In this document: positions 1-64,000 of the stretch, piece after piece
Position numbering within the stretch: the first letter of the stretch is position 1
Layout: each line of letters starts with the position of its first letter
Source: Selaginella moellendorffii
Lineage: Eukaryota > Plantae > Lycopodiophyta
NCBI RefSeq assembly: GCF_000143415.4
Contig: NW_003314334.1
Location: 699,614-763,613 of the forward strand
Direction: 5' to 3'
DNA: 64,000 nucleotides
Program-made: the position numbers and the translations under genes
The notes under the pieces: generated by a model
The model's database searches: none
The model's input: the letters and a program-made list of their open reading frames with translations, nothing else
Told to the model about the DNA's origin: nothing

Positions 1-369
1 AGACTTGCATGCAAATAACCAAAAACGTCCTAATGGCCTGTGTAATTGGTCTTACTTCTGAGAGCATCAATTATCGTCCTTTCAACCTTCATAACAGAAC
101 AAGGAAGAAATATTTGAAAAGACAGAAAAAAGATGAGCACTAACTTGAATTGAATTGAATATTCTGTTTTGGCAGTCATGGGGTGCCCAACAAGAAACAT
201 GAGACTGTGCAAACAAGTTTGTAAGTTTGTTGTCAGGGTCTTCTCGCTCCCTCCATCCCGCACTCACATCCCTCCATCTCCCTAAAGCTTATAAAAAGAT
301 CTTCTTATAAGGTTAAGGTTTATGACAAACACCAATAATTTCATACTAATTTCATTGGAATTAGCGTTT

Positions 370-958
370 ATGTGGTGTTTCTCATTGTCAGAAGAGCTGT
401 AATGCACTACATCCTACTTACCATTGGGGTTTTTATTCTCCTTACATCAGAACTAGAAAAATTGGGCCAAACTGTTCTGCAATTAGATACTGTGCTTTAC
501 TCCATATCTATATGCCATTCTATCAATTCGCTATGTGGCTGGAGAAGCTAGATTTATTTATGAACCTTTATAACAATTTGTTCCAGTTGCCATAGGAATC
601 CGTACTCAATTCCAATACAAGTTATGCATGTTGATTAGCTTTCTTATTGGAGAGCTACTGCGTTTACAAGCACATATGTTTTATATCGGTGATGGTTCAT
701 TGCTTTACAAGTGATCTCTGCGGTAACACATTCATGTGCAGGGACATCATCAGTTATAAGGTGGTATTTAGAGCTAAAGAAACTCAGAGAACAACCATAT
801 CCAATAACTTCTTCCATATCATTTTGGGGTATGTTCTCAGAAATAGTCTTCTTGTATACATTTGTATTATGGTGATATTAGTTATAGTTAACATTAAGGT
901 CAGGGTAGATTTACAAGTGAATATACCTAGAATATGCATGGATATTCTAAGATACTAA
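370..958 (+). pseudogene. Divergent remnant of the OCT-derived membrane-protein family (family A)
   Basis: Translates as CGVSHCQKSCNALHPTYHWGFYSPYIRTRKIGPNCSAIRY, matching GVLYCQRDCNALNPGYHWG...KIGPKYSAIRY of the intact copies; later segment CATTCATGTGCAGGGACATCA matches HSCAGTS; frameshifted. Confidence 0.65.
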
Positions 959-1209
959 TGTTGTTATTAATTTAAATTAATATTGCATCTATTAATTTAT
1001 AAACATGTTAATAATTTATAAATTTTTCTAAACACTTTCTAGTATATTCTGTTTTATTCTATTTTGTTTTTATAAATTACAAACATGTTTATTATTTATT
1101 GATCAAGTGGATTAGAAATAACAAACCAAACGTTGATGCACTGGAAATTATTATAAATTCTCTACATAATATCTAAAATTATTGCAATAGTTCAAATGTT
1201 GAGCAACAG

Positions 1210-2650
1210 CCTTATAAGCCAATTGCCGCCTTGCCTCGGGGGTGGTCATCATGAGCACTGTCAATCGCCCTGGTACACTGCACCATCTTTGCTTGCTGTC
1301 TTTGTACTTCGAGAAAAATTGTCAAGCATAGTGGACATAGCACTAAAGCATGTTTAAGTCATAAAGATGGTGTGTTCCTTGTAGCGTAAATATGGAACTT
1401 CCACAGAATGTTTACTGCCAAGAGAAAACTCCCCAAGCAAATTGATCTGGGCCATGTGTCCTGACCAAAGCGTTTTTTCCGAGTTTCACGAAAACCAAAA
1501 TCACTTTGAGGACTCAGTGAGCATAAACCTGTAGTCAACTTACATTAGAGGAGTTTCAGAGGCTTATCTAGTGCGGCCCAGCACCAGATACAAGAATATG
1601 AGCAAAATAAGCCGACTCCAAAAGCACGTTGGCTTTCTTCAGACTAGACTCCCAGTCAGTGTAAACCGGTAACACATGGTTTACATTGCTACACTGAGCA
1701 GCAAAAGCGGGAGTCTAATATCATCCCCACTTCTTTTCTGGAATACCTTATTAAGAAACACAAACACAAGCTCAAGTCCATACCTCAGAAGCACAAAAAC
1801 GAACCCGCCTCCTTTGGCGTCCAAGCCCTCCACCAAGCTCTGACGTCTAAAGCGCGCTCGTTAAATGAGGTGAGCATGCAGTCATGCAACCAGCTTTCCA
1901 CGCCTGAGAATGAAAGATAGCTGTGTCACTAATTCAATACAAGAGAACCACCAGGAGCTTGGATTTGAGTAGTGCGATTGCTTTTATCTTGTTTGAAGTT
2001 GGATTCTTTCCTCTAGTATCACAAGAAACACGAAAAAGTTTTAGAGCACTTCTTGCTGAAGATGTCTATAAACGTTTTCATTACCTAATCCCTGTTGGAC
2101 TCAGGTCCTGTGCTTCTGTTTTTCTTCCAGCTTTCCAAAAGACCATCTTCCAGTTTCTGTGATAAATATGATACATGTAAGAAGAGGACCAGTAAGAGCG
2201 TAGTACCTGATCTTCAGGATGCAACTGTAAGCCTTCTCGAGTTGGAGCATCAGGATCCAAATGTAGAACATAGCGAGTTCTGATATTTGATCTTGATTGC
2301 ATGTTTTGTTTAGCTTCTGAGTGTAGGAGTCCACATTCCATGCCTTCCTCAGTAAGGATAACATTTGTAGACACGCATATACTCAAATGACCTTCTTTTC
2401 TAAATCCAATTCCTTGGACATGTTTGAGCAGTCCTATCATTTCTTACAAACTCAGACTACCTGATTGTCTTCCATTCTATCCTCTAAGAAACACTGCCAC
2501 CTTTTCCACACAAATGCCACAGAAGTGCCCATGATGAAGCCTCGGAATGTAGCAATTGAGCTCTTTTGGCATAGAACCCTGTCTTCTACAGCTCGATGCT
2601 TCTTGTCTGTAAGGAAGCAAGCAAGCTCGGAGGGACTTGGGCAAGGAAGC
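1210..2650 (-). pseudogene. Decayed copy of uncharacterised family C (paralog of 46616-47885 and 55260-56590)
   Basis: Shares ISEL(A/T)MF(Y/D)IWILMLQL, KIRYYALTGPLLTC and GVESWLHDC peptides with the other copies; many stops and frameshifts; boundaries approximate. Confidence 0.5.
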
Positions 2651-2689
2651 CAAAATCAAAGGAAAAAGAAAGCCCATGACCTCAATACT

Positions 2690-4470
2690 ATCAACTGCGT
2701 TGGTGAGAGCTTTCATGCAAATCGGGAATTTGGTGGAGGCTCGAGGTGTGTTTGAGACAATGGTGACGAGGGACTTGGATTCGTGGACAACAATAGTGTC
2801 GGGCTATGCCTTGTAGAAGAGGCCAAGAAGACGGATGCCCCAGTAGAATCTCGTGCCTTGGAATGGGCTGATGGAAAACGGCATCCTGGACAGAGCGAAG
2901 GCTGCTGTTTGATCGAATGCCACAGTTGCCTACATCAATCGCTGCCGCCTATGCCCAGGACGGGCATGTCGATGGCGATCCACCACCAAATGTCCACAAG
3001 GGACTTGATATGCTTGTCGCAATGCTCGGCCAGGCCGGAAGAATGGAGGACGCCCTCAAGATCCGGCAGCAAATGCCGAGATGGAACTTTTTCACCTGGA
3101 ACGCGATCCTCTCCGGCTATGCGGGAGAGATCCACTCTCGTGGGCATTGCGGCGGGCACAGCTCGAGCCTCGATCACGCGGCCATTGCGAGCGTAATCGT
3201 GCATCAAACTCGTCCAGAACTTCTCCTGCGGGACGCTGTCAAACGATCGCATCTTGCGTGATGGAAGCATATGCCCAAACTGAGCAAGACATCCATCTCT
3301 TCCACGAGGCCACGCTCGATGGTGGAGTGAGGATCGATCCTGTGTCGTTCATCACCATCCTCTCGGCTTGCAGCCATCTGGGGACGATCCAAATCGCCCG
3401 CGATCAATGGTCGCCTATGATCGCAAGAACCAAAACTTTGGGTTCTTCCCAGAGACCAATGTCGGGCGATCACAGGGCTAGAGAGCGGCATTTCCCGGTG
3501 GATCTCGTCCATGGAAGAATCAGCCGGTTCCCAGCAGCCCTCACGAGATCAAGTTGAATCGGCTGCATGGAATTGAGTTTCGTGATCTTGTCTCGTGGAA
3601 CTCGATGATCGCTGGATATGTGGCAGCATCCACTGTCAGGCGATGATCGATCGTGTCCCAGAGCGCCAGGCCGTGATATGGAACTCAATGATCACTGCGT
3701 TCGCGCAGGGGCAAAACGAGGCAGCAAAATCGATTTTTGACAGAATGCCGGCCGTGTCGTGGACGAATCTACTGCTGTGCTACGCGCAGAATGATTCCTG
3801 GAAAAATTGGACAGGGCGTTCCATCGGCTCCCCTTCACCAACGCAGTGGCAAGAACTACAACTACGAGAATACCCAAAGAGGAGATTTTGCCAACGCAAG
3901 ATAGATCTTTGATTCCATGCCGGATCAGGACGTGGTGGGCGATGGTGCAGGCTTACTGCCACCAAGGACGAAGAACATCTTTGATCAAGTGTCGGAGAAG
4001 AATCTAGTCTCGTGGAGCTGCTTCTCGCGTATGCCGAGAATGGGCACTTTGACGGGGCCGTGAGGTTCTTCCACGAGATCCCACACAAGACCATCGTCTG
4101 CTGGACAGCTCTCATGAAAGTTTACGTCAATTTGGGCGATCTCGGCACCACCAGGAGTGTGATTAAGAGCATGAAGATGCTCAGCTTGGGACGACGGGCA
4201 CTACGATCGAGCAGTGGAAGTCTTCCATCTTATGAATCTCGAGGGCGTCAAGCTGGACAAGGTGACGTTCCGGAGCGTTTTAACTTCGTGCAGCCATTGC
4301 CAAGGGCTGGGAGCACTTCGTCTCAATCAGCCGAGACTTTGAGATGGTGCCGAGGAGAGAGCGCTATTGCTTCATGAAGAACGAAGGAGTTCATCAACTC
4401 GATGCCATTCCTTCCAGACATGGTGATCTGGATGTCGCTGCTGGGAGCCTGCTGCCTCTTCTGCCACGGA
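2690..4470 (+). pseudogene. PLS-class PPR protein pseudogene with start of E domain
   Basis: Repeated PLS motifs (MPRWNFFTWNAILSGYA, VIWNSMITAFAQG, SFITILSACSHLG, VCWTALMKVY) and E-domain MPFLPDMVIWMSLLGAC scattered over several frames. Confidence 0.9.
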
Positions 4471-4479
4471 TTGTTGCCC

Positions 4480-5565
4480 ATTTATCATTGTTCCCACTCC
4501 CATCTGTTGTGTTGCTTGTTTGTGGTGATTGGAGTATGGCCCTGCAAGTTTGGTGTCATCTGTTCTGTTGTTTCCTTTCATTTTCCAGCTCCAACAACAC
4601 GTGTATGCTTTCATTGACAAGTGTTTGCCTCTGGACCTCCATCTATTCCAGGAACCTGGTTATCTCCGCTGCGTTTTCAGGTGTCCCAAGGATGTTAGCT
4701 ACAGGCATATCCCATGGGATCGGCCTGAGTCGGAACTCATCGTATCCTGAGCATTCCTTGACCGTATGTGTTACTGTCTCGACGGACATGCCACACACTG
4801 GGCAAAGCTGTAGATGTCGCGGAATCTTTGCTGGTCTTGTTCTTCGTCCTAGTTCCACGAGTAGTCTATGATCACCTGTTCTGTAACGTGCAAGGAGTTT
4901 CTGTCGCCAGGGAAAGAGCTGATCATAAAGAGCCGTTCCCACCTGTTCGTTTGGGTTGATCTCCTCCACATAGAGCTTGTATTTTGAGTGGTTCTTCTGG
5001 GCTTGGATCCATCTTATTAGCACGATGTGTGTCCAGAATTCAAGATCTTCATGGAATCGTTCTGTGATGTTGAGATTCAGACCGACTCTTTTGGTCCTGT
5101 TTCATGTCATGCCACCAGCAGCCTGTCTGTGATTGGTCGAGTTGCTGTCCTGTGACTGCCAACTTCTGCTCTTTCAGATGTAGATGATTGTGTGCCGCCA
5201 GGCGAGTATTTGTAGGGAAAAGAGGCCTGTTTCCATGATCACATATGGCATAAGGTTGATGCTGAATTCTTCCCAAATGAAACTTCGTTGCACAGCCTCG
5301 ACTTTGTCCTACTCCTTCCTGGCCCCATATCTCAGCGCCATAAAGCGCCACTATCCTTACTTTTATGAGGTAATAAGTCTTCTTCACCTCCCAGCACATC
5401 CCTTGTAATAGTCCAATTGTAAGCTGTGGATGCTGCTTTCCATCGTTCTGTGACTCCGAATTTCCATGGCCTCAACTTTGTTCCAGAATGCAATGCAAAG
5501 GTTCCTCGTATGTTAGTATCATGGGGAAAAGCTTCGGTTGAGGATCGTGGCATGGCTTCTGGCTC
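4480..5565 (-). mobile_element. 5'-truncated non-LTR retrotransposon (LINE) ORF2 C-terminus, RTEX-like
   Basis: Post-RT ALYGAEIWG motif followed by LARYRTGDHRLLVELGR...CPVC...ETVTHTVKEC (CCHC knuckle) typical of LINE ORF2 ends; clade is inferred. Confidence 0.7.
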
Positions 5566-5574
5566 AATCAACGA

Positions 5575-5843
5575 ATTCCAATAATGGAATAATATTTTAT
5601 GATAGTGTAATATTACCTTCAATAATATATCCCACTGAATATATATGGTGAGTGAACAAAACAATTGAATTGCAAAGAATTTTGGCCTAATTTTTGCATA
5701 AGCCAGTAAATCCATCATAAAACCTCAACTAGGGTTTAATGCATTGCAATCTCTTTGACAATAAAGACCATTTGGGCAATTTTCTTGTGATATAAAGACT
5801 AAGTCACAATAAATAAGTAAAATGCTACCACAATTTAATAGTC
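5575..5843 (-). pseudogene. Family A exon-1 remnant cut by LINE (left) and LTR element (right)
   Basis: CPNGLYCQRDCNALNPS and LAYAKIRPKFFAI peptides. Confidence 0.7.
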
Positions 5844-6009
5844 TGTGAGGGTCAAGTGTACGACTACGATGCCGTATATTATTATTAGGGTAGTGGGATT
5901 TTGGTAGTTGTCGGATTGGTTTCAATCCAAACCATTCTTTCTTGTATATAAGTTAGGGTTTTTGGGCTAATTAATATACACATTTTTTTCTATATTCCAA
6001 GCACTCATA
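5844..6009 (+). repeat. 5' LTR of copy 1
   Basis: TGTGAGG...CACTCATA, homologous to 10630-10805; followed by TTGGTG primer-binding site. Confidence 0.92.
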
Positions 6010-7130
6010 TTGGTGAGGGGCAACTTTGATTGTCTCTAAGGAGTGCTTAAATTTGGGATTTTGGTTTTGCATCGTTTAGATCTAGTTTTTTTCCATTTCC
6101 TTTCTTTTATTCTTCCCTTTTAGGATTTTAGTTTAGATCTAGCTTTTTGTATTGTCTAGATCTCCCATTTCCTTCTCGCTTTTTGTCATTTCTCTTCTTT
6201 TTGCTCTTTCTTCGTCCATCTTCATGGTAGATCAGCAATCTCCTCCTTTGATTCTAGAGCAGTAGTTTGTACAATTTCTTGATGCTATGTGTTGCAATTG
6301 AACAACTAAACTTAGTTGATGGCGGCGTTCATGGCACGTGGTACAACTCCTCCTGCTCTTGGTGCTAATCTTCGCGTTTGGCTAGAGTTCTTTTGCGGGA
6401 ATCCTGAGGATGATGTGTATCATTGGTTTGATCACTTCACGGTGATTGCCACATATCATTCTTGGGATGATGCTCGACATTTGCGTGAGTTTCCCATGTG
6501 TCTCCAAGGGACGGCATTGCAATGGTACAATGGTCTGCGCACAACCACTCGTGAGGATTGGAGTGTTCTCCCAGAAGTCTTCAAACGCGCCTTCAGACAT
6601 GCCGACGACTGTGATGATGCCTTCCAACAATTGCATCATCTTTGCCAAGGGCCCTCTGAGTCGGTGATGCAATTTGGCGTTTGTTTCTGAAGTCTTTTGC
6701 TTCGTGCGGAACCAAATATGTCGGAGCGGATCAAGCTAGGAATGTTGTGGCCAGCACTTCGTCAAGATCTTGTTGGACTTGTGCATGCACTTGCTCCTGC
6801 CACCCTTGACAATGCTCTTTGCTTGGCACAATGTTATGAAACGTCGCCTCTTCCACTTCTCACTACACGTCCTTCAACTTCACTTCCTTTGGGTGATGGT
6901 CCTGTTCCAATGGAGGTTGATGCTGCTGCTGCTCGAGTCCAAGGACAAGGTCGAGGACGTGGTTGTGGCCGTGATGTTCGCTATTGGGCATGTGATGAAG
7001 TTGGTCATACTTATTGGCATTGTTGGCGGTTTCCGAATTGGCAACCTCCATTTCTTGGGTGGAGACCTTGGCATCAACAACGTCCCGTTGGTGCTGCTGT
7101 AGTGGACGGTTTGGACACCAAGATACATCT

Positions 7131-7192
7131 GGGAAACGAGGAGTCCCACGAGTAACGGAAAGACCTTGCGTGAATAAGTTAGTGACCCCTCC
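7131..7192 (+). promoter_or_regulatory. Putative -1 ribosomal frameshift signal (gag/pol), copy 1
   Basis: G_GGA_AAC in the gag frame 18 nt before the end of the gag stop; the -1 frame continues toward the protease. Confidence 0.7.
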
Positions 7193-10100
7193 ATCTTTCT
7201 TTTAGGAGTATCATCAAGGGGTTCACTCGGCACCGGTTCATCCAGTGTTTACTTTCCAAACTCGTTTTTATAACAAGAGATCTCCTATTATTCTCTCCGT
7301 GTTGATTGATACAGGTTCGAGTTTATCTTCTATTGCTCGATCTGTTGCCATACATTGCTGTCTACACTTGTGTCGTGCGGCGGAACCAGTTTTCATTCTT
7401 TATGGCAACGGCCGTACACATGCATGTGCACTAGATGAGGTGGACCTAGTTGTGTGTGTGGGCGATCTTGAGCTTGAGTTGCAGTCATTGCGGGTGGTGC
7501 CGAGTCAAGCTTTTGACCTCATTCTTGGTATAGATTGGTTGTAGCGCAATCATGCCAAATGTGATTTTGAGGCTTTTCCCCCTTGTCTCATACTTCCTTA
7601 TATTTCATCCATTCCTCTTACTTCTGTACCTCTTTATCCCTCTATTTCTACCTCTGCTTCCGTTACTTTTGTTCCCCCACTATTTCCTCCTATGTTTCCA
7701 TCTTGTTTTGCTCTTATTTTTTCCAATCCCTCCAATGATCTTTGTGTTGCAATAGTGGACCAGCTCATGAAGGAGTATTTTGATCTCTTTGAATTTGACC
7801 TATCTTCTAGGGCCAAGATTGCCACATGTCATCCAATTCCAACCAGGGATGCTCGTCCAATCAAGGTTCCCATTCGTCATCGGTTACCCAAGGAGATCTG
7901 GATTTTACATGCAAATGTCAAGGAGATGTTGGAGAAGGGTGTTATTTGGAAGTCGCGGAGTCCTTGGGCATGTGAACCTCATCTTGTGATGAAGCCTGAT
8001 GGGAATATTTGTTTCTGCATCGATTATCGTCCGTTAAACAAAGTGACGATCCCAGATGTGTACCCTCTTCCTCACACTGCTGATTTCTTAGATCGTCTGG
8101 GGCAAAGTCGTTAGTTCACCAAGCTAGATCTTGCTTCTGGGTACTGGCAAGTACCGATGGCCGAAGAAGATATTCCTAAGATTGCCTTTCATACACCATT
8201 TGGTTTGTACAAGTTCTTGGTGATGCCGTTTGGTTTGAACAATTCTCCAGCAACTTTCCAGCGGATGATGGACGAGGTTCTTTGTGATATGCCAGAGGTG
8301 ACTACTGACTTCATTGATGATGTCTTGATCCACTCGGAGGGAACGTGGAAGGAGCACGTTCGTGATGTTTGTAAAGCTTTGGATCGGCTACGTGATGTTG
8401 GTTTAAAGTTGAAATGGTTGAAGTGCATGTTTGGGTCCAAGGATACAACTTATCTTGGGTACCGTATTTCTCGCGAGGGTTTGCAGGTTGATCCTGACAA
8501 ACTTGTGGCTGTTCTAAAGTTCCCTACTCCGAAGTGTGTGAATGATGTGCAGTGCTTCTTGGGCAAGGTGCAGTATCTCAGTCATTTTGTGGATCATTTT
8601 TCTGATCGCACTACATTGTTGCGAGCATTGCTGAAGTCATCAACATCATCTTTCATCTGATCTTCGGATTATGAGCGGGTGTTTAGGGATCTCAAAGAGC
8701 TGTTGACGACTCTTTCGGTTTTGGCATATCCTAACTACACTCGACCTTTTATTTTGCGCGTGGATGCTTCTGACAGTGGTCTTGGAGGTGTGTTGATGCA
8801 AGAGAGCTTGAGTGTACCTGGTCAGCGCCATCCTATTGCGTATATAAGCCGTACATTACAACTAGCGGAAATGAACTACTCTATGACAGAGAAGGAGTGT
8901 TTAGCAATAGTTTGGGGTTTCGAAAAACTTCATGCATATCTACATGGTTCTCAGACGTTACTTGAAGGTGATCATGTTGCTATTACTTCATTATTGAAGT
9001 GGAAGAACCTGGTTGGTCGTACTACTCGATGGGCTTTGAAACTTCAAATATATGATTTTGATGTTGTTCATCGCTTAGGGAGTTCTATGGCTGATGCTGA
9101 TGCCCTTTCTCGAGCTCCTCTTCCTTCTCTATTCTCTTCTCATGTTTCTGATGAGCCTGTTGTTCCAACCTCTATGGATTTTCTAGACGAGGATTCTGTG
9201 CTGTCGGCGGTTGCTATACTTGACGTTCAGTGTCCACAAGGCACAGAGCAAGATTTACCTTCTCTTCATGAGGTTCGCGAGGCTCAAAAGATTGTCGAGA
9301 TGTGTTTGAGAATCCTGCATCACTTGCTGATGACTTGCCTTTTCCGCATTTACATTCTCAATATCGCTTTGAAGATGGCCTTCATTATTTTGTGGGGACA
9401 GATCCTAATGATCATTTACGGATGGTGGTGCCTTCTATCTTTATTCCGCGGTTTCTCCATGCCTACCATGATTCTTCTGTTCTAGGTGGGCATATAGGAC
9501 ATCGTCGTGTAACCGAGAAGCTATAGGTCTTTCTATTGACCGGAGATGCAACGTAATATTATCCGGTATGTGCGTAGCTGCATTTGGTGCCAAGCTCGTA
9601 ATACTCCCCCTCGAGCTGCGGAAGGACAGTTGGAGTCAATTGCAATTTCCCGTCTATTTGAGTTGGTGGCGTTTGATCTTATGGGACCTTTTCCACGGTC
9701 AACTACTGGCAATAAGTATGTTATTATTGCTTCTGACTACTTGACTTGTTGGGTGGAAGTTGGTGCTTTTGCTAGTGCCTCTGCAACTGCTATTGAATAC
9801 TTCTTCCTCAATCGAGTGGTGTTCCAGCATTTTTGTCTAGAGCGGATTCTTTTGGATAATAGTCCCACATTTATGGCTGAGGCATTTCATGTTTTGATGT
9901 CTCGGTTGGGGATACGCCACACTTTCACGAGTGTTTATTATCCACAATCAGACAGTCTGGTGGAACGGCTCGTTCGGACATTCAAGGGGATGATTGCGAA
10001 GTATGTGAACTTTTAGCATTCGAATTGGGATGGTTATTTGCCGTCTCTTCGGTATGCATATGTCACAGGGGTGCAGAGTTCTATTGATGCTTCACCATAT

Positions 10101-10629
10101 AAACTCTTATATGGTCATGATCCAATATTACTAACGGAGCTGGGTTTACCTTTGTGATTGCCACGAGCTACGAATGCTAAGTTATGGGATCAGTATTTGA
10201 CAAACATTCTTCCACTTGTCCGAGCAGAGTCTACCGAACACTTAGGCCGCATACAAGTAGGACAACAACAGTGGTACAACTCCCATCACGTCCATCTACA
10301 GAGTACAAAGTGGATGATTTCGTGTTAGTCCATTTTCCCCATTTTACGGTACGTGGTTTATCTAAGGGGCTCCTTGCACAGTGGAAAGGACCGTATCGGG
10401 TGTTGCGGCAAGTTGGACCACAAGTTTATGAGGTTCGGCATGACATCCAGCAAGCCAATCCTCCGGAGTTTGTGCATGTGTAGCAGTTGAAATGCTTCAT
10501 ACAAAGGGATCATGAGCAGTTAATACCACCTACAAATCCACCAATGCCTCCACTTGACATTCCTCCAGATCTCGGCCTGTCTACAAAAGAACCTTGATGG
10601 TCTTTCATTATTCCGAGAGGAGGGGATGA

Positions 10630-10805
10630 TGTGAGGGCCAAGTGTACGGCTACGATGCCATATACTAATATTAGTGTCATGGGATTTTAGTAGCCATCGG
10701 ATTGGTTTCAATTCAGACCACTCGCTCTTGTATATAAGCTAGAGTTTTTGGGCTAATTGATATTCACATTTTCTGTATTCCCTTTCCATATTCCAAGCAC
10801 TCATA
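10630..10805 (+). repeat. 3' LTR of copy 1
   Basis: Follows the PPT; homologous to the 5' LTR. Confidence 0.92.
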
Positions 10806-12680
10806 TACCCAGATTCAGTCAAGAAAATAATTATTTGTACATATATATGTTATAGAAACTATAAATTCAAATATTATATTCCATAGAATCATGTACTAAT
10901 AACTTATATTTGCAATTAGGAAAAAAAATTTAAAATACTGTTGTGAGTTCTTGGAATATAGAAAGGGAATACAGAAAATGTGCATCTCAATTAGCCCAAA
11001 AACCTTAGCTTATATACAAGAGTGAGTGGTCCAAATTGAAACCAATCCGATGGCTACCAAAATCCCACTATGCTAATATTTAGTATACAGCATCGTAGCC
11101 ATACAATTGGCCCTCACATTATCCCCTCCTCTCAGAATAATGGAAGACCATCAGGGTTCTCTTGTAGATAGGCCGGGATCTGGAGGAACGTTAGGAGGAG
11201 GCATCAGCGGATCTATAGGTGGTATTAATTGCTCCTGATCCCTTTGTATGAAGCATTTCAACCGCTCCACATGCACAATCTCTGGAGGATCGGCTTGCTA
11301 GATGTCATGCCAAACCTCATAAACTTGTGGTCCAACTTGCCGCAACACCCGATATGGTCCTTTCCACTGTGCAAGGAGCCCCTTAGATAAACCACATACT
11401 GTAAAATGGGGAAAATGGACTAACACGAAATCATCCACTTTGTACTCTATAGGTGGACGTGATGGGAGTTGTACCACTGTTGTTGTCCTACTTGTATGCG
11501 GCCGAAGTGTTCAGTAGACTCCGCTCGGACAAGTGGAAGAATGCTCGTCTAATATTGATCCCACAATCTAGCATCGGCAGCTCGTGGCAATCGCGAAGGT
11601 AAACCCAGCTCCGTTGGTAATATTGGATCACGACCATATAAGAGTTTATATGGTGAAGCACCAATAGAACTCTGCACCCCTGTGACATATGCATACCGAA
11701 GAGACAGCAAATAACCATCCCAATCCGAATGCTGAAAGTTCACATACTTCGCAATCATCCCCTTGAATGTCCGAACGAGTCGTTCCACCATACTATCTGA
11801 TTGTGGATGATAAACACTCGTGAAAGTGTGGCGTATCCCCAACCGAGACGTCAAAACATGAAATGCCTCAGCCATAAATGCGGGACTATTATCCAAAAGA
11901 ATCCACTTTGGACAAGAATGCTGGAACACCACTCGATTGAGGAGGAAGTATCCAATAGTAGTTGCAGAGGCGCTAGCAAGAGCACCAACTTCTACCCAAC
12001 AAGTCAAGTAGTTAGAAGCAATAATAACATACTCATTGCTAGCAGTTGACTGTGGAAAAGGTCCCATAAGATCAAACGCCACCAACTCAAATGGACGGGA
12101 AATTGCAATTGACTCCAACTGTCCTTCCGCAGCCCAAGGGGGAGTATTACGAGCTTGGCACCAAACGCAGCTATGCACATACCGGATAATATTACGTTGC
12201 ATCTCCGGTTAATAGAAAGACTTGCGTAGCTTCTTGGTTACACGACGATGTCCCATATGCCCACTTAGAATAGGAGAATCATGGTAGGCATGGAGAAACT
12301 GCAGAATAAAGAGAGAAGGCACCACCATCCGTAAATGATCATCATGATCCATCTCCATAAAATAAAGAAGGCCGTTTTCAAGGTGATATTAAGAATGTAA
12401 ATGCCGGAAAGGCAAGTCATCAGCAAGTGATGCAAAATTCTCAAACCCATCTCGAAGCCTTTGAATCTATGGCTCAATCTTTTGAGCATCACAAACCTCA
12501 TCAAGAGAAGGTAGATCTTGCTTTGTAGATCTTGCAAAAGAACTCCGGCTGAACACGAGGATTGGCACCAAGAGCAGGAGGAGTTGTACCACGTGCCGTG
12601 AATGCCACCATCAACTGAGTTTGGTTGTTCAATTGTAAGCGCATAGCATCAAGCAATTGTACCAACTGCTGCTCCAGAGT

Positions 12681-13822
12681 TGTCGCAAATGTGACTTCGG
12701 GTATCAATAGTTACCTGTCGGTTAGTCCTTTTGGATATTCTTTCCTTACTACCACGATGGCAGGAGGTCGGTATTGCTAGACCCGTTATCAGTTCCCACT
12801 TGAGCTAGTTGAGAAACTGGTCATTGACCGTGCACTTATATAGGATAAACATAAGGTAAGAACTCTTATGTGTTTTTCGCTGAGCATACTCGGCCTAGTT
12901 TGAGAAACTCCTGTCATTGGCTTGCAGTTGCTAGTATCAAGAACCCTCGTGATCTTGAGCTTGGTCCCTCAATATCACTAGATGATAGCTTACCGTGTCT
13001 GCCAAACACTCTCACTATCATGCCCTTTGTGTTAGTCTCATTTCAGTCCTAAATGCTATTTATGGAAAGTATTTAGATTTGCTCATTTGGCATATCTACG
13101 GAATGTAGAGATTGACCTGAATACAATGGTGTTCATCCCGTGTCCAAATTCACAATCTAACGTCATTCCATATTTAGTAAGTTTCTAGCTTGTCCCAGAG
13201 AATAACTCTTGGTACTAAGGGAGGCTTGAGGTGAAAGCCCAAAGTATGTGTTCCTGAAGGGGGGGGGATATGGGGGTTCCAAATGTATAGTAGGGATAGT
13301 GGATAGGTTGGGCATGGCTAACTAACCTGAGGCATCGTCTAGCTCCCGCTTGTGTGCTTGTCCTTGTTCTGCATCTGGCTTGGGTTTAAGCCCAAGCTCC
13401 ACACCATGCTAGCTGGTGGAGTACCCATGTCCTCGCATTAGGCCACCGGTATGCTGAAATAGCACCAGATTCCATATGGCTCTATTTTACGTGCTAGTCC
13501 TGGCATTGGGATGCTAGTTGCTCTAGGACTATTCTAAGTTGCTCCGGGCTTCTGTCCCTTTGCTTCTTGGGCTGTATGCTCAGGAGTTGCTCTATGGTTC
13601 AATTCCATCATTCCCTGGCTCCATGCTTGGGAGTTTAGCATTGTTCCTTTGTTCAGTGGCCCAAGGCCTCGAAACTCGGGTTCCACACCACTGTCCTTTG
13701 GACACATGGCATGTGACATGTGGCATATAACACATGGCACATGGAAGGTTTAGGTTCCGCTTCATGGTGTTATCCTATGGTAAATCACCATAGGATAAAA
13801 GGTAAAAACCACGTGTACTACA
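12681..13822. mobile_element. Solo LTR of family 2 (about 1.14 kb), TSD AGAGT
   Basis: TG...CA termini; AGAGT at 12676-12680 and 13823-13827; host sequence resumes on both sides. Confidence 0.9.
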
Positions 13823-14168
13823 AGAGTCAAAGGAGGAGATTGTTGATCTACTATGAAGATGAATGGAAAAGAAAGAGCAAAAAAAGAAAAATGATAAAAA
13901 GCTACAAGGAAATGGTAAATCTAGACAATGCAAAGAGTTAGATCTAAACTAAAATACTGAAAGGGAAGAATAAAAGAAAGGGAATGGAAAAAGCTAAATT
14001 TAGACGATGCAAAAGCTAGATTTAAACCAAAATCCCAAATTCAAGCACTCCTCAGGGACAATCAAAGCTGCCCCTCACCTCCACCAATGTGAGTGCTTGG
14101 AATATAGAAAGGGAATATAGAAAATATATATATCAATTAGCCCAAAAAACCTAGCTTATATACAAGAG

Positions 14169-15306
14169 TGTAGCGCACGTGGTTTTGACCCTTTATCCTA
14201 TGGTGATTTACCATAGGATAACACCACAAAGCGGAACCTAAACCCTCTTTGTGCTACATGACAGATGCCATGTGTCACATGCCACGTGTCCAAAGGAATG
14301 TGGTGCGGAACTCGAGGTTCAGGGCCTTGGGCCATTGAATAAAGGAATGGTGCCAAACTCCCAAGCATGGAGCTAAGCAGTGATGGAACCGAACCACGGA
14401 GCAACTCCCGAACATAAAGCCCAAGGAGCAAAGGGATAGAAGCCCGGAGCAACTTGGAATAGTCCTAGAGCAACCAACATCCCAATGCCAGGACTAGCAC
14501 GTAAAACGGAGCCATATGGAGTCTAGTGTTATTTCAGCATATCGGTGGCCTAACGTGAGGACATGGGTACTCCACCAGCTAGTATGGTGTGGAGCTTGGG
14601 CTTAGACCCAAGCTGGATGTAGAACAAGGATAGGCACGTAAGCGGGAGCTAGACTATGCCTTAGGTTTGGTTGGTCATGCCCAACCTACCTACTATCCCT
14701 ACTATATATTTGGAGTCCCCTACCCCCCCCCACTTGAGGAACACATGCTTTAGGCTTTCACCCCAAGCCTCCCTTAGTATCAAGAGTTAGTCTCTGGGAC
14801 AAGCTTAAAACTTACTAAATATGGAATGGTGCTAGAATGCAAATTTAGACACGGGACGAACACCATTGTGTTTAGACCAATCTCTACATTCCGTAGATAT
14901 GCCAAATAAGCAAATCTAGACACTTTCCATAATTAGCATTTGGGACCAAAATGAGACTAACACAAAGGGCATGATAGCGAGGGTGTTTGGCAAACACGGT
15001 AAACTATCATCTAGCGAATATTGAGGGACCAATCTTAATATCGCGGGGGTTCTTGATACTAGCAAGTGCAAGCCAATGACTCAAGTTTCTCAAACCAGCC
15101 CGAGTATGCTCAACAACAAACACATAGGGTTTCTACCTTATGTTTATCTAATATAAGTGCATGGTCATTGACCAGTTTCTCAACTAGCTCAAGTGGGAAA
15201 CTGATAACGGGTCCAACAATACCGACTTCCTGCCGTCGTGGCAGTAAGGAAAGAATATCCGAAAGGACTAGCCTAACTTTCGATACCCAAAGTCACATTC
15301 GCGACA
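14169..15306. mobile_element. Solo LTR of family 2, inverted relative to 12681-13822, TSD AAGAG
   Basis: TG...CA termini; AAGAG at 14164-14168 and 15307-15311; interrupts the host 5' LTR. Confidence 0.9.
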
Positions 15307-15812
15307 AAGAGCGAGCGGTCCGGATTGAAACTAATCTGACGGCTACCAAAATCCCGTTACGCTAATATTAGTATATGGCATCATAGCCATACACTTGGCC
15401 CTCACAAGTAGTAATATATTAATGTTCATAAAAACTTATTATTTTATATTCTAAGTAAAATGCATAATTAAGTAATGTCTTGCAGTAATTATTCTCTTTT
15501 GTTTGATAAAATCTTAAGTTAAGTTTATCCCAAGTAAAAATATAATTTTTATATAACATATTATTAATAATAGAAAATTCATTTATACTTTTTGCTGGGT
15601 CAGGTATTTTTCAACATATATTTATATTTCCAAATATTAATTTGTATTTTATATTTTATTAATAAATATTTATTCTTACTTATGCTTAGGAATATATTTT
15701 ATTCTAGATATTTATATTATCAAATTTACAAGATTAGATTTTGTATTAATCTAGCATTTTTTTGCATAATTCCCTCAATTCTTCTTTCAAAATGGAATAC
15801 AATATTTATTAT

Positions 15813-18800
15813 TGTGAGGGCCAAGTGTATAGCTACGATGCCGTATATTATTATTAGCGTAGTAGGATTTTAGTAGCCGTCGGATTGGTTTCAATCTAAA
15901 CCACTCACTCTTGTATATAAGCTAAGGTTTTTGGGCTAATTGAGAGGCACATTTTCTGTATTCCCTTTCTATATTCCAAGCACTCACATTGGTGGAAGTG
16001 AAGGGCAGCTTTGATTGTCCCTGAGGAGTGCTTGAATTTGGGATTTTGGTTTAGATCTAGCTTTTTGCATTGTCTAGATCTCCCATTTCCTTCTCGCTTT
16101 TTGTCGTTTCTCTTCTTTTTGCTCTTTCTTCGTCTGTCTTCATGGCAGATCAACAATCTCCTCCTTTGACTTTGGAGCAGTAGTTGGTACAATTGCTTGA
16201 TGTTATGCATTTGCAATTGAACAACCAAACTCAGTTGATGGCAGTATTCACGGCACGTGGTACAACTCATCTTGTTTTTGGTGCTAACCCTCACGTTTGG
16301 CTAGAGTTCTTTCACGGGAATCCTGGGGATGATGTGTACCATTGGTTTGATCACTTCATAGTGATTGCCACATATCATTCTTGGGATGATGCTCGACGTT
16401 TGCATGAGTTTCCCACATGTCTCCAAGGGACGGTGTTGCAATGGTACAATAGTCTGCGCACAACCACTCGTGAGGATTGGAGTGTTCTCCCAAACGTCTT
16501 CAAACGTGCCTTCAGACATGCCGATGGCTGTGATGATGCCTTCCAACAATTGCATCGTCTTTGCCAAGGCCCTCTGAGTCGATGATGCAATTTGGCATTC
16601 GTTTCCGAAGTTTTTTACTTCGTGCGGAGCCAAATATGTCGGAGCGGATCAAGCTAAGAATGTTGTGGCCAGCACTTCGTCAAGATCTTGTTGGACTTGT
16701 GCATGCACTTGCTCCCACCACCCTTGACGATGCTCTTCGCTTGGCACAACGTTATGAGATGTCGCCTCTTCCACTTCTCGCTGCACGTCCTTCAGCTTCA
16801 CTTCCTTTGATGGTCTTGTTCCAATGGAGGTTGATGCTGCTGCTGCTCGAGTCCAAGGACAAGGTCGAGGACGTGGTCGTGGCCATGATGTTCGCTGCTG
16901 GGCGTGTGATAAAGTTGGTCATACTTATCGGCATTGTCGGCGGTTTTCGGATTGGTAACCTCCATTTCCTGGGTGGAGACCTTGGCGTCAGCAACGTCCC
17001 GTTGGTGCTGCTGCAGTGAATGGTTTGGACACCGAGATACATTCGGGAAACGAAGAGTCACACGAGTAACGGAGGGACATTGCGTGAATAAGTCAGGGAC
17101 CCCTCCATCTTTCTTTCGGGAGTATCATCAAGGGGTTCACTCGGCACCGGTTCATCCAATGTTTACTTTCCAAGCTCGTTTTTATAACAAGAGATCTCCT
17201 ATTATTCTCTCCGTGTTGATTGATACAGGTTCGAGTTTATCTTCTATTGCTCGACCTGTTGCCACACATTGCTGTCTACACTTGTGTCGTATGGCGGAAC
17301 CAGTTTACATTCTTTATAGCAACAGCCGTACACATGCATGTGCACTAGATGAGGTGGACCTAGTTGTGCGTATGAGCGATCTCGAGCTTGAGTTGCAGTC
17401 ATTGTGGGTGGTGCCGAGTCAAGCTTTTGACCTCATTCTTGGTATGGATTGATTGTAGCGCAATCATGCCATGTAATTACTTCCAAAAGTTTATATTGTC
17501 AAAGTGTGATTTTGAGGCTTCTCCCCCTTGTCTCATACTTTCTTATATTTCATCCATTCCTTTTCTTTATCCCTCTATTTTTACCTTTGCTTCCATTACT
17601 TTTATTCCCCCACTATTTCCTCCTATATTTCCATCTTGTTTTTCTCTTCCTTTTTCCAATCCCTCCAACGATCTTTGTGTTGCAGCGGTAGACCAGCTCA
17701 TGAAGGAGTATTTTGATCTCTTTGAATTTGATCTATCATCTGGGGCCAAAATTGCCACACGTCATCCAATTCCAATCGGGGATGCTCGTCCAATCAAGGT
17801 TCCTGTTCGTCGTTAGTCACCCAAGGAGATTCGGATTTTACGTGCAAATGTCAAGGAGATGTTGGAGAAGGGTGTTATTTGGAAGTTGCGGAGTCCTTGG
17901 GCATGTGAACCTCATCTTGTGACGAAGCCTAATGGGAGTATTCATTTCTACATTGACTATCGTCCGTTAAACGAAGTGACTATCCCAAATGTGTACCCTC
18001 TTCCTCACACTGCTGATTTCTTGGATTGTCTGGGGCGAAGTCGTTGGTTCACCAAGCTAGATCTTGCTTCTGGGTACTGGCAAGTATTGATGGCCGAAGA
18101 AGATATTCCTAAGATTGCCTTTCATACACCATTTGGTTTGTATAAGTTCTTGGTGATGCCGTTTGGTTTGAATAATACTCTAGCAACTTTCCAGAAGATA
18201 ATGGACAAGGTTCTTTGCGATATGCCGAAAGTGACTACTGACTTCATTCATGATGTCTTGATCCACTCGGAGGAGACGTGGGAGGAGCACGTTCGTGATG
18301 TTTGTAAAGCGTTGGATTGGCTACGCGATATTGGTTTAAAGCTGAAGCGGTTGAAGTGCGTGTTTGGGTCCAAGGATACAACTTATCTTAGGTACCGTAT
18401 TTCTCGTGAGGGTTTGTAAGTTGATCTTGACAAACTTGTGGCTGTTCTAAAGTTCCCTACTCCGAAATGTGTGAATGATGTGCAGCGCTTCTTGGGCAAG
18501 GTGCAGTATCTCGGTCGTTTTGTGGATCATCTTTCTGATCTTACTGCACCATTGCGAGCATTGCTGAAGTCATCAACATCATTTTTCATTTAGTCTCTGG
18601 ATTGTGAGCAGGCGTTTGGGGATCTCAAAGAGTTGTTAACAACTTCTTCGGTTTTGGTATATCCTAACTACACTCAACCTTTTATTTTGCACATGGATGC
18701 TTCTGACATTGGTTTTGGAGGTGTGTTGATGCAAGAGAGCTCAAGTGTGCTTAGTCAGCGCCATCCCATTGCGTATATAAGCCGTACATTACAACCAGCG

Positions 18801-20759
18801 GAAATGAACTACTCTACTACAGAGAAAGAGTGTTTAGCAACAGTTTGGGGTTTCGAAAAACTTCATACATATTTACATGGTTCTTGGACGTTACTTGAAG
18901 ATGATCATGTTGCTGTTACTTCATTATTGAAGCAGAAGAACTTGGTTGGTCGTACTACTCGATGGGCTTTGAAACTTCAGATATATGATTTTGATGTTGT
19001 TCATCGCTTAGGGAGTTCTATGGCTGATGCTGATGCCCTTTCTTGAGCTCCTCTTCCTTCTCCATTCTCTTCTCATGTTTCTGACGAGCCTGTTGTTCCA
19101 GCCTTTGTGGATTTTCTAGACGAGGATTCTGTGCTGTCGGCGGTTGTTGTACTTGACATTCAGTGTCCACAAGGCGCAGAGCAAGATTTACCTTCTCTTC
19201 ATGAGGTTCGCAAGGCTCAAAATATTGAGCCGTGGATTCAAAGGCTTCGAGATGGGTTTAAGAATCCTACATCACTTACTAATGACTTGCCTTTCCGGCA
19301 TTTACATTCTTAATATCGCCTTGAAGACGGCCTTCTTTATTTTATGAGGATGGATCATGATGATCATTTACGGATGGTGGTGCCTTCTATCTTTATTCCA
19401 CAGTTTCTCCATGCCTACCATGATTCTCCTATTCTAAGTGGGCATATGGGACATCGTTGTGTAACCAAGAAGCTACACAGGTCTTTCTATTAGCCGGAGA
19501 TGCAACGTGATATTATTCGGTATGTGTATAGTTGCATTTGGTGCCAAGCTCGTAATACTCCCCCTCGAGCTGCAGAAGGACAGTTGGAGTCAATTGCAAT
19601 TTCCCGTCCATTTGAGTTGGTGGCGTTTGATCTTATGTGACCTTTTCCACAGTTAACTGCTAGCAATGAGTATGTTATTATTGCTTTTAACTACTTGACT
19701 TGTTGGGTGGAAGTTGATGCTCTTGCTAGCGCCTCTGCAACTGCTGTTAAATACTTCCTCCTTAATCGAGTGGTGCTCCAGCATTCTTGTCCAAAGCGGA
19801 TTCTTTTGGATAATGGTCCCGCATTTATGGCTGAGGCATTTCATGTTTTGACGTCTCGGTTGGGGATATGCCACACTTTCACGAGTGTTTATCATCCACA
19901 ATCATATGGTCTGGTGGAACGGCTCGTTCGGACATTCAAAGGGATGATTGCAAAGTATGTGAACTTTTAGCATTCGGATTGGGATGGTTATTTGCCGTCT
20001 ATTCGGTATGCATATGTCACAGGGGTGTAGAGTTCTATTGGTGCTTCACCATATAAACTTCTATATGGTCATGATCCAATATTACTAACGAAGCTGGGTT
20101 TACCTTTGCGATTGCCACGAGCTGCGGATGCTAGGTCATGGGATTAGTATTTGACGAGCATTCTTCCACTTGTTCGAGTGGAGTCTGCCGAATACTTAGG
20201 CCACATACAAGTAGGACAACAATGGCGGTACAACTCCCATCACCGTCCACCTGCGGAATACAAAGTGGATGATTTGGTGTTAGTATGTTTTCTCTATCTT
20301 ATGGTACATAGTTTATCTAAGGGGCTCCTTGCACAGTAGAAAGGACCATATCAAGTGTTGTGGCAAGTTGGACCACAAGTTTATGAGGTTCAGCATAATG
20401 TCCAGTAGGCCGATCCTCCAGAGGTTGTACATGTGTAGCAGTTGAAATGTTTCATACAAAGGATCATGAGTAGTTAATACCACCTACAAATCCGCCGATG
20501 CCTCCTCCTAACGTTCCTCCAGATCCCGGCCTGTCTACAAGAGAACCCTGATGGTCTTCCATTATTCCGAGATGAGGGGATGATGTGAGGGCCAAGTGTA
20601 CGGCTACGATGCCGTATGCTAATATTAGCGTAGTGGGATTTTGGTAGCTGTCGAATTGGTTTCAATCCGGACCATTCGCTCTTGTATATAAGTTAGGATT
20701 TTTGGGTTAATTGAGAGGCACATTTTATGTATTCCCTTTCTATATTTCAAGCACTCACA
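15813..20759 (+). mobile_element. Ty3/gypsy family 1, copy 3 (full length, decayed), 4-bp TSD TTAT
   Basis: LTRs 15813-15988 and 20584-20759 (TG...CA); PBS TGGTGGAAGTGAAGGG; gag-PR-RT-RH-INT with many premature stops; TTAT on both flanks. Confidence 0.97.
17045..17106 (+). promoter_or_regulatory. Putative -1 frameshift heptamer and H-type pseudoknot, copy 3
   Basis: GGGAAAC, 6-nt spacer, stem TCACACGAGT/ACATTGCGTGA, loop GGAGGG complementary to downstream CCCTCC; -1 frame is ORF 16934-17452, which contains LIDTGS. Confidence 0.75.
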
Positions 20760-21309
20760 TTATTTTGATACTATTCCAATTTATTTTTTAATATATTAAA
20801 AAATCAAAATAATATTTTACTAATAGCACAGCATATGCTAGACAAGTGTTATGAGGTAAAGCTTTTCAGTGCATCCTGACAATTTGGCAGTTGAGATTTG
20901 ACTTTGAAATCTTTCTAGAGTCAAGAGCTAGATAGATTTGAGGCAATAACTCTGGGGACCAGGAACACAGTTTATCCTGGATGGGGATTTAGCAAGCTTT
21001 CAACATTAAATGGGAAGCAAGAACTCAACGTTTTGATAGAAAGTAAGCTAAAAAGTCTTATAATGGCATCCTAGGGAAATTTGTTATTACCCAGTAACTA
21101 TGCCCCCTTGAGAAGTTAGATGTGTGCTCAGAGGTAGATTGTAACCAGCTCTTATTCTTTCTTCCCTGTTAACGGATTTTAAGTTCAAGGAGCAAGTTAG
21201 TATTGTGGATGAAGATAAGATGCTTAATGAAGTCTTTTGACTTGATGATCGTGATTTTTTTTCATGATTGAGCCTGCTAATTCCCTAGATTCATTTTGTT
21301 TTCTAACTG

Positions 21310-22332
21310 GCTGAGAGCTATTCGCTTTGAACTGAAAGTTACACTCAGACAGTCTCATGGATTCACCTCGGGTTTATTGTGTTCCATGAGGCACTTGTCG
21401 GTACGAGTAAAAGAAGTCATGGTGCTACTGCTTTGTACTTCCTCAAAGAGTAACGGCATAAACGCTTTGGCTTCTTTGTGCAGTCACTCATACAACACGG
21501 ATTTCCTGAAGCGGCTGGTCTCCAAGACGTGATGGTCATAGAGATTGTGGAGGCTTTGTTAGAGGTCCTTATTTAAGTGTGAGCCATCTTTTGCAGGTCA
21601 CTGGTTGACGCTACCGGGAAATGCTAGAGGATGGAGGCATCCTCCAGTCACCATTTGATGGATGTTAGTGCAGGTAAAAGAATTATTGCTAGAAACTCTT
21701 ATAACTTTCTTGTGTCTTTTTTGAATTTCCAGACACTGGACATCCGCGTTTGCTGGATACGATTGCTCTGAGAATTACTTGCGAGTGGAGACATGTTAGT
21801 TGTTCTCTTATTCTTGTTTGTCTTGCTAGCTCTCAGCTCAGACTTGCCTAAAAGCATTGGCATACATGGAGCCAGAAAAACATCAAAGCCTTGACAAGCC
21901 CAATGGACGAGCCTTTGATGCGAAGACTGTAGGACAAAATGCTTGACACGGTTGGATACCTAATAGTGCAGAAAGCTTCATTGTACTTCGGAATTGCTCG
22001 CAGCCGTGGCATTGAAGACACCTTATATAGCCAGCTTTCAATCACTTGCATAGATAAAAAACTAGAGTTTGCATTTAGCAAGAAAAACATACAAGAAGAG
22101 CTGCTTTCTATCTTTCTACTTCTTGCTAAAGAAGGCAATGAAGAAAGCTACATTTGCACACGCAGTAGTAATGGCTCCCGTGAGATGGGCGTAGTCCGTC
22201 TCCCAATGGGAGAAAATTCCCCAAAGCAAAGATGACACAAGAGAAAACAGTGAGAACCCGAAGTACAGATGTGAACGTGGAAAATCAAGCTGAAGAACTC
22301 CACGCAGGCCAAGAGGAAAGGCTGATGCTACG
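21310..22332 (-). pseudogene. 3' part of uncharacterised multi-pass membrane family B (paralog of 50240-52502)
   Basis: [12 protein letters not shown]...LWGIFSHWETDYAHLTGA peptide; nucleotide near-identity to 50240-51275. Confidence 0.7.
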
Positions 22333-22545
22333 TTCCCGACACGGAGGAGATCTTTCATGACGTTGGCGAGGAGCAAAAGGAGGAGCTGTTGCAAAAAGAT
22401 GGCTGTGGCTTTTGGATTGATCTCGTCGCTGAGGAACTTGCGGGTGTGTGGGGATTGCCACTCGGCTATCAAGTCTGTATCCAAGGTGGTGGTATCTATA
22501 ACCGTGAGAGATGCTAACCGGTTCCATCACATGCAGAAACAACAA
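22327..22545 (+). pseudogene. Isolated PPR DYW-domain fragment
   Basis: [50 protein letters not shown]; HSE and terminal CSCxDYW missing. Confidence 0.9.
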
Positions 22546-23029
22546 AAAGAATGATCAGAAAAAAGGAGAAGCGAAAGCCTACCTTTAGAGCTTCAGCTCC
22601 CTTCCTTCTGGTATAACAAAACTCAAAGGAATGGAAGGAAAAATGGCAGGAACACTTCCTGTGCAGCTCAAGCTCCCGGCTCTTGAGCTGCTCCAAGACG
22701 TAGCTACTAGATCGAAAACGGCCAAGATCTCCACAAATAAAGCTAGATTGGAAAAAGGATATATACATCATTTGAGAGGCGATGTGTCCAGTCAGCTCAA
22801 TCTGCGCGCGAGCTGCTTGCCGACCATTACAAAAAGTTCGCGCTTGGTTTTATCTTTAAATATCACTAAAAGATTTGTGGTCGCTATTGCGTTTCTAGCT
22901 ATATGGATTCGAGAACGAAAACAGCCTTCACTGTCTCCGAGATCTTTTCTGAAAAGCTATTTGTTCTAAGATGAAAGAAAACCAAACACTAGTGTATTTA
23001 AATTATAGCCCTTTAAAGAGGTGTTTCTC

Positions 23030-23490
23030 ACCTAAATACCACTGGGGTTTCTATTCATGCTACATTGGAACTGGGAAGTTTGGGCTAAATTATTCTGCAA
23101 TTTGATATTGGCAACTTCCTTGCTTCGCTCCATATCTATATAGGGCTATCTGGCTGGAGGTAAGCTAGATTTATTTATGGATAATTGCTTAATAATTTGT
23201 TTCAGTTGTCTGCTACTCACTCCAAATACAAGTTATCCATGCTAGTTAGCTTTGCTATTGGAGGAGCTCACATATGTTTTACATTCATTGCTTTACAAGT
23301 GGCACATGCTTATGCAGGGACATCATCAAATTATGAGGTGGTGGATAGAGATACACAGGAATGCACTGAGGACGAATCTATACCATATGTTTCATATCAG
23401 GTATATTTACTTTTTACCCTTGATCCGGTATTTATCATATGGTTATGTTGATAATGGATATTGGATATATAAAAATATTCTGATGCTCTA
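23030..23490 (+). pseudogene. Family A remnant
   Basis: YHWGF, YSAI*YWQL and VAHAYAGTSS segments. Confidence 0.65.
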
Positions 23491-23749
23491 GTAACTTTTT
23501 GCTTTAGCAGCTTTGGTTAAAAACCAAGTGTTAGTAACATATGTCGTATCCATAATCTCGCTCATTGATTCTATAGACATTTCACTGAGGATGAGTATTG
23601 GACCAGAGGATATGCCAAGCAGGGCATATGCTAAAAGGAATTTATTGTATTCTTTTCATTGAAGCCTTTGTAAATTTCTATTCGATCAAATGCCTAGCTG
23701 TAATCCCAGCATCTGCCAAGATGAGGCAAATGGGTATAATTAAGACACT

Positions 23750-25030
23750 GAGCCCGAGAAAGATCTCGTGCTGTCGGAGCTTTCGTGCAAATCGGGAATT
23801 TGGTGGAGGTTTGAGACGATGGCGACGAAGAACTTGGCTATGCCTTGTAGAAGAGGTCAAGAGGATGTTTTTCCGGATGCCGGACTCTCGTGTCCTGGAA
23901 CGCAGAAACATCGTTGCCTACATCAATCACCGCCGCCTATGCCCAGCGGGATCCACCAGCAAATGCCCGCAAGGGACTTGATATGCGTCGCGATGCTCGG
24001 CCAGGCTGGGAGAATGGAGGACGCGCTCATGATCCAGCACAAAATGCCGAGATGGAACGTTTTCACCTGGAACGCGATCCTCTCGGGCTACGCCATCAAT
24101 GTCGTTTGACAGCATCCCGGACGAGATAGTGAATTGCCAGTGCTGGACGAACTTGATGCACGCTTACACTCGCAATGGCCGTGTGATTGAGGCTCGAGCT
24201 GTTCTTGCCGCAATGCGCACGAGAGATCTTGCGGCCTGGAACTTGATGATGGAAACATATGCCCAAAAAGCGCATTACAGGGAAGCCATCCACGACCACG
24301 CTCGATGGCGGAGTGAGGATCGATCTCGTCTCGTTCATCACCGTCCTCTCGGCTTGCAAGATCCTAATCGCCCGCGATCAGTTCGTGTCTATGGTCGCCT
24401 ATGATCGCTGACTATGGCATCGTTCCAATGGGATCACTACTCTCGAGAGATCGGAAGGCTTTGCGACGCCGAGAGTTTGCTCGAGACGATGTCTTTCGTG
24501 CCTGCCTGCCCTCTCCCATCGGCGGATTGGTGGAATACAAGAGATGGATCGCCGAAATCCCTCCAATGCCGCCGAGCTCTTCGATCATCCCGGCTCTTCG
24601 ATCGAATGCCCCATCGCGACGCTTTGCCAGGGAGCAATCCAAGAGCCTCCTATGCCACAGTGGAATCTCGTGTCCTGCAACGAGGTCGTGCAATCCTACA
24701 TCCGGAGCTCCAATCTCGGCCGAGCGAAGAAGATCCATGCCGGATCACCGTGGTCTCTTGGAACTCGCTCATTACACTGTATGCTCAGTCCGGGCATCTT
24801 GCGCTTGCCAATAACACGTTTGACGGGAAGGCGTTCCGCGATCTTGTCTCGTATATGTGACAGCCTCCCGGATTCGCGACTGCCAGGCTATGTTCGATCG
24901 CGTCTCAGAGTGACACGGAACTCGATGATCGGAGAATGCCGGCCAAGGATCTCGTGTCATGGACGAATCTACTGCTGTGCTACGCCCAGAATGGATTTCT
25001 GGAAGACTCAGACAGCGCTCGCCAACGCAG
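23750..25030 (+). pseudogene. PLS-class PPR pseudogene
   Basis: MPRWNVFTWNAILSGYA, RDLAAWNLMMETYAQ, VSWNSLITLYAQSGH, MPAKDLVSWTNLLLCYAQNG in shifting frames. Confidence 0.9.
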
Positions 25031-25199
25031 TGGGATTTGGCCACTTTATTTGTGTTTTAAACTACAATAATATCAGGCTCACTGGGAGAAGTGGCAAGGA
25101 TTTTCCCCATGCCCCCTCGCACTCTGACAGCACTTCAAATCCTTTACAAACTTTCGCATCAACCACATAATATTACACAAAAGAAGCCATATTTCTTTC

Positions 25200-26050
25200 T
25201 TAATCGGAAACATTTGCTACTCTCCCACTGCCTCTTTTTTTCATCAGAACCCGTGCTACCATTTCCCCCATTAACACCACAACAACAATAGAGTCCATGA
25301 CGCACACCATCCTGTTTCCCCACCTCCAGTCTGGATATAGACGTTTACAGACATAAATTATAGGTATGCAACCTGGCTCGCATAAAGAAAGTATAGGATA
25401 TCCACCAATCACCTCATATATGTGGTAATGATCTTGCCCTTGGCGGTCAGCAAATCCATGATTTGGAAAAAGCCATCTTTTCCAGCCAAGAAAACGGGGT
25501 GTTTCTATGAACCATCTCATTATGGCGGATGTTCCTGCACAAGAATGTGCTATTGCAGACAAAACTTGCCAAACGATAAACCAGGAGCGAGTTGAGACAT
25601 ATGTGCTTGCTAATGCACTCGCTGCTCCAATAAAAATACTAACCAGCATACAGCACCTGGAGTGCAAGAGAGTAACGATTCCAATAATAGCTGTAAAAAC
25701 ATCTTAGAAATAATATTTTATGAGACTGTCTTACCTCCAATAATATAGCCCACTGATAAAAAAGTATATATGTGGTGAGTGAAGCAAACAAGCTGCCAAT
25801 ATCGAATGGCAGCGTACTTTGGCCCAATTGTTACATAAGCCAAGTAATCCGACGTAAAACCCCAATGGTAGCCAAGGTTTAGTGCATTGCAGTCTCTTCG
25901 ACAATAGAGAACACCACTTGGGCAGTGCCACTTTGGAGGATAAAAAGTGATGTAAATGGTGAAAACATAGAAAGTAATGGCCCAAGTCATAATTATTGAA
26001 ACAGGTAAGAAGAACCACCACAATGGAACGCTTTTACTAGTAATTTCCAT
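25200..26050 (-). CDS. Family A OCT/SLC22-derived membrane protein, 268 aa, exons 26050-25735 and 25690-25200
   Basis: 44-nt GT-AG intron (25734-25691) joins the two ORFs in frame (316+491=807 nt); PxWxC..C..C..WQLVC loop, GxIIG helix and ETPRFL motif resemble plant OCTs; an extra upstream exon cannot be excluded. Confidence 0.75.
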
Positions 26051-26099
26051 ACCCAACCTTTCAAGCCCTAATAGATCCTATGCAGAATTTAAGCACAAG

Positions 26100-26575
26100 A
26101 ATCCCTTTACCAGGGGTAAACATCTGCCAATTCGATGGAACTTACTTCCACAACGATTGAAGCAAAATCGATGTCAAGAGAACGTGGAAACACTCACCGG
26201 ACAGTGTCTTTCAGCTGCTGTCATTGAATAGATTCTTGTAGAAACAATGCTCCGGCTTGGAAGCAAGGAAAATCTTCTGAGTGAAATCAAAGACGACGAT
26301 CCCGCACACCAAAACCTGGCGATATCGTGAGCAGCTGGCACGGCATGGCGCTGGAGATTTAGAGTAGGGGAATATCCAAAGTAAACTGACGGAAAACTTG
26401 TAAGCGATCAACAATCAACATTGATCTGCAGTGTATCTCGAGTGTTGATAAAGTTCTTCTGATGCCTCGTAACTCCATAGTCTATCATCAAGGTGATCGC
26501 GAGAGCGAGTGAATTTTTAACCCAGGTGCCAGGCCAAGACTCGACATCCATCATCCCGACAGTGCTTAAATTCCT
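26100..26575 (-). pseudogene. Unidentified coding remnant (also 35150-35755 and 62410-62900)
   Basis: Coding-like peptides shared by three copies (WPGTWVKNSLALAITLMIDYG, NFWMANSAVWDDDAVPAAHDIARFW); family not recognised. Confidence 0.35.
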
Positions 26576-29500
26576 TAAACTGATGGATGTGGGGAGAGAA
26601 GGTAAGATGTGAGAGAAGAGATATGAGGCAGATGGTAACAAATCCTCCGTACTCTCATGAGCTTATAGTACGTCCTAACAGGTCTGTTTCGAGGAGCTCT
26701 GGTCCGTTCCTGTTCCTCATCCGTTCCGTGCCACCTGACCTTGTATCTCCCAGTGTGCTTTCGGTTGCAGCATAGGCTGCCTGTCGGAGGAGACAAACTC
26801 CGGCGCAGGAAAAAACTCCGGGAGCTGGTCCGCAAAAGCTTGAGATCCGACACGTCGAAAACGTTATGTAGGTGCGACCCCGGTGGTAATGCCAACTTAT
26901 AGGCGAGCTCCTTGATCTTTTCGAGTATCCTGAGTGGGCCGAAGAATCTGGGATGGAGCTGTGACTACACGAGGAGATTCCAACCGTTGCCCAATCAGCC
27001 GCTGCATCTTCCTGATGGCTTCCACTTGGTCACTGACGTCGTTTGATGAAGTGGGAGTTGTCATCAAGATCGGAAGCTACTGGTATGGAGACATACTGAT
27101 GGTTGAGTGCCGAGCAGTGTTGTAGGCAAACTCCGCGAATGTTCCCAGCTGGTCCACACGTATCCCCAATGTCTCAAATCGTCCGTCCCGTCTGACCATC
27201 TGTCTGGGGATGGTAGGCGGTGCTGAAGCTCAGTGTTGTCCCTAACGTTGTGAAAAGGTCTTTTCAAAACTGGCTGAGAAACCTGGTGTCTCGGTTGGAG
27301 ACGATTTCGCTTGGAACGCCATGGAACCTCACCACCTCCCTCCAGAAGATCTCTACCACCTTCTTTGAAGCTGAGGACGAGAGCTGGCGCTGATGGAGAA
27401 GGTAAATGCTTGAGAAGACCAGGTGTTGCGACTATCTCTGGACACTCCCTGATCCAAGTGCGTATCTCACACTCCATTCCTTTCCACACGACCCCGGATG
27501 CCCCGCGAGAATGCCTTGGTGAAGATGATCTTGCGGAACTCGAGTAGAATCCTTCCTTTCTTCTAGAGCAAGCCGTCATGGAAGGAAGTCTTCGCATCGT
27601 TGAAGTTGTTGTCTCCTTCGAGTGGTCATCGTTGGATTAGCCCTCTATGATTTCTGGTGTGACAACTGGCCTCCGGCTTTTCAAACATCCTTGAGAGCGC
27701 ATCAGGGACGACGTTTGTTTTCCCTGGCTTATACTCAATCGTGAAATCGAGTGATTGAAGCTGCCTCTGCTTTTTGTTAAGGCGAGGCTGCTCGAGAAGA
27801 AATTTCATACTGAAGTGATCCGTGCGACCTCGCGCCTCCACTTTGTCAATCATACGCCGGCTGGCGAGACTCCACTTCCAAGAATCTTTTGCTCTCGAAC
27901 TTCAAGATCGCTCCCACTCCTGCATCCGAGGCATCGTCTCCACGATGAACTGCTTCTCAAAGTCTGGAAGTTGAAGAATCGGAGCCGAAAAGTTCGAACG
28001 ATGACTGTGCGTTCTCGTCCCACGAAAACCTGCCTGCACGAATGATGTCCGTCAGAGGCGACGCAACGGAAGCATAGTGCTCCACAGACTTCCAGAGGTA
28101 GTTGCAGAGCCTGAGAAAAGCATGGAGCTACTTCATGGTGGTGAGAGACCTCTCATCGCCTCCATTTTTGTTGGATCGGCTCGCATTTGGCCCGCTCGTA
28201 TCCGGAAGCCTAAGTACTTCGCTTCTTGCTTGGCAAAGCAGCATTTTGAGAGTTTGACGATCAGCGCATGATCCTCTAGCACTTGCAAAACCTCGTCGAT
28301 GTGTGTAAGGTGTTCTTCCCAGGATCGACTGTAGACGAGGATGTCGTCGAAAAATACAATGACCGATCTTGTTCATGACAGACTGAAAGGTGGCCAGGAT
28401 GGTGAGCCCTCACCTTAAACTGGTAAAACCCCTCTGTGAGTCTGAAATGCTGTCTTCATCCTGTTTTCTCTGCCATGGATATTTTATAATATGCAGATCG
28501 CAAATCTAGCTCGGAGAAATAAGTTGGGATGGGGAGTGACGTTGTTGAGCTGTCTGTAATCAACGCACAGTGCCGTCACGTTTTAGCACCAAGATTATTG
28601 GTGCCGTGTAAGGACTGAAACTGTCCTCTTTAAGAGATTGTCCATGAGCTCCTTGATCATCTTATCCACCTCCGGTCGCTCTACATGGCTCACCTGAATG
28701 AAAGTCGTGACGATCCCTTGCTCGAGTTGGATCTTGTGCGTGATTGCTTCATGAGCACAAACTCGGTTGAGGAAGACCCTTGAATACTTCCTTGCCACCT
28801 CACGAATGGCTTCCGTGGTGTACTGCTTCCTCCAACGACCTGGTTCTCTCTGGTTCCCCTCCCCTGTGACTGGAGAAGTCGGAACTTGGTACATGGTTGG
28901 ACCTTGCAGCTAGGCCTGAGAAAGCTGAAGATGTCGTTTCGAAAGGATCTCTTCTGGTTCCCATCCATTGGAAGAAGAATCCCTGTTTCTGAATCATACG
29001 CCATGGGACATCCTCCTCTCGCGATCAACCCCCGGCATTGTCCAGCGGTTGCCCGTGTCTTCTTTCCAATGTCCACTCCCCCCTCCAGACGATCTTCCTC
29101 CCCTGGTGATTGAAGGAGAGACGATGCTCATCAAAGTTGACGAGAATGTCCCCAAAGAGGCGAGGTGTTTCGATGCCCAGGATGAAGAACTCTCCTTTCA
29201 CTTGGTGACCACCAATGAGCATCGAGCATGAGACCCGGGCAGACGCCTCGATGACTCCCTTGTCCGCTATCTCCACCTCTAGAGGAGTCTTCTGTGGACG
29301 CGCTGCGAGCTGCAGCTTAGATAGAGAATGTTGGTTGACGGTGTCACTCCCGAGTCAATTAATGCGAATGCTTCCTGCTAATCGTTCCTTTGACTCGGAA
29401 ACAAGTACCCGCAGCTTTTCCCATAAAGGCCGGATAGGAGATGCATGGCTTCGCCACAGAAAGTTCTCCCTCAAGCCCCGCGTCCTCCTCTTCTCGCTGC

Positions 29501-30152
29501 TCCTGAGGCCAATGTGGTACATCCGTCTACAGGACTAAGATATCCTTGTCATCTTTTGCATTCTCCCAAGTGCACGGAATGAGGTCCCCCTTGTCCGAGA
29601 CCTGGAATTGCATCACCACGAACTTTGTTTTCGACGTCAGTTGTCCTCTATGCGCCTTGCAAACTTCCCAATGAACATTTCCCAAGCTTGAGGTCATCGC
29701 TTCCCTTTACTTGCATTGTTTCCGCTGATCGGGGGTTGGCATACCACTCTGGGGTGGCTCCGGCCCTCGTTGTCTCCTTTGGTGGCCCTTGCCTCCATCG
29801 GCCGGAAAGACGAGCTTCCCACTCGTGGAACTTGAGATCCGTGTTTAATGCTAATGCCATCGCTTGCTGGACCGAGCGAGGAGATAGCTGAGCTATTTCG
29901 GTTGCCATTGCGATGCTAGGTAACGTTGCATCAAAGCATCCTCCGGGATGTTGGTCACCTCGTATCTCGCCTTAAGCCACGTCTCGTTGAATTCCTGAGC
30001 GTCTGGGACTTGAATCTGTACACCATTCCGCAGAGTTTGTTGAAGGGAAGCTCCCCCACGGACTTGATGATAATGCTCCGGAATCCTTTGCTTGAACTCC
30101 TCCCAACTTGGAAGCCTGGTTTTACAGTCTCAAGCGAGAAGGGACTCGGTCT
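26575..30152 (-). mobile_element. Chromovirus-type Ty3/gypsy element, 5'-truncated, riddled with deletions
   Basis: Protease LIDSG, RT VFFDDILVYS, RH IEYKPGKTNVVPDALSR, integrase [25 protein letters not shown] and chromodomain-like YKVRWHG. Confidence 0.9.
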
Positions 30153-30446
30153 TGTCATCATAGCTCAGCTACATAGAAAATATTTAGTTTACCAGCATAA
30201 TAAAGAAAAGAAAAGAGAACTTGATATACCACTACCGTATTCTCTTTAAGTGCAGCATCCATCTCAAAAACGTGTAGCTTGACAGTTGGGATTGTTATCA
30301 TGCTTTGTGTGCCACCTCCAGACTTGCAATTGTGGAGGGTGCTCCATTCATATGCAGTTCAGTTAACATTTTGCATGTGACACGTGTTGCAACACTTTTT
30401 TCTCTCGCCTCAGGCAAATGGCTGCCTCCAGAGCAAACATCAACAT

Positions 30447-30763
30447 GATTATTGCTAAGATGTGGTTAAAGAAATAACCTTTCTACAATTAACCCCCATC
30501 AGACGGCTGCAATTGACTGGATCTGGCAGCCCAAAAAGTTCAGCACTCCTTCCTTTTCATGTTATTTAAATAACCTATATAGGATTACCTATTAGGGCTT
30601 GACAGATTATTGCTAAGATGTGGTTAAAGAAATAACCTTTTTACAATTAATCCCCAATCAGACGGCTGCAATTGACTGGATCTGGCAGCCCAAAAAGTTC
30701 AACACTCCTTCCTTTTCATGTTATTTAAATAACCTATATAGGATTACCTATTAGGGCTTGACA
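30447..30763 (+). repeat. About 158-bp tandem duplication immediately upstream of a family A gene
   Basis: Units 30447-30604 and 30605-30763 nearly identical. Confidence 0.95.
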
Positions 30764-30771
30764 GCTTGGGT

Positions 30772-31626
30772 ATGGAGATTACTAGTAGGAGCATTCCATT
30801 GTGGTGGTTCTTCTTACCTGTCAATTATCATGACCTGGGCAATTAGTTTCTATGACTTCACCACTTATATCACATTTTATCCTCCAAAGTGGAATTGCCC
30901 AAGTGGTGTTCTTTATTGTCAAAGAGACTGCAATGCACTAAACCCTGGCTACCATTGGGGTGTTACATCAAATTACATGGCCTATGTGAAAATTGGGCCA
31001 AAATACTCTGCCATCCGATATTGGCAGCTTGTTTGCTTCACTCATCATGTATATACTTTTTTATCAGTGGGCTATATTACTGGAGGTAATATTAGAACAG
31101 CTGTATAAAATATTATTGCTAAACTGATTTTACAGTTATTGTTGGAATCGTTACTCTCTTCCACTACAGGTGCTTTATGCTAGTTAGTATTTTTATTGGA
31201 GCAGCTAGTGCATTAGCTAGCACATATGTCTCAAATTGCTCCTGGTTTATCATTTGGCAAGTTTTATCTGCAACAGCACATTCTTGTGCAGGAACATCAG
31301 CCGTAATGAGATGGTTCATGGAATCACCTTATTTTATTGGTTGGAAAAGATGGCTTTTTCCAAATCATGGGTTTGCCGACTGCCAGGGGGGAGATTACAA
31401 CCTTATAGGTGAAGTAATTGGTGAATATCCTATATGGTCTATTTGTGTGCCAGGTTGCATACCTATCACTTTTGTATGTAAACATCTATATCCAGACTGG
31501 AGGTGGGGAAACAGGATGGTGTGTGTCATGGACTCTATTGTTGTTGTGGTGTTAGTGGGAGAAATGTTAGGACGAGTTTTGATGAACAAAAGAAACAGTG
31601 GGAGAGTAGCAAATGTTTCCAATTAA
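30772..31626 (+). pseudogene. Family A gene with a 2-nt deletion near codon 16 (exons 30772-31085, 31136-31626)
   Basis: Same 50-nt intron as the 49322-50178 copy; exon 1 is 314 nt rather than 316 (CCTGTCA vs CCTGTTTCA); the rest is open from MTWAIS. Confidence 0.75.
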
Positions 31627-31781
31627 GTGTGTAATATTAAAGAGTTTGAACTTTGGGCTGGTTAAAATGAGAATTCACGTGCCACCACAGATAATGAAAG
31701 TGTTCACAGGTTTTTTTTAACATATAGCAGCATAGACAAGAAATCACCTCTAAACATTAAACATTGCACACCCTCTAAATG

Positions 31782-31786
<5 letters not shown>

Positions 31787-31832
<46 letters not shown>
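31787..31832. repeat. (GA)23 microsatellite
   Basis: Direct reading; lies 3' of the family A gene, like the (CT)n at 49095. Confidence 0.98.
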
Positions 31833-31836
<4 letters not shown>

Positions 31837-31859
31837 CCCAGTCTAGAACACCAGTGCTT

Positions 31860-32070
31860 TATGCCTTAAGAAGTTCTTCAAAAGATATCTTCCAAAGACA
31901 ACCTCACTGCTAAGGACTTCTATGTACTGGTGTGGTTTTGGTTTTTGGTGCTAGGGTAATTCTCTCTTTTCACATGCTGGAGAAGATTCATTTGAGCGCT
32001 TTTCTTCTGGCGTAGATACATGGCTACTTGGTTTACCACTTCTGTTTGTTTGGCTCTTTCTTTTTTCCGA
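31860..32070 (+). pseudogene. Short 5' fragment of family C
   Basis: GGTGTGGTTTTGGTTTTTGGTGCTA...GCTGGAGAAGATTCATTTGAG matches 46615-46740. Confidence 0.6.
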
Positions 32071-32071
32071 G

Positions 32072-32490
32072 GGCTAAATTATTCTGCAATTTAATATTGG
32101 CAACTTCCTTGCTTCACTCCATATCTATATACTTTGCTATCACTGGGCTATGTGGCTGGAGGTAAGCTAGATTTATTTATGGATAATTGTTAAGCAATTT
32201 GTTTCAGTTGTCTGCTACTTACTTCAAATACAAGTTATCCATGCTAGTTAGCTTTGCTATTGGAGGAGCTCACATATGTTTTACATTCATTGCTTTACAA
32301 GTAGCACATGCTTATGCAGGGACATCATCAAATTATGAGGTGTAGATAGAGATACAGGAATGCACTGAGGACGAATCTATACCATATGTTTCATATCAGG
32401 TATATTTACTTTTTACCCTTGATCCGGTATTTATCATATGGTTATGTTGATAATGGATATTGGATATATAAAAATATTCTGATGCTCTAG
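32072..32490 (+). pseudogene. Family A remnant (duplicate of 23080-23490)
   Basis: Nucleotide near-identity; WQLPCFTP and VAHAYAGTSS. Confidence 0.65.
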
Positions 32491-32749
32491 TAACTTTTTA
32501 CTTTAGCAGCTTTGGTTAAAAACCAAGTGTTAGTAACATATGTCGTATCCATAATCTCGCTCATTGATTCTATAGACATTGCACTGAGGATGAGTATTGG
32601 ACCAGAGGATATGCCAAGCAGGGCATATGCTAAAAGGAATTTATTGTATTCTTTTCATTGAAGCGTTTGTAAATTTCTATTCGATCAAATGCCTAGCTGT
32701 AATCCCAGCCATTGCCAAGATGAGGCAAATGGGTATAATTAAGGCTTTT

Positions 32750-34040
32750 TACGACCGAGAAAGGTCTCGTGCTGTCGGAGATTTCGTGCAAATCCGGAAT
32801 TTGGTGGAGGTTTGAGACGATGGCGACGAGGAACTTGGCTATGCCTTGTAGAAGAGGTCAAGAGGATGTTTTTCCGGATGCCGGACTCTCGTGTCCTGGA
32901 ATTGCCTACATCAATCGCCGCCGCCTATGCCCACGGGATCCACCAGCAAATGCCCGCAAGGGACTTGATATGCTCGTCGCGATGCTCGGCCAGGCTGGGA
33001 GAATGGAGGACGCGCTCATGATCCAGCACAAAATGCCGAGATATGGAACGTTTTTACCTGGAACGCGATCCTCTCGGGCTACGCCATCCAATGTCGTTTG
33101 ACAGCATCCCGGACGAGATAGTGAATTGCCAGTGCTGGACGAGTTTGATGCACGCTTACGCTCGCAATGGCCGTGTGATCGAGGCTCGAGCTGTTCTTGC
33201 CGCAATGCGCACGAGAGATCTTGCTGCCTGGAACTTGATGATGGAAACATATGCCCAAAAAGCGCATTACAGGGAAGCCATCCACGACCACGCTCGATGG
33301 CGGAGTGAGGATCGATCTCGTCTCGTTCATCACCGTCCTCTCGGCCTGCAAGATCCCAATCGCCCGCGATCAGTTCGTGTCTATGGTCGCCTATGATCGC
33401 TGACTATGGCATCGTTCCAATGGGATCACTACTCTCGAGAGATCGGAAGGCTTTGCGACGCCGAGAGTTTGCTCGAGACGATGTCTTTCGTGCCTGCCTG
33501 CCCTCTCCCATCGGCGGATTGGTGGAATACAAGAGATGGATCGCCGAAATCCATCCAATGCCGCCGAGGTCTTAGTTCATCCCGGCTCTTCGATCGAATG
33601 CCCCATCGCGACGCTTTGCCAGGGAGCAATCCAAGAGCCTCCTATGCCACAGTGGAATCTCGTGTCCTGCAACGATCCTACATCCGGAGCTCCAATCTCG
33701 GCCAAGTGAAGAAGATCTTCGTTTCCATGCCGGATCACCGTGGTCTCTTGGAACTCGCTCATTACACTGTATGCTCAGTCCGGGCATCTTGCGCTCGCCA
33801 AGAACACGTTTGATGGGATGGCGTTCCGCGATCTTGTCTCGTATATGTGGCAGCCTCCCGGATCCGCGACTGCCAGGCTATGTTCGATCGCGTCTCAGAG
33901 TGACAGGGAACTCGATGATCACGGAGCTCGCGCACCAGGGAGAATGCCGGCCAAGGATCTCGTGTCATGGACGAATCTACTGCTGTGCTACGCCCAGAAT
34001 GGATTCCTGGAAGACTCAGACAGGGCTCGCCAACGGAGTG
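32750..34040 (+). pseudogene. PLS-class PPR pseudogene (duplicate of 23750-25030)
   Basis: Same PLS motifs and shared lesions. Confidence 0.9.
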
Positions 34041-34208
34041 GGATTTGGCCACCTTATTTGTGTTTTAAACTACAATAATATCAGGCTCACTGGGAGAAGT
34101 GGCAAGGATTTTCCCCATGTCCCCCTCGCACTTTGACAGTACTTCAAATCCTTTACAAACTTTCGCATTAACCACATAATATTACACAAAAGAAGCCATA
34201 TTTCTTTC

Positions 34209-35059
34209 TTAATCGGAAACATTTGCTACTCTCCCACTGCCTCTTTTTTTCATCAGAACCCGTGCTACCATTTCCCCCATTAACACCACAACAACAATAG
34301 AGTCCATGACGCACACCATCCTGTTTCCCCACCTCCAGTCTGGATATAGACGTTTACAGACATAAATTATAGGTATGCAACATGGCTCACATAAAGAAAG
34401 TATAGGATATCCACCAATCACCTCACATATGTGGTAATGATCTTGCCCTTGGCGGTCAGCAAATCCATGATTTGGAAAAAGCCATCTTTTCCAGCCAAGA
34501 AAACGGGGTGTTTCTATGAACCATCTCATTATGGTTGATGTTCCTGCACAAGAATGTGCTATTGCAGACAAAACTTGCCAAACGATAAACCAGGAGCGAT
34601 TTGAGACATATGTGCTTGCTAATGCACTCACTGCTCCAATAAAAATACTAACCAGCATACAGCACCTGGAGTGCATCAGAGAAACGATTCCAATAATAGC
34701 TGTAAAAAACATCTTAGAAATAATATTTATGAGACTGTCTTACCTCCAATAATATAACCCACTGATAAAAAAGTATATATGTGGTCAGTGAAGCAAACAA
34801 GCTGCCAATATCGAATCGCAGAGTACTTTGGCCCAATTGTTACATAAGCCAAGTAATCTGACGTAAAACCCCAATGGTAGCCAAGGTTTAGTGCATTGCA
34901 GTCTCTTCTACAATAGAGAACACCACTTGGGCAGTGCCACTTTGGAGGATAAAAAGTGATGTAAACGGTGAAATCATAGAAAGTAATGGCCCAAGTCATA
35001 ATAATTGAAATAGGTAAGAAGAACCACCACAATGGAACACTCTTACTAGTAATTTCCAT
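34209..35059 (-). CDS. Family A OCT/SLC22-derived membrane protein, 268 aa, exons 35059-34744 and 34699-34209
   Basis: 44-nt GT-AG intron gives an uninterrupted 807-nt CDS. Confidence 0.75.
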
Positions 35060-35754
35060 ACCCAACCTCTCAAGCCCTAATAGATCCTATGCAAAAAGAA
35101 AGGAATTTAAGCACAAGAATCCCTTTACCGGGGTTAAACACTTCCACAACGATTGAAGCAAAATCGATGTCAAGAGAACGTGGAAACACTCACCGGACAG
35201 TGTCTTTCAGCTGCTGTCATTGAATAGATTCTTGTACAAACAATTCTCCGGCTTGGAAGCAAGGAAAATCTTCTGAGTGAAATCAAAGACGAGGATCCCG
35301 CACACCAAAACCTGGCGATATCGTGAGCAGCTGGCACGGCATCGTCGTCCCACACAGCTGATTCGCCATCCAGAAATTCACAGCCTCTGTGAAGAAATAT
35401 TGCTCAATCACAAGAATGCCAGCTCAGCTTAGAGCGGGACGTGAGGATTTGCTGAATACCGCGGGATTCCCAGTCGCGATGCAAGCATCCATGGCGCTGG
35501 AGATTTAGAGTAGGGGAATATCCAAAGTAAACTGACGGAAAACTTGCAAGTGATCAACCTCATCACTTGCTTGAAGTTGATCTGCAATGTTGTATATGGC
35601 AAGTCTTTTTAGTGTATCTCGAGCGTTGATAAAGTTCTTCTGATGCGTAACTCCATAGTCTATCATCAAGGTGATCGCGAGAGCGAGTGAATTTTTAACC
35701 CAGGTGCCAGGCCAAAACTCGACATCCATCATCCCGACAGTGCTTAAATTCCTT

Positions 35755-36918
35755 AAACTGATGGATGTGGGGAGAGAAGGTAAGATGTGAGAGAAGAGAT
35801 ATGAAGATGGTAATAAATCCTCCGTACTCTCATGCGCTTATAGTACGTCCTAACAGGTCTGTTTCGAGGAGCTCTGGTTCGTTCCTGTTCGTCATCCGTT
35901 CCGTGCCACCTGACCTTGTATCTCCTAGTGTGCTTTCGGTTGCAGCATAGGCTGCCTGTCGGAGGAGACAAACTCCGGCGCAGGAAAAAACTCCGGGAGC
36001 TGGTCCGCAAAAGCTTGAGATCTAAAACGTTATGTAGGTGCGACCTCGGTGGTAATGCCAACATATAGGCGAGCTCGTTGATCTTTTCGAGTATCCTGAG
36101 TGGGCCGAAGAATCTGGGATGGAGCTGTGACTACACTAGGAGATTCCAACCGTTGCCCAATCAGCTGCTGCATCTTCCTGATGGCTTCCACTTGGTCACT
36201 GACGTCGTTTGATGAAATGGGAGTTGTCATCAAGATCGGGGAAGCTACTGCACGTCCATAAAGCGCCTGGTATGGAGACATACCGATGGTTGAGTGCCGA
36301 GCAGTGTTGTAGGCAACACTGCTCCCGTTGAATGGTGGTACTTGGAACTCGAAAGGTCGGCGCATAACTCCCTCGACCTGGTCACTGCAGCTCCCAAGAC
36401 CCGCAAGCTGTCGTCCATATCTTCCTGCCGATCGGATATGCACCTTATCATCTTCTCTTGTGCTGATAAAACATCAAGACTAAACCTTGGTAAATCCCCT
36501 GAAATCGCCACCTTCGGCCTCCTCTATGGTGCTGCCATTGCCCGCCTCACACCAAGGAAGAACAAGGGTATATAAATTCCCTCCCTCCCATTATCCACGA
36601 CCAGTCCAGAGCACCAAAAACTGTGAAAGCGAAACGAAACATCCCGGCCGCTTTACCTGATAGCCGACCTCCAACGACTGGTCTCCTTCACGACCTCGAG
36701 CGTGTGTCCCACGATACCACTGTTATCGAGCAAGGGAGAGGGAAAAGAGATCCGAAGGAAAGCTCCACGCCGAGCATGAGATGGGGAGATGTGAGCGTGA
36801 GAGCGGTGAGGAAGGACTGCAGGGAGATAAGATGAGAAAGACAGTAATATACTCTTTCCCTCTGTTCCCAGTTTTAAAAGTACAAACAGCTAACTGAAAC
36901 TGAATTTCCCCTTTAACA
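35755..36918 (-). mobile_element. Chromovirus copy with large internal deletion; 5' LTR 36721-36918
   Basis: LTR TGTTA...TAACA, PBS TGGTATCG, gag start fused directly to the integrase C-terminus near 36320. Confidence 0.88.
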
Positions 36919-37185
36919 TCGAAAGCTTATCCAGTGCCTAACGTGTCAAGTTTTAGCTTTCAGGAAATATGGAGCCATGATTTTTTTTTGTTTCTTCCTT
37001 GTTTTTCTTGAGGCCCGAGCTAATGGTATTTTGAAAGACTCGGTCAGTTTTTGTTCCTCATTCGTTTGCTTTTCTTCCATGCAAACGTTCCAAAGTTCTC
37101 ACAATCGATCTTCAACACTAAACCATGGTGGAAACTCTTAATTTGCTTCCAACCAAAGACTTTAAATTTCTTTTCCAGATTTCGA

Positions 37186-37341
37186 TGTTAAAGGGGAAAT
37201 TCAGCTTTAGCTAGCTGTTTGTGAACTTTGAATAAAGATGCTTTTAAAATTGCATCAGAACACGTATGGACGGGGGAACAGAGGGAAAGAGTACGAAGGA
37301 TATATTACTGTCTTTATCTGTCTGCAGTCCTTCCTCACCGT
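37186..37341 (+). repeat. Partial chromovirus LTR, head-to-head with 36721-36918
   Basis: Starts TGTTAAAGGGGAAATTCAG with the same TCGA flank. Confidence 0.85.
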
Positions 37342-37359
37342 TTTGTTTTTTTCTCATAG

Positions 37360-38596
37360 GCTGCCAGCTATCACAGTTACACTCACCTTGAGTTTAATGT
37401 ATTCTTTGAGAGACTTTGTATGTACGGGTAAAGAAGTCAATGGTACGCAAGCCTCTGTTCATGCTTGTACTGAAATAGTAAAACAAAATTTTCTTGCTGC
37501 TTTCTGCAGTCACTCATACCTGGAGCAATAACACGGATTTCCCTGAAGCGACTGGTCTCCAAGACCGGTTTGTTAGAGAACTTATTGTAGAGGCTTTGTT
37601 CGCGAGCAATCTTTTTCAGCTGTTGTCGCTGGTTTACGCTCCCAGGAAATGGGGATTAGCAGGATGGGCGCCCTCTATCAAGGACGGTACCGCAGGTAAG
37701 AGAGCTGTTGCTAGAAACTTCTTGTGTCTTTGTTGCTAATCCAGACACTGGATTGATTCGGATTATGCTGGGTACGATTGCTCTGACAATTACTTGCGAG
37801 TCCAGTCACGTTAGTTTGCTGTTAGTCTACATGGCTTGTTGCTTTTTCTGTTCGTGTTGCCATCTGGCCTGCCTAAGAGCATGGCGTACATGGACTGCGA
37901 GCCAGAAAACATCGAAGACGTGACACGAGCGCTTGATGCAAAACACTGTAGCTTGCGGAGAGCAGATTGTCCTAGCAGCGGTTGACGTGGTTCGTGGACA
38001 ATCTGAGAGTGCAGAAGTTCTATTCTACTTCAGAATCGGTGTTTGCAGTCACTTGCAAAAAGCAGGGAAGTAGCCAATTCTCTCAAATCCAAGTCATTTG
38101 TATTAGAAAAAGATACAAGAAGACTTTCTACTTTATATTCTTGTACTAGAAGAAGAAGAAGACCGTATTCGCGAACATAGCACTCACAGCTCCTCCTGCA
38201 TGGGCATAGTCCTTCTCCCAATGGGAGAAAACTCCCCAAAACAAAGCAGAAATTAGAGAACACACGGAGAACACGACGTACAGAGGTGACCGTGGGAAAC
38301 CAAGCCGAAGAACTCCGCGCAGGCCAAGAGGAAAGGCTGATGCTACGACGTAGATTCCCGCTGTGACCCAGATGCGTGGCGGCTGGTGCTGAAACGCGAG
38401 CGAAAACCCAGGAGACGCAAGACTGAGCACCAGCGAAGAACACAGTATCGCGACTCCTCGTCCCCGTTCAGCAGGCAGCTTGGCAATCACCGTGAACAGC
38501 CCAAACACACAGAAGAAACCTGAGAATGCAGCGACGAAGGCCGACACGATAACCAAGTGGTGGTAGTCTATGCGATCGCTGTTCCACTTCTCCACA
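37360..38596 (-). pseudogene. Family B remnant (more divergent 3' part)
   Basis: ORF 38146-38595 EKWNSDRIDYHHL...WGVFSHWEKDYAH is paralogous to 51058-51762. Confidence 0.7.
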
Positions 38597-40063
38597 TCTT
38601 TGATTCGTGGAGCAGCAAATGGGGACTCTTGGGCTCTTCAGGAAAGCTAGGAATCTTTGGCTCGGGACGCATTTCACCAGCATTCTCACAGGAAGAAGAG
38701 AGAACGAGAAAAACATACCTGTCTCGCCCGCAATGCCACCAAAAACCCTCTTCACAAGTAAAAATCTCATGGTTTTGACCGTCTGGTTAGTTAAGCCAGT
38801 AGGAGCGCGTCTGGTTAGGCTACGGCTGGATCGGAATGTCCACCTCCAACTTTATGATCCACTGCGGTTCAAACGCAAAAATCTCACTTCCACAAATCAA
38901 ATAACTTTATAAGTTCCTGTTATTTTCCAAAACACGTTTGAAGGGCAACAATAAATAATTTATATAATCAAACAGGGCAAAACCTTTTCTGGGCTTATAA
39001 GCTAAATCAAACTTTTTTCTTGGGACTGGAACTTGGAGCAAGGAATAGTTAGTAAGCATATACATCTCAAATCACTCATGGTTTATCATTTAGTTTACAA
39101 TAGCACATGCTTGTGAAGGAAAATCATCTATAGTGAGGTGGTTCATAAAAGCACTTTGTTTTCTTGGCTGCAAACGATGGCTTTTTCCAAATCATGGGTT
39201 TGCAGGCAACAATATATATGTATAAGGTGATTGGTGGATATCCTATGATTTCTTTATGTGAGCTAGTTTACATATTTTGTGTAGACGATGCCACAATGGC
39301 AGAAGATCAACTTTGATCTAGTGTTTTTTATTAAGTGTTACTAAATTAGACTTAACATCTGTACTTTACTACACAAGCATAAAGAAGGAATAAATGTCTA
39401 TTTAACTCAACATACTTGGCTTAGTTTGTTAATTTTATGTTGCTCTATTTTTCATTAGCTTAACAAAAATCCCCTCAACATTGATCCTAAGCTTGCCAAT
39501 TGGGTGTGTTTTCATGTGGGTTTATAGGTTTGTTTTATTAATATGGTTTTGTAATTAATTTTTTAATTAGCGCTCCACCTCCATTTTCTCTTGTTGAAGC
39601 TGGCAAAGCTGGAGAATCAGTGGAGACGGACCAGTGCTTCAATCATGACTATGGTGCTCGCTATTTTGCTAGCCAACACTAGGGCCGTGCTACCTAGATC
39701 AAAAAAGAAATGAGGTAAGCTATCTACTCTTACTTGCGTGTAGCCAACACTCTTGTTGCACATCCTCGTCACATAAGAAAAGCAATTGTTATGGTACAAA
39801 GAATCTCAACTCACTATATTGATAGCCTCTCTATTCACAATGCTGGACTAGCTGAAGGAAAAGAAAAAAAAAAAAAAACAACAATAATCTAATGTACCAC
39901 TAGATCCACTTACCCACACATGAATCCCTCAAACTTGAATTAAGCCATTACTTGGATCATCATGAAGAAGTAGCAACTTCTCCTCTTGCGGCTTGGAGTG
40001 GGTTAATAGATTAAACTAGTATTGATCGGTGATAAAAGAATAATACAAACTACATGTTTGGAT
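38597..40063. repeat. Long inverted-repeat arm, partner 44960-46613; partial direct copy at 56590-57520
   Basis: Reverse-complement collinearity apart from one internal inversion. Confidence 0.85.
39045..39290 (+). pseudogene. Family A exon-2 remnant
   Basis: AHACEGKSSIVRWFIKALCFLGCKRWLFPNHGFAG. Confidence 0.7.
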
Positions 40064-40064
40064 A

Positions 40065-41045
40065 TTGGCTCTTAGTTTCTTTTTGCTCTATCTTGCATTG
40101 GCTTGATAAAAACCTTCACATATTGAGATTAATCCCTCAATATTGCCAAATGATACCTTACCGTGTTTGCCAAACACCTTTGCTATCATGTACCTTATGT
40201 TAGTACCATTTGATTTCAATTGTTATTTATGGAAAGTGTTTTGTGGAGTTGTGGGATTCCAAATGTATAGTAGGGATAGTGGGTAAGTTGGGTATGGTTG
40301 ACCAATCTAAAGCATAATCTACCTCCGACTTGTGTGTTTGTACTTGTTCTATTCTGGCTTGAGTTTAAGCCCAAATTCCACACCATGCTAATTGGTGGAA
40401 TACCTATATCCTCACGTTAGGCTATTGGTATGTTGAAATAACACCAAACTTTGTTTGACTTCATTTTGTATGTTGATCCTCGCATTGGGATGCTGGATGC
40501 TTTAAAATAGTTCCTATGTCACTTTGTGCTCCTGTCCCTTCGCTCCTTGAGCTGAATACTTAGGAATCACTCTGTGCTCTAGTACTTTCACTCTTTGACT
40601 GCAAAGCTTGGGAGTTTGGCTTTGTTCTTTTATTCAGTGGCATAGGGCCATGAAACTCGAGTTCCACACCACTGTCCTTAAACATATAGCATGTGACACA
40701 TAGTATATGGAGGGTTAAGTTCCACTTCATGGTTATCCTATGGTACATCACCATAGGATAAAGGGTTAAAACTATATGTGTTACAAATTGGAAGTGTAAA
40801 ATGTGGTATTTAGATCTATTAGCATATTTACAGAATGTAAAGATTATCCTTAATATAATAGTTTTATTCATATATTCAAATTCACAATCTCGTATCATTC
40901 AATATTTAATAAGTTTTCTAGATTGTCCTAAAGATTGGGCGAAAGCTCTAAATATATTTTTTATATATAGTAGGGGTTCTATAAGGGTTCCAAATGTATA
41001 ATAGAGAAAGTGGGTAGGATAGGTATGGCCGACTAATATAAAATA
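40065..41045 (+). mobile_element. Highly decayed fragments of family 2 LTR
   Basis: Matches 12900-13822 (CCAAATGTATAGTAGGGATAGTGG, CACCATAGGATAAAGGGT...TACA end near 40784), plus a second internal piece at 40805-41045. Confidence 0.75.
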
Positions 41046-42555
41046 TTATTTACTTGGGTCTTGCTCTATTGCTCTTGGCATAAGTATATAAGGGTTAAAT
41101 TCCATTTAGTGACCAACAAACTTGAAATTTTTTATGAGAACAGAGACAAAAAAGAAAAGGGGGTTTACTTATTCACATGATGCATAATTTAATATAATTG
41201 TAGTGCATCTTTGTGTTTCGTGTTGATGAATAACACCTCAACTTGGACATATTTCTTCTTGTTAAAAGCAAAGAAATGATTAATCACAATATTCTAAACT
41301 TTTAACCAATTGTTCCCATCCCATACATGGAATATAATGCCCTTGAGCCAACTTTAATTTTAATTATGATCTAGCTCTCTCTCAAATTCGTTATTCTTGT
41401 TTACCCAACATTATTCTCATTTAGCCTTGATTTCTTTATAACATAAGTGGTTTGTTGCAACTGTTTTGTGAACTTATCCTTTTTATGAAGATAGCTTTCA
41501 AGATAAAATTTGTTAACCATCTTCTCATTTAGAATAAAAACTTTTTGCACAACCTCATTAAATAGCATCAAAAAAAGAGGAACAAAGAGAGGTTTGTTGT
41601 CATAATGAATCCTGATCTTCTTCATCACATCAAAAAGCATTCCAACATGAAACATCTTCACAGGAAATAAATCATCAATAAAAGGAATCATAAGTTTCTT
41701 AGCAGCAAAACTCCTCTTTATACCATCAATTTTTATCTTTGCACAATCATTTTCAAGGTTCAGCCCCTACTAATTTTTGAATGGTGGAATTTTTAATTGT
41801 TCACTGCAGAATAAGGTGATTGAAGAAGCAACATTCATACCAAACATAAACCATTATGGGATTAAACATATAAATTAACTGGCTAGAAGGGGTTTCAAAA
41901 CAAAAACAAGTTTGTATAATGCTTATTGTGAAGAGCTATTTGAACAATGCATCATCTATAAACAGTTCTAAGAAGGAAGGTATGTTAGTTTGAAATTAGG
42001 CTAGTAAGAAGTCTATGCAAGAAAAAGTGGCACACCTAGTAGTGCACAGAAATGGGTGGTTGATATGCTTAACTTTAACATACAAGCTAGGTAGATTGGC
42101 ATTATGTCAAATCCAAGTGCCTGTAGAGAAAAATAAAAAATAAATTCTAGAAAGTAGGCAACAATAGCTTTATATATAGTTGGGAATGATGATATACATA
42201 AACTGGACACCATCAGTTCAAGACTACTCATCCAGAAAGAATTTAAACTTTGCCAATACTGAAACCACAACAACACAAATTAGAGATCCAAACTTGGGTG
42301 TAGTGAACATTGTGGAGAAGGACATTGATGACTCATTCTGGGCTTTACGATGTGTTGGGAAAGATAAACGTGATACATGCATAGGATGGCTTAAAGCAAA
42401 ACACAGACATTGTAAGAAGTCAATTCCAAAAAATACAATGGCACCAAGCATAACATGATATAGCATCTAAACATTTTGGTTCTATATAAATGATATTCAG
42501 TCGTGCTCCACTACAATGGCCAGTTGCTAAAGGCACATTAATAACTTTGGCACAC

Positions 42556-43108
42556 AGCTACACGTCCGCCCGGTCCCTGGACGATCTAGACACCTGCAAT
42601 GATCGTCAAGGACCTGGTGGAGCCAGTGTCGGACACCTTCATCAACCTCGTGAACATGGACTACGTCGAAAAGTAGTGTGGCATCCGGATCAGGAAGGGG
42701 GGGAGCACGCAGGCCCAGCCGCTGGAGAGCTTCGCAGTGAAGATCTCCAACTTCGAGTCCAAGTTCTCCAGTGCAGTCTCCGAAGGTGGAAGGGTGGCGG
42801 TGGCGGTGGCGGGCAGTATCAAGGACGTGCTTCCACACCTCTCGCAGGTCGGGGAGTTTAGCATGGAAGTGAGCCTGGAGGCATCGGTCATCCTGTCCAA
42901 ACAGGTGGATCAGCTGGGGATCATCGGGAAAGTTGGCGGGCTGCTGGGCGACGGGAACGTGAACGTGAGCTTCATGAGCGTGGGGAGGACTTCGCCCAGG
43001 AAGCAGGCGGTGATGGCGATTGGCGTGGATGAGGAGCCGAGCAAGGAAGTGCTGCACAGGGTCAGGGCCATCCCGGCGGTGGAGGAGTTCGTGTTTCTCA
43101 AGCTCTAG
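42556..43108 (+). pseudogene. PGDH: D-3-phosphoglycerate dehydrogenase C-terminal (ASB+ACT) fragment
   Basis: YTSARSLDDLDT, VEPVSDTFINLVN, QVDQLGIIGKVG...NVNVSFMSVGR...QAVMAIGVDEEP...EEFVFLKL; no N-terminus; stop and frameshifts. Confidence 0.92.
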
Positions 43109-43258
43109 GAAGCTTTTTCTATCACAGGTTGATAGAAAATCTCTGGAAGATCATCGCTCAAGCGAAGTTCTATACATTGTCCAGCATTGACAAGGTTTGA
43201 AAGTAGTATTTGATCGTTCTTGTGTGAGTGAGAGCCGTGGTCAAACTTTAGGATCATT

Positions 43259-43835
43259 ATGGCGAACGAGGAGAAGGTGTGTGTCACCGGCGCTTCTGGC
43301 TTCCTGGCATCTTGGCTCGTGAAGCGGCTATTGGAGGAGGGATATCACGTCGTCGGGACTGTGCGCGATCCAGGTACATAGAAACGAGAAGAAACATAGT
43401 CTAATTCTCTTGTTTGTGGTACTAGACGATGCGAGCGAGACTTCCCACCTGTGGGAGCTTCCAGTAGAGGCTGGAGCTCAAGAAGGCCGACCTTGTCACG
43501 CAAGGGGCCTTTGACGATATTGTTCAAGGCTGCGATGGAGTATTCCATGTCGCGGCTGCCATGACTATCAGCTACAAGGAGGATCCACAGGTAACTTTGC
43601 TTGACTCCTTCGATTCGGTCTAACCTTGTATCACTTTTACTGGTTGTTTTTGCTTTCGGTTCTTCTTCCAGGCCGAGATTGTTGATCCATGCTTGCTTGG
43701 AACTCTAAAGGTGCTCAATGCCTGCAAGAGATCCACGACAGTCAAGCGAGTGGTGTGCACGTCAGCCGTGGCTGCTGTTCGCGTGAGGAACGACTTCAAG
43801 CCCGATGACGTCTTGGATGAATCGGTGTGGAGCTC
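43259..43835 (+). pseudogene. TKPR1/DFR/CCR-like NAD(P)H reductase, exons 1-3
   Basis: [59 protein letters not shown]...LDESVWS with GT-AG introns; lesions in exon 2. Confidence 0.92.
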
Positions 43836-44389
43836 TTTTGTCGAGTCAAAGCTTAATACAATTTACAATTACAGCCAATCCTCTAGCAAGAAGGACGTTG
43901 TGAACCGGCTTCGTGGCTTGCTGACGATTATGGATTTGGAGATCTAGGAAGACTCAGTTGCCATCCTCACTAGATTCTCTATTTTTCCAATATCGATTTC
44001 TTCGGTCTAACTTGCCCAAATCCCATGATCTCAGGAGACAAACCCCGGACCAAGAAAAATTAAACAATGGAGCGAAGTCAGCAAGACCAAGATCAAACAG
44101 AGGTAATGCAATTATGCAATTATGCAAAGACAAAGTTGATGCATCCAGCAAACTCAATCAAACGCATAAAGAAAGTAGACCAGACAATCGGGACGAATTT
44201 GGCATTGAAGACGTGCGAGTTCTGGTTTGAATGGGTGATTGAGGGTAAATTCCCCAGAATGTCTTGTAAATGCAGAGAAAGATATTCTACTCTTGCACTT
44301 CTATCTTCTTTGTTTTTTATTGGAAGCTTGACTGATTCAAGGTGCTCGTGTTATTTCCATAGCACTTTATTGGAAGTAAACTATCAAAC

Positions 44390-44800
44390 TCAAGTTAAGA
44401 GGCCTTTGCGTTCCAGGCTCTCAACGCAATCGTCGAACATTTGCTCCAGCGACTTGAATTGGATCCCAAGGTCGTCCTGAAGCTTTCTGGAGCTGAATCC
44501 CTTGAAATTTGCCGGCGACCGGACCTTAATCCTGAGGTGAGCTTGAGCAACGTCGTCGAGATGGACGTATCCAGCGTGATCTATCCACTGCTTGGCTCCT
44601 GCAATGAGTTTGGAATCTCAAAAACGTCCCGTTTTTTTTCTTCCGATATAGAAAGGCTTGCCTTGGAGCGCGGTGGCCCTGGACGAGAGAAGTTCTCCAG
44701 CGATTAAGCTGGGAGCGATTGTGATCACATCTATGCCACTTTCTTTCCCAAACTCGAGTGCTGCTTGCTCGGATAGAGTCTTTCCCAGACCATACCACAT
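44390..44800 (-). pseudogene. Inverted 3' exons of the same reductase
   Basis: WYGLGKTLSEQAALEF (YxxxK), GYVHLDDVAQAH, FKSLEQMFDDCVESL. Confidence 0.9.
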
Positions 44801-45810
44801 CTAAACTTCAAAAACTTTTTAAGAGTTGGTCCTTTGGAAATAAGACTGATTCTCATGGCAGCACAAGAAAATAAAGAACCAAGATCGCGACCTAGCATGC
44901 GCGGATTCCTGATGACGATCGGCTATGATCCTGCGCAAATGGGCAAGAAAAGCCACATGATTGTTATCCGAACATGCAGTCTGATTATTCTTTTATCACC
45001 TATCAGTACTAGTTTATCCATTACCCGCTTCAGCCGCAGAGGAGAGTTGCTTCTCTTTCCATGATGATCCAGTAATGGCTCGTCAGTCTGAGGGATCATC
45101 TGTGGTAAGTGATCTAGTGGTACATTAGATTGTTGTTGTTTTTTTCTTTTTTTCTTTTTCTTCAGCTGGTCTAGCATTGTGAATAGAGAGGCTGGCATTG
45201 TCAATATAGTGAGTTGAGATTTTTTGTACCATAACGGTTGCTTTTCTTATGTGAGGAGGATGTGCAGCAGGAGTGTTGGCTACACGCAAGGAAGAGTAGA
45301 TAGCTTAGCTCATTTCTTTTTTGATCCAGGTAGCACGGCCCTTGTGCTGGCTAGCAAAATAGCAAGCACCATAGTCATGATTGAAGCACTATAGGTCTGT
45401 CTCCACTGATTCTCCAGCTTTGCCAGCTTCAGCAGGAGAAAATGGAGGTGGAGCGCTAATTAAAAAATTAATTACAAAACCATATTAATAAAACAAACGC
45501 ATAAAGCTTAAGCAACCCATATGAAAACACACCCAATTGGCAAGCTTAGGCTCAATGTTACAATATATATGTATAAGGTGATTGGTGGATATCCTATGAT
45601 TTCTTTATGCGAGCGAGGTTGCATATTTTGTGTAGACGATGCCACAATGGTAGAAGATCAACTTTGATCTAGTGTTTTTTGTTAAGTGTTACTAAATTAG
45701 ACTTAACATTTGTATTTTACTGCACAAGCATAAAGAAGGAATAAGTGTCTATTTAACTCAACATACTTGGCTTAGTTTGTTAATTTTATGTTACTCTATT
45801 TTTCATTAGC

Positions 45811-46025
45811 TTAACAAAAATCCCCTCCACCTGCAAACCCATGATTTGGAAAAAGCCATCGTTTGCAGCCAAGAAAACAAAGTGCTTTTATGAACCACCT
45901 CATTATAGATGATTTTCCTTCACAAGCATGTGCTGTTGTAAACAAAATGATAAACCATGAGTGATTTGAGATGTATATGCTTGCTAATGAGTAATTTCTA
46001 TACAAATAATAAAGCAGTCTAAGCT
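45811..46025 (-). pseudogene. Family A exon-2 remnant
   Basis: ORF 45811-46005 RWFIKALCFLGCKRWLFPNHGFAG. Confidence 0.7.
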
Positions 46026-47885
46026 ATGAAAATTTGATATTATAGATTTGTAATTTATGCATAGATTTATATTTTTGAAACTTGATTATTTCTAGTGACA
46101 ATTCCAGTTAATTGTAATTTTATAGATTAGTAATGTTTACATGTAGATAAGTGTACAGACAAGAGCTTCTAAAGTAATTCTAATAGCAAGCATCTTGCTC
46201 CCAAGAAAAAAGTCTGATTTAGCTTATAAGCCCAGAAAAGGTTTTGCCCTGTTTGATTATATTAATTATTTATTGTTGCCCTTCAAACGTGTTTTGGAAA
46301 ATAACAGTAAAATAGCGGAACTTATTAAGTTATTTGATTTGTGGAAGTGAGATTTTTGCGTTTGAACCGCAGTGGATCATAAAGTTGGAGGTGGACATTC
46401 CGATCCGGCCGCTAACAGCTCTTGTTAGTCTAACCAGACGCGCTCTTACTGGCTTAACTAACCAGACGCTCAAAACCATGAGATTTTTACTTGTATGTTT
46501 TTCTCGTTCTCTCTTCTTCCTGTGAGAATGCTGGTGAAATGCGTTCCGAGCCAAAGATTCCTAGCTTTCCTGAAGAGCCCAAGAGTCCCCATTTTCTGCT
46601 CCACGAATCAAAGAGGTGTGGTTTTGGTTTTTGGTGCTAAGTTCTCTCTTTTCACCCGTATCTGGTCTCTAGGAACCAGATACGCTGGAGAAGATTCATT
46701 TGAGTGCTTTGCTTCTGGTGTTACCCGGTTTACCAATTTTGTTTCTCAAGCTATACAACTCGACTTACGTTTTTCTTTGACAGGCTTCACGTCTCTGCCC
46801 AAGCCCTTGAGCGAGTTTAGCCGGGATCTTGCGGAGGCAGTCAGGTGAAACGATTTGTTGAGGACGACTGGAAGTTGAGCGGCTCTTTCTTTACGGAGAC
46901 GAGGCAGCTGAGAAGCATCGAGTTGTAAAAGACAGGGCTCCGTCAGAAGGCGCAATTGCAAACTTCCGAGTCTTCATCATGGGTGCTTCTTTGGCATTTG
47001 TATGGAAACGGTAGCATCGCTTCTTACGTTTCAACGGGACTGACTTTATTGCTTTTTGAAAGCGCAGTCCGGCTTTACAAGAAACGATGAGACTGCTCAA
47101 ACTTGTCTTCGTCTTGTCTCGAGAGTCTGGCGTCCAAGGAATTGGATTTAGAAAAGAAGGTAAAACTCTTGCATGGAGTATATCCGTGTCTACAAATGTT
47201 ATCACTACAGGAAGGCGGGCCTATGCACTCAGAAGCTCGTTCGATAACACGGGCTATCAAAAACATATCGGAACTCACTATGTTCGACATTTGGATTCTG
47301 ATGCTCCAACTCCAGGTTGCATCCCGAAGATCAGGTACTACGCTCTTACGGGTCCTCTTCTTACGTGTATCGTATTTATCGCAGAAACTGGAACATAATC
47401 TTTTAGAGATGTGCGGAATCTAGCTGGAAGAAACGCAAAGGCGCAGGACCTGTGTCCAACAGGGATTGCTCTTCGTTGCTCAGGTACATGAAACAAATGT
47501 TTCTAGACATCTTAAGCAAGCAGTGTTCTAAAACTTTCTTCGTTTTTCTTGTGATACTAGAGGAGAGAAGCCAACTTCAAAACAAGATAAAGCACTCGCG
47601 CTGCTCAAATCCAAGCTCCTGGTGATTCTCGAGCAAAAACCAGTTGCTTATTTTCTTGAATTAATGACACAGCTATCTTTCATTATCAGGCGTGGAGAGC
47701 TGGCTGCATGACTGCTCATTCAACGAGCGCGCTTTAGACGCTACAGAGCTTGATGGAGGAAGGAGGATATAGAAGTGGGCTTGCTTTTGTGCTTCCGAGG
47801 TATGGACTTGAACTTGTGTTTGTGTTTCCAAACAAGGTGTTCCAGAAAATAGGGTCAAGTGAAGGGGAGAGATACGAGAGTCCCG
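45950..47885. repeat. Long inverted-repeat arm, partner about 55340-57345
   Basis: Reverse-complement collinearity. Confidence 0.88.
46616..47885 (+). pseudogene. Family C copy (uncharacterised, hydrophobic segments)
   Basis: WHLYGNGSIASYVSTGLTLLLFESA, LESLASKELDLEKKVKLL, ISELTMFDIWILMLQL; stops and frameshifts. Confidence 0.55.
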
Positions 47886-47943
47886 TTAAGGTACTTTGTG
47901 ATAAACTTTTGACTAGCTCGTGATTTCTTTTTCTACAAAACAG

Positions 47944-48272
47944 ATACCTTGCATGATTGTATCCAAGAAAGGGGATGCCCGAGAAAAGCTGCTAGAGACT
48001 GTCAACGAGTTCCCTCCAACAATGTTAATACTGGGAAGCCGAGGCCTCGGAATGGTGAAAAGGATCGCCAAAAAGCTCTAGTTTCCATTCCTTGTAGTTA
48101 GGAAATCCATAGCTAGAGATGTTTTCTTGGAAATTTTTTGTATGGATAATGATAGGATGGGCTCTTTGTTTTCAATCAAACCGTGGATTTAGACAGGACG
48201 TTCCTGGGAAGCGTGAGTGGCTATGCTGCACAGCACGCTGAATGCCCTGTGCTTATTGTCAAGCTTCCACCC
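47944..48272 (+). pseudogene. Universal stress protein (UspA-like) 3' exons only
   Basis: KGDAREKLLE...LILGSRGLGMVKR / TFLGSVSGYAAQHAECPVLIVK; 5' exons replaced by repeat; donor after 48062 is not GT. Confidence 0.88.
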
Positions 48273-48528
48273 GTAAGATTTTATGTGTTTCAAATGCCTT
48301 TTTTCTCTTTTTCTTTTGAGGGACCTATAAGCGGTGCGTTCTTCAGTCGGCACTTTCTTAAGTTTACCCTCAGAAAGAAAATCGATTCGCTTGTTCAGGA
48401 CCAAAATTCTCAACAAACTATTGTTTGAAAAAAGCTCTAGAAACTGTTCAAGTGTCGCTTTGAGGATCCGAAAACACAGAATTGGTGCTAATCGTTGGCA
48501 CAAGTTTAGGCTTATTCCTTCTTTTCCT

Positions 48529-48583
48529 TAAGTTGTAGTATAGTGTGACGCGGACAACTGGGGTTCGATCCCCTGCAACTGCG
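48529..48583 (+). tRNA. tRNA-Asp-derived pseudogene with internal deletion
   Basis: GTTGTAGTATAGTG...ACGCGG...GGTTCGATCCCC.GCAAC.GCG matches the ends of plant tRNA-Asp(GTC); D-arm 3' half and anticodon 5' half missing. Confidence 0.75.
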
Positions 48584-48679
48584 CTTGTCAGGAAAGTGTG
48601 AATTAAAGAAGACGATCGGGAACATTGTAGCTCAAAGTGCTTAATTCGTTCAATTGCTCATTGGATTGCAATATATCTT

Positions 48680-49075
48680 TTGTTCATTAACACCACAACA
48701 GCAATATAGTCCACAACGCAGACCATCCTATTTCCCTAGACGTCTACACAAGGTATGCAACCTGGCTCGCATAAAGAAACTATAGGATGTCCACCAATCA
48801 CTTCACATATATTGTTGTGATCATCCCCTGGGCGCCTGCAAACCTATGATTTGGAAAAGAAAACAAGGTGCTTCTATGAACTACCTCATTATGGCTGATC
48901 TTCCTTCACAAGAATGTGCTGTTGCAGACAAAATGATAAACCATATTTGAGACATATATGCTTGCTAATGTACTCCAATAAAAATACTAACCAGCATACA
49001 ATGTAAGAGAGTAATAATAACTCTAATAATAATTGGAAAAACACATTAGCATAATGAAACAGTCTAAGTTGATAT
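48680..49075 (-). pseudogene. Family A exon-2 remnant
   Basis: SATAHSCEGRSAIMR, CEVIGGHPIVSLCEPGCIP segments with deletions. Confidence 0.7.
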
Positions 49076-49091
49076 TCCAACTCTAAACCCT

Positions 49092-49094
<3 letters not shown>

Positions 49095-49164
<70 letters not shown>
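49095..49164. repeat. (CT)35 microsatellite
   Basis: Direct reading. Confidence 0.98.
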
Positions 49165-49168
<4 letters not shown>

Positions 49169-49321
49169 TATGACTGGCAAAGTCGTAATGTCACCGCAGA
49201 AGTCTATGCTGCTATATATTAAAAAATCCACACTCTCTGAATACTCGCATTATCTGTGGTGGCACATGAATTCTAGTTTCAACCAGCCCAAAGTTCTCTT
49301 GATCACTTTAATATTACAAAC

Positions 49322-50178
49322 TTAATTGGAAACATTTGCTACTCTCCCACTGTTTCTTTTGTTCATCAGAACTCGTCCTAACATTTCCCCCACTAACACC
49401 ACAACAACAATAGAGTCCATGACACACACCATCCTATTTCCCCACCTCCAGTCTGGATATAAATGTTTACACACAAAAGTGATAGGTATGCAACTTGGCA
49501 CACAAAGAGAACCTATAGGATATGTACCAATTACTTCACATATAACATTGTCATCTTCCCTCAGACAGTCGGCAAATCCATGATTTGGAAAAAGCCATCT
49601 TTTCCAACTAATAAAACAGGGTGTTTCCATGAACCATCTCATTACAGCTGATGTTCCTGCACAAGAATGTGCTATTGCAGACAAAACTTGCCAAATAATA
49701 AACCAGGAGCGATTAGAGACATATGTGCTGGCTAATGCACTAGCTGCTCCAATAAAAATACTAACCAGCATAGAGCACCTGTAGTGGAAGAGAGTAACGA
49801 TTCCAATAATAACTGTAAAATCAGTTTAGCAATAGCATTTTATACAACTGTTCTAATATTACCTCCAATAATATAGCCTACTGATAGAAATATATATACA
49901 TGACGAGTGAAGCAAACAAGTTGCCAATATCTTATGGCAGAGTATTTTGGCCCAATTTTTGCATAGGCCACGTAATATGATGTAAAACCCCAATGGTAGC
50001 TAGGGCTTAGTGCATTGCAGTCTCTTTGACAATAAAGAACACCATTTGGGCAATTCCACTTTGGAGGATAAAATGTGATATAGATGGTGAAAACATAAAA
50101 ACTAATTGCCCAAGTCATAATAATTGAAACAGGTAAGAAGAACCACCACAATGGAACACTCGTACTAGTAATCTCCAT
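49322..50178 (-). CDS. Family A OCT/SLC22-derived membrane protein, 268 aa, exons 50178-49863 and 49812-49322
   Basis: 50-nt GT-AG intron at the same codon position and phase; uninterrupted 807-nt CDS. Confidence 0.78.
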
Positions 50179-50239
50179 ACCCAACCTATCAAGCCCTAAT
50201 ATGTAATCCTATAAATAACAAGAAAAGGATGTGGATGAT

Positions 50240-52502
50240 GAGGCTGAGAGCTATTCGCTTTGATCATGGATTCACCTCGAGTTTATTGTGTTCCATCAGG
50301 CACTTGTCAGTACGAGGTCAATGGTGTTGGAATCAATGTGAGCGAGCCAGGTACTGCTTTGTACTTCCTCAAAGAGTAAAGGCATAAACGTTTTGGCTTC
50401 TTTCTGCAGTCACACATACAACACGGATTTTCCGAAGCGGTTGGTCTCCAAGATGTGATGATACTTGAAAGAGAACTTTGCTTTCCTGTACGTAGAGATT
50501 GTGGAGGCTTTGTTAGAGGTGGTGAGCCATCTTTGCAGGTCACTGGTTGACACTACCAGGAAATGCTAGAGGATGGATGCATCCTCCAGTCACCATTTGA
50601 TGGATGTTAGTGCAGGTAAAAGAATTATTGCTAGAAACTCTTATAACTTTCTTGTGTCTTTGTTGATAATTCAGACACTGGACATCTGCATTTGCTGGAT
50701 ACGATTGCTTTGAGAATTACTTGCGAGTGGAGACATGTTAGTTGTTCTCTTATTCTTGTTTGTCTTGCTAGCTCTCAGCTCAGACTTGCCTAAGAGCATT
50801 GGCATACATGGAGCTCAAGCATTTCGTCCTACAGTCTTGGCATCAAAGGCTCGTCCATGGGGCTTGTCAAGTCTTTGATGTTTTTCTGCGCGGTTGGACA
50901 CCTAATAGTGCAGAAAGCTTCATTGTACTTCGGAATTGCTCGCAGCCGTGGCATTGAAGACACCTCGTCTAGCCAGCTTTCAATCACTTGCATAGACAAA
51001 AAAACTAGAGTGCATTTAGCAAGAAAAAAACATACAAGAAGAGCTGCTTTCTATCTTCTATTTCTTGCGAAAGAAGGCAACGAAGAAAGCTACATTTGCA
51101 AACCCAGTTGTAACGGCTCCCGTGAGATGGGCGTAGTCCGTCTCCCAATGGGAGAAAATTCCCCACAGCAAAGCTGACACAAGAGAAAACAGTGAGAACC
51201 CGAAGTACAGAAATGACCGTGGGAAACCAAGCCGAAGAACTCCACGCAGGCCAAGAGGAAAGGCTGATGCTACGACGTAGATTCCCGCTGTGACCCAGAT
51301 GCGTGGCGGCTGGTGCTGAAACGCGAGCGAAAACCCAGGAGACGCAAGACTGAGCACCATCGAAGAACACAGTATCGCGACTCCTCGTCCCCGTCCAGCA
51401 GGCAGCTTGGCAATCACCGTAAGCAGCCCAAACACACAGAAGAAACCTGAGAATGCAGCGACGAAGGCCGACATGATAGCCAAGTGGTGGTAGTCTATGC
51501 GATCCCTGTTCCACTTCTCCACCATAGCAACCGCGTTGAGGGTGGAAAGTGCCAGGAGAGCCAAGAGAGGGGACAACGACCTCAGCATATCGTCACCTGA
51601 AGATCCTCGAGCTTGAGCATCACCTGCCTGGGCATTGCCGCCAGTAGCAGCAAGTAGCACAGCACCAGCTCCCGCAAGTGGCACAGCAGCAGCCACACCA
51701 GGGTCTCCCTCATGAGCCATCACACCAGCATCTCCCTCAGCAGGTGTGTCTCCCATGGACACGCTATCTCCTCCCTGAGCCGTCTCAACAATCTTGTCTC
51801 CCGTGGCACATCTCCCTCCGTCACAATGATCCCCGTGAAATCTTCACCTGGATGGACATCTCCTTCACCCTCGCACTCGTCCTGTGCACCAGTGTCTCGC
51901 TCACCTGCAGCAGCGTTTCCCTCAGTTGGACCAGCAGCAGCGTCTTGCTCCGGCATATCCACAACGATGTTGGTAGCGTCTCCCTCCGGCATGGCAGCGG
52001 CGGCTCCCTCCAGCACATTTGCAACACCAGCGTCTTCCTCCGGCATGCCACCGGCGTCTCCCTCCAGCACATTTGCAACGCCAGCGTCTCCCACATCCAC
52101 AAAGATCCTAGTCGCCTCTTGGCCACCAATTTGAGCCGCGCCATCGCCCAGAACACCACCGCGCGCTGGATCCACGCCCAGAACACCACCGCGCGCTGGA
52201 TCCACTCCATGGCAAAACGCTGCTAGCGCTATCGAAGCCACTAGAGAAGACAGCATTGACAAAAATCCTAGCCAGAAGATTCGTGATTTGGTGATCTCCT
52301 CGGCAGGAATCGCGTCTGTAGGAACCTTGTGTGCCTGATGCTGGAACGGATCCAAGAATGCTGGCACTGGCGGTGTGGGGAAGTATATCTTGCTCCAGAG
52401 GATCCAGACCACGAGCCCAAATGCAATCACGCCCACAGCTCCAAGCCGACCGCGTCTTGCTCCCCGCAGCTCCAGACCGCGTCTTGCTCCTCGCAGCTCC
52501 AT
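50240..52502 (-). pseudogene. Most complete family B gene: multi-pass membrane protein with acidic Gly/Ala-rich repeat linker
   Basis: ORFs 51720-52502 and 51058-51762 join through one frameshift near 51808; two N-terminal hydrophobic helices, DAG/EG repeats, then several hydrophobic helices; decayed 3' region. Confidence 0.65.
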
Positions 52503-52699
52503 TAGGTCTTGGAGAATGGCACAAGATCTTCGCGTTTAAGAACACACACCCTCATATGTCCTAGAACCGACCAAGATCTCAAAAAAGAATAAGAGCGTCC
52601 TTCTTTGATATCTTGGAGTGGCTTCGTAGAAAAGAATGTAGCTTTTTGCTCAGGCTTTCACAAATCCAGTGGCTTTCTCCGGCCTCCAGCCTCCATTCT

Positions 52700-53520
52700 G
52701 TGCACATCTATGAAGCTTGTGGAAAATGTGACAATACCTCTAGTTGCGCTGAAACAGTCCCTGCGAGCTCCCGACTGAACAGATTGTCACGAATCTGTAC
52801 AAGGAATTGTCATGACACGCCTACCTGAATGATCGCAATCGCACCAGAAGTTCTGGAACGCAGCAAGCTCTCTTCTATTGCAGGAAATGATCTAAGAAGA
52901 AGAACAAGATGCAAGAACAGTGCTGGGATTAAATAAGCACAAACTTTGAGGCAGCAGACTGACCAGATCTCGAGAACCTTAAAAGAAAGCCTGATAGTCC
53001 TCAGGCAGAAGTACAGTTTCGTAAGTCTACTACTTCTTTAAGCTCTGAAAGATGTCCAGAAAGTAGTGACGTTAGTGACCAAGAACGACAAGGAAATCAA
53101 CAGCAGTATTTCATTATCAACGATATACCTGTGTTTGTCAAGAGAGCACGCAACTGTATCCGAATCTGGTAGACCTGCTCGAGAAGTAAAGTCCATTTAG
53201 TGCACAGAATGTCCTGTCTGTAAGTTCCACTCTCTCTGTATCTTCAGCTTTCAATTAACGGATGTTTTGAGTTCACGAGACTTCTCAAAGAAACTAGAAA
53301 AGCATCACATTACCAAATAGCCGTAACGGACGTAGCATGGCATTCCTGAGGAAAACCATCTCACTGAGGTTAGATTGATTTAGACAAACAAAGATACTAT
53401 GTACCTGTCGTTCTGCCGTGCTCCATCATATGCACGTAAAGATCCGCACCAGCTAGATTAGAGGCATAAGGACGAGGAGCTCCATGAGTATTTCCGCGGT
53501 ACTTTCCTGCAGGAATGTGG
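52700..53520 (-). pseudogene. NUP107: Second, more decayed NUP107-like fragment
   Basis: YASNLAGADLYVHMMEH, KSRELK, RACCVPELLVR; last exon paralogous to 53630-53670. Confidence 0.65.
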
Positions 53521-53629
53521 AAAAAGCGCATTCAGCCTCATTAGCGCCTGGACCAAACTATGTAGATCATGAAACAACACTTACACCAAATTGCTTCCCA
53601 AACCTGAAATACATCCTGAGAAACATACC

Positions 53630-55200
53630 TCTAGCTGACTGCCGCTAAACAGTCCCTGAAGAGCTCCCGACGCAACCAGTCAGGATTATCACTTGCTGTC
53701 ATTTCAAGACCGGAAGCCAGCCACGAATCTGAAACGAAGCTCCAGAGCAAGAAATTGCAATTTAAACCTGACGCACCTCCATGCATCGTAGCACAAGTTC
53801 TGGAAAGCAGCAACGACGGCAAATAAATCACGAATGGAGCATCCCGGCGTACACCATCCGAGTGAATAGAAAACGCATCCATTCGAAAAACTTCAGGATG
53901 AAAATGTGGAAGTTCTCCTGCAACAAAAGGAAAAAGAGAAGAAATTAATCCTGATGTCCAGGGCGAAAAGTAAACCTTCAATGACAAAAATCCACCATCA
54001 CTTGTTACAAGTGATTCAATGCCTTCCCCTTCAAGAGCCGCACATTTGAGCTCTATATCCAGTAACATATTGTTCTGAGGATTGACAGCCACATTCACCT
54101 GTTTCACTCAAGTCGTAAGGTTACAAAAAACGCCAGATAGAAGTTCTCTTTACCGTTAAGTTGCGTTGAATGGAAGCCAACTCTCCCGAGCAAAAATGCA
54201 ATGCGCTGTTCGGAGCAGTGCAAACTGTAGGATCTGGAGCAAATCAAGGATCCGATGATCTCCATAAAACGACAGTGGAAAATAGTTCCACGGATTGGAA
54301 GGCCTCATCGTTGGTGAGAAGCCACTTTCATTCGCTACCTGAAAACGAAAATGTGAAAACAAAATAGGAAGAAGCAAAATAAGATAGCTTACTGTGAAGA
54401 AAAGCAGTAGCTGTGTCAAGAGCTTGTTTTGCAGTAGCAAAGGACCTTGCTCTTTCTTCAGGTGAAATGCAGTTCTCAATTGTTGATAGCCAGCTTCGAT
54501 AATGTGCGTCACAAGAAACGTATTCTTGCTGAAAAAACGAAGTCCCGGGAAAAAAAAAACAAAAAAAAAAAAACAGGCAGCAACGTTCTTTTTTTTAATG
54601 GCTCTGCTTTTTCCTTCCGAAATCTCAACACTGCACCATAGCGGCGTTAGCGAGATCTCTCGGAAAACCAAACGCTGTTGGAATTCTGCCATACAACGGG
54701 AGGCTGCCGCAGCTCCATCATATCCACGTAAAGATCTGAGAGGGATGAGGGCCAACGAGCTCTTCCTTGTGTTGCGTGAATACAAACCTCACGTACCTAA
54801 AAGAATAACATAAACAATAAGTGGAAGTGAAATCGATCATACGTGCTCAGGATTCAATCTCCAGCCAATTCAAGCCTGTCCCCGTATTGTCCTTCAATCC
54901 TTCCGCAGAACCAGATGTGCGGCGAAACGAATCATTTGAGGATGCCTGTGTGGCCCTGAGAGAAACTCAGCTTAACGCACAATGATCAAAGCCTACGTAC
55001 TTGACGTTAGAACTGTCGTCTACATTTCCAGTACCGCTGCCATATCAGAGACCACGAGGTGCATCTGTCCAACACAACAGCTGCGTCTCACAACCAGATT
55101 CCCAAGTCATGATGAGACAAAATGTGTACCCAGAGTAGAGCTTTTGAAACAAGTTGATAAAATCACAAGGCAACAGGCTCGGCACAAGTGGAAGATAAAT
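53630..55200 (-). pseudogene. NUP107: Nucleoporin NUP107 C-terminal half, intron-containing, with stops and small deletions
   Basis: LFQKLYSG, QMHLVVSD, PHRHPQMIRFAAHLVL, HKEELVG..DLYVDMMELR, VFREISL..W..AEPLK, EYVSCDAHYRSWL, PDPTVCTA..SAL, DGGFL..KGEL, CRRCCFPELVLRCM in plant NUP107 order. Confidence 0.85.
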
Positions 55201-55259
55201 CGATCGCGCTTAAAAGATGGCGGTGAGAAAGCTCTCCATGACCTTACAAGAGCGAACAC

Positions 55260-56590
55260 GTTGGCTTTTTTTCAGATTAGAATCACAGCACAATACCTCG
55301 CAGTTGGCGTCAACACACGTGGTTTACATTGCAGCAAAAACGGGACTCTCGTATCTCCCCCCCTTCACTTGACGCTATTTTCTGGAACACCTTGTTTGGA
55401 AACTCAAACACAAGTTCAAGCCCATACCTCGGAAGCACAAAAGCAAGCCCATTTCCGTATCCTCCCTCCATCAAGCCCTGTAGCGTCTAAAGGAATGAGC
55501 AGTCATGCAGCCAGCTCTCCACGCCTGATAGTGCAAGATAGCTGTGTCATTAATTCAAGAAAATAAGAAACTGGTTTTTGCTCGAGAATCACCAGGAGCT
55601 TGGATTTGAGCAGCGCGAGTGCTTTATCTTGTTTTGAAGTTGGCTTCTCTACTCTAGTATCACAAGAAAAACAAAGAAAGTTTTAGAACACTGCTTGCTG
55701 AAGAAATTCTAGAAACATTTGTTTCATGTACCTGAGCAACGAAGAGTAATCCCTGTTGGACACAGGTCCTGCACTTCTGCGTTTCTTCCAGCTCGGATGA
55801 GATTCCGCACATCTCTAAAAGATTATGTTCCAGTTTCTGCGACAAATACGATACACGTAAGAAGACCCGTAAGAGCGTAGTACCTGATCTTCGGGATGCA
55901 ACCTGGAGTTGGAGCATCAAGATCCAAATGTCGAACATAGTGAGTTCCGATATTTTTTTTGATAGCCCGTGTTATCGCACGAGCCTAGCTTCTGAGGGTA
56001 TAGGCCCGCCTTCCTGTAGCGATAACATTTGTAGACACGAATATACTCCATGCAAGAGTTTTACCTTTTTTTCTAAATCCAATTCCTTGGACGCCAAACT
56101 CTCGAGACAAGACAAAGACAAGTCTGATCGTTTCCTGTAAACCCGGACTGCGCTTTCAAAAAACAATAAAGTCAGTCCCACTGAAACGTAATAAGCGATG
56201 CTACCTTTTCCATACAAATGCCAATGAAAAACCCATGATGAAGACTCGGAAGTTTGCAATTGAGCCTTCTGACGTAGCCCTGTCTTTTACAGCTCGATGG
56301 CTGCCTCGTCTCTGTAAAGAAAAAGCCGCTAAACTTCCAGTCGTCCTCAACAAATCGTTTCATTTCCGCTAGATCCCGGCCAAACTCGCTCAAGAGCTCG
56401 GGCAGAGACGTGATGCCTGTCAAAGAAAAACATAAGCCGAGTTGTATGGCTTGAGAAACAAAAGTGGTAAACCGGGTAGCCACGTACCCACGCCAGAAGC
56501 AAAGCGCTCAAATGAATCTTATCTGGTTCCTAGAGACCAGATACGGGTGAAAAGAGAGAACTTAGCACCAAAAACCAAAACCACACCTCT
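55260..56590 (-). pseudogene. Family C copy
   Basis: Inverted paralog of 46616-47885 (ORFs 55972-56259, 55660-55938). Confidence 0.55.
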
Positions 56591-57199
56591 TTGATTCGTG
56601 GAGCAGCAAATGGGGACTCTTGGGCTCTTCAGAAAAGCTAGGAATCTTTGGCTCGGGACGCATTTCACCAGCATTCTCACAGGAAGAAGAGAGAACGAGA
56701 AAAACATACCTGTATCGCCGGCAATGCCACCAAAAACCCTCTTTACAAGTAAAAATCTCATGGTTTTGAGCGTCTGGTTAGTTAAGCCAGTAAGAGCGCG
56801 TCTGGTTAGGCTAACAAGAGCTGTTAGCGGCCGGATCGGAATGTCCACCTCCAACTTTACGATCCACTGCCGTTCAAACGCACTTCCACAAATCAAATAA
56901 TTAATAAGTTCCGCTATTTTACTGTTATTTTCCAAAATACGTTTGAAGGGCAACAATAAATAATTTATATAATCAAACAGGGCAAAACATCTTTTCTGGG
57001 CTTATAAGCTAAATCAAACTTTTTTCTTGGGATTGGAACTCGGAGCAAGATGCTTGCTATTAAAATTACTTTAGAAGCTCTTGTCTATACACTTATCTAC
57101 ATGTAAGCAGCTATAAAATTACAATTAACTGGAATTGTCACTAGAAATAATCAAGTTTATAAATCTACGCATAAATTATAAATCTATAATATCAAATTT

Positions 57200-57400
57200 T
57201 CATAGCTTAGACTGTTTTATTATTTGTATAGAAATTACTAATGTGTTTTTCCAATTATTATTGGAGTTATTAACTGTATGCTGGTTAGTAGAATAGTTAG
57301 TACATTAGCAAGCTTATACATCTCAAATCACTCATGGTTTATCGGATATCCTATGATTTCTTTATTCAAGCTAGGTTGCATATTTTGGATGCCACAATGG
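57200..57400 (+). pseudogene. Family A remnant
   Basis: ATGCTGGTTAGTA, ATCTCAAATCACTCATGGTTTATC and GGATATCCTATG segments with deletions. Confidence 0.55.
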
Positions 57401-57521
57401 CAAAAAATCAACTTTGATATTGTTTTTTGTTAAGTGTTACTAAATTAGACTTCACATACTGCACAAGCATAAAAAAGGAATAAATGTCTATTTAACTCAA
57501 CATACTTGGCTTAGTTTGCAA

Positions 57522-57715
57522 GAATCCGAAGGAAAGCTCCAGCTACTTGCGAGCATGGGATGGGGAGATGTGAGCGTGAGAACGGTGAGGAAGGACTGCA
57601 CAGAGATAAAGACAGTAATATATCCTCCGTACTCTTTCCCTCTGTTCCCACGTCCATAGTGGATGCAGTTTTAAAAGCATCTTTATACAAAGTTCACATG
57701 AATTTCCCCTAAACA
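57522..57715 (-). repeat. Partial chromovirus LTR, head-to-head with 57923-58144
   Basis: Reverse complement of the LTR; same variant as 37186-37341. Confidence 0.85.
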
Positions 57716-57922
57716 TCGAAGTTTGCCCTGAAGAACTTAGCTTCCAGGAAATATGGAGTCAAGATTTATTTATTTTTTCTTCCTTGTTTTTCTTGAGGAC
57801 CGAGCTAATGATATTTTGAAAAACTCGATCAGTTTTTGTTCCTCATTCGTTTGCTTTTCTTCATGCAGACGTTCCAAAGTTCTCACAATCGATCTTCAAC
57901 ACTAACCCATGGTAAATGTCGA

Positions 57923-60900
57923 TGTTAAAGGGAAATTCAGCTTTAGGTAGCTGTTTGTGAACTTGAACACGTATGGACAGGGGAACAGAGGGAAAGAGTA
58001 CGGAGGATATATTACTGTCTTTCTCATCTTATCTCCCTGCAGTCCTTCCTCCCCGCTCTCAGGCTCACATCTCCCCATCTCATGCTCGGCGAGTAGCTGG
58101 AGCTTTCCTTCGGATCTCTTTTCCCTATCCCTTGCTCGATAACAGTGGTATCGTAGCCACTTCGTCTGGGACACACGCTCGAGCGTCGTGAAGGAGACCA
58201 GTCGTTGGAGGTCGGCTATCAGGTAAAGCGGCCGGAATGTTTCGTTTCACTTTCACAGTTTTTGTTGACCGATCTTCTCTGGACTGGTCGTGCATAAAGG
58301 GAGGTATTCATATACCCTTGTTCTTCCTTGGTGTGAGGCGGGCAATGGCGGCACCATAGAGGCGGCCGAAGGCGGCGATTTCAGGGGATTTACCAAGGTT
58401 TAGTCTTGATGTTTTCGCAAGATGATAAGGTGCATATCCGATCGGCAGGAAGATCTGGACGACAGCTTGCGGGTCTTAGGAGCTGCAGTGACCAGGCCGA
58501 TGGGGGACTCCGGAAAGAGGAGGGCCGACCTTTCGAGTTCCAAGTACCACCATTCAGCGGGAGCACGGTAGGGGAGTAAGCCTTCACTTTTGGGACAACA
58601 GCTTCAGAGTTTCCCATTCCAATGCGCGGGGGAGCAGTTCTCCAACAGGTCGACGGTCAGCGAGCCGATACAAAGTAATCCTCTGTATCGTTTAGCACCC
58701 ATGCAGACTCGGGGATTCTTCACAGCGGCGCCAGCTTTCAGCGGGATAAGGGCCGGTTCAAGAGCGAGAGTTTCCGTGTAATGGTCCTTCCCGGAGAGGC
58801 AGAGTGGGCAGGACAACAGGTGGGGCGGGTGGGGGGAATCCATTCCAATCCACGAGAACTAGTAGGGAGTCTGGGAGTCATGGCTGCGCAAGTTGAAGAG
58901 GTGGTTTCTTTGCCGTGGTCATCGCGATTCGCACAAGGTAGCCGGCTCTCCACTTGAAAGCCTGGCCTCCGAGTCCCTTCTTGCTCGAGACTGTAAAACC
59001 AGGCTTCCAAGTTGGGAGGAGTTCAAGCAAAGGATTCGGGAGCATTTTATCATCACGTCCGTGGGAGAGCTTCCCTTCAACAAACTCTGCGGAATGGTGT
59101 ACAGATTTAAGTCCCAGACGCCCAGGAATTCAACGAGACGTGGAACATCCCGGAGGATGCTTTGATGCAACGTTACCTAGCATCGCAATGGCAACCGAAA
59201 TAGCTCAGCTATCTCCTCGCTCGGTCCCGATGGCATTAGCATTAAACACGGATCTCAAGTTCCACGAGTGGGAAGCTCGTCTTTCCGGCCGATGGAGGCA
59301 AGGGCCACCAAAGGAGACAACGAGGGCCGGAGCCACCCAGAGTGGTATGCCAACTCCCGATCAGCGGAAGCAATGCAAGTAAAGGGAAGCGATGACCTCA
59401 AGCTTGGGAAATGTTCATTGGGAAGTTTGCAAGGCGCGTAGAGGACAACCGACGTCGAAAACAAAGTTCGTGGTGATGCAATTCCACGTCTCGGACAAGG
59501 GGGACCTCATTCCGTGCACTTGGGAGAATGCAAAAGATGACAAGGATTGTTAGTCCTGTAGACGGATGTACCACATTGGCCTCAGGAGCAGCGAGAAGAG
59601 GAGGACGCGGGGCTTGAGGGAGAACTTTCTGTGGCGAAGGCATGCATCTCCTATCCGACCTTTATGGGAAAAGCTGCGGGTACTTGTTTCGGAGACAAAG
59701 GAACGATTTTTGCATTAATTGACTCGGGAGTGACACCGTCAACCAACATTCTCTATCTAAGCTGCAGCTTGCAGCGCGTCCACAGAAGACTCCTCTAGAG
59801 GTGGAGATAGCGGACGAGGGAGTCATCGAGGCGTCTGCCCGGGTCTCATGCTCGATGCTCATTGGTGGTCACCAAGTGAAAGGAGAGTTCTTCATCCTGG
59901 AGACGGGAGCGATGGACGTAGTACTCGGCATCGAAACACTTCGCCTCTTTGGGGACATTCTCGTCAACTTTGATGAGCATCGTCTCTCCTTCAATCGGCT
60001 GCAAGGTCCAACCAGGAGGATCAGTGCATTTGGTTAACTGAATGCTTGTACCAAGTTCCGACATCTCCAGAACCAGTCACAGGGGAGGGGGAGCCAGAGA
60101 GAACCAGGTCGTTGGAGGAAGCAGTACACCACGGAAGCCATTCGTGAGGTTGCAAGGAAGCATTCAAGGGTCTTCCTCAATCGAGTATGTGCTCATGAAG
60201 CAATCACGCACAAGATCCAACTCGAGAAAGGGATCGTCACGACTGTTCATTCAGCTGAGGCATGTGGAGCGAGCGGAGGTGGATAAGATGATCAAGGAGC
60301 TCATGGACAATCTCTTAAAGAGGACAGTTTCAGTCCTTACACGGCACCAATAATCTTGGTGCTAAAACGTGACTGCTCGTGGAGACTGTGCGCTGATTAC
60401 AGACAGCTCAACAACGTCACTCCCCATCCCACGGATTGAGGACTTAATTGATGAACTCGGTGAAGCAGCGTATTTCTCCGAGCTAGATTTGCGATCTGCA
60501 TATTATCAAATATCCATGGCAGAGAAGGACAGGATCACGACAGCATTTCAGACTCACAGAGGGTTTAACCAGTTTAAGGTGAGGGCTCACCATCCTGGCC
60601 ACCTTTCAGTCTCTCATGAACAAGATCGGTCATTGTATTTTTCGACGACATCCTCGTCTACAGTCGATCCTGGGAAGAACACCTTACACACATCGACGAG
60701 GTTTTGCAAGTGCTAGAGGATCATGCGCTGATCGTCAAACTCTCAACATGCTGCTTTGCCAAGCAAGAAGCGAAGTACTTAGGCTTCCGGATACGAGCGG
60801 GCCAAATGTGAGCCTATCCAACAAAAATGGAGGCGATGAGAGGTCTCTCACCACCATGAAGTAGCTCCATGCTTTTCTCAGGCTCTGCAACTACCTCTGG

Positions 60901-62410
60901 AAGTCTGTGGAGCACTATGCTTCCGTTGCGTCGCCTCTGACGGACATCATTCGTGCAGGCAGGTTTTCGTGGGACGAGAACGCACAGTCAACGTTCGAAC
61001 TTTTCGGCTCGGATTCTTCAACTTCCAGATGAGAAGCAGTTCATCGTGGAGACGATGCCTCGGATGCAGGAGTGGGAGCGATCTTGAAGTTCGAGAGCAA
61101 AAGATTCTTGGAAGTGGAGTCTCGCCAGCCGGCGTATGATTGACAAAGTGGAGGCACTGCGAGGTCGCACGGATCACTTCAGTATGAAATTTCTACTCGA
61201 GCAGCCTCGCCTTAACAAAAAGCAGAGGCAGCTTCAATCACTCGATTTCACGATTGAGTATAAGCCAGGGAAAACAAACGTCGTCCCGGATGCGCTCTCA
61301 AGGATGTTTGAAAAGCCGGAGGTCAGTTGTCACACCAGATATCATAGAGGGCTAATCCAACGATGACCACTCGAAGGAGACAACAACTTCAGCGACGCGA
61401 AGATTTCCTTCCATGATGGCTTGCTCTAGAAGAAAGGAAGGATTCTACTCGAGTTCCGCAAGATCATCTTCACCAAGGCATTTTCGCGGGGCATCCGGGG
61501 GTCGTGTGGAAAGGAATGGAGTGTGAGATTACGCACTTGGATCAGGGAGTGTCCAGAGATTGGTCTTCTCAAGCATTTACCTTCTCCATCAGCGCCAGCT
61601 CTCGTCCTCAAGCTTCAAAGAAGGTGGCAGAGATCTTCTGGAGGGAGGTGGTGAGGTTCCATGGCGTTTCCAAGCGAAATCGTCTCCAACCGAGACACCA
61701 GGTTTCTCAGCCAGTTTTGGTCAGACGGGACGGACGATTGGAGACATTCTGAGGGATACGTGGCGGACCAGCTGGGCTCATGGACAAAGTGGATCACATT
61801 CGCGGAGTTTGCCTACAACACTGCTCGGCACTCAACCATCGGTATGTCTNNNNNNNNNNNNNNNNNNNNNNNNNNNNNNNNNNNNNNNNNNNNNNNNNNN
61901 NNNNNNNNNNNNNNNNNNNNNNNNNNNNNNNNNNNNNNNNNNNNNNNNNAGTAGCTTCCCCGATCTTGATGACAACTCCCACTTCATCAAACGACGTCAG
62001 TGACCAAGTGGAAGCCATCAGGTAGATGCAGCAGCTGATTGGGCAACGGTTGGAATCTCCTCGTGTAGTCACAGCTCCATCCCAGATTCTTCGGCCCACT
62101 CAGGATACTCGAAAAGATCAACGAACTCGCCTATAAGTTGGCATTACCACCGGGGTCGCACCTACATAACGTTTTCGACGTGTCGGATCTCAAGCTTTTG
62201 TGGACCAGCTCCCGGAGTTTTTTCCTGAGCCGGAGTTTGTCTCCTCCGACAGGCAGCCTATGCTGCAACCGAAAGCACACTGGGAGATACAAGGTCAGGT
62301 GGCACGGAACGGATGACGAACAGGAACGGACCAGAGCTCCTCGAAACAGACCTGTTAGGACGTACTATAAGCGCATGAGAGTACGGAGGATTTGTTACCA
62401 TCTTCCTCAC
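57923..62410 (+). mobile_element. Chromovirus-type Ty3/gypsy element, most complete copy
   Basis: 5' LTR 57923-58144 (TGTTA...TAACA); tRNA-iMet-type PBS TGGTATCGTAGCC 58146-58158; gag, [43 protein letters not shown] and chromodomain-like YKVRWHG; 3' LTR unclear. Confidence 0.92.
61850..61949. other. Assembly gap (100 N)
   Basis: Run of N; the paralog at 36243-36282 suggests only about 30 nt are missing. Confidence 0.99.
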
Positions 62411-62957
62411 AACATTGCAGATCAACTTCAAGCAAGTGATGAGGTTGATCACTTACAAGTTTTCCGTCAGTTTACTTTGGATATTCTCCTACTCTAAATC
62501 TCCAGCGCCATGGATGCTTGCATCGCGACTGGGAATCCCGCGGTATTCAGCAAATCCTCACGTCCCGCTCTACTCTCGGTGAGCTGGCATTCTTCTGATT
62601 GAGCAATATTTCTCCACAGAGGCTGTGAATTTCTGGATGGCGAATTCAGCTGTGTGGGACGACGATGCCGTGCCAGCTGCTCACGATATCGCCAGGTTTT
62701 GGTGTGCGGGATCCTCGTCTTTGATTTCACTCAGAAGATTTTCCTTGCTTCCAAGCCGGAGCATTGTTTCTACAAGAATCTATTCAATGACAGCAGCTGA
62801 AAGACACTGTCCGGTGAGTGTTTCCACGTTCTCTTGACATCGATTTTGCTTCAATCGTTGTGGAAGTAAGTTCCATCGAATACCCCTGGTAAAGGGATTC
62901 TTGTGCTTAAATTCCTTTCTTTTTGCATAGGATCTATTAGGGCTTGAAAGGTTGGGT

Positions 62958-63240
62958 ATGGAAATTACTAGTAAGAGCGTTCCATTGTGGTGGTTCTTCT
63001 TATCTGTTTCAATAATTATGACTTGGGCCATTACTTTCTATGTTTTCACCATTTACATCACTTTTTATCCTCCAAAGTGGCACTGCCCAAGTGTATTGTC
63101 AAAGAGACTGCAATGCACTAAACCTTGGCTACCATTGGGGTTTTACGTCAGATTACTTGGCTTATGTAACAATTGGGCCAAAGTACTCTGCGATTTGATA
63201 TTGGCAGCTTGTTTGCTTCACTCACCACATATATACTTTT
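62958..63240 (+). pseudogene. Family A exon 1 only, frameshifted; exon 2 deleted
   Basis: MEITSKSVPLWWFF...PPKWHCPS then an out-of-frame deletion. Confidence 0.8.
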
Positions 63241-63369
63241 TTGGTTGATGCAAAGATTTGCAGTACTGTCAGAGTGCGAGGGGGCCATGGGGAAAATCCT
63301 TGCCACTTCTTCGAGTGAGCCTGATATTATTGTAGTTTAAAACACAAATAAGGTGGCCAAATGCCACTG

Positions 63370-64000
63370 CGTTGGCGAGCCCTGTCTGAGTCTTCCAGGA
63401 ATCCATTCTGGGCGTAGCACAGCAGTAGATTCGTCCATGATACGAGATCCTTGGCCGGCATTCTCCCTGGTGCGCGAGCTCCGTGATCATCGAGTTCCGT
63501 GTCACTCTGAGACGCGATCGAACATAGCCTGGCAGTCGCGGATCCGGGAGGCTGCCACATATACGAGACAAGATCGCGGAAATCCATCCCATCAAACGTG
63601 TTCTTGGCAAGCGCAAGATGCCCGGACTGAGCATACAGTGTAATGAGCGAGTTCCAAGAGACCACGGTGATCCGGCATGGAAACGAAGATCTTCTTCGCT
63701 TGGCCGAGATTGGAGCTCCGGATGTAGAATTGCACGACCTCGTTGCACGACACGAGATGTCGCGATGGGGCATTCGATCGAAGAGCCGGGATGATCTAAG
63801 ACCTCGGCGGCATTGGAGGGATTTCGGCGATCCATCTCTTGTATTCCACCAATCCGCCGATGAGAGAGGGCAGGCAGGCACGAAGACATCGTCTCGAGCA
63901 AACTCTCGGCCTTCCGATCTCGCGAGAGTAGTGATCCCATTGGAACGATGCCATAGTCAGCGATCATAGGCGACCATAGACACGAACTGATCGCGGGCGA
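63370..64000 (-). pseudogene. PLS-class PPR pseudogene (third copy, runs off window)
   Basis: VSWNSLITLYAQSGH and MPAKDLVSWTNLLLCYAQNG. Confidence 0.9.

What the first reader, a model, noticed from the sequence alone, without database searches (positions are those of the whole stretch)
25200..50178. Expanded family of 268-aa mini-proteins apparently derived from organic cation transporters (OCT/SLC22)
Seen: the paired short ORFs at 25200-26050, 34209-35059 and 49322-50178 each splice through a phase-1 GT-AG intron into an open 807-nt CDS. Exon lengths are constant (316+491) although the introns differ (44 vs 50 nt). They are the only intact genes I find in a window where everything else is shredded by indels. 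Known: plant OCTs have TM1, a PxWxC..C..C..SxxxEWxLxC four-Cys external loop, FFxGCLIGG (TM2), GTCALVL (TM4), ESPRWL after TM6, and WxxRRLxxxM at TM7. These proteins have PKWxC..C..C..SAIRYWQLVC, YIIGAIIG, GTSA(I/V)M, then immediately WF(I/M)E(T/S)PxF, and WGNRMVCVM plus a last helix. Inference: TM5-6 are deleted and TM8-12 lost, leaving about five helices. This cannot be a canonical 12-TM MFS transporter, so it may be neofunctionalised (oligomeric pore, receptor or transporter modulator).
Basis: partly seen in the sequence, partly recalled or inferred. Interest (0 to 1): 0.85.

Follow-up and report, generated by a model that had tools for sequence, protein, structure and literature searches.

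The report
Half-size OCT-like membrane protein gene family
A spikemoss (Selaginella) gene cluster holds three intact, one frameshifted and about nine decayed copies of an unannotated two-exon gene for a ~268-residue membrane protein that looks like the first half of an organic-cation (SLC22/MFS) transporter; selection has kept it, but it is almost silent in the RNA data checked.

Summary
Copies A (25200-26050), B (34209-35059) and C (49322-50178) each read as 316 + 491 nt across a phase-1 GT-AG intron of 44, 44 and 50 nt. A fourth copy, D (30772-31626, + strand), has a 2-bp frameshift, and about nine decayed fragments lie around them.

Pairwise dN/dS is 0.27-0.33. Indels are confined to the intron.

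The only relatives in public protein sets are uncharacterised Selaginella moellendorffii proteins. XP_024519092.1 (253 aa) is collinear end to end and has a phase-1 intron at the same alignment column, so no exons are missing.

Descent from OCT/SLC22 has weak but concordant support. A family core profile ranks OCT2 and OAT1 first in the PDB (E 0.003-0.016), in register with their W-x-L-V-C motif. The 253-aa relative's best NCBIfam model is TIGR00898, the OCT family (E 7e-4). Language-model neighbours of exon 2 are MFS_1.

Six hydrophobic segments fit TM1-TM6, the N-terminal half, better than a TM5-6 deletion with TM7 kept.

Two RNA-seq runs show essentially no reads. The AlphaFold model was too poor to use. 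Function is unknown.

This scan had already found the family on other DNA of this genome (s1-430280, s1-385082).

The parts
25200..26050 (-). Copy A, intact. Exon 1 26050-25735 (316 nt), phase-1 GT-AG intron 25734-25691 (44 nt), exon 2 25690-25200 (491 nt). Encodes 268 aa.
34209..35059 (-). Copy B, intact. Exon 1 35059-34744, intron 34743-34700 (44 nt), exon 2 34699-34209. It is 95-96% identical in protein to A and lies in a tandem segmental duplication spaced about 9.0 kb from A.
49322..50178 (-). Copy C, intact. Exon 1 50178-49863, intron 49862-49813 (50 nt), exon 2 49812-49322. About 81-85% protein identity to A.
30772..31626 (+). Copy D. Same structure: exon 1 30772-31085, intron 31086-31135 (50 nt), exon 2 31136-31626. 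A 2-bp deletion between 30820 and 30821 shifts the frame after codon 16. It is a young pseudogene, or the deletion is an assembly error.
   Evidence: no reads covered it
62958..63243 (+). Copy E. Exon 1 remnant, 77-87% protein identity, with a frameshift and a stop. The intron and exon 2 are deleted: the next bases, 63252-63730, match the region downstream of B's stop codon in inverted orientation.
   Evidence: (I4)
48676..49018 (-). Copy G. Exon 2 pseudogene just downstream of C, about 55-59% identity, with stops and a frameshift.
374..803 (+). Copy F. Decayed copy carrying both exon 1-like and exon 2-like parts, 50-62% identity, with stops. It overlaps the place that scan note s1-418154 called SWEET-like.
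5621..5803 (-). Fragment K. Exon 1-like, with stops.
23019..23359 (+). Fragment L. Exon 1-like and exon 2-like, with a stop. Its duplicate M is at 32071-32351 in the 9-kb repeat.
32071..32351 (+). Fragment M, the duplicate of L.
39049..39262 (+). Fragment I. Exon 2-like, with a stop.
45832..45984 (-). Fragment H. Exon 2-like, 61-63% identity. No open continuation beyond the fragment.
57257..57382 (+). Fragment J. Weak exon 2-like piece, 40% identity.
51061..52502 (-). Neighbour gene from a second Selaginella-only multi-TM family. It is homologous to the 284-aa ORF that precedes a family gene in public locus L002. Here it lies about 880 nt upstream of copy C on the same strand. It reads as two ORFs in different frames, with a low-complexity insertion between them.

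Best explanation
These are members of a Selaginella-restricted, tandemly amplified gene family evolving by birth and death. Each intact gene has two exons and encodes a membrane protein of about 268 residues.

The protein consists of TM1, a Cys-containing outward loop of about 50 residues that ends in W-x-L-V-C, and then TM2 to TM6. That layout is the N-terminal six-helix bundle of an organic-cation-type (SLC22 / TC 2.A.1.19) MFS transporter. The whole C-terminal bundle and the central loop are gone. MFS motif A in the TM2-TM3 loop is also lost.

Shown:
- the gene structure;
- purifying selection;
- collinearity and a shared intron position with an annotated 253-aa paralogue;
- weak but concordant OCT/SLC22 profile matches over the W-x-L-V-C to TM4 core.

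Inferred:
- that the last two hydrophobic segments are TM5 and TM6;
- that the protein works as an oligomer, most simply a dimer of halves. Such a dimer would recreate a two-bundle cavity lined by the residues that are invariant across the three subfamilies: His in TM4, E-x-P after TM4, D-W-x-x-G-N before TM6, and Asp and Glu in TM6.

The stated confidence is for identity (a selected N-half descendant of OCT). I put the dimeric-transporter mechanism alone at about 0.25-0.3.
For: Gene model:
- GT-AG phase-1 intron and constant exon lengths in A, B and C.
- Exon 1 aligns to P0002 residues 10-100 (40% identity, E 5e-21). Exon 2 aligns to residues 103-251 (30% identity, E 3e-23). The two ends coincide.
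- The P0002 gene (XP_024519092.1) has a single 53-nt phase-1 intron at the same alignment column. Its next gene starts about 215 nt downstream.

Selection:
- dN/dS is 0.27-0.33, with Fisher p down to 2e-9.
- Indels are confined to the intron.

OCT kinship:
- The PDB core-profile search puts OCT2 and OAT1 as its four top hits (E 0.0033, 0.015, 0.016, 0.23), in register at residues 122-212. The full-length family profile also ranks OCT2 first, at E 0.004.
- P0002 and P0006 both have TIGR00898 as best NCBIfam model (E 7e-4 and 6e-3). For P0002 the sugar-porter and SV2 MFS models come next.
- TIGR00880 (MFS) matches exon 2 of C and D at E 0.03.
- ESM Atlas: 49 of the 100 listed hits belong to the MFS_1 family set, scoring up to 0.91.

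Six helices:
- Kyte-Doolittle peaks.
- Helix pattern of the AlphaFold model, which is low in confidence.

Taxonomic range:
- Only Selaginella moellendorffii proteins were found in 1.8 and 5.8 billion sequences.
Against: - No Pfam MFS_1 or Sugar_tr hit for any exon or paralogue. The best is E 6.
- OCT matches are only 18-21 bits and cover only the core. Separate profiles of TM1 plus the loop, and of TM4-TM6, find no SLC22 chain.
- Searches of the large databases found no OCT at E up to 10.
- The AlphaFold model has pLDDT 42.6, so there is no structural test.
- In the window copies TM5 is only weakly hydrophobic and carries Glu and Pro.
- Expression is not shown. Two raw RNA-seq runs, about 12% sampled each, gave zero depth on D and on exon 2 of B, and about 1 on exon 1 of B. 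No splice joint was seen.
- Nothing supports the oligomer idea.
Confidence: 0.62

Rival explanations
1. The protein is an OCT derivative that kept TM1-TM4, lost TM5-TM6 by internal deletion, and kept the post-TM6 ESPRWL motif plus TM7. That gives about five helices.
For: Motif resemblance only: W-F-I-E-T-P-R-F to E-S-P-R-W-L, and W-G-N-R-M-V-C-V-M to the TM7 start. No tool result supports it.
Against: - The OAT1 alignment puts the family Glu at the end of TM4.
- Two hydrophobic segments follow it, not one.
- P0002 has a clean fifth helix.
- The D-W-R-W motif before the last helix resembles, from memory, the H-W-R-W that opens TM6 in OCTs. This was not tested.
- The reading needs an extra internal deletion event.
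Confidence: 0.08
2. An unrelated, Selaginella-specific six-helix membrane protein family. Its likeness to SLC22 would be chance or a composition effect among helical membrane proteins.
For: - All OCT matches are below 21 bits and cover about 60-110 residues.
- There is no Pfam hit.
- N-terminal and C-terminal sub-profiles find nothing.
- The ESM Atlas search found no usable hit for exon 1.
Against: - Two separate libraries rank the same family first: the PDB chains and the 18,950 NCBIfam models.
- Both do so in the same register and at E 7e-4 to 0.016.
- The match includes the SLC22-typical W-x-L-V-C at the end of a Cys-bearing TM1-TM2 loop.
- Composition bias would be expected to bring up assorted membrane proteins instead.
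Confidence: 0.15
3. The window copies are non-functional. They would be recently duplicated relics whose open frames and low dN/dS reflect past selection on a parent copy or gene conversion, not present function.
For: - Expression is near zero in two RNA-seq runs.
- One of the four young copies is already frameshifted and about nine older ones are decayed.
- The setting is rich in transposons.
- Homology between the A/B and C/D lineages stops at the CDS edges.
Against: - dN/dS is 0.32 (p 0.014) even for the youngest pair, A-B.
- There are no indels or stops in three copies, although dS reaches 0.33 and the small intron carries indels.
- Intron position has been conserved for far longer in the family.
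Confidence: 0.13

Closest known systems
Organic cation transporter family (SLC22; TC 2.A.1.19; NCBIfam TIGR00898), within the MFS
   Same: - A Cys-bearing extracytoplasmic loop between TM1 and TM2 that ends in W-x-L-V-C.
- TM2-TM4 alignable in register with OCT2 and OAT1.
- TIGR00898 is the best model for the paralogue.
   Different: - Only about 268 residues and six hydrophobic segments, against about 520-560 residues and 12 TM.
- No C-terminal bundle and no central cytoplasmic loop.
- Motif A (D-R-x-G-R-K) is replaced by H-x-R.
- No ESPRWL after TM6.
- The loop is about 50 residues, against about 100 in animal SLC22.
- Scores lie far below every curated threshold.
Selaginella moellendorffii uncharacterised proteins XP_024519092.1 and XP_024525003.1 (253 aa), and the gene hidden in the chimeric models EFJ09277.1 and SELMODRAFT_425052
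   Same: - Collinear over the full length.
- Same two-exon structure with a phase-1 intron at the same column.
- Same conserved motifs: P-L-W-W, S-A-I-R-Y-W-x-L-x-C-F-T, Q-V-L-S-A-x-x-H-x-C-A, D-W-x-x-G-N.
   Different: - Only 30-40% identical.
- The window subfamily has a longer TM4-TM5 loop and a less hydrophobic TM5.
- It is absent from the public protein sets.
Half-size transporters that work as dimers: bacterial SemiSWEETs against eukaryotic SWEETs, half-size ABC transporters, and split LacY halves that complement each other (established knowledge, not tested here)
   Same: One structural repeat of a two-repeat transporter, encoded as a separate polypeptide.
   Different: For those proteins, dimerisation and transport have been shown. 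Here neither is shown, and I know of no naturally occurring half-MFS described in plants. Two full-text searches found none.

Membership tests
MFS (Pfam MFS_1 / Sugar_tr) | Match to the family HMM at the gathering threshold | tested here: not met
   No hit at E up to 10 for any exon piece. P0002 matches MFS_1 at E 6 and 6.1 bits, against a 33.4-bit cut-off.
MFS | Two six-helix bundles (12 TM) in one chain | tested here: not met
   105 + 1 + 162 residues with six hydrophobic segments. The paralogue's annotated gene ends at the same point.
MFS | Motif A, G-x-x-x-D-[RK]-x-G-R-[RK], in the TM2-TM3 loop | tested here: not met
   In the OCT2 alignment, D-R-F-G-R-K faces l-l-h-y-r. Only one basic residue is kept.
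SLC22 / OCT (TC 2.A.1.19) | Extracytoplasmic Cys-containing loop between TM1 and TM2, ending in W-x-L-V-C just before TM2 | tested here: met
   The loop is about 50 residues with four Cys in the window copies; three Cys are invariant family-wide. R-Y-W-x-L-V-C aligns to T-E-W-[ND]-L-V-C of OAT1. The loop itself gave no PDB match.
SLC22 / OCT (TC 2.A.1.19) | NCBIfam TIGR00898 at its curated cut-off | tested here: not met
   It is the best model for P0002 and P0006, but at 18.5 and 15.4 bits against 550.75. The window exon pieces do not hit it.
SLC22 / OCT (TC 2.A.1.19) | MFS N-domain fold by structure comparison | tested here: inconclusive
   AlphaFold2 on P0002 with the 12-row family alignment gave pLDDT 42.6 and pTM 0.28. 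That is too poor for a fold search.
SWEET / MtN3 (reading of scan note s1-418154 for window 1-960) | Match to MtN3_slv and a 3+1+3 TM layout | tested here: not met
   Window 374-803 is a decayed copy of this family. The neighbouring ~7-TM family has no MtN3_slv or PDB hit.

The most novel reading that the evidence does not exclude
A land plant has kept, under selection, free-standing six-helix halves of an MFS transporter. They would assemble as homodimers, or with another membrane protein such as the ~7-TM protein encoded immediately upstream in two loci, into a working transport or channel unit. That would be a natural return to the 6+6 state proposed for the ancestor of the MFS.
Probability: 0.2. 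Interest if true: 0.8.

Novelty: new variant of a known kind. Interest (0 to 1): 0.5.

Why it matters
MFS transporters are thought to have arisen by duplication of a six-helix unit, yet free-standing halves are rarely seen in nature. A selected, multi-copy half-MFS family would be a natural system for two questions. Can one bundle fold, reach a membrane and work as a dimer or a modulator? And how do new membrane-protein families arise from truncated duplicates?

The family is confined to Selaginella as far as the databases show. It has no Pfam family. The 268-aa subfamily is missing from public annotation. Two points limit the weight of the finding: expression of the window copies is not shown, and this scan had already found the family elsewhere in the same genome.

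Tried and rejected
- Pfam and NCBIfam on each exon piece gave nothing usable beyond TIGR00880 at E 0.03. The LIFR_D2 and LIF-receptor hits (E 0.01-0.05) are a short W-rich coincidence in a soluble Ig-like domain, and I dismissed them.
- phmmer of single exons against the PDB found no SLC22 chain. The exon 2 profile of the window copies alone found none either.
- The search for homologous proteins with exon 2 found nothing. With the family alignment it found only the two Selaginella models at E up to 10.
- In the representative search, three of the five hits were PKD or other repeat artefacts.
- The ESM Atlas gave no usable hit for exon 1.
- Sub-profiles of TM1 plus the loop, and of TM4-TM6, found no SLC22 chain in the PDB.
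- The AlphaFold2 model of P0002 was too poor (pLDDT 42.6). I ran no fold search and did not spend the second fold job.
- Complex prediction on P0002 x2 returned no answer, neither support nor evidence against.
- Read laying showed no splice joint and nearly no RNA depth. The 535-nt contig of run X2 over exon 2 of B cannot be called RNA, because the same run also covers the intergenic DNA beside it.
- Two literature searches found no description of natural half-MFS proteins.
- Exact look-ups of the neighbour ORFs found them absent from the collection.
- I could not obtain plant OCT sequences through the tools. No profile-profile comparison or tree against lycophyte OCTs was therefore possible.


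Full report
**Observation**

On the minus strand, copy A reads ATG at 26050 and exon 1 to 25735. A 44-nt GT..AG intron runs 25734-25691, and exon 2 runs 25690-25200 to a TAA stop. B and C have the same 316 + 491 nt exons, with introns of 44 and 50 nt. The in-frame pieces translate without stops to 105 + 162 residues plus the split codon.

It has the same build but a 2-bp deletion after nt 49 of exon 1.

tblastn with the exon peptides finds nine or so further fragments:
- 374-803
- 5621-5803
- 23019-23359
- 32071-32351
- 39049-39262
- 45832-45984
- 48676-49018
- 57257-57382
- 62958-63243

Nearly all contain stops or frameshifts, and the rest are short partial pieces.

A and B lie in a tandem segmental duplication spaced about 9.0 kb apart and 95-99% identical. 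C and D are 92% identical in inverted orientation.

**Selection**

- Nei-Gojobori dN/dS is 0.27-0.33 for all six pairs. dS is 0.06 for A-B, 0.19 for C-D and about 0.3 between the two lineages.
- Non-synonymous change is significantly depleted. Fisher p is 2e-9 for A-C, 4e-6 for C-D, 5e-7 for B-D and 0.014 for A-B.
- The CDS of four copies holds a single indel, the one in D. The 44-50-nt intron holds about four indel positions.

The three open frames are therefore maintained, not accidental.

**Relatives and gene model**

The joined protein was never submitted.

An exhaustive HMMER search with the exon 2 profile found two true hits among 1.84 billion representatives:
- P0002, 253 aa, E 1e-15.
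- P0003, 416 aa, E 3e-12.

Both are Selaginella moellendorffii proteins without names: XP_024519092.1 'uncharacterized protein LOC112342084' and EFJ09277.1. Further searches added only XP_024525003.1 and SELMODRAFT_425052.

Exon 1 aligns to P0002 residues 10-100 (40% identity, E 5e-21). Exon 2 aligns to residues 103-251 (30% identity, E 3e-23). Both protein ends coincide.

The P0002 gene (L001:10001-10815) has one 53-nt phase-1 GT-AG intron at the same alignment column: G-S-L-T-G|G against G-Y-I-I-G|A. Its next gene starts about 215 nt downstream.

This supports the two-exon model independently of RNA. It also argues against hidden exons that would restore a 12-TM protein.

**What the protein is**

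Single-sequence tests fail. No exon hits Pfam MFS_1 or Sugar_tr, and phmmer finds no PDB relative. Profiles give a weak but consistent answer:
- The 12-row family alignment, with exon pieces as separate rows, ranks OCT2 first in the PDB (E 0.004), followed by four OAT1 chains.
- A profile cut to the core, from S-A-I-R-Y-W to the end of TM4, makes the four best PDB hits all SLC22: OCT2 at E 0.0033 and OAT1 at E 0.015, 0.016 and 0.23. All align to residues 122-212, with R-Y-W-x-L-V-C on T-E-W-[ND]-L-V-C.
- P0002 and P0006 both have TIGR00898 as their best model among the 18,950 in NCBIfam, at E 7e-4 and 6e-3. Its name, '2A0119', marks the OCT family, TC 2.A.1.19. For P0002 the sugar-porter and SV2 models come next.
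- Exon 2 of C and D touches the MFS model TIGR00880 at E 0.03.
- The ESM Atlas neighbours of exon 2 are MFS_1 clusters, scoring 0.91.

All of this lies far below family thresholds and covers only the core. Profiles of TM1 plus the loop, and of TM4-TM6, find no SLC22 chain. I read it as descent from an OCT-type MFS gene, with about 80% confidence. It is not membership.

**Topology**

Hydropathy gives six segments:
- TM1.
- TM2, which spans the intron.
- TM3 and TM4.
- A weak TM5, with a peak of 1.4-1.5.
- A strong TM6.

In P0002 the fifth segment is a clean hydrophobic helix. The helices of the low-confidence AlphaFold model fall at the same places.

In the OAT1 alignment, the Glu of R-W-F-I-E-T-P falls at the Glu that closes the TM4 stretch, within a residue. 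The protein ends about 13 residues after the sixth segment.

The simplest reading is therefore the complete N-terminal bundle, TM1-TM6, with the C-terminal bundle lost. It is not a TM5-6 deletion with TM7 retained.

Motif A of the MFS is gone: D-R-F-G-R-K faces l-l-h-y-r. That fits a protein that no longer has a C-domain to gate against.

Residues invariant across the three subfamilies include a His in TM4, E-x-P after TM4, D-W-x-x-G-N before TM6, and an Asp and a Glu in TM6. This is the kind of polar set expected for a binding or conduction site. That last point is inference.

**Expression**

Two raw RNA-seq runs of the same species label were read at about 12% sampling each. They gave zero depth over D and over exon 2 of B, about 1 over exon 1 of B in one run, and no splice joint.

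A contig of run X2, which carries another species label, covers 34121-34655 with 8 mismatches. That run also covers the neighbouring intergenic DNA, so the contig cannot be called a transcript.

Expression of the window copies is thus not shown.

**Structure and assembly tests**

AlphaFold2 on P0002 with the shallow family alignment gave pLDDT 42.6, so I ran no fold search. A homodimer job on P0002 returned no answer.

**Context**

In public locus L002, a 284-aa ORF with about seven hydrophobic segments ends 63 nt before the ATG of an intact family gene. The JGI models P0007 and P0003 wrongly splice the two together and skip TM5.

A homologue of that ORF lies at 51061-52502 (-), about 880 nt upstream of copy C on the same strand. 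Further pieces lie at 38191-38595 and 22176-22331. It has no Pfam or PDB match. It is probably what scan note s1-418154 took for SWEET-like genes.

**Earlier scan notes**

The scan had already reported this ~268-residue family (s1-430280) and the 253-residue one (s1-385082) elsewhere in this genome. My tests agree with their reading of a six-helix first half that is nearly silent.

**Verdict**

This is a real, selected, Selaginella-only family of half-size OCT-derived membrane proteins in a birth-and-death cluster. Function and expression remain open.

Noticed in passing
window 51061-52502 (-), 38191-38595 (-), 22176-22331 (-); L002:10001-10855: A second Selaginella-only multi-TM gene family, with about seven hydrophobic segments and no Pfam or PDB match, lies directly upstream of a family gene on the same strand in two loci. 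The gap is 63 nt in L002 and about 880 nt before copy C. This may be a conserved gene pair. The window copy reads as two frames split by a low-complexity insertion.
   Followed up: partly
L002:10001-11769 (public models P0007 / SELMODRAFT_425052 and P0003 / EFJ09277.1): The public JGI gene models are chimeras. They splice the upstream 284-aa ORF into the middle of exon 1 of the family gene and skip its TM5. The locus in fact holds two separate intact genes.
   Followed up: yes
window 25200-26073 versus 49322-50201: Homology between the A/B and C/D gene lineages starts about 23 nt before the ATG and stops at the stop codon, although dS is only about 0.3. Sensitive blastn finds no flank similarity. 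The flanks have been wholly replaced, or only the gene body was copied or converted. Unexplained.
   Followed up: partly
window 23324-26016 versus 32323-35025; 26624-28431 and 33675-34153 versus 60561-63730 (inverted): Segmental duplications 95-99% identical carry the family copies. One is a tandem pair spaced about 9.0 kb apart (A and B). The other is an inverted third segment near 60.5-63.7 kb, whose family copy (E) has lost its intron and exon 2.
   Followed up: partly
window 24401-25170, 33406-34136 (+): PPR-like ORFs with S-W-N-S-L-I-T-L-Y-A-Q-S-G-type repeats, broken into overlapping frames, lie just downstream of copies A and B. PPR genes also follow the paralogue P0002 in L001 (11030-12673).
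   Followed up: no
window 8679-9485, 11549-12202, 17859-18419: LTR-retrotransposon pieces (RNase H, integrase and reverse transcriptase domains) lie within a repeat of about 10 kb in the first 20 kb of the window.
   Followed up: no
window 42737-43108 (+): An isolated ORF with an ACT domain (E 3e-7). It is probably the C-terminal exon or a fragment of an ACT-domain gene.
   Followed up: no
window ~49100-49170 and ~31780-31850: A (GA)n microsatellite about 150-200 nt downstream of the stop codon is shared by copies C and D. Read laying skipped 31773-31843 as a repeat.
   Followed up: no
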